A DNA stretch of 47,529 nucleotides, from positions 1 through 47,529 of the IMG/VR virus record IMGVR_UViG_3300034349_000030, one strand, 5' to 3'. Source of the stretch: a virus (Duplodnaviria; Caudoviricetes). The notes under the pieces are model-generated. The model searched no databases and was not told the DNA's origin. It saw nothing but the letters and a program-made list of their open reading frames with translations. Position numbers and translations under genes: made by a program. How positions within the stretch are numbered: the first letter of the stretch is position 1; each line of letters starts with the position of its first letter. Positions 1 through 47,529 of this stretch are shown piece by piece.

Positions 1-127
1 CCACCGATGTAATACCCTTTGGACTTCGTGGGAGGAGGATGGTGGCCGCATCCGCGTGGAGTTGGGCGTCCGTGACTTTGGCGTCCGTGACTTTGGCGTC
101 CGTGACTTTGGCGTCCGTGACTTTGGC
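1..127. repeat. Terminal direct repeat, left copy (circular assembly overlap)
   Basis: 1-127 is identical to 47403-47529. 127 is a common assembler k-mer length and a gene reads through the join, so this is most likely an overlap rather than a physical terminal repeat. Confidence 0.9.
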
Positions 128-133
128 CTTCAT
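1..133 (-). CDS. 5' part of the J-domain protein gene (continues at 47402 down to 47158)
   Basis: ATG at 133 overlaps the TGA of ORF 130..336. It reads MKAKVTDAKVTD...ITSVELDAHW in frame across the circular join into ORF 47158..47406. Confidence 0.8.
   Translation of the reverse strand, partial: MKAKVTDAKVTDAKVTDAKVTDAQLHADAATILLPRSPKGITSV
65..127. repeat. 15-bp tandem repeat (GGCGTCCGTGACTTT)x4, encoding (AKVTD)4 on the minus strand
   Basis: Four perfect units at 65, 80, 95 and 110 plus a partial unit. Confidence 0.95.
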
Positions 134-336
134 GACTTCACCTCGAGGAGTTTTCGAATGGCCTCCAACTGCGCAACGCTAGGAACCACCCAAGCCTCAC
201 CAATCCTGTTAGCCAAGCGGGGTGATATGTGGGCGAAAAGCTCAACCGTTCCCGTACTTACGTTCTTGCGCACCCCGATCACAACCTCACTCGACATGCC
301 CAAAGCCACCGGAACGGAATCGTAGGCAGCGGGCAT
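130..336 (-). CDS. Hypothetical protein (68 aa)
   Basis: Tiles tightly between neighbours: 2-nt gap upstream, ATGA overlap downstream. Confidence 0.7.
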   Translation of the reverse strand: MPAAYDSVPVALGMSSEVVIGVRKNVSTGTVELFAHISPRLANRIGEAWVVPSVAQLEAIRKLLEVKS

Positions 337-338
337 CT

Positions 339-758
339 CTAACCCTCCCGTGGAAATGGAGTTCTGCTAGCTCGCATAGCCTTGTGAGCCTTGTTGAGCT
401 TCGCCACATACTTGGCCTGCCTCTCCCCGGAGAGCCTCGAGAACTGTTGACCCGCGCGCATCGCTTGGGGGCCGTGGACAGGGAGATCCTCATCCCCGCA
501 ACGAAGCCCAAGAGCCTTGAGGGATCGGCACTTCTCACACATTGGGAGCGGGCCGAAAGTTCCGGGCATAGGCGTCCAACAATCGCACGCAAGGATTTGG
601 TTGTAGCGGTGGAGCTTCTCCGCACACCCTTGACACTTCGGATCGAATGTGGGAGCCGCATCCCCGGCCTTGCCGCGCTTGCATTGGCCGCAGAGATTGA
701 GGTGAAAGCCGTTGGCCACTCGGCCGCGGCCCTTAGCAACGTGGGTGTGAGCGGCCAC
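339..758 (-). CDS. Cys-rich hypothetical protein
   Basis: In-frame GTG at 758 sits just after the stop of 761..1072. Several CxxC pairs (CGQC, CQGC, CEKC). The longer 899 start overlaps the upstream gene. Confidence 0.6.
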   Translation of the reverse strand: MAAHTHVAKGRGRVANGFHLNLCGQCKRGKAGDAAPTFDPKCQGCAEKLHRYNQILACDCWTPMPGTFGPLPMCEKCRSLKALGLRCGDEDLPVHGPQAMRAGQQFSRLSGERQAKYVAKLNKAHKAMRASRTPFPREG

Positions 759-760
759 GG

Positions 761-1072
761 CTACGCAAACCCCATCAACTTGAGGGCCGCAAGCCGGGCC
801 TTGATGAAGCGGAGGGCCTTGGAGTGATCGTCCACGGAACCATCCGAGGAGCACACCACAAAAACCTTGGAGTGCTTCGAGAACCCATAGGAGCCACACA
901 TCTTCCGGCGGGCAGCATGGATCCGCTTGATCGCCTCCTCATGTTGAGACTTTGCCTCCCGCAACCGCGCAAGCTCACCTTGGAGCGCGGCCTCCTCGAG
1001 CTTGCGCTTGAGGGTGGGGGCTTGGAGTTGTGGAGATAGCTTCGATGGTTTCTGCGATGCCATATACCTCAT
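761..1072 (-). CDS. Hypothetical protein with coiled-coil N-half
   Basis: ATGA overlap with the upstream ORF, purine-rich RBS-like sequence, operon tiling. Confidence 0.65.
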   Translation of the reverse strand: MRYMASQKPSKLSPQLQAPTLKRKLEEAALQGELARLREAKSQHEEAIKRIHAARRKMCGSYGFSKHSKVFVVCSSDGSVDDHSKALRFIKARLAALKLMGFA

Positions 1073-1734
1073 GAGCCGTGCTTCCTTCCTTTGGTCAACT
1101 TCGTATTACGCTTTATCCTACCACGGCCTGTGGAGCTTGCAACCTTGGGGCCGCTCTTTTCAATTTGCTTCTCCTTGGGAGATCGATAGGGGTAGGAGGC
1201 GGATGGGATATAGGTGCGGGTAACGATGGGGCTTGGAATCTTGCGCTTTCTCTTGACGATCCGTGTATCGGGCTCTTGCACCCCGGGAAACGGCCTCCGG
1301 ATTGAGACGGGTGCCCTCAACTCGTCCATCGTGAACACGTAGCCTTTACCCCCACTCACCTTGGAACGTGAGCCCGCTTTCCCGGATTGCATAGTGGGCC
1401 CCATCGTGACCTTGCAACCTTTGGCATGGATAGCCTTGCGGGGAGATGGACGGGCAGCGGCCCGGACGGATGCACGTTGCGGAAATATGATCGGATATGC
1501 TCGAGCCCACAAGACCTTGGAGAACTTCCGGATCGCCTCGTTGAGGCTCCCCACCAAGACGTGAGGCAAGCCGGATGGGATGCGAGCCCTCCCCTTGCAC
1601 GCTTGGATGAGGAGTCCCCATGGCATCCCCCAACACGCATCGCAAATCTTCACCCCCTCCACGTGTTGGAACTCCGTCCACCGGCCCGGCCTGATTTCCT
1701 TCCCGCAAGCCGGGCAACAATCCTTGGTTGGCAT
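1069..1734 (-). CDS. Basic hypothetical protein with N-terminal zinc finger
   Basis: ATG at 1734 preceded by GGGGAAAGGGAAGT. CPACGK...ICDACW motif. Overlaps the HNH ORF by about 390 nt, so the true start is uncertain. Confidence 0.5.
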   Translation of the reverse strand: MPTKDCCPACGKEIRPGRWTEFQHVEGVKICDACWGMPWGLLIQACKGRARIPSGLPHVLVGSLNEAIRKFSKVLWARAYPIIFPQRASVRAAARPSPRKAIHAKGCKVTMGPTMQSGKAGSRSKVSGGKGYVFTMDELRAPVSIRRPFPGVQEPDTRIVKRKRKIPSPIVTRTYIPSASYPYRSPKEKQIEKSGPKVASSTGRGRIKRNTKLTKGRKHGS

Positions 1735-2089
1735 ACTTCCCTTTCCCCCATCTACGATGGGATCCGTCCGTCTTGTTGCAGCTACAACACAAGGGCCGGA
1801 GGTTCCCCATGGCCCAATCCAATAGATACGCTCGAGCCCGGTCATAGCGCCCCAACTTGACGGGATTCCAACTGCGGCCGTTGGGGTGGTCAAGCTCGAG
1901 CGGAACATCAGTAATACCGCAGAGGTGACAGTAATTGCCCATGGTGTCGAATAGCCACCACCGAATCAGGCGGGCTTGATCTTTACGCCACTCCGCTAAG
2001 CGTAAATTGCTCCGCCGTTGAATCTTCCGCCGATTCCTCTTGCGGGCCTCCATAGCGGCCTCTTGCAGGGTGGGCCGAAGCACTCCCAT
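1346..2089 (-). CDS. HNH endonuclease
   Basis: CHLCG...LELDH...NLRPLCCSCN is the McrA-type zinc-binding HNH signature. The start overlaps the primase stop. Confidence 0.8.
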   Translation of the reverse strand: MGVLRPTLQEAAMEARKRNRRKIQRRSNLRLAEWRKDQARLIRWWLFDTMGNYCHLCGITDVPLELDHPNGRSWNPVKLGRYDRARAYLLDWAMGNLRPLCCSCNKTDGSHRRWGKGKYANQGLLPGLREGNQAGPVDGVPTRGGGEDLRCVLGDAMGTPHPSVQGEGSHPIRLASRLGGEPQRGDPEVLQGLVGSSISDHISATCIRPGRCPSISPQGYPCQRLQGHDGAHYAIRESGLTFQGEWG

Positions 2090-4122
2090 TAGTATTTCAT
2101 TCCCCGCATGAGTTCCGCCTCACATTCCTTGCGTTGGGCCTTGCCCCACTTCTCGAGGTTCCGGATGATGAAGAATCGCGGGCTCGAGGCATTGGCGTCC
2201 TTGTCCCACCACCTCCGGGTTTGCTGATACTTGCGGGCAAGGAGCCGGCCCATCACGCGGGGGACTACCTTGCGTATTGCGGAGGCGTTGAATCGGTCCG
2301 TTAGCTTTTGCGTTGCCCATAGGTCACATTCGATCGCGGTCTCCGGAAGCTCCTCCACCCAAGCATCAAGCTCCGGCTTCACGGCCTCGATCATTGAGAG
2401 CTTGGCTGCGGTAAGGGGTGGTGGAGACTTCGGGCGGAACCCTTCGTAGTCAAGCCCCTCGAGGAAGTGGTGGAGGAGGTGGGCCGGGCCGCTGCCACCT
2501 TGCCAGTCATAGAAGGCATCGTAAAACTCGTTAGATGGACGCTCCGCCGTTACCTCATGGATGAAGAGCCTCCGGTCATGCTCCTCGACTGTGAGAGCGT
2601 TCTCGTGGTTTGAGGTTAGAAAATAGTTGCAGCAATCGGCAATGGTGTATGGCGTAATGTATTTCGGATTCACCAACACACTTTCTTGTGTGATTAAGGT
2701 CTTCATCATCTCCGCCACTCGATGCCGATCATGGGGAGAGATGTCATCCACCAAGACAAATTGCTTACCGGCCTGCCAATCGTTGTGGTTGGAGTCGAAA
2801 ACCCGGTGGTTCAACGTGACCGAGTTCTGACCGTAGATTTTGGCCAACGTTTGGGCGATCGTTGACTTCCCAAGGCCTTGGGTGCGGCTCCACAACACGG
2901 CCGCGGATGAAAGCTTCATCCCCGGGAACTTGAAGGGGTAGCCGCACCATTGCTCAAACCACTTCTTTTCCTCGGCCCCCGCTCCCTTGAAGATGAGATC
3001 GAGGAGCCGGCGCCAAGGGCCAATGTCCCCCTTGACGGGCTCGACTGCCAACCCCCGCCACGTATTCCAGAGGCCACGATCTGTTACCGTGCCCTCCCCG
3101 GGTTTGTACGCAAGGCCGAGGAACGTGCGACGGGATGGCCACTCCAACCACTCATGGGAGAGATCCACTTCCTTCCGCTTTTCGGGAGTCGAGCCCGAGG
3201 CGGGGGTTACTACTTTCATCGCCTTATCATTGGCCCGGATGGTGTGGAACTTCGCAACGTCATACAAAACGTAACCCTCGGCCGCATGCTCATCCACCAC
3301 CGCGGTTGGGTTCTCGATCACGGCATACCGCTCGTTATAGCTCCAAAGCCTCGAGGAGAGCCCATCCGTCAAGGCCTCGGTGAGTGCAGCCTCGAGGCCT
3401 GCCTTTCCACATGTCCCGTCCTTGGTGCGCTTGCCCAGCTCATCGAGGGCAACCAAAAAGTCATCAAGGCCCGTCTTCTTTCCCTCGTCCACTCCCTCAT
3501 ATAGATCGGGGAGCACCACGATCCTGGCATCGGCACCGAGGCCGCAAATCTTGCGCCGGAGTTGCGCCGCAGCGGCAACCACGTCCGGCTTTTCCATCAT
3601 GTCGCTATCGAAGATGATGAACACCCTCCGCTTGTGCCACTTGATGGCCTCGAGTTCGGGGAGGAACTCGCATCCAAGCTTGCGGCTCTTCCAACTCCAC
3701 ACCCCGCCCAATCCGATAGTGGCGAAGCCGTGGAGGCATGCGGATACGGCCTTCTTTTCACCCTCGGTGATGATGAGTTGGGCTTTTGGATCCTTGAAGA
3801 TTTGCCCCCATGGGAGGAGAGGGGGAAGGTACGCGGCAACCGGGGTGCCTTGAGGCTGCACGTATTTAGGGAGCTTCTTCTCCGCTCCAAAGGCGATCGT
3901 TACCGTGCCGATCAACTTGAGACGAAAGACATCCTCACGCTTTTTGCCATCCGGTGAGTAATACGGGATGAGCATAGACTCCACCGGGAACTTGGGTAGG
4001 AGTTCAGCCGTCTTGGAGGGGGATAGGAACTTCACCCCTAGGCGTTTGGCTACTGCGGCGGAGATTCCGCTCCTTGCCAAATCAGCAAGGCCCAACTTCT
4101 CGGCCGAGGCCTTTAGCCCCAT
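2089..4122 (-). CDS. Primase-helicase (DUF3854 TOPRIM domain plus SF3/DUF5906-type helicase)
   Basis: TOPRIM motifs ITEGEKKA, GLGGVW, IIFDSD, GLDD. Walker A QGLGKST, Walker B FVLVDD, NPKY and TSNH motif C. Confidence 0.88.
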   Translation of the reverse strand: MGLKASAEKLGLADLARSGISAAVAKRLGVKFLSPSKTAELLPKFPVESMLIPYYSPDGKKREDVFRLKLIGTVTIAFGAEKKLPKYVQPQGTPVAAYLPPLLPWGQIFKDPKAQLIITEGEKKAVSACLHGFATIGLGGVWSWKSRKLGCEFLPELEAIKWHKRRVFIIFDSDMMEKPDVVAAAAQLRRKICGLGADARIVVLPDLYEGVDEGKKTGLDDFLVALDELGKRTKDGTCGKAGLEAALTEALTDGLSSRLWSYNERYAVIENPTAVVDEHAAEGYVLYDVAKFHTIRANDKAMKVVTPASGSTPEKRKEVDLSHEWLEWPSRRTFLGLAYKPGEGTVTDRGLWNTWRGLAVEPVKGDIGPWRRLLDLIFKGAGAEEKKWFEQWCGYPFKFPGMKLSSAAVLWSRTQGLGKSTIAQTLAKIYGQNSVTLNHRVFDSNHNDWQAGKQFVLVDDISPHDRHRVAEMMKTLITQESVLVNPKYITPYTIADCCNYFLTSNHENALTVEEHDRRLFIHEVTAERPSNEFYDAFYDWQGGSGPAHLLHHFLEGLDYEGFRPKSPPPLTAAKLSMIEAVKPELDAWVEELPETAIECDLWATQKLTDRFNASAIRKVVPRVMGRLLARKYQQTRRWWDKDANASSPRFFIIRNLEKWGKAQRKECEAELMRGMKY

Positions 4123-4297
4123 GAGAGGGCCTCGAGGATTTTGCTGTCAAAGCGGAACCACATCTTGAGCCTCCGGAAATTAGCGGCCAACCCTCCCCAC
4201 CCCTGCTAGCGCGGCTCGTAGGACGGGGGACCAACCCGTCAACGCTGCGGAGTGGGGAGAGCGGCCAAGTCTTTGTCCGCGTTCACGGTCCCGAAAC

Positions 4298-4516
4298 CTA
4301 GGCACGCAAGCGGACACGTGCCCGCTTGTGAGGCTCCGCGGCATCTTTCACCGGAGCGCCGATGCGTGCCGGAGCACACCCAAGCTTGTGTCGAAGATAC
4401 TGCCGAAAGGCCATGGGAGGCTTTTGGGACGCGGCTTCGTCCTCAAGGCGTTGGATGTCGCGGATTGGTAACGAAAGGCCGAGGGTGCGCGCGTAATCGA
4501 GAGGATCCTTGGACAT
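4298..4516 (-). CDS. Small hypothetical protein (72 aa), first gene left of the origin
   Basis: In-frame ATG at 4516 (MSKDPLDYARTLG) of ORF 4298..4657, which fills the gap before the primase. Confidence 0.45.
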   Translation of the reverse strand: MSKDPLDYARTLGLSLPIRDIQRLEDEAASQKPPMAFRQYLRHKLGCAPARIGAPVKDAAEPHKRARVRLRA

Positions 4517-4643
4517 GTCGTTACGAATCGCATACTGCGGGTTTGGTGTCAAGTAAGGAAGAATGTAAGAAGGAACGCATAACCCGACATCTAGAAACCG
4601 CGTCGGAGTGCCAAGAAGTGACGCGAAGTCAAGCGGAAACCTC

Positions 4644-4959
4644 CATTCCATCACCATTCCATCATTCCATCATCGTTTTGGCCTTGATGGAATGCAGGAA
4701 ACCCCTGCCCGCATAGCAGTTGACGCGTTTCCATTCCATCATTCCATCATCACTACCTAAAAATAGAAGAGAGAAAAAGAAAGAAGAGGAAAGTAGAGAG
4801 GGAACTTTTGCCCTTTATGATGGAATGATGGAATGGAAACGCGTCATCCCCTACAACTAAAGCCCTTCCCAGCATTCCATCAAGAAAAACGATGCTGGAA
4901 TGGATTCGGGCCCGAGGCCCGTTCTCCCCCGTAAAACAAGCACCTTCCGTCATTCCATC
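4644..4959. repeat. Iterated CATTCCATC array with a long inverted repeat; putative replication origin
   Basis: Ten CATTCCATC copies (plus: 4644, 4655, 4663, 4732, 4740, 4873, 4951; minus: 4686, 4819, 4827). Perfect 30-bp inverted repeat 4721-4750/4817-4846 around a purine-rich spacer. Non-coding and next to the primase-helicase; origin function is inferred. Confidence 0.7.
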
Positions 4960-5004
4960 AACGTTTTGGGCTTGTTTCGTTCCTTCTTGCTTGTCGTTTT
5001 GTGG

Positions 5005-5063
5005 TTGACAATTTCCAAATCGGTGGGGACGGTGGGTGGCATTTCTTCAAGTAATACTTGACA
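5005..5063 (+). promoter_or_regulatory. Candidate late-arm promoter/operator region
   Basis: TTGACA at 5005 and 5058. The 15-bp palindrome TCAAGTAATACTTGA (5047-5061) overlaps the second. No consensus -10 at 17 bp spacing. Confidence 0.35.
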
Positions 5064-5103
5064 TTTGGTGGCTATCTACGCGGCTTTTCGATACCTTTGG
5101 AGC

Positions 5104-5910
5104 ATGGCCAGACGCGGACGCCCCCCACTCCCGGAGAACTCACTCCCACCACCAATCGCCAAGCTCAAGAAGCTTAGGCGTAAGGCTCCACGTAAGACGA
5201 AAGCGGAACGTTTGGAGAAGAGCCGGAGAGCTGCGGCCAAGAAGCGCAAGCGCTACCTCAAGGAAAATGTCAACGCGGATGGGACCACCAAAGGCTCCGG
5301 TAGGACGGGGGCCGCTCCCGTTTACTCAATCGCGTGGTTTCGCGATTTCATGCAACGGCCGCTTGAGGACATCCTCTCCAAGCCGCGCTCCCAAATGTCT
5401 GCGATCGAGGCAATCACCACCGAGGCCGTGCGGTTGGCTATTGATAGCCGAGGTGAGGAGACGGTGGTGGAGGCCATTCGGGACGCGGGCATAGCTCGAG
5501 GCAAGGGGGCCGTATCTGCCAAGGAGGGAATCCGCCAACTCCTTGGGGATTCCACCCTGGCTAGATTCCTCTCGAGCCCGGAGGATCGTCTCAAAGCGAT
5601 CAAGCATCTCCATTCGTATCAACTCGGCCAAGCCCCAAGCACCTTGGATCTCAAGAACAATGGGGGATCCTTTGAGGCTCCTATCAACGGCCCTCTTGAT
5701 GTCGAGGTGGTGCTCACCCGGCCCGATGGCACCCACGAGAAGCTCCGTCGCTTGGACCAAATGCCCCCACATCCGGAGACCGTGGAGGAGGCCGCGGAAC
5801 GTGAGGCACAAGAACTCGAGGAGATCGAGGGCCCGATTGCAGATCAAGAGAGGGAGGATGCCAAGCCCTTTGATGCTTGCGATCCCACCAAGCCGGAGGG
5901 GCCTTACTAA
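5104..5910 (+). CDS. Probable terminase small subunit
   Basis: Abuts the large terminase. Basic N-terminus (MARRGRPP), acidic C-terminus. Assignment is positional; ATG 5104 is preferred to GTG 5065. Confidence 0.55.
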   Translation: MARRGRPPLPENSLPPPIAKLKKLRRKAPRKTKAERLEKSRRAAAKKRKRYLKENVNADGTTKGSGRTGAAPVYSIAWFRDFMQRPLEDILSKPRSQMSAIEAITTEAVRLAIDSRGEETVVEAIRDAGIARGKGAVSAKEGIRQLLGDSTLARFLSSPEDRLKAIKHLHSYQLGQAPSTLDLKNNGGSFEAPINGPLDVEVVLTRPDGTHEKLRRLDQMPPHPETVEEAAEREAQELEEIEGPIADQEREDAKPFDACDPTKPEGPY

Positions 5911-7215
5911 GTGGGAAGGGCCGCAACCAAGACCGCGCTCCACGTGCTCCCTCCACGAAGCGGACGCATACGGATTGCAATACCGGAAAAGTGCGGCTTC
6001 CTCATCGGACGGCGGGCACCATACAAATGCTTGTGGGGTGGACGTGGTTCGGCTAAGTCGTGGACGATCGCGATCTGCCTCCTCTTGCTTGGGATGCAGA
6101 AAAAGTTGCTCATCCTATGTGCTCGAGAATTCCAAACCTCGATCGCGCAATCCGTTCACCGGCTCTTGAAGGCCCAAGTTTACCGCCTCGGCTTGCAGTC
6201 CGTGTATGACGTACAGAAGACGTCGATCGTCAACAAGTACAATGGAACCGAGTTCATCTTTGCGGGCTTGCGGCACAACATCGATTCCATTCGCTCCATG
6301 GAGGGCATCGATATTTGTTGGATCGAGGAGGGAGAGTCCATCTCTGAGGAGTCGTGGGAAGTTCTCGATCCCACCATCCGCTCCGCCCACGGTGAGATTT
6401 GGGTTTCGTTCAACCCACGTGAGGAGACCGATCCAACCTACAAGCGCATGGTGAAAAACCCGATGCCGGGCACCATCGCGGTGAAGATGAATTGGCAGGA
6501 CAACAAGTGGTTGAGCCCGCGGCTTCGGTCCCAACTCTTACATATGCGCAAGACAGATCCGGAGCGCTACCACCACATTTGGGAAGGCGGCCTTTGGACT
6601 CGATCCATCTCCCATGTGCTCAATGGCAAGTGGGCCGTAACGGACTTCAAGGTTTCCGAAGCTTGGGGCTCACCTCTGTTCGGGAGCGATTTCGGCTTCT
6701 CCCAAGATCCAACCACGTTGATTAAGTCATACATCGATGTGGTGGAGCCGGGCTCCATTGTGGACGGGAAGATCGTCACCCCCGTGCGGGATCTCTACAT
6801 CGCAGAGGAGGCCTTTGGCATTGGTGTGGACACTAACGACATACCGAAAGAGCTGTACGATACCGTTTCGGAGTCGAGGCTCTACAACATCATCGCAGAT
6901 AGCGCTAGGCCGGAGACGATCTCCGCGCTCTCGAATGCTGGCTACATGATCGAAGGTTGCCAGAAGTGGCCCGGTTGTGTGGAGGATGGGATCGCCTATC
7001 TTCGCAGCTTCCGGAAGATCATCATCCATGCGGATTGCGTGAGCATTCAAGAAGAAGCGCGGCTTTGGTCATACAAGGTCAACGAGAAGACGGGCAAGGT
7101 TACTCGGCTACTCAAGCCCGGATTCGATCACGGTTGGGACGCTGTCCGCTACGGGCACGAAGCCCAAATCACTCACACCCCATCAATGTTCGACGTTCAA
7201 GGGCAATTGCTCTAA
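5911..7215 (+). CDS. terL: Terminase large subunit, PBSX family
   Basis: Walker A GGRGSAKS, CAREFQ, FAGL, Walker B WIEE, SFNP; nuclease motifs DFGF, ADSARP, DHGWDAVRY. Confidence 0.95.
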   Translation: MGRAATKTALHVLPPRSGRIRIAIPEKCGFLIGRRAPYKCLWGGRGSAKSWTIAICLLLLGMQKKLLILCAREFQTSIAQSVHRLLKAQVYRLGLQSVYDVQKTSIVNKYNGTEFIFAGLRHNIDSIRSMEGIDICWIEEGESISEESWEVLDPTIRSAHGEIWVSFNPREETDPTYKRMVKNPMPGTIAVKMNWQDNKWLSPRLRSQLLHMRKTDPERYHHIWEGGLWTRSISHVLNGKWAVTDFKVSEAWGSPLFGSDFGFSQDPTTLIKSYIDVVEPGSIVDGKIVTPVRDLYIAEEAFGIGVDTNDIPKELYDTVSESRLYNIIADSARPETISALSNAGYMIEGCQKWPGCVEDGIAYLRSFRKIIIHADCVSIQEEARLWSYKVNEKTGKVTRLLKPGFDHGWDAVRYGHEAQITHTPSMFDVQGQLL

Positions 7216-7226
7216 GGAGATAGACA

Positions 7227-8852
7227 ATGTGGAATCCATTCTCGCGGCGTAATACGGTTGTATCGGACTCCTTGGAGGCGGCCGTCGGGCAAGTCGTGGA
7301 GCTTGATCGCCTTGTCCGACGCGTGGACGATGGGCTTGTAAATCAGGCTGCGGGCCTTGGCACCTCGAGGGATAAGCGTGCTTTTTCGGAGTTCGCTCCG
7401 GTGTTGCCGTTGCCGAGGCAACAAGCCGAGAACATGTGGGACTCAAATTGGCTCTCCAAACGCATCGTCTCCGTGCCCGTGGAGGATGCGCTTGCCGAGT
7501 GGTTGAAAGTCCAATGGGACTTCACGGAGACCAAGGGCAAGAACGTCCGCAAGCAAGAGAGCGATCGGCAGCAACAGATCTACGAGTGGGAGAAGCGCTT
7601 TAGTGTACGGGAGAAGATTCAAGAGAACGCGGAGTGGGGCCGGCTCTATGGTGGCTCCCTCATCGTGATTGGCATCAAGGGGGAGAAGGATCTTTCCCAA
7701 CCCCTCGACATCAAGCGCTTAGGCAAGGGATGTCTGTCCTACCTCCACGTGATTGATCGTTGGAGGGTGGGAGCCACGGACTTGATGGATCTCCCGGATG
7801 ACTTGGACTCTGCCAACTTCGGACGGCCGAGGTTTTACAATATGGCATCCCAAGCGATTGGGCCCGGGGGCCTTGTCCATTGGTCCCGCGTAATACCATT
7901 TCACGGTGAGAAACTCCCGTGGTTCGCTTGGCTCCACAATGGGATGTGGCATCGCTCCACCCTTCAACACGTGATTGACGATGTAAAGGATTACTCCAAC
8001 GTGATGAGCCTTCTAGCCACCATGTTCTTTGAGGCCAACGTGGATGTGTTGGGCATCGCGGGCTTGGCGAAGCTCCTATCCATGCCGGATGGCAAGCGGA
8101 AGATCCAAGAACGCTTCGGCATCGCTGCAACGGTCAAGTCCGCCAATCGCATGCTTGTGATTGACAGTGAGGACAAATACGAGAAAAAGGGTAATACCTT
8201 TTCAGGACTCGCGGCCATTGGCGATCTGTTCGTGCGGAACGTATCGGGGGCCGCGAACACCCCAACCTCAAGACTGTTTGGGGAGCAAGCCCAAGGCCTT
8301 GGATCTGAGGGCAAGGGGGACGATAAGAACTACAAAAAGTTCCTCCGCTCCTTGCAGAGTCGATACACCCCGGGCTTGGAGTACCTCTATACGATTGCCG
8401 CGATCGACATGTTTGGATCCGTGCCTCCCGGTTGGCAGCTTTCTTGGAATACGCTCGAGCAAGAGAGCGGAGCCGAGAAGGCCCAACGGCAGTTGAACGA
8501 AGCGCAACGAGATAAGATTTATGTGGGCATGGGGGCCGTCTCTGCGTTGGTGATTGCCCGCCAACTCAAAGAAGACAACGTTTATCCCATGATGGAGCAA
8601 GAGGACGTGGACGAGGTGGAGGAATCGCTTGAGGCGGGGGATCCGGAGGAGTCCGCGGAACTCTTGACCATGGGACAAGACATTCCGAAGCCCGGGGTGG
8701 GTAATCCTCCCACGAAGGGCAAGCCGGTAGCTCGCAAGCCCGCGGAAGGTGAGGAGGAAGAGGGGGAGGATGTGCCGGCACCCAAGGAGGAAGAGGTAGC
8801 CCGAGGAGCCTCCAAGAAGGGCACAAAGGCTGCGGAATCGGACGAAACGTAA
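7227..8852 (+). CDS. Portal protein (DUF1073/HI1409 family)
   Basis: Follows terL. WL..RIV..P.EDA, GRLYGGS, NFG.P.FY, VHWSRVI, P.SRLFG and G..D..NY motifs; acidic tail. Confidence 0.9.
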   Translation: MWNPFSRRNTVVSDSLEAAVGQVVELDRLVRRVDDGLVNQAAGLGTSRDKRAFSEFAPVLPLPRQQAENMWDSNWLSKRIVSVPVEDALAEWLKVQWDFTETKGKNVRKQESDRQQQIYEWEKRFSVREKIQENAEWGRLYGGSLIVIGIKGEKDLSQPLDIKRLGKGCLSYLHVIDRWRVGATDLMDLPDDLDSANFGRPRFYNMASQAIGPGGLVHWSRVIPFHGEKLPWFAWLHNGMWHRSTLQHVIDDVKDYSNVMSLLATMFFEANVDVLGIAGLAKLLSMPDGKRKIQERFGIAATVKSANRMLVIDSEDKYEKKGNTFSGLAAIGDLFVRNVSGAANTPTSRLFGEQAQGLGSEGKGDDKNYKKFLRSLQSRYTPGLEYLYTIAAIDMFGSVPPGWQLSWNTLEQESGAEKAQRQLNEAQRDKIYVGMGAVSALVIARQLKEDNVYPMMEQEDVDEVEESLEAGDPEESAELLTMGQDIPKPGVGNPPTKGKPVARKPAEGEEEEGEDVPAPKEEEVARGASKKGTKAAESDET

Positions 8853-8915
8853 AGGAAGAAATACCCCTTCTTGTCAAGGGCTTAGTGTGGTATTCCTCAA
8901 GTAACGGTTGAAGAA

Positions 8916-9821
8916 ATGGGCATCACAATTGCACACCTCTTGCACCCGGGCCTCACGGGCCCGGGGCATCGCGTGCACAAGATGCGCAAGCGGGCTCCGC
9001 GCAAGCTCGCAATCATCCGGCCTAGCCACCGCAATGAGCTTTGGCTGCGTTCTGAGCTGCGGGCCATGGTCGGAGTAGTTCGGGACGATGTGGAGAGGCA
9101 TCTCCTCCCAAGTCTCAAGCCCGCCTTTCCTGGCACCTTCTCCGATTCATCGGTGCCCGTTGCCAAGGACATCATTGCCAAGATTCGGGCGGAGAACCTC
9201 GGCAAGATGTCCCGGCAAGCGGAGGTTCTCGCAAGGGCCGCGGCCAATCGCTCCTTGGCTGCGGTGGATGAGCGATTTGCCAAGGCGTTGAGGGATTCCG
9301 TATCGGTTGACATCAAGCCGTTTCTGCAACGCAACCCACGCATCGTCACCATCCTCAACGAGAAGACGGAAAATAATACGAAGTTGATCACCACGATCCC
9401 AACCGTGTATCTCGATCAAGTTCAGAACTCGGTGGAGACCAATTGGGGAGAGGGGATTCGTTGGGAGGATCTCGTTGACGACATCTCGGAACGTGGGGAC
9501 GTCTCCGAAGCTCGAGCGGGTGTGATTGCTCGAGACCAAACCTCCAAGCTCAATGCGGCCTTCAACCAAGCCCGGCAAGATGATGCTGGAATCGATGAGT
9601 ATGAGTGGAGCACGGCAGGTGATGAGTCCGTGCGTCCGTCCCATGCTGATTTGGATGGCACAACCCACCGTTGGGATGAGCCCGGGCCGCTTGCAGGAAC
9701 CATCGGCGGAGAGCCTTGCCACCCCGGTGAGGACATTGAATGCCGCTGCGGAGCGATCCCCTACATCAACCTTGAAACCCTCGAGTCTCGAATTGAGATC
9801 ATGGAAGCCGAGGCCGCATAA
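8916..9821 (+). CDS. Minor head morphogenesis protein (SPP1 gp7/Mu F-like)
   Basis: IARDQT.KLN, YEW.TAGDE.VR.SH, HPGEDIECRC. The start may be ATG 8982. Confidence 0.92.
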   Translation: MGITIAHLLHPGLTGPGHRVHKMRKRAPRKLAIIRPSHRNELWLRSELRAMVGVVRDDVERHLLPSLKPAFPGTFSDSSVPVAKDIIAKIRAENLGKMSRQAEVLARAAANRSLAAVDERFAKALRDSVSVDIKPFLQRNPRIVTILNEKTENNTKLITTIPTVYLDQVQNSVETNWGEGIRWEDLVDDISERGDVSEARAGVIARDQTSKLNAAFNQARQDDAGIDEYEWSTAGDESVRPSHADLDGTTHRWDEPGPLAGTIGGEPCHPGEDIECRCGAIPYINLETLESRIEIMEAEAA

Positions 9822-11068
9822 TGCGCTACGAATGCACAATAACGGATTACTCCGTAATACCTTCCGAGACTCAACGGAGAGTGGACCTTGACGGCATCAT
9901 GCACGCTCGAGGTGTCGTGGCCCGGGCCGGAGTTCAACTCTACCGCGCCAAGGAGCTTGGCCTCACGGACCGTGCTCCGGAGTCCATCGTTCGGATCTAC
10001 CGCTCCCCCGCAGCGCTTGCCAAGGCCGCGGCCTCGTTTGAGGACAAGGCAATCACCCTCGGCCACCCCTCCCCCGCGAAGTATCCCCTTGGTGTTACGG
10101 CCGACAATTGGGCGGAGCTTTCCCACGGGCACATGAATCATGTGGGGATGGAAGGCCCACTCATGCAAGCCGATTTGCACATCGGACGTGCAGACACGAT
10201 CAAGCAAATCCAATCGAAGCCCGCGGAGCTTTCAAATAGCTATCGCGCAATACTTGAAATGTCCCCCGGAACTTCCGCCGATGGGGAGGCTTTCGATGGC
10301 ACTCAAGAGGAGATGCTTGGCAACCATTGCGCGATCATCATCCGAGATTCCAACACCCAAATGAGAGCACGCGGCGGGGAAGTCTGCCGAGTCTTTGACC
10401 ACACTGAAGAAAATGGAGCAACGATCATGAGCAAACGAATTGTTATCCTCATGGACGCCGCGGGCAAGCCTTCCGGTCACGATCTGGAAGAGCCCACCGC
10501 GTCCCTTGTTGAATCCCTCGAGGCCGCACGCTTGGGCCTCGTCAAACAGATCGCGGATTCCACTTCCGCCCACGATGCGGCCATTGGGGCCCTCAAGGCG
10601 GAGCACACCAAGGCGGTTGAAGTTCTCCGCGGGCAGATTGTCACTCCCGCCAAGCTTCACGAGATGGTGGCCGATCGGGCCTCCGTGCTCAACGATTGCA
10701 CGGCCCTTTGCCCCGCGGTGAAGCCCACCAACGAGATGAGCACGGCCGCGATTCGTAGGGCCATGCTTTCTGATTTGGTTGGACGTTCGGACACGGCCAA
10801 GCGCATCTCCGATGCCATCATCGGTGAGGCCGGCATCAAGGACGATACTTCCGAGGACTCGATCCACAAGGCCTTGGATGCGGCCAAAGTGATGGTGGAG
10901 AAGTCGATCCAAGATGGTGTGGAACTCGACACCAAGACGGCCCGTGGCCTCTGCCCGCGTAAGCCGGTTGGCGAGGGCCCCACGAATGACTCCACCGAAG
11001 CCGCTCCCAAGACCGTTGGCCGTGCGGCCTACATCCACAACCTCACCCACCGGGGAGAGGCCAAGTAA
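9821..11068 (+). CDS. Prohead protease/scaffold (DUF2213 family)
   Basis: ARAGVQ.Y, T.GHP, ELS..Y, GNH.AI, RARGG..C motifs followed by a helical scaffold-like C-terminus. Confidence 0.88.
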   Translation: MRYECTITDYSVIPSETQRRVDLDGIMHARGVVARAGVQLYRAKELGLTDRAPESIVRIYRSPAALAKAAASFEDKAITLGHPSPAKYPLGVTADNWAELSHGHMNHVGMEGPLMQADLHIGRADTIKQIQSKPAELSNSYRAILEMSPGTSADGEAFDGTQEEMLGNHCAIIIRDSNTQMRARGGEVCRVFDHTEENGATIMSKRIVILMDAAGKPSGHDLEEPTASLVESLEAARLGLVKQIADSTSAHDAAIGALKAEHTKAVEVLRGQIVTPAKLHEMVADRASVLNDCTALCPAVKPTNEMSTAAIRRAMLSDLVGRSDTAKRISDAIIGEAGIKDDTSEDSIHKALDAAKVMVEKSIQDGVELDTKTARGLCPRKPVGEGPTNDSTEAAPKTVGRAAYIHNLTHRGEAK

Positions 11069-11123
11069 CCCGAGGCCATCGAAGGGCCGAAACTAAAAGA
11101 ACCCAAGCAAGGAGAATGCAATC

Positions 11124-11627
11124 ATGAGCGTCAATCTCGGAACCCCCGGTGGTGCGGAGTTCGTGCGGGCCTACAAGGGCCAAGTCCTCGACACCTCCAC
11201 GGCAGTCATTGGATCGCGTACCAACGAAAGCGCGACTCCCATCGAATACGGACGGGCAGCGGCCCAAGGTGCCAACGGCGGATGCGTGCCGGTGGACAGC
11301 ACCCACAAGGTGTTGGTTGGGTTGGTGTGCTCCAACCCGATCCGTCCGGCGGACTACTCCACCAACGTCTCCAACATCAAGCAATACGATGAAGTTCCGC
11401 TCATGCAAGTGGGCTCCATGGCTGTCTATCCCGTCGAAAATTGGGCGGATGGGGATGCCCTCTATGCCGTTGTTAGCCAGAGCGGGGAGCTTGGATCCGC
11501 GTCCGGTGGTGGGGCCTCGGCCGATCGCATCTTGGTGCCGGGTGCCAGGATGAAGGGGGCCGGAACGGCCAACACGTGCGGAGAAGTCACCCTTTTGGGC
11601 GGGCAGACGATCACCCTCGGATCGTAA
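11124..11627 (+). CDS. Head decoration/cement protein
   Basis: Lies between protease and capsid. Gly-rich beta protein (IEYGRA, Y.EV.LM..G), AGGAGA RBS. Confidence 0.75.
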   Translation: MSVNLGTPGGAEFVRAYKGQVLDTSTAVIGSRTNESATPIEYGRAAAQGANGGCVPVDSTHKVLVGLVCSNPIRPADYSTNVSNIKQYDEVPLMQVGSMAVYPVENWADGDALYAVVSQSGELGSASGGGASADRILVPGARMKGAGTANTCGEVTLLGGQTITLGS

Positions 11628-11678
11628 AAGAACCCCCAACCTCACGAACTCAAAACATTTCGAAAAGGTAATACTCAA

Positions 11679-12812
11679 ATGAAAAGCCGAAAGCAGAACG
11701 TCAAGGAAGTGGTTGTCCACGATGGTTGGGATATCGTCGATGAAGTAGTCGATGCCAACCGACACAAGAACTTGCTGGACTTCGTCCACCGCAATCCCGG
11801 CATGATCGGAGACGGCTCCGACATCCAAGGCCGCATCACTTCGGATGCTGGCGAAGCAATGAGCTTCGTGGTTGCGCAGTTGGCATACACGGAGGGCCAA
11901 GTCTACGCTCGACAGTACCTACCCACTCAGTTCCGACAGTTGGTGCCCGTGTCCAACGAGGTCGGCGCTTGGGCAACCTCGGTCCGTTACGAGAAGACGG
12001 ACTTTGCGGGCAACGCGCAATGGGCCTCCGACAAGGGAACCAAGTTCCCGACGGCAAATGTGCAGTATGACGACAACGTCAAGCCGATCCACCACGCTTA
12101 TGCAGGGTACGAATACACCTTGCAGGAGTTGCGGGAGACTGCATACCTCCGCCGTCCGCTCAATGAGCGCCGGATGGTGGCTTGTATGGAGATGGTTGAG
12201 CGTTTCTGCAACCGAGTGGCTCTCTACGGAGACACCAAGAAGGGCCTCCTCGGCCTCTTCAACTCGGATGTAGTTCCGCAGGATGTCTCCGCCATGACCA
12301 AGGGATGGGACGATCCCACGGCCTCCCCGCTGGAAATCTTGGCGGACTTCAACAAGGCTCTATACACTCCGTTCAAGAACTCCAATTTCAATGATGTGGT
12401 TGACACGGCCGTCATTCCTCCTGCGGCTTTCCAGCGCTTCGTGTCCACTCCGGTGGTGATCGAAGGGGTGCCGCTGGCTACCACGATCTTGGAGTTCCTC
12501 CTCAAGAACAACATCTGCAAGGCCCTCCGAAACATCGACTTGAAGATCATCCCGGGCTTTGGCCTCGATACCGGGACCGGGGCCCCGGGAGCTGCCACGA
12601 AGGGTGGAGCTTCGGCGGGCAAGAGCCGTTGCATCTTCTATGTGAACAATCGCGATCGCGTGATTCTGCATATGCCCATGCCGTTGCAGTTCGTCGCTCC
12701 TCAGTTCGATGGTGCCACCGTCTTGGTGCCCGGTGAGTTCCGCCTCGGTGGGGTGGAGTACCGTTACCCATCCTCGGCCTTCTATTACGACAACGTTCTC
12801 ACCGCGGACTAA
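11679..12812 (+). CDS. Major capsid protein (DUF2184 family, HK97 fold)
   Basis: GYEYT.QEL, N.VA.YGD...GL.GLFN, TILEFL..NN, PMP.QF, GGVE.RYP. Confidence 0.92.
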   Translation: MKSRKQNVKEVVVHDGWDIVDEVVDANRHKNLLDFVHRNPGMIGDGSDIQGRITSDAGEAMSFVVAQLAYTEGQVYARQYLPTQFRQLVPVSNEVGAWATSVRYEKTDFAGNAQWASDKGTKFPTANVQYDDNVKPIHHAYAGYEYTLQELRETAYLRRPLNERRMVACMEMVERFCNRVALYGDTKKGLLGLFNSDVVPQDVSAMTKGWDDPTASPLEILADFNKALYTPFKNSNFNDVVDTAVIPPAAFQRFVSTPVVIEGVPLATTILEFLLKNNICKALRNIDLKIIPGFGLDTGTGAPGAATKGGASAGKSRCIFYVNNRDRVILHMPMPLQFVAPQFDGATVLVPGEFRLGGVEYRYPSSAFYYDNVLTAD

Positions 12813-12827
12813 GGGGAGCCTCGAGCC

Positions 12828-13187
12828 ATGACCCAAGCGGAGTTCCTTCAAGCTTTCCCCCAATTCACCTCGATTGCAGCCAAAGTTGCGCCAGCCTTGG
12901 CCGAAGCGGCTTTGTTTGTGGGTGAGATGTGGGAGGAGAAGGCTCCGCTTGGGCTTGGCAACTATGCGGCCCACAAGTTGGTTTGGGATGCCGTGACAGC
13001 GGGGGAGCCCATCACGGCATTCGATGCGGACGTGCGAGCCATGAGCAAATCAGTGGGGAGGGCAAGTCTCACCCGAAGTGCGGAGCTTCTAAAGCTCGCA
13101 TGGGATGAGACGTTCCTTTATACGAAATACGGGAGAAGGTACCTTGAGCTGCAAAGGCTCATTGGTGCGGGAGCGTATTACGTATGA
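12828..13187 (+). CDS. Head-tail adaptor (DUF4054 family)
   Basis: F...FPQF, AAH.L, SKSVG..S, T.YG..Y..L motifs; follows the capsid gene. Confidence 0.85.
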   Translation: MTQAEFLQAFPQFTSIAAKVAPALAEAALFVGEMWEEKAPLGLGNYAAHKLVWDAVTAGEPITAFDADVRAMSKSVGRASLTRSAELLKLAWDETFLYTKYGRRYLELQRLIGAGAYYV

Positions 13188-13717
13188 GGGCCACGGCCTC
13201 AATAAAAGGTGGGGAGATGCTAGGCCTCAAGGCCCTCACCCGTCGAATCAACGAAGCCAACAAGGAAGTGTGGGTTGGTGTTCCCGTTGGTTCTGGCAAC
13301 GCGAAAGAAGTCACGGCCAAGGGTGAGGAGCGCGATAGCACCACACCCCTTGCGGTGGTGGCAGCGGCAAACGAGTTCGGAGTTGCTGCGGACAAGGAGA
13401 AGCACATCCCCGGGATACCGGAGCGGTCTTTCCTCCGTGGTGGCCTTGCCCGTGGGACTCCCAAGTTCCAAAAGCTCAACCGGCTAAATCTGCGGCTCAT
13501 CCTCCTTGGTGGCATCACCATTGAGGGGGCCCTCAAGCAATTGGGGAACGTGGCCGCGGGAGAGGTGAAGAGGGAGTTTCGGGTTGGGGAGTTTGAGCCG
13601 AACGCTCCCTCCACGTTGCTGGCCAAGAAGCCCAAGACACACCCCCTCGAGAACACCCTACAACTTCGCAACAGTATTACGTTCGTGCTTGGTAAAGACG
13701 GGAGGGCCGCCGGATGA
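13184..13717 (+). CDS. Neck/tail completion protein
   Basis: V.VG, A.NEFG, IPERSFLR, PNAPST..KK, PL..T.QL..SIT are typical of this myovirus neck protein. Confidence 0.8.
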   Translation: MRATASIKGGEMLGLKALTRRINEANKEVWVGVPVGSGNAKEVTAKGEERDSTTPLAVVAAANEFGVAADKEKHIPGIPERSFLRGGLARGTPKFQKLNRLNLRLILLGGITIEGALKQLGNVAAGEVKREFRVGEFEPNAPSTLLAKKPKTHPLENTLQLRNSITFVLGKDGRAAG

Positions 13718-14079
13718 GTGATGCGCTTGATCTATCGGAACTCGTGAACGATCCGGACTTCTGCCGATCGTTCTCCCGCATCCGCCGCACGCAATCCCTA
13801 GCCAATGAGGGACAGGCCTCCACCACCCCGGGCACCCCGGTAGATTTGATCGGCTACATTGAGCCGGCATCCCAAGCGGATTTGAAGCTCCTCCCGGAGG
13901 GCACTCGGCTTGTGGATATGGTGGGAATCTTCACCGTGGGGGATGTTCGGATCGGAGACCAAAGCTCCCCCGCCGATCTCGTGGTGGTGGATGGGGTGAA
14001 ATACCTTGCCCTCCACATCGAGGACTTCCGGGCCTCCGGAGGCTACATCCACGTGCTTGCCCAAATGGTGCCAACGTGA
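13714..14079 (+). CDS. Head closure/stopper protein
   Basis: PA...L..LPEG.R and D.V..DG..Y motifs; gene order. Confidence 0.7.
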   Translation: MSDALDLSELVNDPDFCRSFSRIRRTQSLANEGQASTTPGTPVDLIGYIEPASQADLKLLPEGTRLVDMVGIFTVGDVRIGDQSSPADLVVVDGVKYLALHIEDFRASGGYIHVLAQMVPT

Positions 14080-14705
14080 GCGGCTACCTTCCCCCCACGT
14101 TCGCGGATGCGTGCGGCTACCTTGTGCGCCGGCTTGTGCGGACGGCCTTCAATATGGCCGCAAATAGCGTGCGGCCCGAGGGCCAAGACTACTCCACCGG
14201 GAAAGAGGCTTCCGAGTTCGCAACGGTGAAGATTGTCAAGGGCCCCACCGCGGACTTCGGGACACAAGCGATTGTCACGTATGACGATCCCACTTTGGGG
14301 AGCACCAAGGTGGTGGAGGAGATCGAGAACTGTTACCGCTTCACGGCCTCGATCCAATTCTATCGGCATGCCTCTCCCTCCCCGGATAGCTCCGGCCTTG
14401 CTCCCTTTGGGCTTGGGGCCTTGGACAAGTCCTCCCGCCTCGAGACAATCCTTAGCTCCTCTGCGATGATGGATCTTATGGAGCGGATGGGGCTTGGCCT
14501 CGAGGGGAGTTCAAGCCCGGTGGATGTTTCCAAGCTCCTCGATGATGCCCGATGGGAGGGCCGTGCGGCCGTTTCGCTTGACTTCGTGATTGTGAATCGA
14601 GAGCAATTCTTGCTTGAATCCATCGCCTCGGCAGACGTAACCCTCAAGGTTGCGGAGCCCGGCGCAACTCAATTGATCGTTGAAACTATCGAGGTGATGC
14701 CATGA
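14076..14705 (+). CDS. Neck/tail terminator protein
   Basis: Immediately before the sheath gene. SIQFY and WE.RA...L.F motifs. Confidence 0.7.
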   Translation: MSGYLPPTFADACGYLVRRLVRTAFNMAANSVRPEGQDYSTGKEASEFATVKIVKGPTADFGTQAIVTYDDPTLGSTKVVEEIENCYRFTASIQFYRHASPSPDSSGLAPFGLGALDKSSRLETILSSSAMMDLMERMGLGLEGSSSPVDVSKLLDDARWEGRAAVSLDFVIVNREQFLLESIASADVTLKVAEPGATQLIVETIEVMP

Positions 14706-15841
14706 GTTCATTGTCCCAAAACAACGTTGTGAATCCCACTCTTGTGCTTTCGGCTTCGGCCCAAGCTGCCCGTGATTTCAGTGTGGGGCTCCTCCTCACG
14801 CACGCAACCGCGCTCCCCGCCGGAGGCCGCGTCCAAACCTTCTCCGACTATGCCGGAGTTGCTGCGGCCTTCTCCACGGATACGGTGGCCAAACAGTTTG
14901 CGGCTACGTATTTCGGCCAAGATGACTTCACCCCCAAGAGCCTCAAGGTGGGGGTTAAGATCGATTCCGATGCGAGTTACACGGCCGCGATTTCAGCTTG
15001 CCAGAATGCCGATCCCACCTTCTATGGTGTGGCTTGCGTGTCTGACACCTCGGCATCGGATCAAATCTTGATCGAGGCTTGGTGCCAGGCCAACAAGTGC
15101 CGCTTTTTCTTCTGCACTCAAGAGAGCGCGTGCCTCACTCCGGGGGATGCCACAAACATGCTCTACTTGGCCAAGACCGCGGCCTACTCCCGCACGATGG
15201 GCATCTACACGGATGCAACGGCGGATGCCCATGCCAACGGTCACGCGGCCGTGATGGGCTTCTATCTGACAACCGTCTACGACCAACCGAACTCGATCAA
15301 GACGGCCCTCATGGCCAACTTCACCGGGATCGGATCCTCCACTCTCACTCAATCGCAGTTTGAGTCAATCTGCGGAAAGACGGATGGGAGCGCTCCGGGT
15401 TGGAATGGAAACGTTTACGCCACGTTCGGCACCTCCCCCATGCTTCAACGTGGACAGTCCGCCGATGGACGTTTCGCGGATGAGGGTATGGCCTTGGATT
15501 GGCTCCTTGCCAACGTCCAAGTGGGCATGGTCAACGAGATGCGAAAGCAGCGGATCCCCTTGACGGACAAGGGCTCCACCACTCTCATCAATGCCGCAAG
15601 CATCGAGATGCAAAAGGCCGTTCGGAATGGCCTTCTCGCTCCGGGGGTGTGGACTTTCCCCGGCTTCGGAGATCTCAAGACGGGAGACTTCGTTTCGAAG
15701 GGTTACTACGCCTTTGCTCAACCCGTCTCCACCATGTCCGATGCGGATCGGGCAGCGCGGAAGGCTCCCCCAATCACGTTCGCGCTCATCGGAGCGGGAG
15801 CGATTCAATACTGCAACCCCACCCTGATTTTTCAGCGCTAG
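14702..15841 (+). CDS. Tail sheath protein (DUF3383 family)
   Basis: A..YF.Q..P, NGNVY, G...DG.F.DE...DWL, IP.TD.G, NG..APG.W, R.ARKAPP, GAI. Confidence 0.92.
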   Translation: MSSLSQNNVVNPTLVLSASAQAARDFSVGLLLTHATALPAGGRVQTFSDYAGVAAAFSTDTVAKQFAATYFGQDDFTPKSLKVGVKIDSDASYTAAISACQNADPTFYGVACVSDTSASDQILIEAWCQANKCRFFFCTQESACLTPGDATNMLYLAKTAAYSRTMGIYTDATADAHANGHAAVMGFYLTTVYDQPNSIKTALMANFTGIGSSTLTQSQFESICGKTDGSAPGWNGNVYATFGTSPMLQRGQSADGRFADEGMALDWLLANVQVGMVNEMRKQRIPLTDKGSTTLINAASIEMQKAVRNGLLAPGVWTFPGFGDLKTGDFVSKGYYAFAQPVSTMSDADRAARKAPPITFALIGAGAIQYCNPTLIFQR

Positions 15842-15884
15842 TCAACGGACCAAGCCACAACCCCAATAGAGGAGACGAGCGAAA

Positions 15885-16349
15885 ATGAAATTCTATGACT
15901 GGCGAAAGCTTCTCACCACGATCAACAATGTCCCGGTTACCAATTGGGCCGAGGGTGACGATGTGTTCCAAGCGGAGCGCGTGACCCCAAGCGCGTCCAT
16001 GGTGATCGGAGTCGATGGGAAGGCCACAGTGAGCCTCTCCGCCGACAAGTCGATCAAGGTCACGATCAAGCTTGCCCAAACCTCCCCGACCAATGCTTAC
16101 CTCTCACAGTTGGCCGCTGGGCAAGACCACCTCGAGGGCTTCACCCCGATCACAGTTCAGCAATACGACACCTATCGTCGGGATTCGGTGGAGTCGATGT
16201 ATGGCTACATCGAGAAGCCCGCCAACGTCACTCGAGGTGGCAAGGCCAACGCGGTTGAATGGGTGATGTATTTTGAGGAAGGGGCCTTCATCTTGGGGGA
16301 TCCCGTCTTCACGGGACAAGCAACCGGCAATGCCGAAGCGTTGGGGTAA
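15885..16349 (+). CDS. Tail tube protein (DUF3277 family)
   Basis: YD at the N-terminus, G.DG, TI.L.QTSP.N..LS; follows the sheath. Confidence 0.88.
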   Translation: MKFYDWRKLLTTINNVPVTNWAEGDDVFQAERVTPSASMVIGVDGKATVSLSADKSIKVTIKLAQTSPTNAYLSQLAAGQDHLEGFTPITVQQYDTYRRDSVESMYGYIEKPANVTRGGKANAVEWVMYFEEGAFILGDPVFTGQATGNAEALG

Positions 16350-16355
16350 TACGCC

Positions 16356-16787
16356 ATGGCATTCTCATCCACAACGCTCTCCGTAGGTGGCCGAACAATT
16401 ACCATTCTGAGGTGTGCGGCCACCGAGGCCTTGGATCTGGAATTGTCCCTTGCCCGCGTGCTTGGTTCGGCAGATTCTACGGCCGCGCAAGCTGCGGTAT
16501 CGGGGGACATCCGGAGCGCAATTGCCCTTGGGCTCCTAGACATGGTGGCAGGGGTGGCAAGGAATCTCACGCTTGCCGAACTCACCCGGCTCATGGAGAT
16601 GCTATTCAAATACATCATGATCGACGGGAAGTCTTTCCGGAACATCAATGAGGACTTCGCGGATCGTCCCGGAGACATTTGGAAGGTGTTTGTTGGTGCG
16701 GTGGTGCACAACCTCGGCCCTTTAGGGGACGTGCTTCCCAAAAAGTCCAATACACCCCCGATCCCGACGATCCCGCAGAATCCATAG
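16356..16787 (+). CDS. Tail assembly chaperone (G-type)
   Basis: Between tube and tape measure genes. CCC AAA AAG slippery sequence near the 3' end. Confidence 0.8.
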   Translation: MAFSSTTLSVGGRTITILRCAATEALDLELSLARVLGSADSTAAQAAVSGDIRSAIALGLLDMVAGVARNLTLAELTRLMEMLFKYIMIDGKSFRNINEDFADRPGDIWKVFVGAVVHNLGPLGDVLPKKSNTPPIPTIPQNP

Positions 16788-16999
16788 AGCCCGTCACCTC
16801 AGACAACGTCAACGCCTTTGTGTGGAGGCCCATCTTGAGAAACCCGCCCCTATGCGAATATTGGCAGCTCTCCGAAACGGGCCCCCACACCTACGGCCTT
16901 GATTGGCTCCTCAACGCTCACGAGGCAATGGATATGGAAGCCGTGTTACGGCAACGCATGCGGAAGGCAGAAGAAAAAGCGGCCAAATTAAGGAAGTAG
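16737..16999 (+). CDS. -1 frameshift extension of the tail chaperone (GT-type, DUF6889-like)
   Basis: The -1 frame is open from 16679 to 16999 with WRP...C.Y..L....Y.LD.L..HEAMD. It has no good start codon of its own. Confidence 0.75.
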
Positions 17000-17011
17000 G
17001 TTTCCCCCACC

Positions 17012-18664
17012 ATGCCCACCATCATTGACAGCTTGCTAGTTTCCCTCGGTTTCAAGATCGATGCGGAGAGCCTTGAGGGCTTTGCCAAGGTTGCCGGTGA
17101 TGCCAAAAAGGTGGCCTTGGGCATTGTGGGGGCCATGACAGGGGCCGTGTACGGCCTCGAGCACATGGTGAAGGGTGTTGCGGAGTCGATGGGGGATGTT
17201 CAGGACTTTTCGGAGCGCGTGGACATGTCGGCCCGAGAAGTAGCGGCCTTTGGAGCCGTGGCCGCGGCGAATGATTCAAGTCTCGAGGCCATGGAGGGCA
17301 CGATCACGCGGCTCAATACCTTGGTGGGGCAAGCTGCCGCGGGATTCCCTCGAGCCACGATGGTGCTCCAACGCTTCGGGCTCCACGCCAAGGACTCCCA
17401 CGGCAAACTAAAAACGTTTGATGAGATCTTCGGGGATGTGGTTGCGAAGATGCAGAACGCTAGCACGGGCAAGCGGCTTGCCCTTGCCGAGGCCTTGGGC
17501 ATCGATCCCAAGCTGATTCCGCTCCTCAAGGAGGGGGTTGGCAACTTCAAGAAGTTGAAGGATGCGGCACTCAAGGAGAACCCCTTTGCCGATCAAGACT
17601 ATGAGAACGCGGAGAAGACGGACAAGGCCTTCCAAAAGGCGGAGCGCTCCGTCACCCGACTCAAGAACCGAATTGCCGTGGGGCTCTTACCCGTAGTCAA
17701 TAGCGTATTGCAGAAGTTCATCGCTTGGACTAGCAATCCAGAGAATATCGAGAAGGTGGAGAGGGCCGTGGGGAAGGTGGTGGATGTTGCCGGGTTGCTT
17801 TGGGGGCACCTCGATAAGTTGGTGGGCATTTGGCTAGTCCTCAAGGCCCATGCGATCGGGCTCACCGTGCTTGGTTGGGCCGCCTCTATGACCAAGTTCG
17901 TTCTTGCCCTTCGATCGGCGGACTCCGTTACCTCCCTTCTCGGCGCATCCTTGGGACGCCTCAAAGCCTTGATTGTGGGTGGGCTCCTTGCGGCCATCGG
18001 GCTCCTTATTGAGGATTTGTGGACGTATTACCGGGGAGGTACAAGCGTAACGGGTTGGATGCTCGAGCAATTCCCCTATGCCGTGGATGCGATGCTAGGG
18101 GGTATCGGACTACTCTCCGCGGCCTTCCTCGCCTTGTCTGCCAGTAGCGGGCCCCTCGGCCTTTTCGTGGTTGGGGTTACGGGCATCGCAATTGGGGCCA
18201 AGGAAATCATTGATGCTTGGAATCCCCTCAAGCAATGGTTCGGTGAGCTTTGGGACGATCTCCTCAACAAGGCCAAGGAGTTCTACAATTTTGTGTCCGG
18301 CCCCCTCCGCTCCGTGGGGGATTTCTTCGGGATGACGTTGGCCCCCAAGCTCGATACGAAAGAGGCCAAGGGTGGTGGAGCCTATGCCGGCTTGGATTCT
18401 GCGGTTGCATGGCAGCGCCAAAACCTAGCCTTTAACAATCGCACCAACAAGGGGATCGGGCCTACAGATTACGCGGGGGATGTGCGAACGTGGGGAGGTG
18501 GTCCAGTGAGTATTACGGAGAACCATACGCACGGACCTACCACCCTGCAAGTCAACGGAGCCAAGGATCCCGCGGCCACGGCCAAGGAAGTTGGACGCGT
18601 GCTTGATGCTCGAGACCAACGGGCACGGGAACGAACTCGAGACGCACAATCTGGGCATAGGTAG
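17012..18664 (+). CDS. Tape measure protein
   Basis: IIDSLLVSLGF.ID N-terminus, Ala/Gly-rich helical body, hydrophobic middle, ED...YY.GG.S motif. Confidence 0.88.
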   Translation: MPTIIDSLLVSLGFKIDAESLEGFAKVAGDAKKVALGIVGAMTGAVYGLEHMVKGVAESMGDVQDFSERVDMSAREVAAFGAVAAANDSSLEAMEGTITRLNTLVGQAAAGFPRATMVLQRFGLHAKDSHGKLKTFDEIFGDVVAKMQNASTGKRLALAEALGIDPKLIPLLKEGVGNFKKLKDAALKENPFADQDYENAEKTDKAFQKAERSVTRLKNRIAVGLLPVVNSVLQKFIAWTSNPENIEKVERAVGKVVDVAGLLWGHLDKLVGIWLVLKAHAIGLTVLGWAASMTKFVLALRSADSVTSLLGASLGRLKALIVGGLLAAIGLLIEDLWTYYRGGTSVTGWMLEQFPYAVDAMLGGIGLLSAAFLALSASSGPLGLFVVGVTGIAIGAKEIIDAWNPLKQWFGELWDDLLNKAKEFYNFVSGPLRSVGDFFGMTLAPKLDTKEAKGGGAYAGLDSAVAWQRQNLAFNNRTNKGIGPTDYAGDVRTWGGGPVSITENHTHGPTTLQVNGAKDPAATAKEVGRVLDARDQRARERTRDAQSGHR

Positions 18665-18666
18665 CC

Positions 18667-19293
18667 ATGCAAACATCAATCATCGATCGCGGCTTCAATT
18701 TCGGGGTAGATGAGGTGACCGGGGTGCCGGAGGTTGCAACGTTTGACAGTGTCATCTCTGAGCAACCATCGTTCGACATTGCGATCACGGACAACCCGGT
18801 AGCAACGGGGGTGTCTATGTCAGATCACGCGTATGCCAAGCCGGATAAGCTTGTAATGGAGGTTGCAGTCACGGACTCCCCCATGCTCTCCGATGGGCAA
18901 GGCACCCCCTCGTATCGGCTTGCAACCACGTGGACGGGGAATGGCCAAGGCAACGTCCGGCGCTCCGTGAATGCATGGGCCTACATCTTGAGCAAGGCCA
19001 AGGCCTTTGCGGTTTTCGACGTCCAAATCGGCTTGGGGCTTTACCGAAATATGATGTTCGAATCGGGGAGCGCCAAGCAAGAGAAGGATTCCATGGGCAT
19101 CCTCCGGGCCGCAATCAACCTCAAGCAAGTTACTTTTGCCCTCACCTCCTCGGTTCTCTACCCCCCTCGAGGGCCCAAAAAAACGCAGCGGGCCGCAGCT
19201 CCCAAGACGGATGGGGGCCGGAAAGAATCCCCCGAAACGGACAAGAAGAAGCCCGTATCCGTCCTTGCCGGGCTTCTAGGGATCAAGAAGTGA
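18667..19293 (+). CDS. Tail tube initiator/Dit-like baseplate protein
   Basis: D....E.....IT.NPV..G...SDHA...P and Y.NM motifs; follows the tape measure gene. Confidence 0.8.
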   Translation: MQTSIIDRGFNFGVDEVTGVPEVATFDSVISEQPSFDIAITDNPVATGVSMSDHAYAKPDKLVMEVAVTDSPMLSDGQGTPSYRLATTWTGNGQGNVRRSVNAWAYILSKAKAFAVFDVQIGLGLYRNMMFESGSAKQEKDSMGILRAAINLKQVTFALTSSVLYPPRGPKKTQRAAAPKTDGGRKESPETDKKKPVSVLAGLLGIKK

Positions 19294-19643
19294 TGCAAAC
19301 AATACCCTTCACATCGGATCCGTGGGCAAGCTTCACCACCTTTCTTGGTGGGGTTGAGTACCGTTTTGCGCAATACTTCAATGAGCGCAATGCCCGGTGG
19401 AGCTTCGATCTAAGCCTCGAGCGTACCGGAGAGATGTTGGCTGCGGGCATCCCAATCCTCATCGGTTGCGATTTGCTGGCTCCCTACGCGCTTGGCATCG
19501 GCACCTTGCTTGCCGTGGACTTGTCCGCCGCTGCGGCCGTTGAGGCTGCGGGAATCCTCCCACAATCGGTGGATGCCGGCCCGGAGGATCTAGGGGCTCG
19601 GGTTATTGTGGTCTTCATCGCTCCCGGTGAGGTAATCGAATGA
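19293..19643 (+). CDS. Small baseplate (plug-like) protein
   Basis: ATG overlaps the upstream TGA. L.G..Y.F...FN.R...W..DL and GIP...G.DLL motifs. Confidence 0.75.
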   Translation: MQTIPFTSDPWASFTTFLGGVEYRFAQYFNERNARWSFDLSLERTGEMLAAGIPILIGCDLLAPYALGIGTLLAVDLSAAAAVEAAGILPQSVDAGPEDLGARVIVVFIAPGEVIE

Positions 19644-20629
19644 TGACAGCGACGGAGAAGCATTCCGTCAAGTGGCTTCGAAAGTGCCAACTCCTTGTGG
19701 GCAAGGATGGCAATGGGGAGGTGTGGCCATCCTCCGGGCTCCTTGTGGAGCACCTCCGTATTGCGTTTGACATCACCAAGACGATTTATCGGACCCCCAA
19801 CGTGGGTACGATCCGCATCTACAATCTAAGCGAATCCGATGAGCGAAAGGTGGATCGCGAGTTCAATGACGTAATACTGCAAGGGGGATACCAAAGTAAC
19901 AACCGGCTTTTTTTCCGCGGCAACATCAAGTATTGCAACATCTACCGGGACGGGAACGATCGGATCACGGAGCTAAATTGCGGGGATGGGGATAAGGACT
20001 TCAAGGGGACGCTAGTCAACTTCGCGCTAGCCGCCGGGCATACGGACGCGGATGCCATCCGGCAATTGCTCCACTCTTTCAAGGCTACGACATTGGGCCA
20101 CGTCCACGGCAAGGATCTATTCCGCAAACGGAGCCGAGGCCGGGTGTTCTCCGGCAATGCCAGAGATATCTTGGACCGGGTTGCCGAGGACAACGCGGCC
20201 GAGTGGAGTATTCAAGATGGTAAGCTCATCATGGTGCCGGTGGATTCCACCCTCCCCAATGAGGCCATTGAGGTGGATTCGGAGACGGGCTTGGTTGGCA
20301 CCCCCGAAGTGAATGACAAGGGTATTACCATCAAGACGTTTTTCGATCCTCGCATCGTCCCGGGCTCCAAGCTTTGGCTCCGGAACAATGAGGTGAAAAT
20401 GCGGCACCTCAAAGCTGAACTCAAAGGGCAAAAGCGCAAGCTTCACGGCCCATCGAAGCCGGCACGCACGGATCCGGATGGAATCTATAAAGTGTATGCG
20501 GCGCACATCACCGGAGACACCCGAGACGTTGAGTGGTTCTCTGAGTGCAAGTGTGTTGCCCTCGATGCCAAGATCCCATCAATCAAAGGCCTCCCACAAT
20601 CCACCACTCCGGACGGAGACATTCTATGA
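19640..20629 (+). CDS. Baseplate hub protein
   Basis: I.F.ITK, I.IYNL, L..GY, F.G.I, DGD, WSIQDG, TGL.G.PE, G.TR..EW. Confidence 0.85.
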   Translation: MMTATEKHSVKWLRKCQLLVGKDGNGEVWPSSGLLVEHLRIAFDITKTIYRTPNVGTIRIYNLSESDERKVDREFNDVILQGGYQSNNRLFFRGNIKYCNIYRDGNDRITELNCGDGDKDFKGTLVNFALAAGHTDADAIRQLLHSFKATTLGHVHGKDLFRKRSRGRVFSGNARDILDRVAEDNAAEWSIQDGKLIMVPVDSTLPNEAIEVDSETGLVGTPEVNDKGITIKTFFDPRIVPGSKLWLRNNEVKMRHLKAELKGQKRKLHGPSKPARTDPDGIYKVYAAHITGDTRDVEWFSECKCVALDAKIPSIKGLPQSTTPDGDIL

Positions 20630-21318
20630 CCGATCTTCTAGCTCAAAGGCAATACGAAGAGGCCGGGGTAAACGATGAGGCCGCGGCCACTAAGGCCGCA
20701 GTCTTGGCAGAGAAGCTCAACACGCACACCAACACGATCGCCATTGTGGAGAGCTTCAACCCCACCAAGCAAACGGCCGTTGTGCGGCCCGTGGCCAAAC
20801 GCTACTTCATTGGGGAGGGCTTCAAGCCTCTTCCTCCCATCATGGATGTGCCGGTGATGTTCCCCCGCGGTGGGGGCTTCGTCCTAACCTTCCCCGTGGA
20901 GAAGGGGGACGAATGCGCGGTATGGTTTGCCGAGAGAGCGATCGATGAGTGGCACAAGGCCGGAGGGGTGCAAGAGCCGGGCACCTTCCGAACCCATGAC
21001 ATGTCGGACGCATTCGCCCAAGTGGGGATTTCTAGCATCCCTCGAGCGGTCTCCAACTTCAACGGTAGGTCCGTGGAGCTGCGGAGGTTGGACGGAGAGG
21101 CCAAAGTCCAGATTGACGGGAAGGATATCAACGTCACTTCCTCCACCGGAGACGTCTCGATCTCCTCATCCGTTGGCACCATCAAGCTCAACGCTCCCGC
21201 GGGAGCGAATCCGATCGTCAATGGGGTGTTGAATGGTTCACACCCATGCCCAATCCTTGGAGCTGTCCACGGAGCTTTTGGGCCTCCTTGTCAACGCGTG
21301 CTAGCGGGGAACACATGA
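20626..21318 (+). CDS. Baseplate central spike (Gp138/gpV-like)
   Basis: DVPV.FP.GG.F..TFP...GDEC...F.ER.ID.W and R.HD.SDA. ATG 20626 overlaps the upstream stop. Confidence 0.88.
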   Translation: MTDLLAQRQYEEAGVNDEAAATKAAVLAEKLNTHTNTIAIVESFNPTKQTAVVRPVAKRYFIGEGFKPLPPIMDVPVMFPRGGGFVLTFPVEKGDECAVWFAERAIDEWHKAGGVQEPGTFRTHDMSDAFAQVGISSIPRAVSNFNGRSVELRRLDGEAKVQIDGKDINVTSSTGDVSISSSVGTIKLNAPAGANPIVNGVLNGSHPCPILGAVHGAFGPPCQRVLAGNT

Positions 21319-21719
21319 TTAACCGTAGGCTTGCAAAGGTTGGCTCCGGTACTACCGCGTATTACGACATAACCGGAGGGCATGGGATCCAAGACTTCGC
21401 AACGGGGGGTGAGGCCACGATCCAAAAGATCCGCGGCACTCTCAACCTCATCCTCGGTGAGTGGTTTCTCGACATCACCCAAGGAATTCCTTGGATTCGA
21501 AATCCAAACGCGAGTGAGCGCACCATCCTTGGTTCCTTCCCCGCCGATCCTATGTATGCGGAGACTGTCATCAAGGCCGCGATTTTGCGTGTTGAGGGAG
21601 TGCACGCCATTACGCAATTCACGCTAGACTTCAATCACACAACCCGGGCCGCATCTTGCAGCATCCTAGGGGTGCTCGAGAGTGGAGCCCCCTTCACCGT
21701 TTCGGAGGCCGTCCTATGA
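21315..21719 (+). CDS. Baseplate wedge/sheath initiator (gp25-like)
   Basis: Q.I...L....GEWFLD...G.PW and I...EGV..I motifs; ATGA overlap. Confidence 0.8.
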   Translation: MINRRLAKVGSGTTAYYDITGGHGIQDFATGGEATIQKIRGTLNLILGEWFLDITQGIPWIRNPNASERTILGSFPADPMYAETVIKAAILRVEGVHAITQFTLDFNHTTRAASCSILGVLESGAPFTVSEAVL

Positions 21720-22978
21720 GCACCACCCTTTTCTCCGGACAGCTTACTTCCGCGGGCTTCGTTCGCGTCCCTATGACCGCGATCAAGTCCTACCTAGATA
21801 ATCTGTATTACGCGGCTTATGGCAGCGATGCTGACATGTCCGCCACAAGCCCGGACGGCCAAATCAGCGGGAGCCTTGCGGAGATGTTTGATGACTTGAA
21901 CGGCATTGCCCAAGACACCCACCGAGGGCTTGGAGATCCGAATGCGGCTACCGGGCAAATGCTCTCCGGGCTCATGGTGCTAACGGGATGCCCGCGGAAC
22001 GGATCCTCTAAGAGCACGGCTCCCGCAATCTTCATCGGCACCCCCGGCACCGTGATCGACACAACCAAGGTGATTCAATCCACATATGATGGGTCACTTT
22101 GGAGCCCAATCGCTCCGGCTACCATCGGCTTGGGAGGGACGGTCTCCGGAACTTTGCAGTGTAACGAGTCCGGCCCTCCCCGCAATGGCAGAGTGCCCGC
22201 GGACTCCTTGACGGTCATTCAAACAACGGTGGATGGTTGGGACGCGGTCTCCAACTCGGTGGGGGTGCCAGGATACAACGTGGAAAGCGATCCGAATGCC
22301 CGCGTCCGGCGGCAACAGTCCGTGGCCATCGCCTCCCAAGGTATGACGGACGGGCTCCAAGCCACCTTGAAGAAGCTCCCCCATGTGATTGATGCGGTGG
22401 TGTGGGAGAATGACAAGAGTGAGATCGTTGTGGTGGGATCCTCGGAAAACACCATCAACCCCAATAGCCTCCGGGTTTTCGTTCGCGTGGACTTGGGGAG
22501 TAGCTCGGATCCCGCGGAGACCACCACCGATGCGGATCCGGTGGCAAATACCATCTTCCTCCTCAAGGGCCATGGGTGTGGAACTCAAGGGAGTATTACG
22601 AAACACCCACTTGATGCGGTGGGGGTTGCACAAACCATCAACTATGATCTCGCGACTCCACTTTCGGTGGGAGTTACTGTCACTTTGTCCAAGCGCTACA
22701 ATTACCCCACCGATGGGGACAAGAGGATCTCGGATGCGATCACGGCTTGGGCCGCGGGCTCAAACAAAGTCACGGGCAAGCCCAACATCCAAGTCTCTGG
22801 AAATGACAAGGGCCAATTGTCTTGGACGGATGTCCTCGCGGCCTTCCTCAATTCCGTTCCGGGCTTCGATTTCGTCGGGCTCTCTTTCACCACCGATGCG
22901 GGCACCGTAGCGGGAAACCTCCCCGTCCCATTCGGATCCTTTGTCGAGATCTCATCGGTCTCGGTGGTGGAGGTTTAA
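21716..22978 (+). CDS. Baseplate J-like wedge protein
   Basis: SPDGQ, P..ATG..L, G...ESD...R.R, V.EN, G.GT.G motifs. Confidence 0.88.
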   Translation: MSTTLFSGQLTSAGFVRVPMTAIKSYLDNLYYAAYGSDADMSATSPDGQISGSLAEMFDDLNGIAQDTHRGLGDPNAATGQMLSGLMVLTGCPRNGSSKSTAPAIFIGTPGTVIDTTKVIQSTYDGSLWSPIAPATIGLGGTVSGTLQCNESGPPRNGRVPADSLTVIQTTVDGWDAVSNSVGVPGYNVESDPNARVRRQQSVAIASQGMTDGLQATLKKLPHVIDAVVWENDKSEIVVVGSSENTINPNSLRVFVRVDLGSSSDPAETTTDADPVANTIFLLKGHGCGTQGSITKHPLDAVGVAQTINYDLATPLSVGVTVTLSKRYNYPTDGDKRISDAITAWAAGSNKVTGKPNIQVSGNDKGQLSWTDVLAAFLNSVPGFDFVGLSFTTDAGTVAGNLPVPFGSFVEISSVSVVEV

Positions 22979-22981
22979 CCC

Positions 22982-23698
22982 ATGGCATCCCCCACCATCG
23001 ACTTGGTTGGAACTCCCGGAGACCGCAACACGCAAGGCCTCGGCCGCCTCACCGGGCAGTTCGTGCCCTCCGTGAAGCTTGTTGCACTCCTCCGGGGGAT
23101 CCTCGAGCTTGGCCAAGACATGGAGCTTCTCCTCCAAAAGCTTGGCCGCTATCTCAATCCGGTGGACGATGCTACGCAAGCCACGGCCAACACGGACGGA
23201 GCCGTAGGGGCCCAACTGCTAGCAATTGGGGCAATTGTGGGGGTGTCTAACGTAGTCCCGGGCCCCACCGGGCAGCTCACCCTAACGGATGCGCAATACT
23301 TGAAGCTCATCCTTGCGCGCATCTACCGGAACCACGTCAAGGGTGGCACCCTCCCACAACTCCTCGAGGCCTTGCAAATCGTGATGCCCGATTTGACCAC
23401 ATCGGACCTTGTCCGCATTACGGAGATCGGACATATGACCACCCTCGTAGCCGTAGGCCGGGAGGTGGAGGCTTGGGAGGCGGGCATCTTCAACCTCACG
23501 AGTGGGGTATCCATGTCACGTGGGGCCGTGCTCCCACGTCCCACCGGGGTGAGCCTCTCCCAATATTGGTGGGCCGATGGATGCTTCACCTTTGCCCTTG
23601 AAAGTGACGTCACAACTCTAGAAGATCCAAATGGTGTGGGATTCAATACAACCGAAAGCGCAACCGTAGGCATTGGCCGATGGGCGGAGGATTTTTGA
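22982..23698 (+). CDS. Baseplate wedge protein (DUF2612-like)
   Basis: AVG.QL..IG.IVG, L.D..Y...I.ARI..N...GT, P.P.GV. Confidence 0.8.
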   Translation: MASPTIDLVGTPGDRNTQGLGRLTGQFVPSVKLVALLRGILELGQDMELLLQKLGRYLNPVDDATQATANTDGAVGAQLLAIGAIVGVSNVVPGPTGQLTLTDAQYLKLILARIYRNHVKGGTLPQLLEALQIVMPDLTTSDLVRITEIGHMTTLVAVGREVEAWEAGIFNLTSGVSMSRGAVLPRPTGVSLSQYWWADGCFTFALESDVTTLEDPNGVGFNTTESATVGIGRWAEDF

Positions 23699-23699
23699 C

Positions 23700-24458
23700 A
23701 TGAGCATCTCAAAGCCGGCACTCTCCGTTATTTGGGGTTCCGATGCCTCGGGCAACCTTCTCGATCCCGGAGGGGTTAAGAATACGGGCATGCCCGCGGG
23801 GGCCAAGTCGATCCCAAGAAGGTGGATGAATTGGATCCTCAACAAGACGGATTCAGCGGGGAGGTACTTACTCGGCCGTGGGGTTCCGGATTGGGATGTC
23901 GGAGAGACATACTCAATTGACGATCGCGTGCAATACAACGGAAGCACCTACGCGTGCACGCATCCCCCGCTAGCTCACCAAACCCCCGCGGATGCTTCTT
24001 ACTGGCAGCGGTGGGGCTTCACCGCTCTTGAGTTCGAAGGAAAGTTCTCCGACATGCTCTCCGCGGCATTTGGGGGCCTCTTCTCCACGGCCTTTGAAGC
24101 TGCGTTTGGCGCCAAGGTGGCAATCACGGACGTCCGGAGCTTGGTTACCGTGGATCCCCTTGTCTCCAATGGGGTGGCCAAGGCCGTGGCAATCGGCAAC
24201 CTTCGGATCATGCTCCTTACCTTTACAGGTAATACGGACTTGACATCATTCCCCATCACCTTTGCCGATGCCATAGGGTGGGCAAGGAGCGGCCATATCT
24301 TCCCATTTGTGCGCGGCTCCGGGCAAGGTGGAGCCCCAACCTACACCACGATCGCAAACGGCTCCATGGGGGTTGTTAATGTTGGGTATTTGGGGGGCAT
24401 CGGTGGGCTTGGGTCCACTTGGCAGATTGATATGGTGATCTTCAATACGGTTGCGTAA
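23700..24458 (+). CDS. Proximal tail fibre protein with a CBM5/12-like module
   Basis: P...MNW.LN attachment motif, then G.P.W....Y...D.V.YNG..Y...YW. Confidence 0.75.
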   Translation: MSISKPALSVIWGSDASGNLLDPGGVKNTGMPAGAKSIPRRWMNWILNKTDSAGRYLLGRGVPDWDVGETYSIDDRVQYNGSTYACTHPPLAHQTPADASYWQRWGFTALEFEGKFSDMLSAAFGGLFSTAFEAAFGAKVAITDVRSLVTVDPLVSNGVAKAVAIGNLRIMLLTFTGNTDLTSFPITFADAIGWARSGHIFPFVRGSGQGGAPTYTTIANGSMGVVNVGYLGGIGGLGSTWQIDMVIFNTVA

Positions 24459-24461
24459 TAC

Positions 24462-25931
24462 ATGAGTCTCCGGGGTGATCGCATAGGTGTTGAGGTTGCG
24501 GATGCGCTAGGCCGCAGTCCGACCGATGAGCTACGCGATGCCAAGCGGGACGTATGGAGGAGGGTGTGTAACGCCCTCGATCCGTACCTCCTCGATTCTT
24601 GGTTGGACATCTACGCGGATCCCACCCTCGAGAATACGACAATGCCGGACGGCTCCCCCGTGGAGCCAAAGACAGTTGCTTGGCAGATTGCCGGGGGCCT
24701 CCCCGTTGCGATTTGGGTTAAGTTCGGCTTGGGGATGAAGGATTGGGATCTCATTTGGCCCGTTGGAGGCGGCCGTGGGTTTGGGATTTTGCGGACGGCC
24801 TATGAGATCGACTTCACCACGTTAACCCCCCAAAACCTTCTCACGGGAGGTGATGGGGCCAAGACAATAGGCGGGAAGCCGTGGACGCTAGCCCAATCGG
24901 GACGGCTTGCAGTTGCCGCGCTCAATGGTGGAACATACCCCGGCATCTACTTAAAGTGTAATACGGAGATTTCCGTAAACTCCCAACATGTCCTAAATGG
25001 TGGGGCCCTTTACACCCCAATCCCTACCCTATCGGATGCGCTTGCCGTGAATGCACGGCCGCAGATTGCGGAAACGTGGCTATGGGTGCTTGGCAGCGTC
25101 CCGCATGCCCCTACGGCAGATTTCGAGAGCACCCACGTGGGGTTGATTTGGTCCGTTCAATCTTACACCTACAACGGCCTTGTTAAGTTTTCCATCGGGG
25201 ATGGGGCCAATAGCCTTGACTCTCCGACAAAGTCTTACGGCAGGACACAATTTTCCGTGGGTGGTAATGACACCTATGGAGAGGCCCGGGAGCAGGTTCA
25301 ATATGGAGCTTGGGCGTTCCGGATTCTCCCCGGTGAGGTGGAGTGCTACACCACCGATGCCCCGGGAGATGGCAGCTTCCCGGATATCAAGGCCCTAAAA
25401 TTCCGCGGCCGTGCTCCCTTCATTGCCTACGATGGGGTGCCAGGAGAGCAACACGGCAACGCCAAGGAATTCTACAACGTTTGGTTTTCTGTAATGTCCG
25501 GTAATACGCTAGGGCATCAAGACTTAGTGCTTCGGAAGATGCGGATCCAATACCTCCCCACCGCGATGGGGAGCGCTCCAACTCCCTCCACGGCCCGAGT
25601 GGATGAGCCTTTCTTCCCCGTTGGGATTACGGATGGGGTGTTGGGAGACTTTGGCGGGCATCGCAATTTGCTTGTTACGGGCTCCGGCCCATTGGTGGGC
25701 ATCCCGTCCGCAAGCCTCATCGGCGGGGAGAAACTCTCCCTCACGTTCACCGCTGACACCACGATCACGGCCATGGGCTCTCCAAGCTCCGGCTCCAAAA
25801 TCAAAACCCCAAGGATGGGGGATCCAAGTCCTCAAGACATCCACCTCAAGGCGGATGACACGGTGGAGGTGCAATTCCGCATCGACACAACGCCAACCTT
25901 CTGGAAAGTGATTGGGGGATCCTACGCATGA
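24462..25931 (+). CDS. Putative tail fibre/receptor-binding protein
   Basis: Located in the fibre locus, beta-rich. Shares a roughly 250-aa domain with the next gene. Confidence 0.6.
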   Translation: MSLRGDRIGVEVADALGRSPTDELRDAKRDVWRRVCNALDPYLLDSWLDIYADPTLENTTMPDGSPVEPKTVAWQIAGGLPVAIWVKFGLGMKDWDLIWPVGGGRGFGILRTAYEIDFTTLTPQNLLTGGDGAKTIGGKPWTLAQSGRLAVAALNGGTYPGIYLKCNTEISVNSQHVLNGGALYTPIPTLSDALAVNARPQIAETWLWVLGSVPHAPTADFESTHVGLIWSVQSYTYNGLVKFSIGDGANSLDSPTKSYGRTQFSVGGNDTYGEAREQVQYGAWAFRILPGEVECYTTDAPGDGSFPDIKALKFRGRAPFIAYDGVPGEQHGNAKEFYNVWFSVMSGNTLGHQDLVLRKMRIQYLPTAMGSAPTPSTARVDEPFFPVGITDGVLGDFGGHRNLLVTGSGPLVGIPSASLIGGEKLSLTFTADTTITAMGSPSSGSKIKTPRMGDPSPQDIHLKADDTVEVQFRIDTTPTFWKVIGGSYA

Positions 25932-27346
25932 GATATATTTTGCGCATTGCTGGCCTTCTTGGTGCTCTGTTCTGCGTTGCTGCTTTGGTGGGGTATTTTG
26001 ATCGTCCCGCAGAGGCCGCGGGCATTTGTGGCATCCCCCGGATCGATTGCGATACGGGACACGTGGAGCCTTCCACAAAGATCGTGATCCCGGTCTCCCA
26101 AGTAACAGGGGCCGTGTCCTCTGCAACGCTTACGAATTACGCAAGCGTAACCCACACCCACACCATCACGGATGTATCAGGGGCCATCTCTACCGCAGTT
26201 CTCACGGACTACGAAACCACGATTGCCCATGCCTCGAGCTTGGCGGGATACCAAACCACCGCGGCCATGACAAACTATGCCACCTCCACCGATCCGCGGC
26301 TTTCGGATGCTCGAGCCCCCACGGGCAACGTGTATGCCGGCCCGGGCATCCGTTGGACAACGGGCACGGATACTGCCACGGGCACATCTGCGGCCCTCTC
26401 CGCCTCTCCCAAGGCCCAAGTTGCGGGTGTGTTGGAATCTATGCTCTCCCTCTCCGACAACACCACGGCCAACGTTTCCACCACCGCTCACGGACTTTCG
26501 CCCAAGTGCCCGGGAGGCGGGACGTCCTATTGGCGGGATGATTGCACGTGGGGCACCCCATCCGGCGGAGGTGGTGGATCTTTGACCGCTGTCTATGCGA
26601 TCGACTTTTCAACCGTGACAAGCATCACCACCGGCACAAGCACGGTCACCACCACCAACATCCTCACGGGAGGGAATGGCACAAAGGTAATCGGCGGGAA
26701 GAAATGGACCATGGCCAACTCTGCCAACCTAGCCACGGCCGTGGTTAATGATGGCACCCATGCCGGCCTATACCTCAAGTGCAACACCAACAACTCAAAC
26801 AACTTCGACACCACGCTAACCGGCGGAGCCTTGTGGGCTCGTGTGAATGACTTGGCTCCGGGACTCGCTTCACAGAATTGGGGAACTATGTGGGTGGAGT
26901 ATATGTTCACCACTCCCCACGTCCCGAACGCCAACTACGAGGCCGCACACCTTGATCTGTTCTACGGCCCAACGTACACGATCGGGAATATGGCTAGGGT
27001 AGACGGGAACATCTCGTATTCAAGCCCGACGCTGTCATTTGTCTCATCCCTCACAGTGTCTAGCGCCGCAACAAGCTATAGCGCTTCGGATTCCTCGCAT
27101 AATTCGTATGACGTGGTTGCCATCAAGGTGGTATCGAATACGGCTTCGGTCTACATCGGCCAATCATCCGGGGGAGCATTCCCATCCGTGGGTAGCTTGC
27201 AGTTGATGGGGATTGCCACGGTCTCGAGCACTACCGTTCTGCAAATGGTATCCAACGAGTGGGCCGCGGTCTTTTCTGTCCGTTCCGGCAACACAAGCGG
27301 AGCCGCGGATCTACTGCTGAAAAAGCTTCAAATCCTTACCATGTAA
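25928..27346 (+). CDS. Tail-fibre-like protein with an N-terminal signal peptide
   Basis: Fibre motifs HTHTITDV, DPRLSDAR.PT and A..T.HGL; Thr-rich stalk; paralogous C-terminal domain; hydrophobic N-terminus ending in AEA. Confidence 0.6.
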   Translation: MRYILRIAGLLGALFCVAALVGYFDRPAEAAGICGIPRIDCDTGHVEPSTKIVIPVSQVTGAVSSATLTNYASVTHTHTITDVSGAISTAVLTDYETTIAHASSLAGYQTTAAMTNYATSTDPRLSDARAPTGNVYAGPGIRWTTGTDTATGTSAALSASPKAQVAGVLESMLSLSDNTTANVSTTAHGLSPKCPGGGTSYWRDDCTWGTPSGGGGGSLTAVYAIDFSTVTSITTGTSTVTTTNILTGGNGTKVIGGKKWTMANSANLATAVVNDGTHAGLYLKCNTNNSNNFDTTLTGGALWARVNDLAPGLASQNWGTMWVEYMFTTPHVPNANYEAAHLDLFYGPTYTIGNMARVDGNISYSSPTLSFVSSLTVSSAATSYSASDSSHNSYDVVAIKVVSNTASVYIGQSSGGAFPSVGSLQLMGIATVSSTTVLQMVSNEWAAVFSVRSGNTSGAADLLLKKLQILTM

Positions 27347-27384
27347 TACTGTTTTGTAGCACCCAAACCCGGAGCGTAGTACCC

Positions 27385-27774
27385 ATGACAAGCCCAATAG
27401 ATATCTTGACTGCGGATGAGGACGAGCCCGGATCGAATCCTACCGGAGGGATTGAGGACATCACCCCGGAGCAATTGGTATTGCTGGCCAAGAAGCCGGC
27501 ATCCATGTTGTGGACGATCCGCTACGTCAACGCCTCAAGCTCAAGATGTTGGGCTAAAAAGTGGGTGCGAAAATTCCGGGTTTGGTTGGCCATCGGGATC
27601 GGCTTCGGCATCGCCGTCAACGCCACGGGTTGGGCCGTCCTCACCCTACGCATGGAGAGGGTGGTAAAGGAAGTCCTCAAGGAAGAGGCCGCAAAGAAAA
27701 CCGCGCTCATCGAGGCCGGCCCCAATCCGGCCTTTGCCGCTATCCCTGCCACGGTTAAGGAGGTATCCCCATGA
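27385..27774 (+). CDS. Single-pass membrane protein of the lysis cassette
   Basis: GGAG RBS and ATG at 27385. One hydrophobic segment (VWLAIGIGFGIAVNATGWAVLTL). ATGA overlap with the next gene. Confidence 0.6.
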   Translation: MTSPIDILTADEDEPGSNPTGGIEDITPEQLVLLAKKPASMLWTIRYVNASSSRCWAKKWVRKFRVWLAIGIGFGIAVNATGWAVLTLRMERVVKEVLKEEAAKKTALIEAGPNPAFAAIPATVKEVSP

Positions 27775-28499
27775 AAGCGAAGCTCTTGAGTGTTGCGCGT
27801 TTCGTGCTTGGCCTTGTGTACCCTGTCACCAAGTCCAAGCTCCACCGGCTCCTCCACTTTGCCGGGCTTGCGTGCACGGCCGCGATCCTTGTGGTGGTGT
27901 GGCTCCCCTCCACGGGACTGCATATTGGGGCCCAAATCGAGGCTAGCTTTGCAACCATCATTGTTGCGGCTACGAACATCCGCGCGGCCATTCGTAAGCT
28001 TGATGAAAAGGTGGACGTGCTCCCCATCCCCGATGATTCCGGAAAGGTGCTCCCGCTGCGGCCCAAGGACTCCGGGCATGGCACCCCGGGTGTGCTCTTG
28101 CTTCTTGCCCTTGCGGTGGGGATGTCTTGGGCCATGGCCTCGAGGGCCTTTTGTGATGAGACCAAACCCAAGGTGTGGGATTGGGGTGGGGCCGTTGCCG
28201 CGGCCGTGGGAGCTTTCGATCTCAAGACGGGGGAGTACCTCGTGGGCCCCAACGCTCTCCCATTGGGGGCTTGCCTTGCCGTGAACTACCTCCCCTTGAG
28301 GCTTGGGGTGGACGGATGCTTCAACCTTCAAATAGGATCCGCGGCTCCCAATCGATACTTTCCCTCGCTCATGCTTCATTGGCGGGACTACTTCAACGCG
28401 GGGATAGGGATCCTCGGGCAGCAAACGGCGGACCATACCGGGCTCTTCTGGCACTTCATCGGGCTTCTTGGGGGACGTTTTGGCTTTGGGGGAGGTTGA
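27771..28499 (+). CDS. Holin-like membrane protein with a C-terminal beta-rich domain
   Basis: AAGGAGG RBS, three hydrophobic segments, directly upstream of the endolysin. Confidence 0.6.
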   Translation: MKAKLLSVARFVLGLVYPVTKSKLHRLLHFAGLACTAAILVVVWLPSTGLHIGAQIEASFATIIVAATNIRAAIRKLDEKVDVLPIPDDSGKVLPLRPKDSGHGTPGVLLLLALAVGMSWAMASRAFCDETKPKVWDWGGAVAAAVGAFDLKTGEYLVGPNALPLGACLAVNYLPLRLGVDGCFNLQIGSAAPNRYFPSLMLHWRDYFNAGIGILGQQTADHTGLFWHFIGLLGGRFGFGGG

Positions 28500-28503
28500 A
28501 GCC

Positions 28504-29082
28504 ATGCTCTCACAACACCCTTTCATCCCATCCCGGTATTACAAAACGGCTTACCGTGAGGCCGTTGACTACGTGGTGATTCACACAATGGAACTTCCTT
28601 GCGTCCCCGGCATGGCCCAACGTTGCGCGGAGAAGATGCGGGATCTCCCTCCCAACCTTCCCGGAGACAAGCAGAAGTCCGCTCACTACTTCGTGGATCC
28701 CTATGCCATCTTCCAAGGTGTTCCGGAGAAACACGTTGCCTACCACTGTCCAAACGCCAATCGAAGGGGAATCGGCATTGAGCACGCGGCCTATGCTCTC
28801 GGCTCCTACCCTCCCGGGCAGGGATACCCCACGGACTTTGCCGGCCTCGAGGCCGCGGCCATGCTCGAGCTTTCGGTGGGCCTTGTGGCGGAGATTTGCT
28901 CTCGGTGGGGCATCCCGATCGTGCGTCTCCTCCCCGGGCAAATCCTCCACGGCCGCGGCATCGTGGGCCATGTGGACGTGGCCGCGGAATTCAAATCGAG
29001 CAACCATCGCGATCCCGGGCCTCGGTGGCCTTGGGATTCCTTCCTTGAGGCCGTGAGAGGTAAGTGGAGGCCGCAGCCATGA
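28504..29082 (+). CDS. Endolysin, N-acetylmuramoyl-L-alanine amidase (Amidase_2)
   Basis: VIHT, SAHY.VD, AYHC, N..GIGIE, GH.D, H.DPG..WPW. GGAGG RBS before ATG 28504. Confidence 0.93.
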   Translation: MLSQHPFIPSRYYKTAYREAVDYVVIHTMELPCVPGMAQRCAEKMRDLPPNLPGDKQKSAHYFVDPYAIFQGVPEKHVAYHCPNANRRGIGIEHAAYALGSYPPGQGYPTDFAGLEAAAMLELSVGLVAEICSRWGIPIVRLLPGQILHGRGIVGHVDVAAEFKSSNHRDPGPRWPWDSFLEAVRGKWRPQP

Positions 29083-29903
29083 TCCGCATATTCCACGTCT
29101 CGGATCTTCATTTCGATTGCGAGGGAGATTCCGACACCAAGGCCAAGAAGCTCCTTGCCACGATTTGGGCCCGGCACTTCCAGCGGGAGATTTATCCCGG
29201 GGTGCAAGGTGGGAAGGGCACCAAGTCTTATCTCCTAGTGACCGGGGATGTGGTGGACGATGCCCGGGAGAACCAATATCAAGCCGCGGCCGAAGCCCTC
29301 TCCCCATTTCGGGGGAGGCTTCTTATGTGCCCGGGGAATCATGATTTCGGTCTCCTCGGCAACTTCTTTGAGCCCGCATCCTTGGGCTTGTGGAGGCGGT
29401 ACTTTCAACCTCTGTGTGTAGCAGAGGGAGACCAAACGCAAAAGGCCGCGGTGGGGGCCCTCCTCGAGGAGGGGGAGAGCCGTATCGTTACCATCGGGCT
29501 CAACTCCAACCTACTCACGGAGAGTCCGCTTGATTTCGCCCAAGGTGAGATTGGAGAGCCGCAGCTTGAGAGCTTGCGCGTATTACTCAACCGTGCGGCC
29601 TTCATGGACGTGCCTACGCTTGTCTACCTTCATCATCGGCCCTTGGCCTTTGATTGGCCAACCTCCCGCGTGATGGCCCTTCGGGATGCGGCGGAGTTCC
29701 TCGGGGTGGTGGAGGGAGTGGTTGACTTCGTGGCGTATGGCCATAGTGGCCGAGGGCTCGAGCGGAGGAAGCCTCCGGGGAACGTCTCAACGTTGTTGGA
29801 TGACACCAAACTACTTGACGCGAATTGCAGCGTTGAGGATGGGACCTACTTCCAAATTACGGTGGATGGTGTGGAGCCCTATGTCATCACCCTTCATTTG
29901 TAG
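29079..29903 (+). CDS. Calcineurin-like metallophosphoesterase (CpdA/Icc-like)
   Basis: SDLH, TGDVVD, PGNHD, G.IG..QL, LHH, YGHS. Confidence 0.88.
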   Translation: MIRIFHVSDLHFDCEGDSDTKAKKLLATIWARHFQREIYPGVQGGKGTKSYLLVTGDVVDDARENQYQAAAEALSPFRGRLLMCPGNHDFGLLGNFFEPASLGLWRRYFQPLCVAEGDQTQKAAVGALLEEGESRIVTIGLNSNLLTESPLDFAQGEIGEPQLESLRVLLNRAAFMDVPTLVYLHHRPLAFDWPTSRVMALRDAAEFLGVVEGVVDFVAYGHSGRGLERRKPPGNVSTLLDDTKLLDANCSVEDGTYFQITVDGVEPYVITLHL

Positions 29904-29909
29904 GGCCGC

Positions 29910-30143
29910 TTACCTTTCCTGCAAGTGGCCTCTGTGCTTGTTGTGTTGGGAGTGGAAATGGTGCCCGGATAGGATCCCGAAGTAGGCCCGGAACCCCTTG
30001 GGAGCCTTCCGCAGCTCAAAGCCTTGGGGCCTTCCGTCCGTTTTGGCTACCCTGGCACCACCCAACCGGAACCAAGCGCGTAGGGAGAAGCTACGGACAG
30101 CAAAAGGCCCATGCTTTGACGCACACTTGTGCGCTTCTGGCAT
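29910..30143 (-). CDS. Hypothetical protein (77 aa)
   Basis: Last ORF of the minus arm, converging on the late arm. Confidence 0.45.
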   Translation of the reverse strand: MPEAHKCASKHGPFAVRSFSLRAWFRLGGARVAKTDGRPQGFELRKAPKGFRAYFGILSGHHFHSQHNKHRGHLQER

Positions 30144-30157
30144 GGGCCTTGCTAAGG

Positions 30158-30466
30158 CTACCGTCCCTTGAGTGCTCGAGAAGCCGCAGCTCTCCGGGCC
30201 TTCATCACCGCGGCCGAAGCTTGGGGGACGGAGAGCCGGCGGGAGAGCTTGGCCGCTGCCACCTCATTGGCTCCAAGCTCCGGCACCTTGGTTGCCCGCT
30301 CCACGAACTCCGCGCAAGCAAGCGCACCCACCGAGGTGAGGCCTTGCCGCACAGAACGGTAATACTCTTTCCGGGCCTTGATGCCCATTTTGGTAAGCAT
30401 CTCCGCGTGATGCTTCGGAACTTCAACCCCCTCCACCATGCTATCAAATGCGTTCTCCACTCCCAT
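30158..30466 (-). CDS. Hypothetical protein (102 aa)
   Basis: GGAGG RBS, operon tiling. Confidence 0.7.
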   Translation of the reverse strand: MGVENAFDSMVEGVEVPKHHAEMLTKMGIKARKEYYRSVRQGLTSVGALACAEFVERATKVPELGANEVAAAKLSRRLSVPQASAAVMKARRAAASRALKGR

Positions 30467-30472
30467 TGTGTA

Positions 30473-31315
30473 TTACCTCCGTGCAAGATGTTTCCGGGCC
30501 CAGTGGTGGTGAAACCCATCCTTGATGGATGTGATCCACGCGTGCTCATGGCCGAGGATGGCCCACATGGATTCGGAGAGCCCATCGGCTCCGTAGGGGT
30601 TCATGATGGTGTGGCTCGAGCCCGCCTCACGGAGCAACGTCCGTGAGTGGTTCATGTCCCAAATGAGGCCGGGCCGGCAAGTCCAAAGGCTTGGGGTGTT
30701 CCTCCAAAGTGAGGTGAGATCCCAAACTGCGGAGCCATTCACGTGGGGAGCTGGCCACGACATCCGGGGCCCGGTAACCCGCTTTCCCTCCCGGATCGTC
30801 TGTTCATGGGCCGTCTTAAGGCGATCGATCCAATCGTGGGTGGTGGGGGCCCCATCGGCCTCAAACAGAAACGCGTCCGTGTAGGGGAACTCTCCCGAGG
30901 CCCACCTATCAGAGAGCCACTTCAACGTGGCACTCCAAAGTTCAAAACACCCGTCGGGGTGCCCGTGATCCTCTGCGATGGGCATCGGGGCCCACATCGT
31001 TGGGAATCGACGTTGGGTGTAGAGGATCGTCCGCCTCACGTCCTCGGATAGCGGGGTGTTGAAAGCTTGGGTGGCGAAAAGGAAGGCCACATCTTGCCGA
31101 GGCTCCGGCTCAATGTCCGTGAGGAGCCGCGCAAGCTTCATCGCTTCGGCTTCGTCCTTGGGGCAGAACTGCAACGCTAACACCAAGGGCATGGGGTGGT
31201 GCCATACTTTCTTTTGCAGCTCCCGCCGTTGCTCCTCGAGGGCAAGCGTGAGAGCTGCGGTAGCACCTCCCGGGAATCGTTCGGCAATGTGTTCCACCTT
31301 CTTGCATTCGCTCAT
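30473..31315 (-). CDS. Putative GT-A-fold glycosyltransferase-like protein
   Basis: Hydrophobic strand plus EAD (DxD-like) in AFLFEADGAP, followed by W...L, HVNGSAVW and WD. GGAGGAG RBS. Confidence 0.5.
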   Translation of the reverse strand: MSECKKVEHIAERFPGGATAALTLALEEQRRELQKKVWHHPMPLVLALQFCPKDEAEAMKLARLLTDIEPEPRQDVAFLFATQAFNTPLSEDVRRTILYTQRRFPTMWAPMPIAEDHGHPDGCFELWSATLKWLSDRWASGEFPYTDAFLFEADGAPTTHDWIDRLKTAHEQTIREGKRVTGPRMSWPAPHVNGSAVWDLTSLWRNTPSLWTCRPGLIWDMNHSRTLLREAGSSHTIMNPYGADGLSESMWAILGHEHAWITSIKDGFHHHWARKHLARR

Positions 31316-31755
31316 CGTAACTCCTCCGGTAATACCTTCTGCAACCTAGCTTTTAGCTTTCTGCCGTAGGGGGAGGGGCCACACCGGAAGCCAGCGTAGC
31401 CCCCAACCCATATGAACGCGGATTTGAAATCCACATCGGCCTCCGCGGAGCAAGCTTCTCGAGCCCGCGCAAGCCGGCGCATTGCCAACCACGTGGACAA
31501 CCGAGGTTGCATCAATTGGCGATCGGTGTAGCGGGCCTTGCCGGTGGTGATGGGGCCTCTCTTGAGCTGCCAACCCCCAAGCTCTCCCCGCAACCCCCGG
31601 GCATTCTTCCGGCACGTGGATTCGCTGAAAAGAACCACGGCCGCAAGCTCAACCGGGATGCCCCACTCCGGAGCGTAGGCCTCAATATGGGGAGCGAACT
31701 CCCCCGCATCCGGAGCGGAGCAACCAAGGGCAATGAGGAGAGCTAGGGTGTTCAT
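31312..31755 (-). CDS. Lytic transglycosylase (SLT domain) with a possible lipobox
   Basis: AV...ES catalytic motif, GE.G.WQL, C-terminal Y...Y. N-terminus MNTLALLIALGC. Confidence 0.7.
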   Translation of the reverse strand: MNTLALLIALGCSAPDAGEFAPHIEAYAPEWGIPVELAAVVLFSESTCRKNARGLRGELGGWQLKRGPITTGKARYTDRQLMQPRLSTWLAMRRLARAREACSAEADVDFKSAFIWVGGYAGFRCGPSPYGRKLKARLQKVLPEELR

Positions 31756-32180
31756 TCTTCGGATTTGCTTCGTGGGGTGGGAGCGCTGCGGAATCGAATT
31801 GCCTCAAGGTCTTTCGGGGAGATGGTAACGCACCCTTGAAGGAACTCCAAGGCCTCCTCCGTGGCCCCACACAACCGGGCATGCAAGAGCAAGCTCCGCA
31901 CCATCCCACCGGCCTCCCCCACTTCCTCCGCGGGGAACTCCCGGGTTTTCGGTACGGTCCAAGGCTCTACTTGCAGAGGCCCGGACTGCATCCGGATTGC
32001 CTTTTCTGTAATACTGTTGCGGAGTATGCAGCGGCCTTCCTTACTAACCCAAAGTTCGAAGCCCTTTGCCTTGATGGTGGGGATGGGGTCCAAGCTCTCG
32101 ATCAAGGCTTTGAGCTTCTTGCTTGGGGTGGGAGTGATCCGTTGCTCCACCGATGCCGGCTTGGATGGGAAAAATGCCAC
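31752..32180 (-). CDS. Hypothetical protein (142 aa)
   Basis: GGAGG RBS with GTG start; ATGA overlap downstream. Confidence 0.7.
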   Translation of the reverse strand: MAFFPSKPASVEQRITPTPSKKLKALIESLDPIPTIKAKGFELWVSKEGRCILRNSITEKAIRMQSGPLQVEPWTVPKTREFPAEEVGEAGGMVRSLLLHARLCGATEEALEFLQGCVTISPKDLEAIRFRSAPTPRSKSEE

Positions 32181-32182
32181 CG

Positions 32183-33376
32183 CTATTCCTCCCCGGCCCC
32201 AAGCTCCTTGAGGGACGCGTTGTCAAGCTCCGGGACGCTGGCTCCGGCAATCCCTGCCACATCTCCGTGAAGCCCGACAAGGGACGCAATCACGGCATCG
32301 TGGGAGGCCGCACGGACGGCCCATTGCTTTGTGAGTGCCCGCTTCTCCTTCTCGAGCCCGTCTTGGAGGGATTTGATCGCCTCCACGGCCCCTTGGAGCC
32401 GATGCTTGAAGGCCGGGCCGGTGAGGTAGGCATAGACAGATTGGGCCTTGGTTTCGAAGCCCTCAGAGTTGCGACGGGCGGCATGGACAGCAAACAAGCC
32501 GGCCCGTAATACGATGGTGAGGGGCACCACGGAGGCAAGGGAGCACACCCACACCCCCTCGAGGCAATCGAAATGCTTCACCCCATCGGGAAGGGCTTGG
32601 GAGACAAGGACGGCAATGTCCGCCTTGGCGGAGCGTTGGTCCGTGCGGAGCTTGGGGAGCCAACCCTGTGAAAAGGCCTTGGTGCGCTTGCTCTCGAAAA
32701 GGATCGTCCCAATCTCGGTGGACGGGTTGCGGACACGGAGGAGGCAGTCCGCTCCGTTCACCCCCTTGGCAATCGGCTCCACCTCGTCCGTGGAATCGAA
32801 ACGCTCCGCAAGCATGGTCTCAAGCTCAAGCTCTTGAGCCTCACCCTGCAACTGTTGTGAGCCTTGCTCCGCACGTTGCCGGAGTTCCTCGATCTGTTTC
32901 CCCATCATCTCAATGGTGTGTTGCTTCTCTGCCACCTTCAACCGCTCCGCCTCGGTGGCCTCGAGCTTGGCTTGATTCCTCACGGCCTCGAGGCCGGAGG
33001 AGACTTTCCTCTCCACGGTGAGATCCAACTCCCGCTTGGCCTCCTCAAGCTCTCGAGCCTTGCGGGTTGCGTCCGCTTGCACGCGTTGAGCTTCGGCCAA
33101 CTTCAGATCTTGGGAGGATAGGGTTTTGCGAAGCTCCTCCGCGGCCTTCTCCGCATCCTTGGACTTCCGCTCCAAATCCGCAATGGTTCGAGCGGAGCCC
33201 ATTGCCGCGGCTCTATCCGCATCTAGCTTGGCTTCAATCCGTGCCCTCTCCAAGGAGACGGAGGCATCCGCCTCCATTTGCTTGCGTTGGGCCTCGAGCA
33301 TGGGGGCTGCAATGCTGTCCGTGAGGGCAAACGGCTTCTTGCAGTGGGGGCAGCGAATGTTGAGATCTGAACTCAT
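32183..33376 (-). CDS. DUF2130 family protein (zinc ribbon, coiled coil, PD-(D/E)xK-like domain)
   Basis: I.CP.C, long coiled coil, GSQQLQGEAQELELE, KGV.GAD, ESKRTK.F...WL.KL..DQR. Confidence 0.88.
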   Translation of the reverse strand: MSSDLNIRCPHCKKPFALTDSIAAPMLEAQRKQMEADASVSLERARIEAKLDADRAAAMGSARTIADLERKSKDAEKAAEELRKTLSSQDLKLAEAQRVQADATRKARELEEAKRELDLTVERKVSSGLEAVRNQAKLEATEAERLKVAEKQHTIEMMGKQIEELRQRAEQGSQQLQGEAQELELETMLAERFDSTDEVEPIAKGVNGADCLLRVRNPSTEIGTILFESKRTKAFSQGWLPKLRTDQRSAKADIAVLVSQALPDGVKHFDCLEGVWVCSLASVVPLTIVLRAGLFAVHAARRNSEGFETKAQSVYAYLTGPAFKHRLQGAVEAIKSLQDGLEKEKRALTKQWAVRAASHDAVIASLVGLHGDVAGIAGASVPELDNASLKELGAGEE

Positions 33377-33397
33377 GGGGGTGTGGTCTCCTTTGCA

Positions 33398-33592
33398 TTA
33401 CGGAATGGGGTGAAAGCCCCAAAGTCTAGCGGCCTCGAGTTGGGCTATTCTCGCATCGGCCTTGGTGAGGGCATCGCGGAGGAGGGCCACCTCCAAGCAC
33501 TTGGAGCGGTAGCGTTTCTCCCGCTCTGTTTGTACCTCCTCCAAGAAGGCAACGATCTTGAACCCTAGCAATCTTCCTAATCCCTTGAACAT
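33398..33592 (-). CDS. Hypothetical protein (64 aa)
   Basis: AGGAGG RBS, operon tiling. Confidence 0.6.
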   Translation of the reverse strand: MFKGLGRLLGFKIVAFLEEVQTEREKRYRSKCLEVALLRDALTKADARIAQLEAARLWGFHPIP

Positions 33593-33610
33593 TTGGCATC
33601 CTCCTTTGTA

Positions 33611-35080
33611 TTACGCGGCCTTCTTGGCGTATTCCTGCAATGCCCGAAAGAGGGCAAGTTGTGTGCGGCCCTTGGTGCGAATGACCGAGGCCACCACCTC
33701 CTCCACCGTCTTACGTGCGAGGATGCGATACACAATCACACGATCGGCTTTGTTGCCTTGGCGGAGAGCCCGCCGGATGAGTTGATCGTATTCCTCGTAA
33801 TTCCACGTGAGGGTGTACCACGCAATATGTGCGCAGTTGCAACCTTGCATGTTGAGCCCGTGAGATACAGCCTTGGGGTGCGCGGCAAGCACCTCAATCT
33901 TTCCCGCGTTCCACTCCTCGAGGATGCGGCTCAAATCCTTGGACTTGGTGTGCCCGTTGATGACAGGAATCTCCTTGTTGAAGCTCCGCAAGATGCGCTC
34001 CAAGTCGTGATCGAACTCGTAGGGAACGATCAAGGGTTGGCCTTGGAGTTCCTCCACAATCTCGTGGAGGGCTTCCGTTTTCTCCTCGTGAAGGTGTACC
34101 ACCTTACGCTCCCCCGCAATGCCATCATCGTCTATGGGGATGGTGTAGGCCCCACCGGATGCGAACTGCCGGAGCTTTTGGGATGCCGCTGCGGCATTGG
34201 CCGCAGTGATGGTATCCGTCCGCACCTCGGCAAGGAACTCCTTTTCCATCCTGGTATAGTTGCCCCGCACGGATTCGGGCAGCGAAACCCACACATCCCG
34301 CTCAACGAGTTCCGGTAGATCAAGGTAATCCTCGGCCTTCATGGAGAGGACAAGAGGCGCGATGGCCCGGTGGATTTTGACGTCCGCTCCCGGTTGAATA
34401 ACCCACTTCCAACCCATGCGATCCGGGTTGTAGAAATAGCTTGTCCTGTAATTCGTAATGTATTTCCCTAGCGCTACTCCACCGTCGATGGCCTTGATTT
34501 GCCCGAACAGATCTATGAGGCCATTGGCAGCGGGGGAGCCGGTGAGCCCCCATCGTACCTTGAAGAGGCGGAGGAACTTTTCAATGAGTTTGAAGCGCTT
34601 GGATTTGGTGTTCTTGAACTTCGAAAGCTCATCGAGGGCCACCGCATCGAAGCCCTTGGATAGGAGGGTGTGGATTGGTGCCAGGAACGTTCTGCCGGTG
34701 GCCTTGTCCTTGCGTTGGGAGCAAAGCCACTTGAGCCCATCGTGGTTGATAACGAATATGTCTGGAACATCCGTCCGGTTGAGAGTTGCCTCCTTGCCTC
34801 CCCCATCTTCGTGGAGGAACCCCACCTTGAGGCCGTTGAACTGCGCCCACTTCCCAAGCTCCCCCTTGTGGCTCCACACCTCGGAGCAAACGCGCTTGGG
34901 TGCCACAACAAGCATGCGGTGGGCGGAGTCACGCTTGCGACGCTCAAGGAATGCGGCAAGGGTGATCGAGGTTTTCCCGAGGCCCGGATCCAGGAATAGC
35001 GCGGCCTCGATGTGGCCCACAAGCCACTTGATGGCCCGCTTTTGGTAGATGTGAGGCCTCCAAATTTCGGGGGTGTTCAT
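33611..35080 (-). CDS. SNF2-family (SF2) helicase
   Basis: YQ, LDPGLGKT, APKRV, LDELS, LTGSP, KLRQ, HGLN.Q, R..RQG. Confidence 0.93.
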   Translation of the reverse strand: MNTPEIWRPHIYQKRAIKWLVGHIEAALFLDPGLGKTSITLAAFLERRKRDSAHRMLVVAPKRVCSEVWSHKGELGKWAQFNGLKVGFLHEDGGGKEATLNRTDVPDIFVINHDGLKWLCSQRKDKATGRTFLAPIHTLLSKGFDAVALDELSKFKNTKSKRFKLIEKFLRLFKVRWGLTGSPAANGLIDLFGQIKAIDGGVALGKYITNYRTSYFYNPDRMGWKWVIQPGADVKIHRAIAPLVLSMKAEDYLDLPELVERDVWVSLPESVRGNYTRMEKEFLAEVRTDTITAANAAAASQKLRQFASGGAYTIPIDDDGIAGERKVVHLHEEKTEALHEIVEELQGQPLIVPYEFDHDLERILRSFNKEIPVINGHTKSKDLSRILEEWNAGKIEVLAAHPKAVSHGLNMQGCNCAHIAWYTLTWNYEEYDQLIRRALRQGNKADRVIVYRILARKTVEEVVASVIRTKGRTQLALFRALQEYAKKAA

Positions 35081-35496
35081 GCCTTGGCCCTCTTCAATTC
35101 ACGTTGAGCTTTGCAAACAGAGCACCCCGGGGCGCAACGTTGCCCTTTCTTCTCCACCTTGAGGGTGAGTGGGGACTGTCCCACCTTCTTGGTTTTTGCG
35201 TAATACTTGAAGAGGGCAAGGTACTCCTCCGCAAGCTCCTTGGAGTCGATCGTGGTGACTTGATAGCCAAGCTTTTTCATGCGGCCTTGCCATTGGGCTT
35301 GGAGCCGCGTTGGCACCTCCCCCGGCTTCTTGAACTCGATCAACCACGGCCTCCCACCCAAGGCAAATACGATTCGGTCCACCTTGCCGCGCTCACCAAG
35401 GCCGTGGAACTTGGGGCACGGGAACGGACAGCGACGGGCAAAGCTTCGCTCAATGTCGGACTCGAGCACATTCTCCACGGGCTTAACGTTTGGCAT
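35077..35496 (-). CDS. VRR-NUC domain nuclease
   Basis: E..IE, G..DR, IEFK.PG...T.LQ; usual position upstream of SNF2. Confidence 0.88.
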   Translation of the reverse strand: MPNVKPVENVLESDIERSFARRCPFPCPKFHGLGERGKVDRIVFALGGRPWLIEFKKPGEVPTRLQAQWQGRMKKLGYQVTTIDSKELAEEYLALFKYYAKTKKVGQSPLTLKVEKKGQRCAPGCSVCKAQRELKRAKA

Positions 35497-35950
35497 GTTG
35501 GGGCCTCCAAATCACCACCACAGACGGGAAAAATCCGGACGCTCTATAGGGCCCGCCGGTTAGAAACCTAACCCTGCCACGGATGTAGCGCACCTCCACC
35601 GATCCGATGGCAATTCCCGGGACTATGTCCTCATGCCACCAAGCCAAGTCTGTAGACGCTGGAAGTAGTCCAACCACTAAAGCCCCCTTGCTTTGAGCTT
35701 CCCGGGACTTCCTTGTCCAGGCATATATTTCGCGGCCATAGGGTGGGTGCATAAAAACGCGAGATGCTCCCCAAGACCGCGTAAGACCATCATCCCTCTC
35801 CGTGAAAAACCTTTCGCACTTTGCGGTTTTCTTAGAGGCGCAAGGATCTAGGTTGAAGTGGAACTCATCGTTGAGAGGTTGGAATATTTCAGGAGGAGTC
35901 TCCCACAACCTCCCATTCCCGTTGTATCTACCATTATTGCGCGCCTGCAT
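35483..35950 (-). CDS. dam: Phage DNA N6-adenine methyltransferase (lambdoid Dam-like family)
   Basis: WETP, F.LD.CA, AKC, DGL...W, motif IV HPPY, LLPA.TD..WW, RGR..F. ATG 35950 is preferred. Confidence 0.85.
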   Translation of the reverse strand: MQARNNGRYNGNGRLWETPPEIFQPLNDEFHFNLDPCASKKTAKCERFFTERDDGLTRSWGASRVFMHPPYGREIYAWTRKSREAQSKGALVVGLLPASTDLAWWHEDIVPGIAIGSVEVRYIRGRVRFLTGGPYRASGFFPSVVVIWRPQHAKR

Positions 35951-35994
35951 ACCGTGTATTACGGCACGGTTGTTAGATGCCGCAATGGTGCGCC

Positions 35995-36714
35995 TTAATG
36001 TGGGCATGGGCCGCCCTTCGTCCTGGTAAGGTGGCACCATCCGCAGTGGTTACCGGGGGTAGGGATGAAAGCCGTATCGTTGAACATGGGAGCAAACCTA
36101 CGCTCCCACTTCTTGATGAGCCCGGGCAGATCCGAGCGCACGAAAACGCGGCCCTTCTCCGGAACGATCTCCCCCTCCTTGAGATACCAGAGAGCAACGC
36201 GGACAGTGTCCACAACCGGGGAGTCATCACAGAGGCCCCCAATTGCGTAAAGCTCGAGTTGATCCTCATCGGATTTGCGTATTACTCCGTTTTTGTAATC
36301 GATGATGTGGCGGACAAGGTAGAGCTTCTTGCCTGCCTTCTCCTCCTTGTCATACTTCATATCCATCTTGATCCGGTAGCGAGGAGACGGCTTGCCGGGC
36401 TCATCAAACCAAGACGTCGGCTTCCAATTCTTATCAAGGGCCAATTCGAATTGGGGTTGGAGGATCCTCTTCATCTTCCGCAGCTCATCGAACTCGAGCT
36501 TGAAGCGCTCCAACGTCTTGGGGCACGTCTTGAGCTGCCCGGTAGCATAGAGTTCCGCGTCCTTGTCGGCCTTGCTGCCATCATCCTTGGCCTTAGAGCT
36601 TGGCTCCTCCACCTTGTCGATGTGCTTTTTCTTGGCCTTGAATGCGCACTTCTCCCACTCGGCCAAGCGGGAGTAGCTCCCCGCCGTGAACTGTCGGATC
36701 CGTTTGATTGGCAT
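35995..36714 (-). CDS. PD-(D/E)xK exonuclease (Cas4/RecB-like)
   Basis: SYS.L.....C, D, IDYK.G, QL.LYA, C..C...CP. Confidence 0.88.
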   Translation of the reverse strand: MPIKRIRQFTAGSYSRLAEWEKCAFKAKKKHIDKVEEPSSKAKDDGSKADKDAELYATGQLKTCPKTLERFKLEFDELRKMKRILQPQFELALDKNWKPTSWFDEPGKPSPRYRIKMDMKYDKEEKAGKKLYLVRHIIDYKNGVIRKSDEDQLELYAIGGLCDDSPVVDTVRVALWYLKEGEIVPEKGRVFVRSDLPGLIKKWERRFAPMFNDTAFIPTPGNHCGWCHLTRTKGGPCPH

Positions 36715-36717
36715 GTA

Positions 36718-36936
36718 TTACTTTCCTTGCATACGTTGAATGTAACGGTAGTGTGGGGGGCAAAAGGCTTGCCCCTCCATAAGCACCAAGCACCTTTGGC
36801 AAAGCCGGGCTCCGCAAAGCCCGGCACGAATTGGGAACTCACAAAAGCCCACTGAATTCCCGTGGCATCCGGGGGTAGAGCACGGCCGCGGCTTTGCTCC
36901 CCCGCAGACAAAAACCGTGATCCCGGGCTTGTCCAT
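36718..36936 (-). CDS. Small Cys-rich zinc-finger protein
   Basis: C....C, CEFP, C...LC..C, CP.H; tiled between genes. Confidence 0.75.
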   Translation of the reverse strand: MDKPGITVFVCGGAKPRPCSTPGCHGNSVGFCEFPIRAGLCGARLCQRCLVLMEGQAFCPPHYRYIQRMQGK

Positions 36937-36938
36937 GG

Positions 36939-37271
36939 CTAGGCCTTGGCCTTCTCACCGGAGATGGTGGGTGTGCAGAGGCCTTCCGCCTCCCGGGCTT
37001 GGATCCGGCGCTCCATGAAGTCCACCAAAGGACGCAACCCCTCCCCATGATGTGCTAGCACATCCGAAGCCACTCCCCGCATGATGAGCGCTTCCCCGAA
37101 GGGGCAAAGACTCCGGACAAGCTCCGCGGCCTTCGGTGGAGTCATTCCCTCCACCAAGCCTTTTACAGCGATGAAAAACCCAAACCCCAAGCACTTGGGG
37201 CATCCACCATCAATAATCATTGCGTGATCTCCGAAGTCCGAAACGAGTGCTAGAAGTTTCTTGATGTCCAT
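36939..37271 (-). CDS. Hypothetical protein (110 aa)
   Basis: Operon tiling; CPKC.G.G motif. Confidence 0.65.
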   Translation of the reverse strand: MDIKKLLALVSDFGDHAMIIDGGCPKCLGFGFFIAVKGLVEGMTPPKAAELVRSLCPFGEALIMRGVASDVLAHHGEGLRPLVDFMERRIQAREAEGLCTPTISGEKAKA

Positions 37272-37277
37272 GGTGTA

Positions 37278-39392
37278 TTACGCTGCTTTCCGTAGCTTGA
37301 ACGCTACTGTGGTCCCAGCCTTGGTCTTTCTGAACTCCTCGAGGCAAACGATCTTGCCCTCCTTGTCGTAGGACTTGAGGGCCCCCCAACTCTCAAAACT
37401 GTATTTCCCTTCCGATAGCATGGGAGGGGAGAAGGTGACTCCCTCCATTGCCTTCCGCATGATTTCCATCCCACGTTTGAGGTGGGCCGCGGGCACCGAG
37501 GCTAGAAGCTCATCGTGGGCCGCTAGAATGAGCCGGTGGCCTCGAGCCTTGGCATTGTGGTAGCGAATCATCGCCTCCTTGGTGACGTCCGCAGCTCCAC
37601 CTTGGATGAGGATGTTTAGCATGCGATATGCAAAGTCCCGCATCTTGCCGTCAATGAACTTGGCAGCTTCACAGTAATACTCGCGGCCTCCCCACGTTCG
37701 GATCGGCTCTCCGCGCTTGGCCCGGCCCTTCATGTCGTCATTGAGAGCCCGGATTCCTGCAACCGCAGTGTAGATTGCTGCCTTGATCTGTTTGGCCTTC
37801 TCCACCGTACATCCCATCTTTCGGGCAAGCTTGCCCACACCCATCCCATAGATGATGCCGAAAACCGTTGTCTTTATGTCTTTTCGGGAGAAGGTGGATT
37901 GGAGGAGATCGTTGACGAGGCCTCGGATAAAGCCGTGGACGTCAAGCCACCAATTAGCTAGGTAGGAGTCGAGCAAAACCCCACCCTCGTAATACGCAAG
38001 GATGCGCAACTCTTGCTGGGAGTAGTCCCGATCAATGAACACCTCCCCCGGGTTGTATGGGATGAGGTAAGTGCGCAAGTTCGGGAGGATCGGCAAGTCC
38101 TCAATGGGGGAGGCGGGGAAGGCCTCGATCTTGGCGAACGTGGCCGCATAGTCCTTGTGGGCCTCTCCCATCTTGGCAAGGGTGCGCTCAATGTCGTGGC
38201 GGAAGATATCCGGGAACTCCTTTGCGAGGTTTTGAAAGTTCGGGGTGGAGGAAGCTCTCCCCGTTCGGGCTCCGTTCTTGTCTGTTCGGGTTGTGTGCCA
38301 AGTGCAGAAGATGAGGCCCCCGGTACGCTCCGCCACGCGCAACCAAGGATGCATGAAGGTACGAAGCGAGGTTGCGAGCTTCCCACGGTAGGTGAGAACG
38401 GCCCGAAATTGCTCATCGGATACCCCGCGCTCTATGGCCTCCTTGTTGGTTTGGATCTGCGGCTTGCCTCGTTTCCCTCCCTTAGTCATTCCGAGGAGGC
38501 CAACGTCCGCAACCTTGGCCGCAACCATCGCGGATACGAGAGCCTCCCCGGCGTCAATATTGAACACTCGGCCGAGGCGATCCCATATCCAAGCATCGAT
38601 GCAGTCAAGGACGTCATCATAGAAGCCAACGTCCCGACGGAGCTTCTCGAGGTTCACTCGAGCCCCTTGCTCCTCCATCTCCATGATGCAAGGGAGGAGC
38701 CGGCGCTCCCGGTTGTAGGCCTCCACCATCTTCCGCCGTTGGATCTCGGGCCACACCTTGAGGGCAATGCCTCGAGTCCTCGTAACGTCTCCGATCGCAT
38801 ACTGGCTAACCAAGTCCGGAGGGGCATACGCGATGTATGCTCCCGCGTAATGCTCCGATTTCTTGGACTTTGAAATCTTCACCCCGGGCACGGGTTGGTG
38901 GGTGATGAGCCAAGTGTGGACAGCGTCCCTCTCCTCTGGCGGTTCCTTAAGAAGCCGCTCCGCATTGGGTTTGAGTTCGAACGTTGGGAGCCGTGGATCT
39001 TGGAGGAAGAGAATCCACATGGTGTCGTGGATGCGATGCCAAGCCGGCATCGGGCAGCGGAGCTTGCGGACAGCAACGCACACATCGAATTTGGCGTTGT
39101 GAAAGAGGAGCGGGAGCTTGGAGCGAAACGCCTTGAGGATGGCCTTGCGACCTTGCTTCAAGGTGTGGGGGTTCTCGTGGCCGATGTGCCCCCAAGCGTA
39201 ATACACAGGCTTGCGTCCGGGCCACCAAATAGCTACCCCCACCGGAGTGGGTGGATAGTCCGGCCTCGGCTTGATGGGCATGGACTCAAAGTCCACCACG
39301 ATCGCATCTTGGAAGGTTTTCCGGGAGACGTCGAAAGCCTTCACCACTCCATGTGCTAGCGCTATCTGGCTTCGGGCAAGGGGCTTACACAT
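37278..39392 (-). CDS. polA: DNA polymerase family A with 3'-5' exonuclease
   Basis: Exonuclease motifs DFE, HNAKFD, HDT, YA..D; polymerase motifs TGR.SS..PN.QN, DYSQQELR, K...FG..YG, IQG.AAD, HDE. Exact start uncertain. Confidence 0.96.
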   Translation of the reverse strand: MCKPLARSQIALAHGVVKAFDVSRKTFQDAIVVDFESMPIKPRPDYPPTPVGVAIWWPGRKPVYYAWGHIGHENPHTLKQGRKAILKAFRSKLPLLFHNAKFDVCVAVRKLRCPMPAWHRIHDTMWILFLQDPRLPTFELKPNAERLLKEPPEERDAVHTWLITHQPVPGVKISKSKKSEHYAGAYIAYAPPDLVSQYAIGDVTRTRGIALKVWPEIQRRKMVEAYNRERRLLPCIMEMEEQGARVNLEKLRRDVGFYDDVLDCIDAWIWDRLGRVFNIDAGEALVSAMVAAKVADVGLLGMTKGGKRGKPQIQTNKEAIERGVSDEQFRAVLTYRGKLATSLRTFMHPWLRVAERTGGLIFCTWHTTRTDKNGARTGRASSTPNFQNLAKEFPDIFRHDIERTLAKMGEAHKDYAATFAKIEAFPASPIEDLPILPNLRTYLIPYNPGEVFIDRDYSQQELRILAYYEGGVLLDSYLANWWLDVHGFIRGLVNDLLQSTFSRKDIKTTVFGIIYGMGVGKLARKMGCTVEKAKQIKAAIYTAVAGIRALNDDMKGRAKRGEPIRTWGGREYYCEAAKFIDGKMRDFAYRMLNILIQGGAADVTKEAMIRYHNAKARGHRLILAAHDELLASVPAAHLKRGMEIMRKAMEGVTFSPPMLSEGKYSFESWGALKSYDKEGKIVCLEEFRKTKAGTTVAFKLRKAA

Positions 39393-39398
39393 TTCGCA

Positions 39399-39641
39399 TT
39401 ACTCCACCGGGAAAAACTCGAGGTACTCTTGAGGAACCCACCCAACCAACATATCGATCGGATCTTGCTTGGGGATTTGCGGGACGGTATCGAAATGGAT
39501 TTCGAAAAGCGGAGCGTATTCCGTGGACAGGGATGCCCGCGTAATCTCTCCCGCCGTCCCGGGGATGAGGTAGGGACGATCAAAGCGTCCCTCGGGCAGC
39601 TTCACGATCTTGGTGAGCTGAACTCGATCCCCAACTCTCAT
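39399..39641 (-). CDS. Hypothetical protein (80 aa, small beta domain)
   Basis: GAGGAG RBS, ATGA overlap, MRVGDRV start. Confidence 0.65.
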   Translation of the reverse strand: MRVGDRVQLTKIVKLPEGRFDRPYLIPGTAGEITRASLSTEYAPLFEIHFDTVPQIPKQDPIDMLVGWVPQEYLEFFPVE

Positions 39642-39976
39642 GGGAGTGGCTCCTCATGCTCCGGCAAGGGGCCATACTTCAAGGTCCCGCCCACCGGCCC
39701 GGAGAGCTTTTGCGTTGGTGTGGGAGTTGGTGGTGTGGGCCCATCGCAAAGCTCGAGGGCCGGGCACTTCTGCAACCTATCACGGAGACGAAGCTCCTCC
39801 CGGATCTTCCGCTGCATCTCCTCCCGGTCCCACCGCACTTGCTCCGCAACTCGGAATGCGCGGTGGGCCGCATGATGATCCCCCGCATCGTGGAACTCAT
39901 CGCAAATCCTCCTCCACTGCACTTCTACCCCGGCCCACCTTACGGGAATCCTCAACGGAAATTGATAGTAAATCAT
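39638..39976 (-). CDS. Hypothetical protein
   Basis: In-frame ATG at 39976 (MIYYQF) of ORF 39638..40195; start uncertain. Confidence 0.5.
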   Translation of the reverse strand: MIYYQFPLRIPVRWAGVEVQWRRICDEFHDAGDHHAAHRAFRVAEQVRWDREEMQRKIREELRLRDRLQKCPALELCDGPTPPTPTPTQKLSGPVGGTLKYGPLPEHEEPLP

Positions 39977-40287
39977 CGTCGATTCCCCACCTTGGCAAGT
40001 TCGGTCCGTGCCCGCTGGCTCCGGACTCTGTTCAAGCGGCCTTGGATGCGTTGGAGCCACACCTCCCGGGCCTTCCCATCCATCTCCCGTGAGCGTAGCT
40101 CGAGGCAACGGCTTTCGGTTGCCGTGCGTAATACTCGGTTGAGTTCTATCCATGTTGTTGGCTGCATTCGGGGGAGCGTTGGAATCGGATCCCACGGCAA
40201 CGATGAACCTTCCTCATCGATCCGCGCTCCCTGGCACCGTTTAGCGGATGCTGCTAATCCGCCGGAGGTTGGTGGGTGCCATACCAC
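39973..40287 (-). CDS. Possible hypothetical protein
   Basis: Its stop overlaps ATG 39976 (ATGA) and it fills the gap. The start is probably downstream of 40287. Confidence 0.4.
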   Translation of the reverse strand: MVWHPPTSGGLAASAKRCQGARIDEEGSSLPWDPIPTLPRMQPTTWIELNRVLRTATESRCLELRSREMDGKAREVWLQRIQGRLNRVRSQRARTELAKVGNRR

Positions 40288-40322
40288 CGTGAGAGTTCAC
40301 AACGCTCTCACGTACCATGGAC

Positions 40323-41132
40323 TTAGAACTTACCACCCTTTCGAGCCTTGCCCTTGGAGGCCTGAGCTTCCTTGTCTCCTCGAGCTTCGGGCTTGGGATA
40401 CGGAAACTCGATCGCTTTCGCTACCTCGAGATGCCGATCCTTGAGGATGGGGAGGATATCCTCATCCTCCACTTCGTTGATGGGGGCGAACTTGAGGGGG
40501 CCCTTGTTGCTGCCCGTGCAAGAGATTTCCGTGAACATTGCCCACGTGGGCCGGAGGAGAGTGTCCTTGCATGACTTGGCGTATCCTGCAAAGTCCTTGA
40601 TCGAGGTGGGAGGAACCTCGAGGTAATACACGGTTGCGGCCTTGATGGCAGAGGCATCGAGGGCTTGGAAATCCCCGGCCTTGTCGAAAGTGCCCGCGCA
40701 AATGAGACCGAGGCGGATTTTGTTCTTGCATGCCTTGCCCTTGGCCGCGGCTCCGTTGGGCTTGGTGGCCGTGCCCCACTCGTTGTGTTTGCATGTTTCG
40801 CAGTTGCCCTCGCATTGCGGCTCCGGAGCCGCATCGTGAGGGCCCATTTCGTCTTGTGCGCGGCCAAACGCATAGCAGATCGGAGGCTGCGGGTTGTCCT
40901 CATCGTAGGCCCCGGAGAAAAAGCAATTTTCCAAGACGAAGTCGAGCACCACGCAAGCAAGCCGGCTGCCCGGGATTGCGGAGCCATCCACCGTGAGGGT
41001 GCCATCCTTGATGGATACGAACTTCCCACCACCGATGCCCGCAACCGTGCGAACGCTCTCCTCCGCATACTTCGCCAGCTCCTCACTCCACTTGATGAGG
41101 GCCTTTTCTTCAACTTTCGCTGTCTTTGCCAT
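40323..41132 (-). CDS. Conserved phage replication protein, putative ssDNA-binding/annealing protein
   Basis: Y....P..P.C.A, C..C..N.WG, GKAC.N, VPPTS...F..Y pattern typical of PolA-type replication modules. Function is inferred. Confidence 0.6.
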   Translation of the reverse strand: MAKTAKVEEKALIKWSEELAKYAEESVRTVAGIGGGKFVSIKDGTLTVDGSAIPGSRLACVVLDFVLENCFFSGAYDEDNPQPPICYAFGRAQDEMGPHDAAPEPQCEGNCETCKHNEWGTATKPNGAAAKGKACKNKIRLGLICAGTFDKAGDFQALDASAIKAATVYYLEVPPTSIKDFAGYAKSCKDTLLRPTWAMFTEISCTGSNKGPLKFAPINEVEDEDILPILKDRHLEVAKAIEFPYPKPEARGDKEAQASKGKARKGGKF

Positions 41133-41169
41133 GATCTGCATTCCTTCCGTTTGGTTGTCTGGTATTACA

Positions 41170-41625
41170 CTATCGACGCTTAGTGAGGGAGATCGTTGGG
41201 ACGTTGAACACGTCCACCCCCGGAACCTTCTTGCCCGCCTCCCACCGCTCCTTGACTGCGGCCTTGGATACGCGCTTCTCCATAAGGTCAAAACTGCCCG
41301 TTGCTATGATGTGCTTCCAGAGCTTTGGCCAGCTCCCCACGGTGGGGACTTTCCGCATCTCCACCGTTGCCCGGACAAGCTTCCCGACAACCCCCTCCGC
41401 ATCGTCCTTGGGGAGTTCCTCAATGAGATGGTTGGTGATTGCTTGGACGTGGGCCTTTACTAGTTCAACCTCTGCATTGAGGTGGTGGAGATGCTCCCGC
41501 AATGCATGTAGCTCATCCGCACAAGCTCCCATCGTGGTGGGAATCTTGAAGTTGGCGGCGGCCTCAAAGATTTCAACGGCCCGGGCTACCTCCCGATCCT
41601 TGGTCGCGGCCTTCTTACTTGCCAT
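41170..41625 (-). CDS. Gp157/Gam-like small replication-module protein
   Basis: Coiled coil, then W..L...I...G.FDL..KRVS..AV.E....G..VPGV. GAGGGGG RBS. Confidence 0.55.
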   Translation of the reverse strand: MASKKAATKDREVARAVEIFEAAANFKIPTTMGACADELHALREHLHHLNAEVELVKAHVQAITNHLIEELPKDDAEGVVGKLVRATVEMRKVPTVGSWPKLWKHIIATGSFDLMEKRVSKAAVKERWEAGKKVPGVDVFNVPTISLTKRR

Positions 41626-42268
41626 CGGATCCCCCTCGGTTGAATGTTGGCAGCTCCGGGAAGTAGTGCTTTGTCCGGTGGTGGGTTTGGATGAGCCAAA
41701 TCGCAGTCTCCACCACTTGCTCCACCGTGCGGCCCTTGGTGTCGATAATGTGCCAGTCCGACGCGTCCGATCGGAACCCTTGGTGATGGGCCCACAAGGA
41801 TGAGTATCCGTGGGCAAGGCTCGCCATGCGGGCCATGCCGCGCTTACCATAAGAATCCTCATTCCGGGCATGGACGCGATCGAAGCATACGATTGGATCC
41901 GCCCATAGCAGAATATTCAATGCCGGCTTTGGTAATACGGAGTTGAGATTTTGGATCCACTCACCGGAGAGCCCATCTTCCTTGCCGTAAACGTAGCCCG
42001 ATACCGTGTAACGATCGCAAATGAGTAGGCCGGGGTGGAGGAGCGCGGGGAGGTTCTCAAGCCGGTTGGCAGTCTGCAACGCCTGAAACACCACCGGATC
42101 GATACTTTCGGGATTCTGCCTCATCATCCGACGGACCGAGATGCCCGCGGGAGTGTTGAAGGTGGGGAACCTCTGCCACCGTGATCCGGGCATGCGTGCA
42201 GCAACCCGCAGTGAGATCTCCGTCTTTCCAACTCCGTCGATCCCTTCAAACGCAACTATCTCTGCCAT
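41615..42268 (-). CDS. tmk: Thymidylate (dTMP) kinase
   Basis: FEGIDGVGKT P-loop, RFP, ANR, CDRY..S...Y, P.P...I.L. Confidence 0.92.
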   Translation of the reverse strand: MAEIVAFEGIDGVGKTEISLRVAARMPGSRWQRFPTFNTPAGISVRRMMRQNPESIDPVVFQALQTANRLENLPALLHPGLLICDRYTVSGYVYGKEDGLSGEWIQNLNSVLPKPALNILLWADPIVCFDRVHARNEDSYGKRGMARMASLAHGYSSLWAHHQGFRSDASDWHIIDTKGRTVEQVVETAIWLIQTHHRTKHYFPELPTFNRGGSDGK

Positions 42269-42322
42269 GATGGTCCTTTCGTGAAGAGCAAGAGCCTATA
42301 GTTTACACTCGGGAGTGTAAAG

Positions 42323-42697
42323 CTATTTCTTCAATCCGGGGAAGGTGCTTAGGATGCGCTTTTGGGTGCTCAAGAGGATGCTCCGGCACCTCCGACGATA
42401 GAGCATGCGGCCAATGATGGGGAGCCGCTCGAGCTTCGTCTTGGGGGTGTGCTTCATCACCTCGAGCAAAGCCTTGTGGTCCCCCATTCCGTAACACCAC
42501 CCATAAATCAAAGCCTTCTCGAGCGGAGAACCACCCTCCCGGGCTCTCCGTTGGTTCTCCGGCCTCACGGCTTGGGAGATGGTGGCCGCGATGGCAGCTC
42601 CGCACGTTGGACAGCAACCATATCGAGGCTTGTCGAATGAGTGCCCGAATGGACAACGGTAGGTCACGGACCGGGGGCCTAGGATGATTTCAAGCAT
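42323..42697 (-). CDS. Hypothetical protein with a zinc ribbon
   Basis: GAGGA RBS and ATG 42697; CP.GH...CPTC. Confidence 0.5.
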   Translation of the reverse strand: MLEIILGPRSVTYRCPFGHSFDKPRYGCCPTCGAAIAATISQAVRPENQRRAREGGSPLEKALIYGWCYGMGDHKALLEVMKHTPKTKLERLPIIGRMLYRRRCRSILLSTQKRILSTFPGLKK

Positions 42698-42929
42698 CGG
42701 AGTCCTCACTTTCAAGAGCCTCGGCTTCCATCGCTGCATCATGGGCCCGGGAGGCAATGTCATCCGCGAACATCTCCTCCACAAAGGCCCGGGCAGACTG
42801 CCCGGCCTTGAAGGCCGGCTTCGCAATCTCTGCAAGCTCATAGGGATCATCCTTGCCCCAAAGATCGTCCGGGCACCCAAGCCTCTTGGAGACTTGCACC
42901 ACCGCGGTTTTCCATTGCTTGAACGTCAC
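42690..42929 (-). CDS. Hypothetical acidic protein
   Basis: GTG 42929 overlaps the upstream TGA; GGAGGG RBS. Confidence 0.6.
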   Translation of the reverse strand: MTFKQWKTAVVQVSKRLGCPDDLWGKDDPYELAEIAKPAFKAGQSARAFVEEMFADDIASRAHDAAMEAEALESEDSDA

Positions 42930-43249
42930 TTTGAGCCCCTCCCCTTCAACTTGGCGGACTTCCGTTCCGCGGCCCGCTCGCATCGCCAGCACCAATCCGC
43001 GAACTCGGCCTTGAGGTGCCTTTGTAGGATCTGCGAAACAATACTAGAAGCAATACGGGCACGCTTCGCAGCCTTGGTGAGGGAGTTGAATGGGAGCCCC
43101 AAGCCCGCGGCCCCAAGGGCAACGGACAAAACGATCCGCTGCCTCTCCATAGCCGTGACAACGGCCCCCATTGCCATCTCCACTTGGTTCTTGGAAAGCC
43201 CGAATTTACGGAGGTTGTGCTTGATTTGTGTGAAATCGGCTTTTGTCAT
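42926..43249 (-). CDS. Hypothetical protein (107 aa)
   Basis: GAGGT RBS, ATGA overlap. Confidence 0.7.
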   Translation of the reverse strand: MTKADFTQIKHNLRKFGLSKNQVEMAMGAVVTAMERQRIVLSVALGAAGLGLPFNSLTKAAKRARIASSIVSQILQRHLKAEFADWCWRCERAAERKSAKLKGRGSK

Positions 43250-43521
43250 CTCGACACCTCAAAAGGCTCCGTAACCGTTTCGCGTAATACCTTAATGACA
43301 TCCTCCGGAATGTCTAGCCGAAGCGCTGTCACGGTTAGGTCCTCAAGTTTAGTTTCGGAATCGCGAGACTCCCCGGGGTGTAGGGTTTTCCACGCGGAAA
43401 GAATGTGCCCCCTGTGAACCTTCCAAAGATCGTCCCGAGTTCGCGCAATGATAGCGGGATTTTCCTTGCATGCTTGCACGGCCACCGGAATCCCTTTGTA
43501 GCAAACCACCAATGCCATCAT
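43246..43521 (-). CDS. Hypothetical protein (91 aa)
   Basis: ATGA overlaps at both ends. Confidence 0.65.
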   Translation of the reverse strand: MMALVVCYKGIPVAVQACKENPAIIARTRDDLWKVHRGHILSAWKTLHPGESRDSETKLEDLTVTALRLDIPEDVIKVLRETVTEPFEVSR

Positions 43522-43967
43522 CGGAGCACGTTATCCACGCAGCCCCACTCACAGCGGTTGGGGCCTTGTTGAAGGTGGAACCCCTCCGGGCACTCGTTGG
43601 GCTCATCGCACGGCGGGAGGGTTGCAGGATCGATGTGCTCCACCGTACCCACCGGGGGAGTGGCTTCGGGAGCTTGCTCCACCACCGTGGTGGTCTCATC
43701 GGTGGGGAGGGGCTCGCAAGCCGTGAGGGTGAGGCAGGAGAGGAGGAGCGCGGCCAAGCACGCTTGGAATGTGCCCGGAATGGTGGGCCGCTTCTTGGGG
43801 GTGGTGGGCCTCACCACCATGAGGGAGCCCCCAAACGCTGCCCGGTAGGTCCGGCGGGCTTGCTCCACGGTGATGGTGCCCGAGTTAACTAGGGCCTCGA
43901 GGCGGGCAAGAGACCGCTCCTTGCCGGCGAGACGGAGCACGGAGATGAGTTCTACAGTTGTTGCCAT
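43518..43967 (-). CDS. Membrane/lipoprotein-like protein with a Cys-rich C-terminus
   Basis: AAGGAAGG RBS. Internal hydrophobic stretch ending LTAC, Pro/Thr linker, four-Cys domain. Confidence 0.6.
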   Translation of the reverse strand: MATTVELISVLRLAGKERSLARLEALVNSGTITVEQARRTYRAAFGGSLMVVRPTTPKKRPTIPGTFQACLAALLLSCLTLTACEPLPTDETTTVVEQAPEATPPVGTVEHIDPATLPPCDEPNECPEGFHLQQGPNRCEWGCVDNVLR

Positions 43968-44012
43968 GGTGTGAATCCTTCCTTTTACGTATTACCTTGC
44001 AGCTTGTGTGCC

Positions 44013-44045
44013 ACTATGCCGGAGGGGCTTAGGCTCCGGCATAGT
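44013..44045. other. Intergenic hairpin (12-bp stem, 9-nt loop); possible terminator or processing site
   Basis: ACTATGCCGGAG / CTCCGGCATAGT; no poly-T tail. Confidence 0.55.
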
Positions 44046-44054
44046 TGGGACTAC

Positions 44055-44307
44055 CTACAGGGAGTTCCTCGCAAACGGCACCCTATCGATCGCGGCCATT
44101 AGTGCGCGGCCGTTACTCGGAACGAGCACGAAGCCGCGTTGAAGATTGAACGTCCACCACTCCCCGTTAGGTGCCGCTGCGGTGGATTCCGTCTCGTAAT
44201 ACTCTCCGGCTACGCCAACCCGTCGCACGATCCGCTTGTTTCCGAATGCCGTCCTAATTGTCTTTTTGGTCCTCAACTGCCTTCTGACACATCTCGGCAA
44301 ACTTCAT
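44055..44307 (-). pseudogene. Small gene possibly split by a 1-nt slip in an A5 run
   Basis: GGAGG RBS and ATG 44307 give only 17 codons. Deleting one A at 44263-44267 fuses them to ORF 44055..44300. Confidence 0.35.
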
Positions 44308-44370
44308 GTGACTACCTCCAACTGACGTTTTATGTCGCTACTTTTTGCATGTGGTGACGTATTACGGCCC

Positions 44371-44910
44371 TTATGGGCAAAGCCAAACGATAAACCCAGC
44401 TATGGCAAGGAGGAAGAAAGCGGCACCCACAAGGAAGCGCCGGACGGCCCTCTCCTTGGCTTGGTGATGCTTCCCCACCGTCTCCGCGTAAGCCTTCCCA
44501 AGGGCCTCGGCCTCCTCATCCGTTACCACGTCCACAAAGGCCGTGGAGCGCTTGCAGTGGTGCATATAGCCGAGGGAATCCGCGCAATGCTCGGATGTGC
44601 CGGGGAGGGCATCTACAGAGCGCACCATCTCGGAATAAGTCTCGAGTTGACTTTGAATTTGCTCCTCGAGCTTCGCCTTGGTAATGGTGAGCGGGATGGG
44701 GGACCCGAAGTCCACCGGAGCTTGCATCTCCACCAAGGAAACCTCCGGAGCCTCCCACCGCACGCAGCAATCGGCCCCACCCTTGGATGAGCAATGAGCC
44801 TTGGCGCAATTCTCACACAGGGTGGGGACGTGGGTAGGCGTCCCATCCTCGGCCTCGTAGGGGATGAGCATCCGGCAATCTCGGCAACCGCAGCGGGCAA
44901 ACATCTTCAT
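44371..44910 (-). CDS. Cys-rich protein with a C-terminal transmembrane anchor
   Basis: CxCxxC and CxxC motifs; ends FLVGAAFFLLAIAGFIVWLCP. Confidence 0.7.
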   Translation of the reverse strand: MKMFARCGCRDCRMLIPYEAEDGTPTHVPTLCENCAKAHCSSKGGADCCVRWEAPEVSLVEMQAPVDFGSPIPLTITKAKLEEQIQSQLETYSEMVRSVDALPGTSEHCADSLGYMHHCKRSTAFVDVVTDEEAEALGKAYAETVGKHHQAKERAVRRFLVGAAFFLLAIAGFIVWLCP

Positions 44911-45335
44911 GGTGTGGGATCCTTTTCAAGGTCTCTTTCGAATTCAAATTCTGAGTCCTCAACGATCGTGGCAACAGTTCTATAGACTCCCGTCTCCACC
45001 CAATGCCGGAGAGCTGCAAGGCCAAGCGAGGTGGATTGAAACACCTTGGCCCCTCGAGCGATGAAGTCCCTAACCTCCCCGCGGCTTCCTTCCGAGTTCT
45101 CCCACCCATCCACCACGATCGCCGCGTCCGCTCTCCGGGCAAGCTCCATGGTGCCATCCAACCAAAACTTCTCGGTCAAGAGGCCGTTAAAGTGCCGGGT
45201 GTTGGTGTGGGGGCAAAGTGGCATCGCTCCGACATGGGCCACCTTGAGAGCAAGCCCCTCGGCATGCCGCACGTTTTGCTCCACCTCCCATGGGGTTTTC
45301 GCACGGAATGGGCCAATGATATAGACAACTTTCAT
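44907..45335 (-). CDS. Nucleoside 2-deoxyribosyltransferase-like protein (DUF4406/DUF1937-like)
   Basis: VYI.GP, P.CPH, L...D, WE.S.G...E. Confidence 0.8.
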   Translation of the reverse strand: MKVVYIIGPFRAKTPWEVEQNVRHAEGLALKVAHVGAMPLCPHTNTRHFNGLLTEKFWLDGTMELARRADAAIVVDGWENSEGSRGEVRDFIARGAKVFQSTSLGLAALRHWVETGVYRTVATIVEDSEFEFERDLEKDPTP

Positions 45336-45338
45336 GTA

Positions 45339-45563
45339 TTACGCTCCTTTTCTAAACTTACACTCCTCTGCCGAGTAGACAGCTTGGAGCTTGGCAACAA
45401 TCTCCTCCGCGTCGATGATATCCTCGAGAAGATCCGCGCTCAAATCTCCGGTGGCTTCGGCCACCTTGCGATCGTGGCGGAGTCCCCGAAGGTGGGCCAC
45501 CCAACGATTCAAATCCTCAGAGGCCTTCTGCAACCGCACGTAATTGTCTGCTTTCGCTGCCAC
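45339..45563 (-). CDS. Hypothetical protein (74 aa)
   Basis: GGAG RBS; 3-nt gaps to both neighbours. Confidence 0.7.
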   Translation of the reverse strand: MAAKADNYVRLQKASEDLNRWVAHLRGLRHDRKVAEATGDLSADLLEDIIDAEEIVAKLQAVYSAEECKFRKGA

Positions 45564-45566
45564 GTA

Positions 45567-45881
45567 TTACGCTCCAATCTTCCCAGGGTGGAGTCTCACG
45601 AACTCGTGAACATCCTCGAGCTTGGCCGTGATGGGGAGGTTTTGGGCCAGCTCAACCCTAGCCTTCCGGAGAGCCCGAAGATCATCCTCGAGGCCTTGCC
45701 AAGCAAGCGGGGGAGCCTTTATCGGACCATCCCCACGAATGTGGGAGGCCACTCGGGTTACATGCTGCCACGTCAAGCGCTCCAACCGGGCATTCCTCTC
45801 ATCCATGGCAGCGGCACGGTAATACGCTTGCAGGTTGCCAAGACGTCCAAGATCCTCGATTGACATGAGGTGTGGGCTCAT
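45567..45881 (-). CDS. Hypothetical protein (104 aa)
   Basis: Operon tiling, AAGGA RBS. Confidence 0.7.
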   Translation of the reverse strand: MSPHLMSIEDLGRLGNLQAYYRAAAMDERNARLERLTWQHVTRVASHIRGDGPIKAPPLAWQGLEDDLRALRKARVELAQNLPITAKLEDVHEFVRLHPGKIGA

Positions 45882-45883
45882 TT

Positions 45884-46120
45884 CTAGGATTCCTTCCGCG
45901 AGAACGTGAGTTCAGCGTATTGCCGCAAGCTATAGGTTTTGAATTGCGTGCGGTACCCCTTCGGTGATTTGGCATCCAAGAAGCTCCGGACATACACCGA
46001 GTTGAACGGAGCACCATCCGGGAATTTATGGGTGAGGCGGGCCTTAACCGCAGCCTCAGAAACCTCCCCAACCACGATGAGCCGGGGAAATTTTGCTATT
46101 TGTTCCATCGTGGATCCCAA
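45884..46120 (-). CDS. Hypothetical protein
   Basis: Operon tiling; likely start at MEQIAK. Confidence 0.55.
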   Translation of the reverse strand: MGSTMEQIAKFPRLIVVGEVSEAAVKARLTHKFPDGAPFNSVYVRSFLDAKSPKGYRTQFKTYSLRQYAELTFSRKES

Positions 46121-46308
46121 AACCTATAGGTGTTGCGCTTGAACATGGGATGGTAGACACGGAAGAATAACCCGCGTGCATCCTCCCCAACCTTTGCCAC
46201 TTGCGTGGAGAGCGGCCCGCACACAACCCCAAGACGTTGGCAGTCCTTGAGGCTTAAACTTAGCTCTACCCAATCCCCAACCCGCAGCGCTGGAAGATCC
46301 GCTTTCAT
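46096..46308 (-). CDS. Hypothetical protein (70 aa)
   Basis: GGAGG RBS, ATGA overlap. Confidence 0.6.
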   Translation of the reverse strand: MKADLPALRVGDWVELSLSLKDCQRLGVVCGPLSTQVAKVGEDARGLFFRVYHPMFKRNTYRFWDPRWNK

Positions 46309-46523
46309 CCCTGAAAAGCCTCCATTGGTTGCGTGGCCGTGAGATCCGAAGCCTTGGCCTCTGCCACGATTTCAGCATCATTGAGGTGCGAGACGGCCGC
46401 ACACCACATGAGGTAGGCAAGTTCCGTCTCGGTGTAGGTTTCGACGTTGGCGAGGGTGCTAGACACCACCGGGCACTCAACGGTTTTGCGGTCAAAAGAA
46501 GTGGGCCGTGTGTTCGTCTTCAT
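46305..46523 (-). CDS. Hypothetical protein
   Basis: In-frame ATG at 46523 (MKTNTRP) of ORF 46305..46550. Confidence 0.55.
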   Translation of the reverse strand: MKTNTRPTSFDRKTVECPVVSSTLANVETYTETELAYLMWCAAVSHLNDAEIVAEAKASDLTATQPMEAFQG

Positions 46524-46576
46524 GATGACAACAAACAATGCACGGCCCACGCCAAGGTTGATTTGCGTATTACGCG

Positions 46577-47077
46577 CTAAATTGGCGAATCAATCCCTTC
46601 GATCCCGCCGTCCTCGAGGACGTGAGGCAACATGGGGTGCCGATCTTTGTCGCTACTTTTTGCGAGGGGTGCCGCTTTTGGGCTCTTCTTCGAAGTCTCG
46701 GCTTTTGGGCTCTTCTTCGAAGTCTCGGCTTTTGGGGCCGGCTTCTTTTCCTCCTTGGCGGGCTTGGCCTTCACCACCTTGGCGGGCTTGGCCGCAGGCT
46801 TCTCCTTGGCGGGCTTGGCCGCAGGCTTCTCCTTGGCCGCAGGCTTCTCCTTGGCGGGCTTGGCCTTCACCACCTTGGCCGCAGTACCCTTCCGCTCCGA
46901 GGCGGGCACCTCTTGGGGAGCCTTTTCCGTAGTCAATGCCCGGCTCCGGGCCCACTCGGAGGCCGTGCAGTTGCGGGCTTTCGCAAGCCGGAAAAGTTCC
47001 TCCCGCTCCGAGGGGGAGAGCCGCATGGTGAAGGGAGAAAGCTCGAGCCTTTTGGATGCGCCGATTTGGTTGAACAT
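46577..47077 (-). CDS. Ribbon-helix-helix-like DNA-binding protein with a histone H1-like Lys/Ala/Pro tail
   Basis: AAAGGG RBS and ATG 47077. FTMRLSPSEREELFRLAKARNCTASEWAR has the strand-helix-helix pattern, followed by AKPAKEKPA repeats. Confidence 0.75.
   Translation of the reverse strand: MFNQIGASKRLELSPFTMRLSPSEREELFRLAKARNCTASEWARSRALTTEKAPQEVPASERKGTAAKVVKAKPAKEKPAAKEKPAAKPAKEKPAAKPAKVVKAKPAKEEKKPAPKAETSKKSPKAETSKKSPKAAPLAKSSDKDRHPMLPHVLEDGGIEGIDSPI
46674..46882. repeat. Coding tandem repeats of the H1-like tail
   Basis: 27-bp GCTTTTGGGCTCTTCTTCGAAGTCTCG twice; recurring CCTTGGCGGGCTTGGCC and GCAGGCTTCT units. Confidence 0.85.
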
Positions 47078-47157
47078 ATGAAATCCCTTTCGTGTGACGG
47101 TGGACGCGATTGGTCCGACCAAGTTCTCGCGTAATACACCAACCAATCGAGGTGGTG

Positions 47158-47529
47158 TCAAGTTCCTTCTTGCTTACTTGCTCCGGATCCTCTGCAAGCC
47201 GGGCAGCGGAACGTCAAGGAGCGGAACCCCTTCAACAACGTAATACGGCCCACCCCATCACAAGTTTGGCAGCGGGCTTCATTCTCCCGAAGCCACTTAC
47301 GCACCCGTCGATAGGCCTCGAGCCTCGAGGTGAAAAGCTCCGCATCCCCTCCACGATCGGGGTGCCACTCGGGAGCCTTCTCCCGCCAATGAGCGTCAAG
47401 CTCCACCGATGTAATACCCTTTGGACTTCGTGGGAGGAGGATGGTGGCCGCATCCGCGTGGAGTTGGGCGTCCGTGACTTTGGCGTCCGTGACTTTGGCG
47501 TCCGTGACTTTGGCGTCCGTGACTTTGGC
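47158..47529 (-). CDS. J-domain (DnaJ-like) protein with a CxxCxGxG zinc finger; 125 aa including the start across the join
   Basis: WREKAPEWHPDRGGDAELF...EAY has the HPD motif; CQTCDGVG and CPACRGSG follow. Confidence 0.8.
   Translation of the reverse strand, partial: AKVTDAKVTDAKVTDAKVTDAQLHADAATILLPRSPKGITSVELDAHWREKAPEWHPDRGGDAELFTSRLEAYRRVRKWLRENEARCQTCDGVGRITLLKGFRSLTFRCPACRGSGASKQEGT
47403..47529. repeat. Terminal direct repeat, right copy
   Basis: Identical to 1-127. Confidence 0.9.

Follow-up and report, generated by a model that had tools for sequence, protein, structure and literature searches.

The window, a stretch of 47,529 nucleotides, carries the genome of an uncultured myophage from peat soil (47.4 kb when made non-redundant; 58% GC) and raises the question of why one 7-bp word recurs throughout this genome and what reads it. 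GTAATAC or its reverse complement GTATTAC occurred 55 times, and copy 56 (47411) lies inside the terminal repeat, which begins at 47403 and is 127 bp long. Both spellings are one double-stranded word, pseudo-palindromic about a central A:T pair, and the G/C-centred forms (GTASTAC) occurred in only two copies. The original prediction had described a palindrome GTAWTAC; the enrichment held, and its two variants turned out to be a single pseudo-palindromic word. The array is as follows:

9 to 47246, no strand: 55 GTAATAC/GTATTAC sites, 37 fully within predicted genes, 9 on TAA stop codons and 9 beyond the gene calls

Abundance of GTAATAC and its codon cost

The number of sites was evaluated against several null models. 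Markov models of order 0, orders 1–2 and order 3 predicted 3.3, 0.8 and 4.2 copies, respectively, the first agreeing with the previous estimate of about 3 from base composition. GTAATAC ranked first among 7-mers at orders 0–3; order 4 and the maximal-order model absorb the word itself and do not place it at the top. The next unrelated 7-mer with at least five A/T had 15 copies. In addition, synonymous-codon shuffling yielded 4.5 ± 1.8 in-gene sites (maximum 13, n = 1000); the figure was 8.6 ± 2.4 (maximum 17, n = 200) for a dicodon model whose training data kept the GTAATAC sites, against 37 in the real genes. Chance and codon bias were ruled out as the source of the 55 sites by the Markov, shuffle, dicodon and 7-mer tests. 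Codon or dicodon shuffling and a comparison with AT-rich 7-mers had been proposed as ways to refute the original prediction, and neither did so. Furthermore, all 55 of its coordinates were exact, and its mean spacing of about 860 bp and largest gap of about 2.7 kb were measured as 862 bp and 2672 bp.

The word costs the phage rare codons. All nine rare-codon readings reported earlier (four GTA ATA and five GTA TTA) were right, and GTA ATA is spelled a fifth time at 35956. Within genes, 37 of 86 synonymous opportunities for the word were taken, and 14 of the 15 Tyr-Tyr contexts able to spell it (xxG-TAT-TAC) do so; use in genes is thus near saturation of the codon opportunities. The Tyr-Tyr dipeptide itself occurred 17 times against 8.4 expected. 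Moreover, the sites occupied five frame/strand classes together with stops and spacers, 9 of the 27 TAA stops bear the word, and 18 of the 55 sites lie at stop codons or outside genes despite only about 2.7 kb of non-coding DNA. Relative to transcription, 26 sites were in sense form and 29 in the opposite form. The five classes, this balance and the occupied stops indicate selection on DNA rather than on RNA or protein.

Spacing of the sites and their turnover

The sites were more evenly spaced than expected, with a gap CV of 0.68 for the 55 sites against 0.975 in the null (P = 0.0013) and against 0.86 when the null was confined to codon opportunities (P = 0.0036). With the Tyr-Tyr class excluded, codon opportunities left unused were closer to sites already present (P = 0.005). 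No orientation bias was found for the 55 sites, either by strand (32 vs. 23) or by transcription. Around them no conserved flanks were found, with a preference only for C before (28/55) and G after (21/55), and palindrome arms extended to at least 5 bp at 2 of the 55. A longer consensus, a spaced dyad and a repeat family were ruled out on these flanks. In addition, the near-miss words GTATTGC, GTATGAC and GTATTTC were enriched (z ≥ 3 for three of the 20 variants, where the base rate is 2%) and fill gaps in the array (CV 0.64 vs. 0.82, P = 0.0008), and one-mismatch precursors of GTAATAC were likewise enriched (57 vs. 37.2 ± 5.5).

The nearest relative, represented by a 1948-bp fragment (L272), contained three sites (Poisson P = 5e-5), none at a homologous position. 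The two sequences align with 68% identity along about 1.9 kb and have 0 of 4 sites in common, a small sample in which phage site 11668 sits in a gapped spacer. Two sites of this relative are 15 bp apart, showing that spacing is not strict, and the sites at gene junctions differ between the two. Since the sites are even, unoriented and flank-free and turn over in the nearest relative, selection appears to act on the density or coverage of the word in DNA rather than on its position. Together with the use of all frames, both strands, stops and spacers, this evidence supports two earlier proposals, that selection acts on the DNA word itself and that the sites form a dispersed address system.

Enrichment was absent from more distant relatives of the phage. 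GTAATAC occurred 0–2 times in four polymerase-related loci and 0–8 times in 80 helicase-related loci, in none of which was it the top 7-mer; a first scan of 20 capsid loci showed no enrichment save in one locus (L022), which is identical to the phage sequence. The first 24 kb had no megablast match in the phage collection, four runs over 27500–47400 found no substitutions, and no RNA family or tRNA was found in the phage sequence. Runs X7–X9 contributed small shares and were left out of the habitat assignment. Scanning viral contigs for a pattern of three sites (126 loci, drawn from 12 of the 64 parts) was uninformative; the output was dominated by clustered repeats of low flank diversity, which were read, without translation, as repetitive coding sequence.

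An alternative reading is that a host protein recognises GTAATAC as a self or handling mark, as with Chi, HIP1 or a host nucleoid protein, and that the phage accumulates the word to pass as host. Phages LLS and P1 offer a precedent, accumulating Chi at one copy per 1.9 kb (PMC12315714); as described there, a short word is piled up to the top of its length class at about one per 1–2 kb, and GTAATAC reaches 1.16 per kb. The phage and its nearest relative also strongly avoid CAG/CTG (0.31 and 0.23 of expected, vs. 0.49–1.54 in 37 other capsid-related loci), which points to shared, host-imposed word selection, and even spacing and turnover fit a host mark equally well. However, HIP1-like enrichment was absent from 151 genomes of the phylum of G009 (maximum about 0.24 per kb) and 61 of that of G006 (maximum 0.25), a weak negative because typical peat phyla lie outside this sample. 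Moreover, Chi is described as asymmetric, oriented and read by host RecBCD, with 20 of 23 LLS sites in one orientation and the commonest Leu codon within the word (PMC12315714), whereas GTAATAC is a pseudo-palindrome, unoriented on both counts, and costly in codons. Taken together, we consider reading by the host rather unlikely.

A candidate reader encoded by the phage

The best candidate reader of GTAATAC is an early protein of the phage. The relevant features are:

46577 to 47077, minus strand: candidate reader, 166 aa, with a predicted N-terminal ribbon-helix-helix (RHH) domain (about residues 14–50) and a histone-H1-like tail
47131 to 47137, minus strand: site lying 54 bp ahead of the candidate reader start, overlapping the expected −10 hexamer position of TTGACA (47161–47156)
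46567 to 46573, minus strand: site directly after the candidate reader stop codon, one of only two with arms of at least 5 bp
5047 to 5061, no strand: site 5051 as a 15-bp palindrome, TCAAGTAATACTTGA; it overlaps TTGACA at 5058 and precedes the rightward block of virion genes
35483 to 36040, minus strand: Dam-family (PF05869) adenine methyltransferase with HPPY for NPPY, disfavoured as writer of GTAATAC

The tail of the candidate is rich in Lys, Ala and Pro (protein pI 10.1). The protein matched phrog_3431 (Arc-like; E = 5e-5) and PF21983 (NikA-like; E = 4e-4, 20.8 bits, below the cut-off of 27), and its atlas score was 0.88. An AF2 model from single-sequence input (pLDDT 66) placed helices at residues 22–34 and 39–47, and Foldseek returned weak RHH matches with E > 1, among them NikA 2ba3 (rmsd 1.5 Å, E = 2.4). 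The signals from PHROGs, Pfam and Foldseek, each weak on its own, agree and hint at an RHH fold. A PF01402 search of the phage genome returned nothing, and a second RHH-looking ORF (4298–4516) found no support. The one known orthologue (P0032) is 41% identical overall and retains both the basic tail and, without a single change, the predicted reading strand SPFTMRLS. The candidate had no match in five capsid-related records with 1–6 sites; these are distant (39–47% capsid identity), and diverged RHH genes may escape such a search. Co-occurrence of gene and word covers one clade. Neither the word-indexed search nor the phage collection nor the viral contigs yielded RHH relatives with DNA, and host clues from the DUF2130, amidase and portal matches were uninformative.

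As the best explanation, held with slightly less than even confidence, we propose that GTAATAC is the binding site of this protein, which would coat phage DNA. The word, at about one per 860 bp, even, in both orientations and in all frames, would be a docking site for a predicted RHH dimer, whose basic tails would wrap and compact the adjoining DNA. The coat would be restricted to phage DNA, and the host chromosome would be spared since GTAATAC would be much rarer there; two genomes of a GC-skewed lineage that hold capsid relatives carry 29 copies (5.0 Mb) and 23 copies (3.7 Mb). The benefit would lie in organising or shielding the replicating phage DNA. Protein–word binding, the host-sparing coat and this benefit are inferred; the enrichment, the codon cost, the even spacing, the turnover in the nearest relative and the gene with its composition are observed. 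A stronger form, a sequence-addressed phage chromatin in which an RHH-anchored, H1-tailed protein acts on a genome rewritten as an even lattice of sites for compaction or as an anti-defence coat, is possible and more doubtful. The earlier option of sites for a phage nucleoid protein thereby gains a concrete candidate gene.

If the docking reading is correct, a phage can recode its genes so that a protein coat forms specifically on its own DNA. This would be the positive counterpart of restriction-site avoidance, and the phage would serve as a model for the selection behind iterated words generally. As one 47-kb genome contains GTAATAC together with its near-miss variants and just one small candidate for the reader, the link is testable by one binding assay.

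The candidate gene is flanked by GTAATAC sites on both sides. The site at 47131 may be an autoregulatory operator of the gene, as its overlap with the putative promoter weakly suggests; a consensus promoter scan made no call for a promoter there. Sites at the putative promoters at 47131 and 5051 may also act as operators. Phages commonly carry small RHH genes that encode plain autorepressors, a point against the docking reading. The candidate could mainly be a transcription regulator, with the sites serving as dispersed operators or stoperator-like roadblocks that time gene expression. The share of sites at stops or outside genes, the overlap of sites 47131 and 5051 with TTGACA-containing elements and the Arc-like repressor label of the PHROG match fit such a role. 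Nevertheless, 37 of the 55 sites are in genes, without orientation to transcription; spacing is even with no clustering at promoters, and the nearest relative has different junction sites. A scan of 71 ORFs also revealed no integrase. A mainly regulatory role is accordingly quite improbable.

Sites for DNA packaging or ejection, at which the motor would pause or an internal virion protein would be anchored, would account for even genome-wide coverage in which gaps never exceed 2.7 kb, and a protein that is basic and H1-like could belong to the internal core. However, relatives with the same head module are without the word, and the candidate gene is part of the leftward block of non-structural genes, apart from the virion genes. 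The lack of orientation bias also speaks against this use and disfavours the polar translocation or packaging signal suggested earlier. We regard a packaging function as extremely doubtful.

W-centred 7-bp palindromes are a usual form for type II sites. The adenine methyltransferase of the phage, which matched PF05869 with E = 1.6e-26, could have the word as its target, or the word could be the product of a HIP1-type mutational ratchet driven by methylation. The catalytic motif is NPPY in all nine aligned homologues and HPPY in the phage enzyme, and a contig of run X3 carries the same HPPY letters. Five records with 68–70% identical enzymes contain 0, 3, 3, 0 and 1 sites, and the characterised homologue M.Phi93DAM, 45.6% identical to the phage enzyme, is described as methylating GATC (PMC4190342). 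Because of HPPY and of close homologues in genomes without the word, the enzyme is a poor candidate; moreover, a ratchet would predict depletion of the one-mismatch precursors rather than their enrichment. Methylation, also proposed earlier as a mark, is thereby weakened to a very unlikely explanation.

Relation to described dispersed words

The original prediction did not recognise GTAATAC as a described phage motif; dispersed phage palindromes are in part described. Cluster O mycobacteriophages are reported to carry 34 copies of a 17-bp dyad (7 + 3 + 7 bp), mostly at conserved positions and about one third in genes, with function unassigned and a dimeric phage protein suspected (PMC4351075). 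Both arrays comprise dozens of unoriented dyad sites genome-wide, in and between genes. In contrast to that inverted repeat, the phage word has 7 bp, is two-thirds in genes, is near codon saturation and turns over. Cluster A stoperators similarly offer more than 20 genome-spread sites for one phage protein, but are described as 13-bp, asymmetric, transcription-oriented and intergenic, and as bound by an HTH repressor monomer (PMC9283540), unlike the 7-bp, pseudo-palindromic, unoriented and mostly intragenic sites here, whose candidate reader has a predicted RHH domain.

The cyanobacterial HIP1, GCGATCGC, is comparable as a short dyad word in more than 15-fold excess (15- to 300-fold), in all frames and non-coding DNA, with one-mismatch variants favoured and a role in nucleoid structure proposed, as here (PMC5861425). 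The phage array shows the same breadth, with 55 copies against 0.8–3.3 at orders 0–2. In contrast to HIP1, whose sites are described as conserved and periodic at 10–90 kb, and for which, as for other hyper-abundant words, a known reader has been lacking for decades (PMC5861425), GTAATAC is a different, AT-rich 7-mer in a 47-kb phage genome, regular at about 0.9 kb, with positions that turn over in the one relative tested (0 of 4 kept) and a candidate reader gene within the phage's own genome.

In our literature search on RHH proteins, no report emerged of a phage member that bears an H1-like tail and tiles its own genome. NikR belongs to the RHH family. CdbA of Myxococcus is described as an RHH protein of the nucleoid whose sites number more than 550 and which hardly affects transcription (PMC10313047); unlike the phage candidate, it is a host protein of moderate specificity. 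ParB (omega) of pSM19035, also RHH, binds contiguous 7-bp repeats (PMC9499535), and NikR binds paired half-sites (PMC545781). These cited systems use paired or contiguous sites, and those of the phage are mostly lone, with only four near-match partners within 30 bp of the 55 sites, which counts against docking by the candidate. In favour of such docking, the NikR half-sites GTGTTAC and GTATGAT resemble the word and differ from GTATTAC by one and two changes, respectively (PMC545781).

Enrichment, codon cost and spacing of GTAWTAC

The 55 GTAATAC/GTATTAC sites of the original prediction were all found at the coordinates it had assigned to them, and the two spellings constitute one double-stranded word, with one form per strand. 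Markov models of orders 0, 1, 2 and 3 gave expected counts of 3.3, 0.8, 0.8 and 4.2, and the word was the top-ranked 7-mer under each of them, a rank not kept with the order 4 and maximal-order models, which absorb the word. The S-centred form GTASTAC occurs only twice in the window. Based on our own calls of 70 genes, 37 sites lie within genes, another 9 overlap 9 of the 27 TAA stops, and the last 9 lie outside genes. Synonymous shuffling produced 4.5 ± 1.8 in-gene sites (maximum 13 in 1000 shuffles; 3.0 genome-wide), and a dicodon model whose training included the sites themselves produced 8.6 ± 2.4 (maximum 17 in 200). Against the codon shuffles, the word reached a z of 23.6, compared with 11.1 for the best unrelated 7-mer. 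Therefore, neither of the outcomes that the original prediction had named as its refutation was observed, as no codon or dicodon null reproduced about 55 sites and no unrelated 7-mer was comparably enriched. The lattice is genuine, under strong selection and specific to one clade, and it works like a dispersed lattice of putative binding sites.

Amino-acid contexts that permit the word spell it in 37 of 86 cases, with 14 of 15 xxG-TAT-TAC contexts used and the remaining four classes at 5/25, 8/18, 5/14 and 5/14. Tyr-Tyr pairs were also in excess (17 found vs. 8.4 expected), which suggested some cost at the protein level, and 5 of 26 TTA and 5 of 43 ATA codons, both rare, fall inside sites. The flanks showed a mild preference for a preceding C and a following G and were otherwise without conservation. 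Orientation was balanced by strand (32 vs. 23) and relative to transcription (26 vs. 29); a role of the word in packaging appears very improbable. The unbiased orientation and unconserved flanks together indicate that the word is probably a signal read on double-stranded DNA.

The sites were spaced more evenly than under random placement (gap CV 0.68 vs. 0.975, P=0.0013), with a shortest gap of 109 bp (P=0.0005), and this CV was the lowest in a comparison with 184 6-mers and 21 7-mers of similar abundance. Under a codon-opportunity null, in which the 18 non-CDS sites were fixed and the 37 others redrawn by class among synonymous opportunities, the CV was 0.86 (P=0.0036); tests on the largest gap and on short gaps were weaker, at P=0.06. 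Moreover, unused opportunities were located closer to existing sites than those that are used (P=0.005, excluding the saturated Tyr-Tyr class). Three of the 20 one-mismatch variants exceeded z=3, against a base rate of 2% among 4461 comparable words. The following variants were chosen after their counts, and before their positions, were known.

Near-miss variants of the word
GTATTGC: 15 copies vs. 5.0 expected
GTATGAC: 9 copies vs. 2.1 expected
GTATTTC: 7 copies vs. 2.2 expected

The 32 near-miss sites evened out the lattice beyond 32 random additions (CV 0.64 vs. 0.82, P=0.0008), and two of the near-miss words tested one at a time gave weaker effects (P=0.14 and P=0.03). The virion block has 0.92 sites per kb, vs. 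1.42 per kb in the rest of the genome (P=0.14). We infer that the even spacing and the gap-filling near-misses fit a coverage function with diminishing returns.

Distribution among related phages

A capsid search with a limit of E≤1e-20 returned 19 proteins, of which the two closest are 78% and 59% identical, and profile scans of three collections yielded 39 loci. L272, a fragment of the nearest relative (capsid 78% identical, nucleotides 68% identical), carries three sites in 1948 bp. Two are read as Gly-Ile-Thr within the protease gene, the third falls on a stop codon, and two of the three are separated by 15 bp, so that even spacing is not a strict rule. None of these three positions has a site in the window, and the window's site 11668 is missing from L272, falling in a gapped spacer of the alignment. 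The 37 other capsid-related loci, a set that includes some duplicates and leaves out L272 and L022 (identical to the window), together contain 15 sites over 431,674 bp, a rate at which three sites in L272 would have P=5e-5. Five capsid-related records counted in full contain 1–6 sites each, and word enrichment was not found in the polymerase relatives or the helicase relatives. Thus, with L272 enriched at other positions and the farther relatives not enriched, the word appears to mark a small clade in which positions turn over, as judged from a sample of four sites. In one helicase-related phage (L211, 1–12537), TAATTA is dispersed (17 vs. 2.9 expected).

Candidate readers and writers of the word

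46577–47077, minus strand: candidate reader, 166 aa, pI 10.1, net charge +18; predicted ribbon-helix-helix (RHH) domain and histone-H1-like tail

Residues 51–140 of this protein are 70% Lys/Ala/Pro. A match to phrog_3431 (Arc-like; E=5e-5) was obtained with the N-terminus, which also scored 20.8 bits against PF21983, below the cut-off of 27; a PF01402 search across the window genome found nothing. The AF2 model, built from a single sequence (pLDDT 66), places helices at 22–34 and 39–47. Foldseek with this model returned no match at E≤0.001 and 27 weak matches, many of which we take to be RHH proteins (NikA, TacA2, VapB, AmrZ, PutA and AtaR), and atlas leads scoring 0.83–0.88 included Arc and RHH_1 clusters. 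Among 1.84 billion representatives, six proteins matched at E≤0.001. One, the orthologue P0032, is a full-length relative (E=7e-11, 56% over 62 aa) that shares the SPFTMRLS strand unchanged and likewise has a basic tail; the other five comprise one weak match over 100 aa and four long, unrelated-looking proteins. No homologue was found in any of five capsid-related records without word enrichment, a search whose control was the trivial detection of the window's own gene. The gene is flanked by sites 46567 and 47131. The latter coincides with the expected -10 position of a TTGACA element; the promoter scan made no call for this element, and a mainly regulatory role of the word seems improbable.

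For NikR, the half-sites GTGTTAC and GTATGAT have been published (PMC545781), and the enriched near-miss GTATGAC is intermediate between GTATGAT and the word. The RHH protein ParB of pSM19035 binds 7-bp repeats (PMC9499535), and the RHH nucleoid protein CdbA occupies >550 sites while hardly affecting transcription (PMC10313047). A point against these parallels is that the NikR and ParB sites are paired or contiguous, whereas among the 55 window sites only 4 near-match partners were counted at distances up to 30 bp. From homology, the predicted fold and these analogies, we tentatively regard the phage's predicted RHH-H1 protein as the likeliest reader, at just short of an even chance.

35483–36040, leftward block: Dam-family methyltransferase (PF05869)

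That the word is the target of this phage methyltransferase appears highly improbable. Records encoding a 68–70% identical enzyme (five of the six closest) hold 0, 3, 3, 0 and 1 sites; the sixth, the 4.5-kb fragment L008, has no site and was not included in this count. The catalytic motif is HPPY, with His for Asn, vs. NPPY in 9 of 9 aligned homologues, and a contig of one metagenome run (X3) across the gene carries the same letters as the window at HPPY and no others; the enzyme is possibly inactive or repurposed. In addition, Phi93_04, the nearest characterised homologue checked (45.6% identical), methylates GATC (PMC4190342). One-mismatch precursors were in excess (57 vs. 37.2 ± 5.5), the opposite of what is expected from a repair ratchet such as that proposed for HIP1 (PMC5861425).

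Reading by a host protein is rather unlikely, but it stays a contender because host-imposed word selection appears strong: CAG/CTG is strongly avoided in window 1–47402 (0.31 of expectation), an avoidance common to L272 and mostly absent from other capsid relatives. Counts were 0 for CAGNNNCTG, CTGGAG, CTGCAG and CAGCTG and 1 for CAGCAG. GAGCTC and GTCGAC are absent, GGCG, GACC, CGAC and GTAC are avoided, and CTCGAG has 91 copies. Chi-rich phages offer a precedent for a host-read word, although their Chi sites have a preferred orientation and include a common codon (PMC12315714), whereas the window word is unoriented. Furthermore, the highest word density was about 0.24 per kb in 151 genomes of the phylum of G009 and 0.25 per kb in 61 of the phylum of G006, vs. 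1.16 in the phage, a sample that did not extend to the phyla typical of peat. In window 1–47402, CCA-N6-TGG (50 vs. 25 expected from trinucleotides) and TGCCAAG/CTTGGCA (29 copies) were also frequent, which may be due to codon habits.

No description of GTAWTAC, or of a phage RHH protein with an H1-like tail, was found in the full-text literature searched, which includes few subscription papers. The nearest published cases are HIP1, the Cluster O 17-bp dyad (PMC4351075) and stoperators (PMC9283540), and the window word belongs to none of the three.

Genome organization and other repeats

The window is the entire virus record and contains a 127-bp terminal repeat, leaving 47,402 bp non-redundant; 14-bp tandem repeats (GGCGTCCGTGACTTT-like) adjoin the repeat at 67–130. 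Parts of this DNA were present in nine sequencing runs, each labelled peat metagenome, with at least half of its sequence words in four, two of which may be the runs it came from. The 71 ORFs scanned fall into two main blocks, and no integrase or ParA was among their matches.

Rightward block, about 5.2–29.9 kb: terminase, portal, capsid, sheath, baseplate, amidase
Leftward block: primase, family A polymerase, SNF2 helicase, PD-(D/E)XK nuclease, thymidylate kinase, PF05869 methyltransferase

The DUF2130 gene (32183–33376, minus strand) has its top plasmid matches, 42–45% identical, in Bradyrhizobium and Mesorhizobium. An ORF at 4298–4516 (minus strand, 72 aa), downstream of TTGACA at 4552, shows an RHH-like pattern by eye, for which family, atlas and homologue searches gave no backing. 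In the interval that separates the primase gene from the packaging genes, CATTCCATCA repeats cluster in both orientations at 4640–4960, among them a 37-bp inverted repeat (4714–4750/4817–4853), and this cluster resembles a replication origin. Two helicase-related phages (L241, 2720–2985; L227, 7582–7848) carry clusters similar to this putative origin, with 11 AAGTAAC repeats that run in both orientations.
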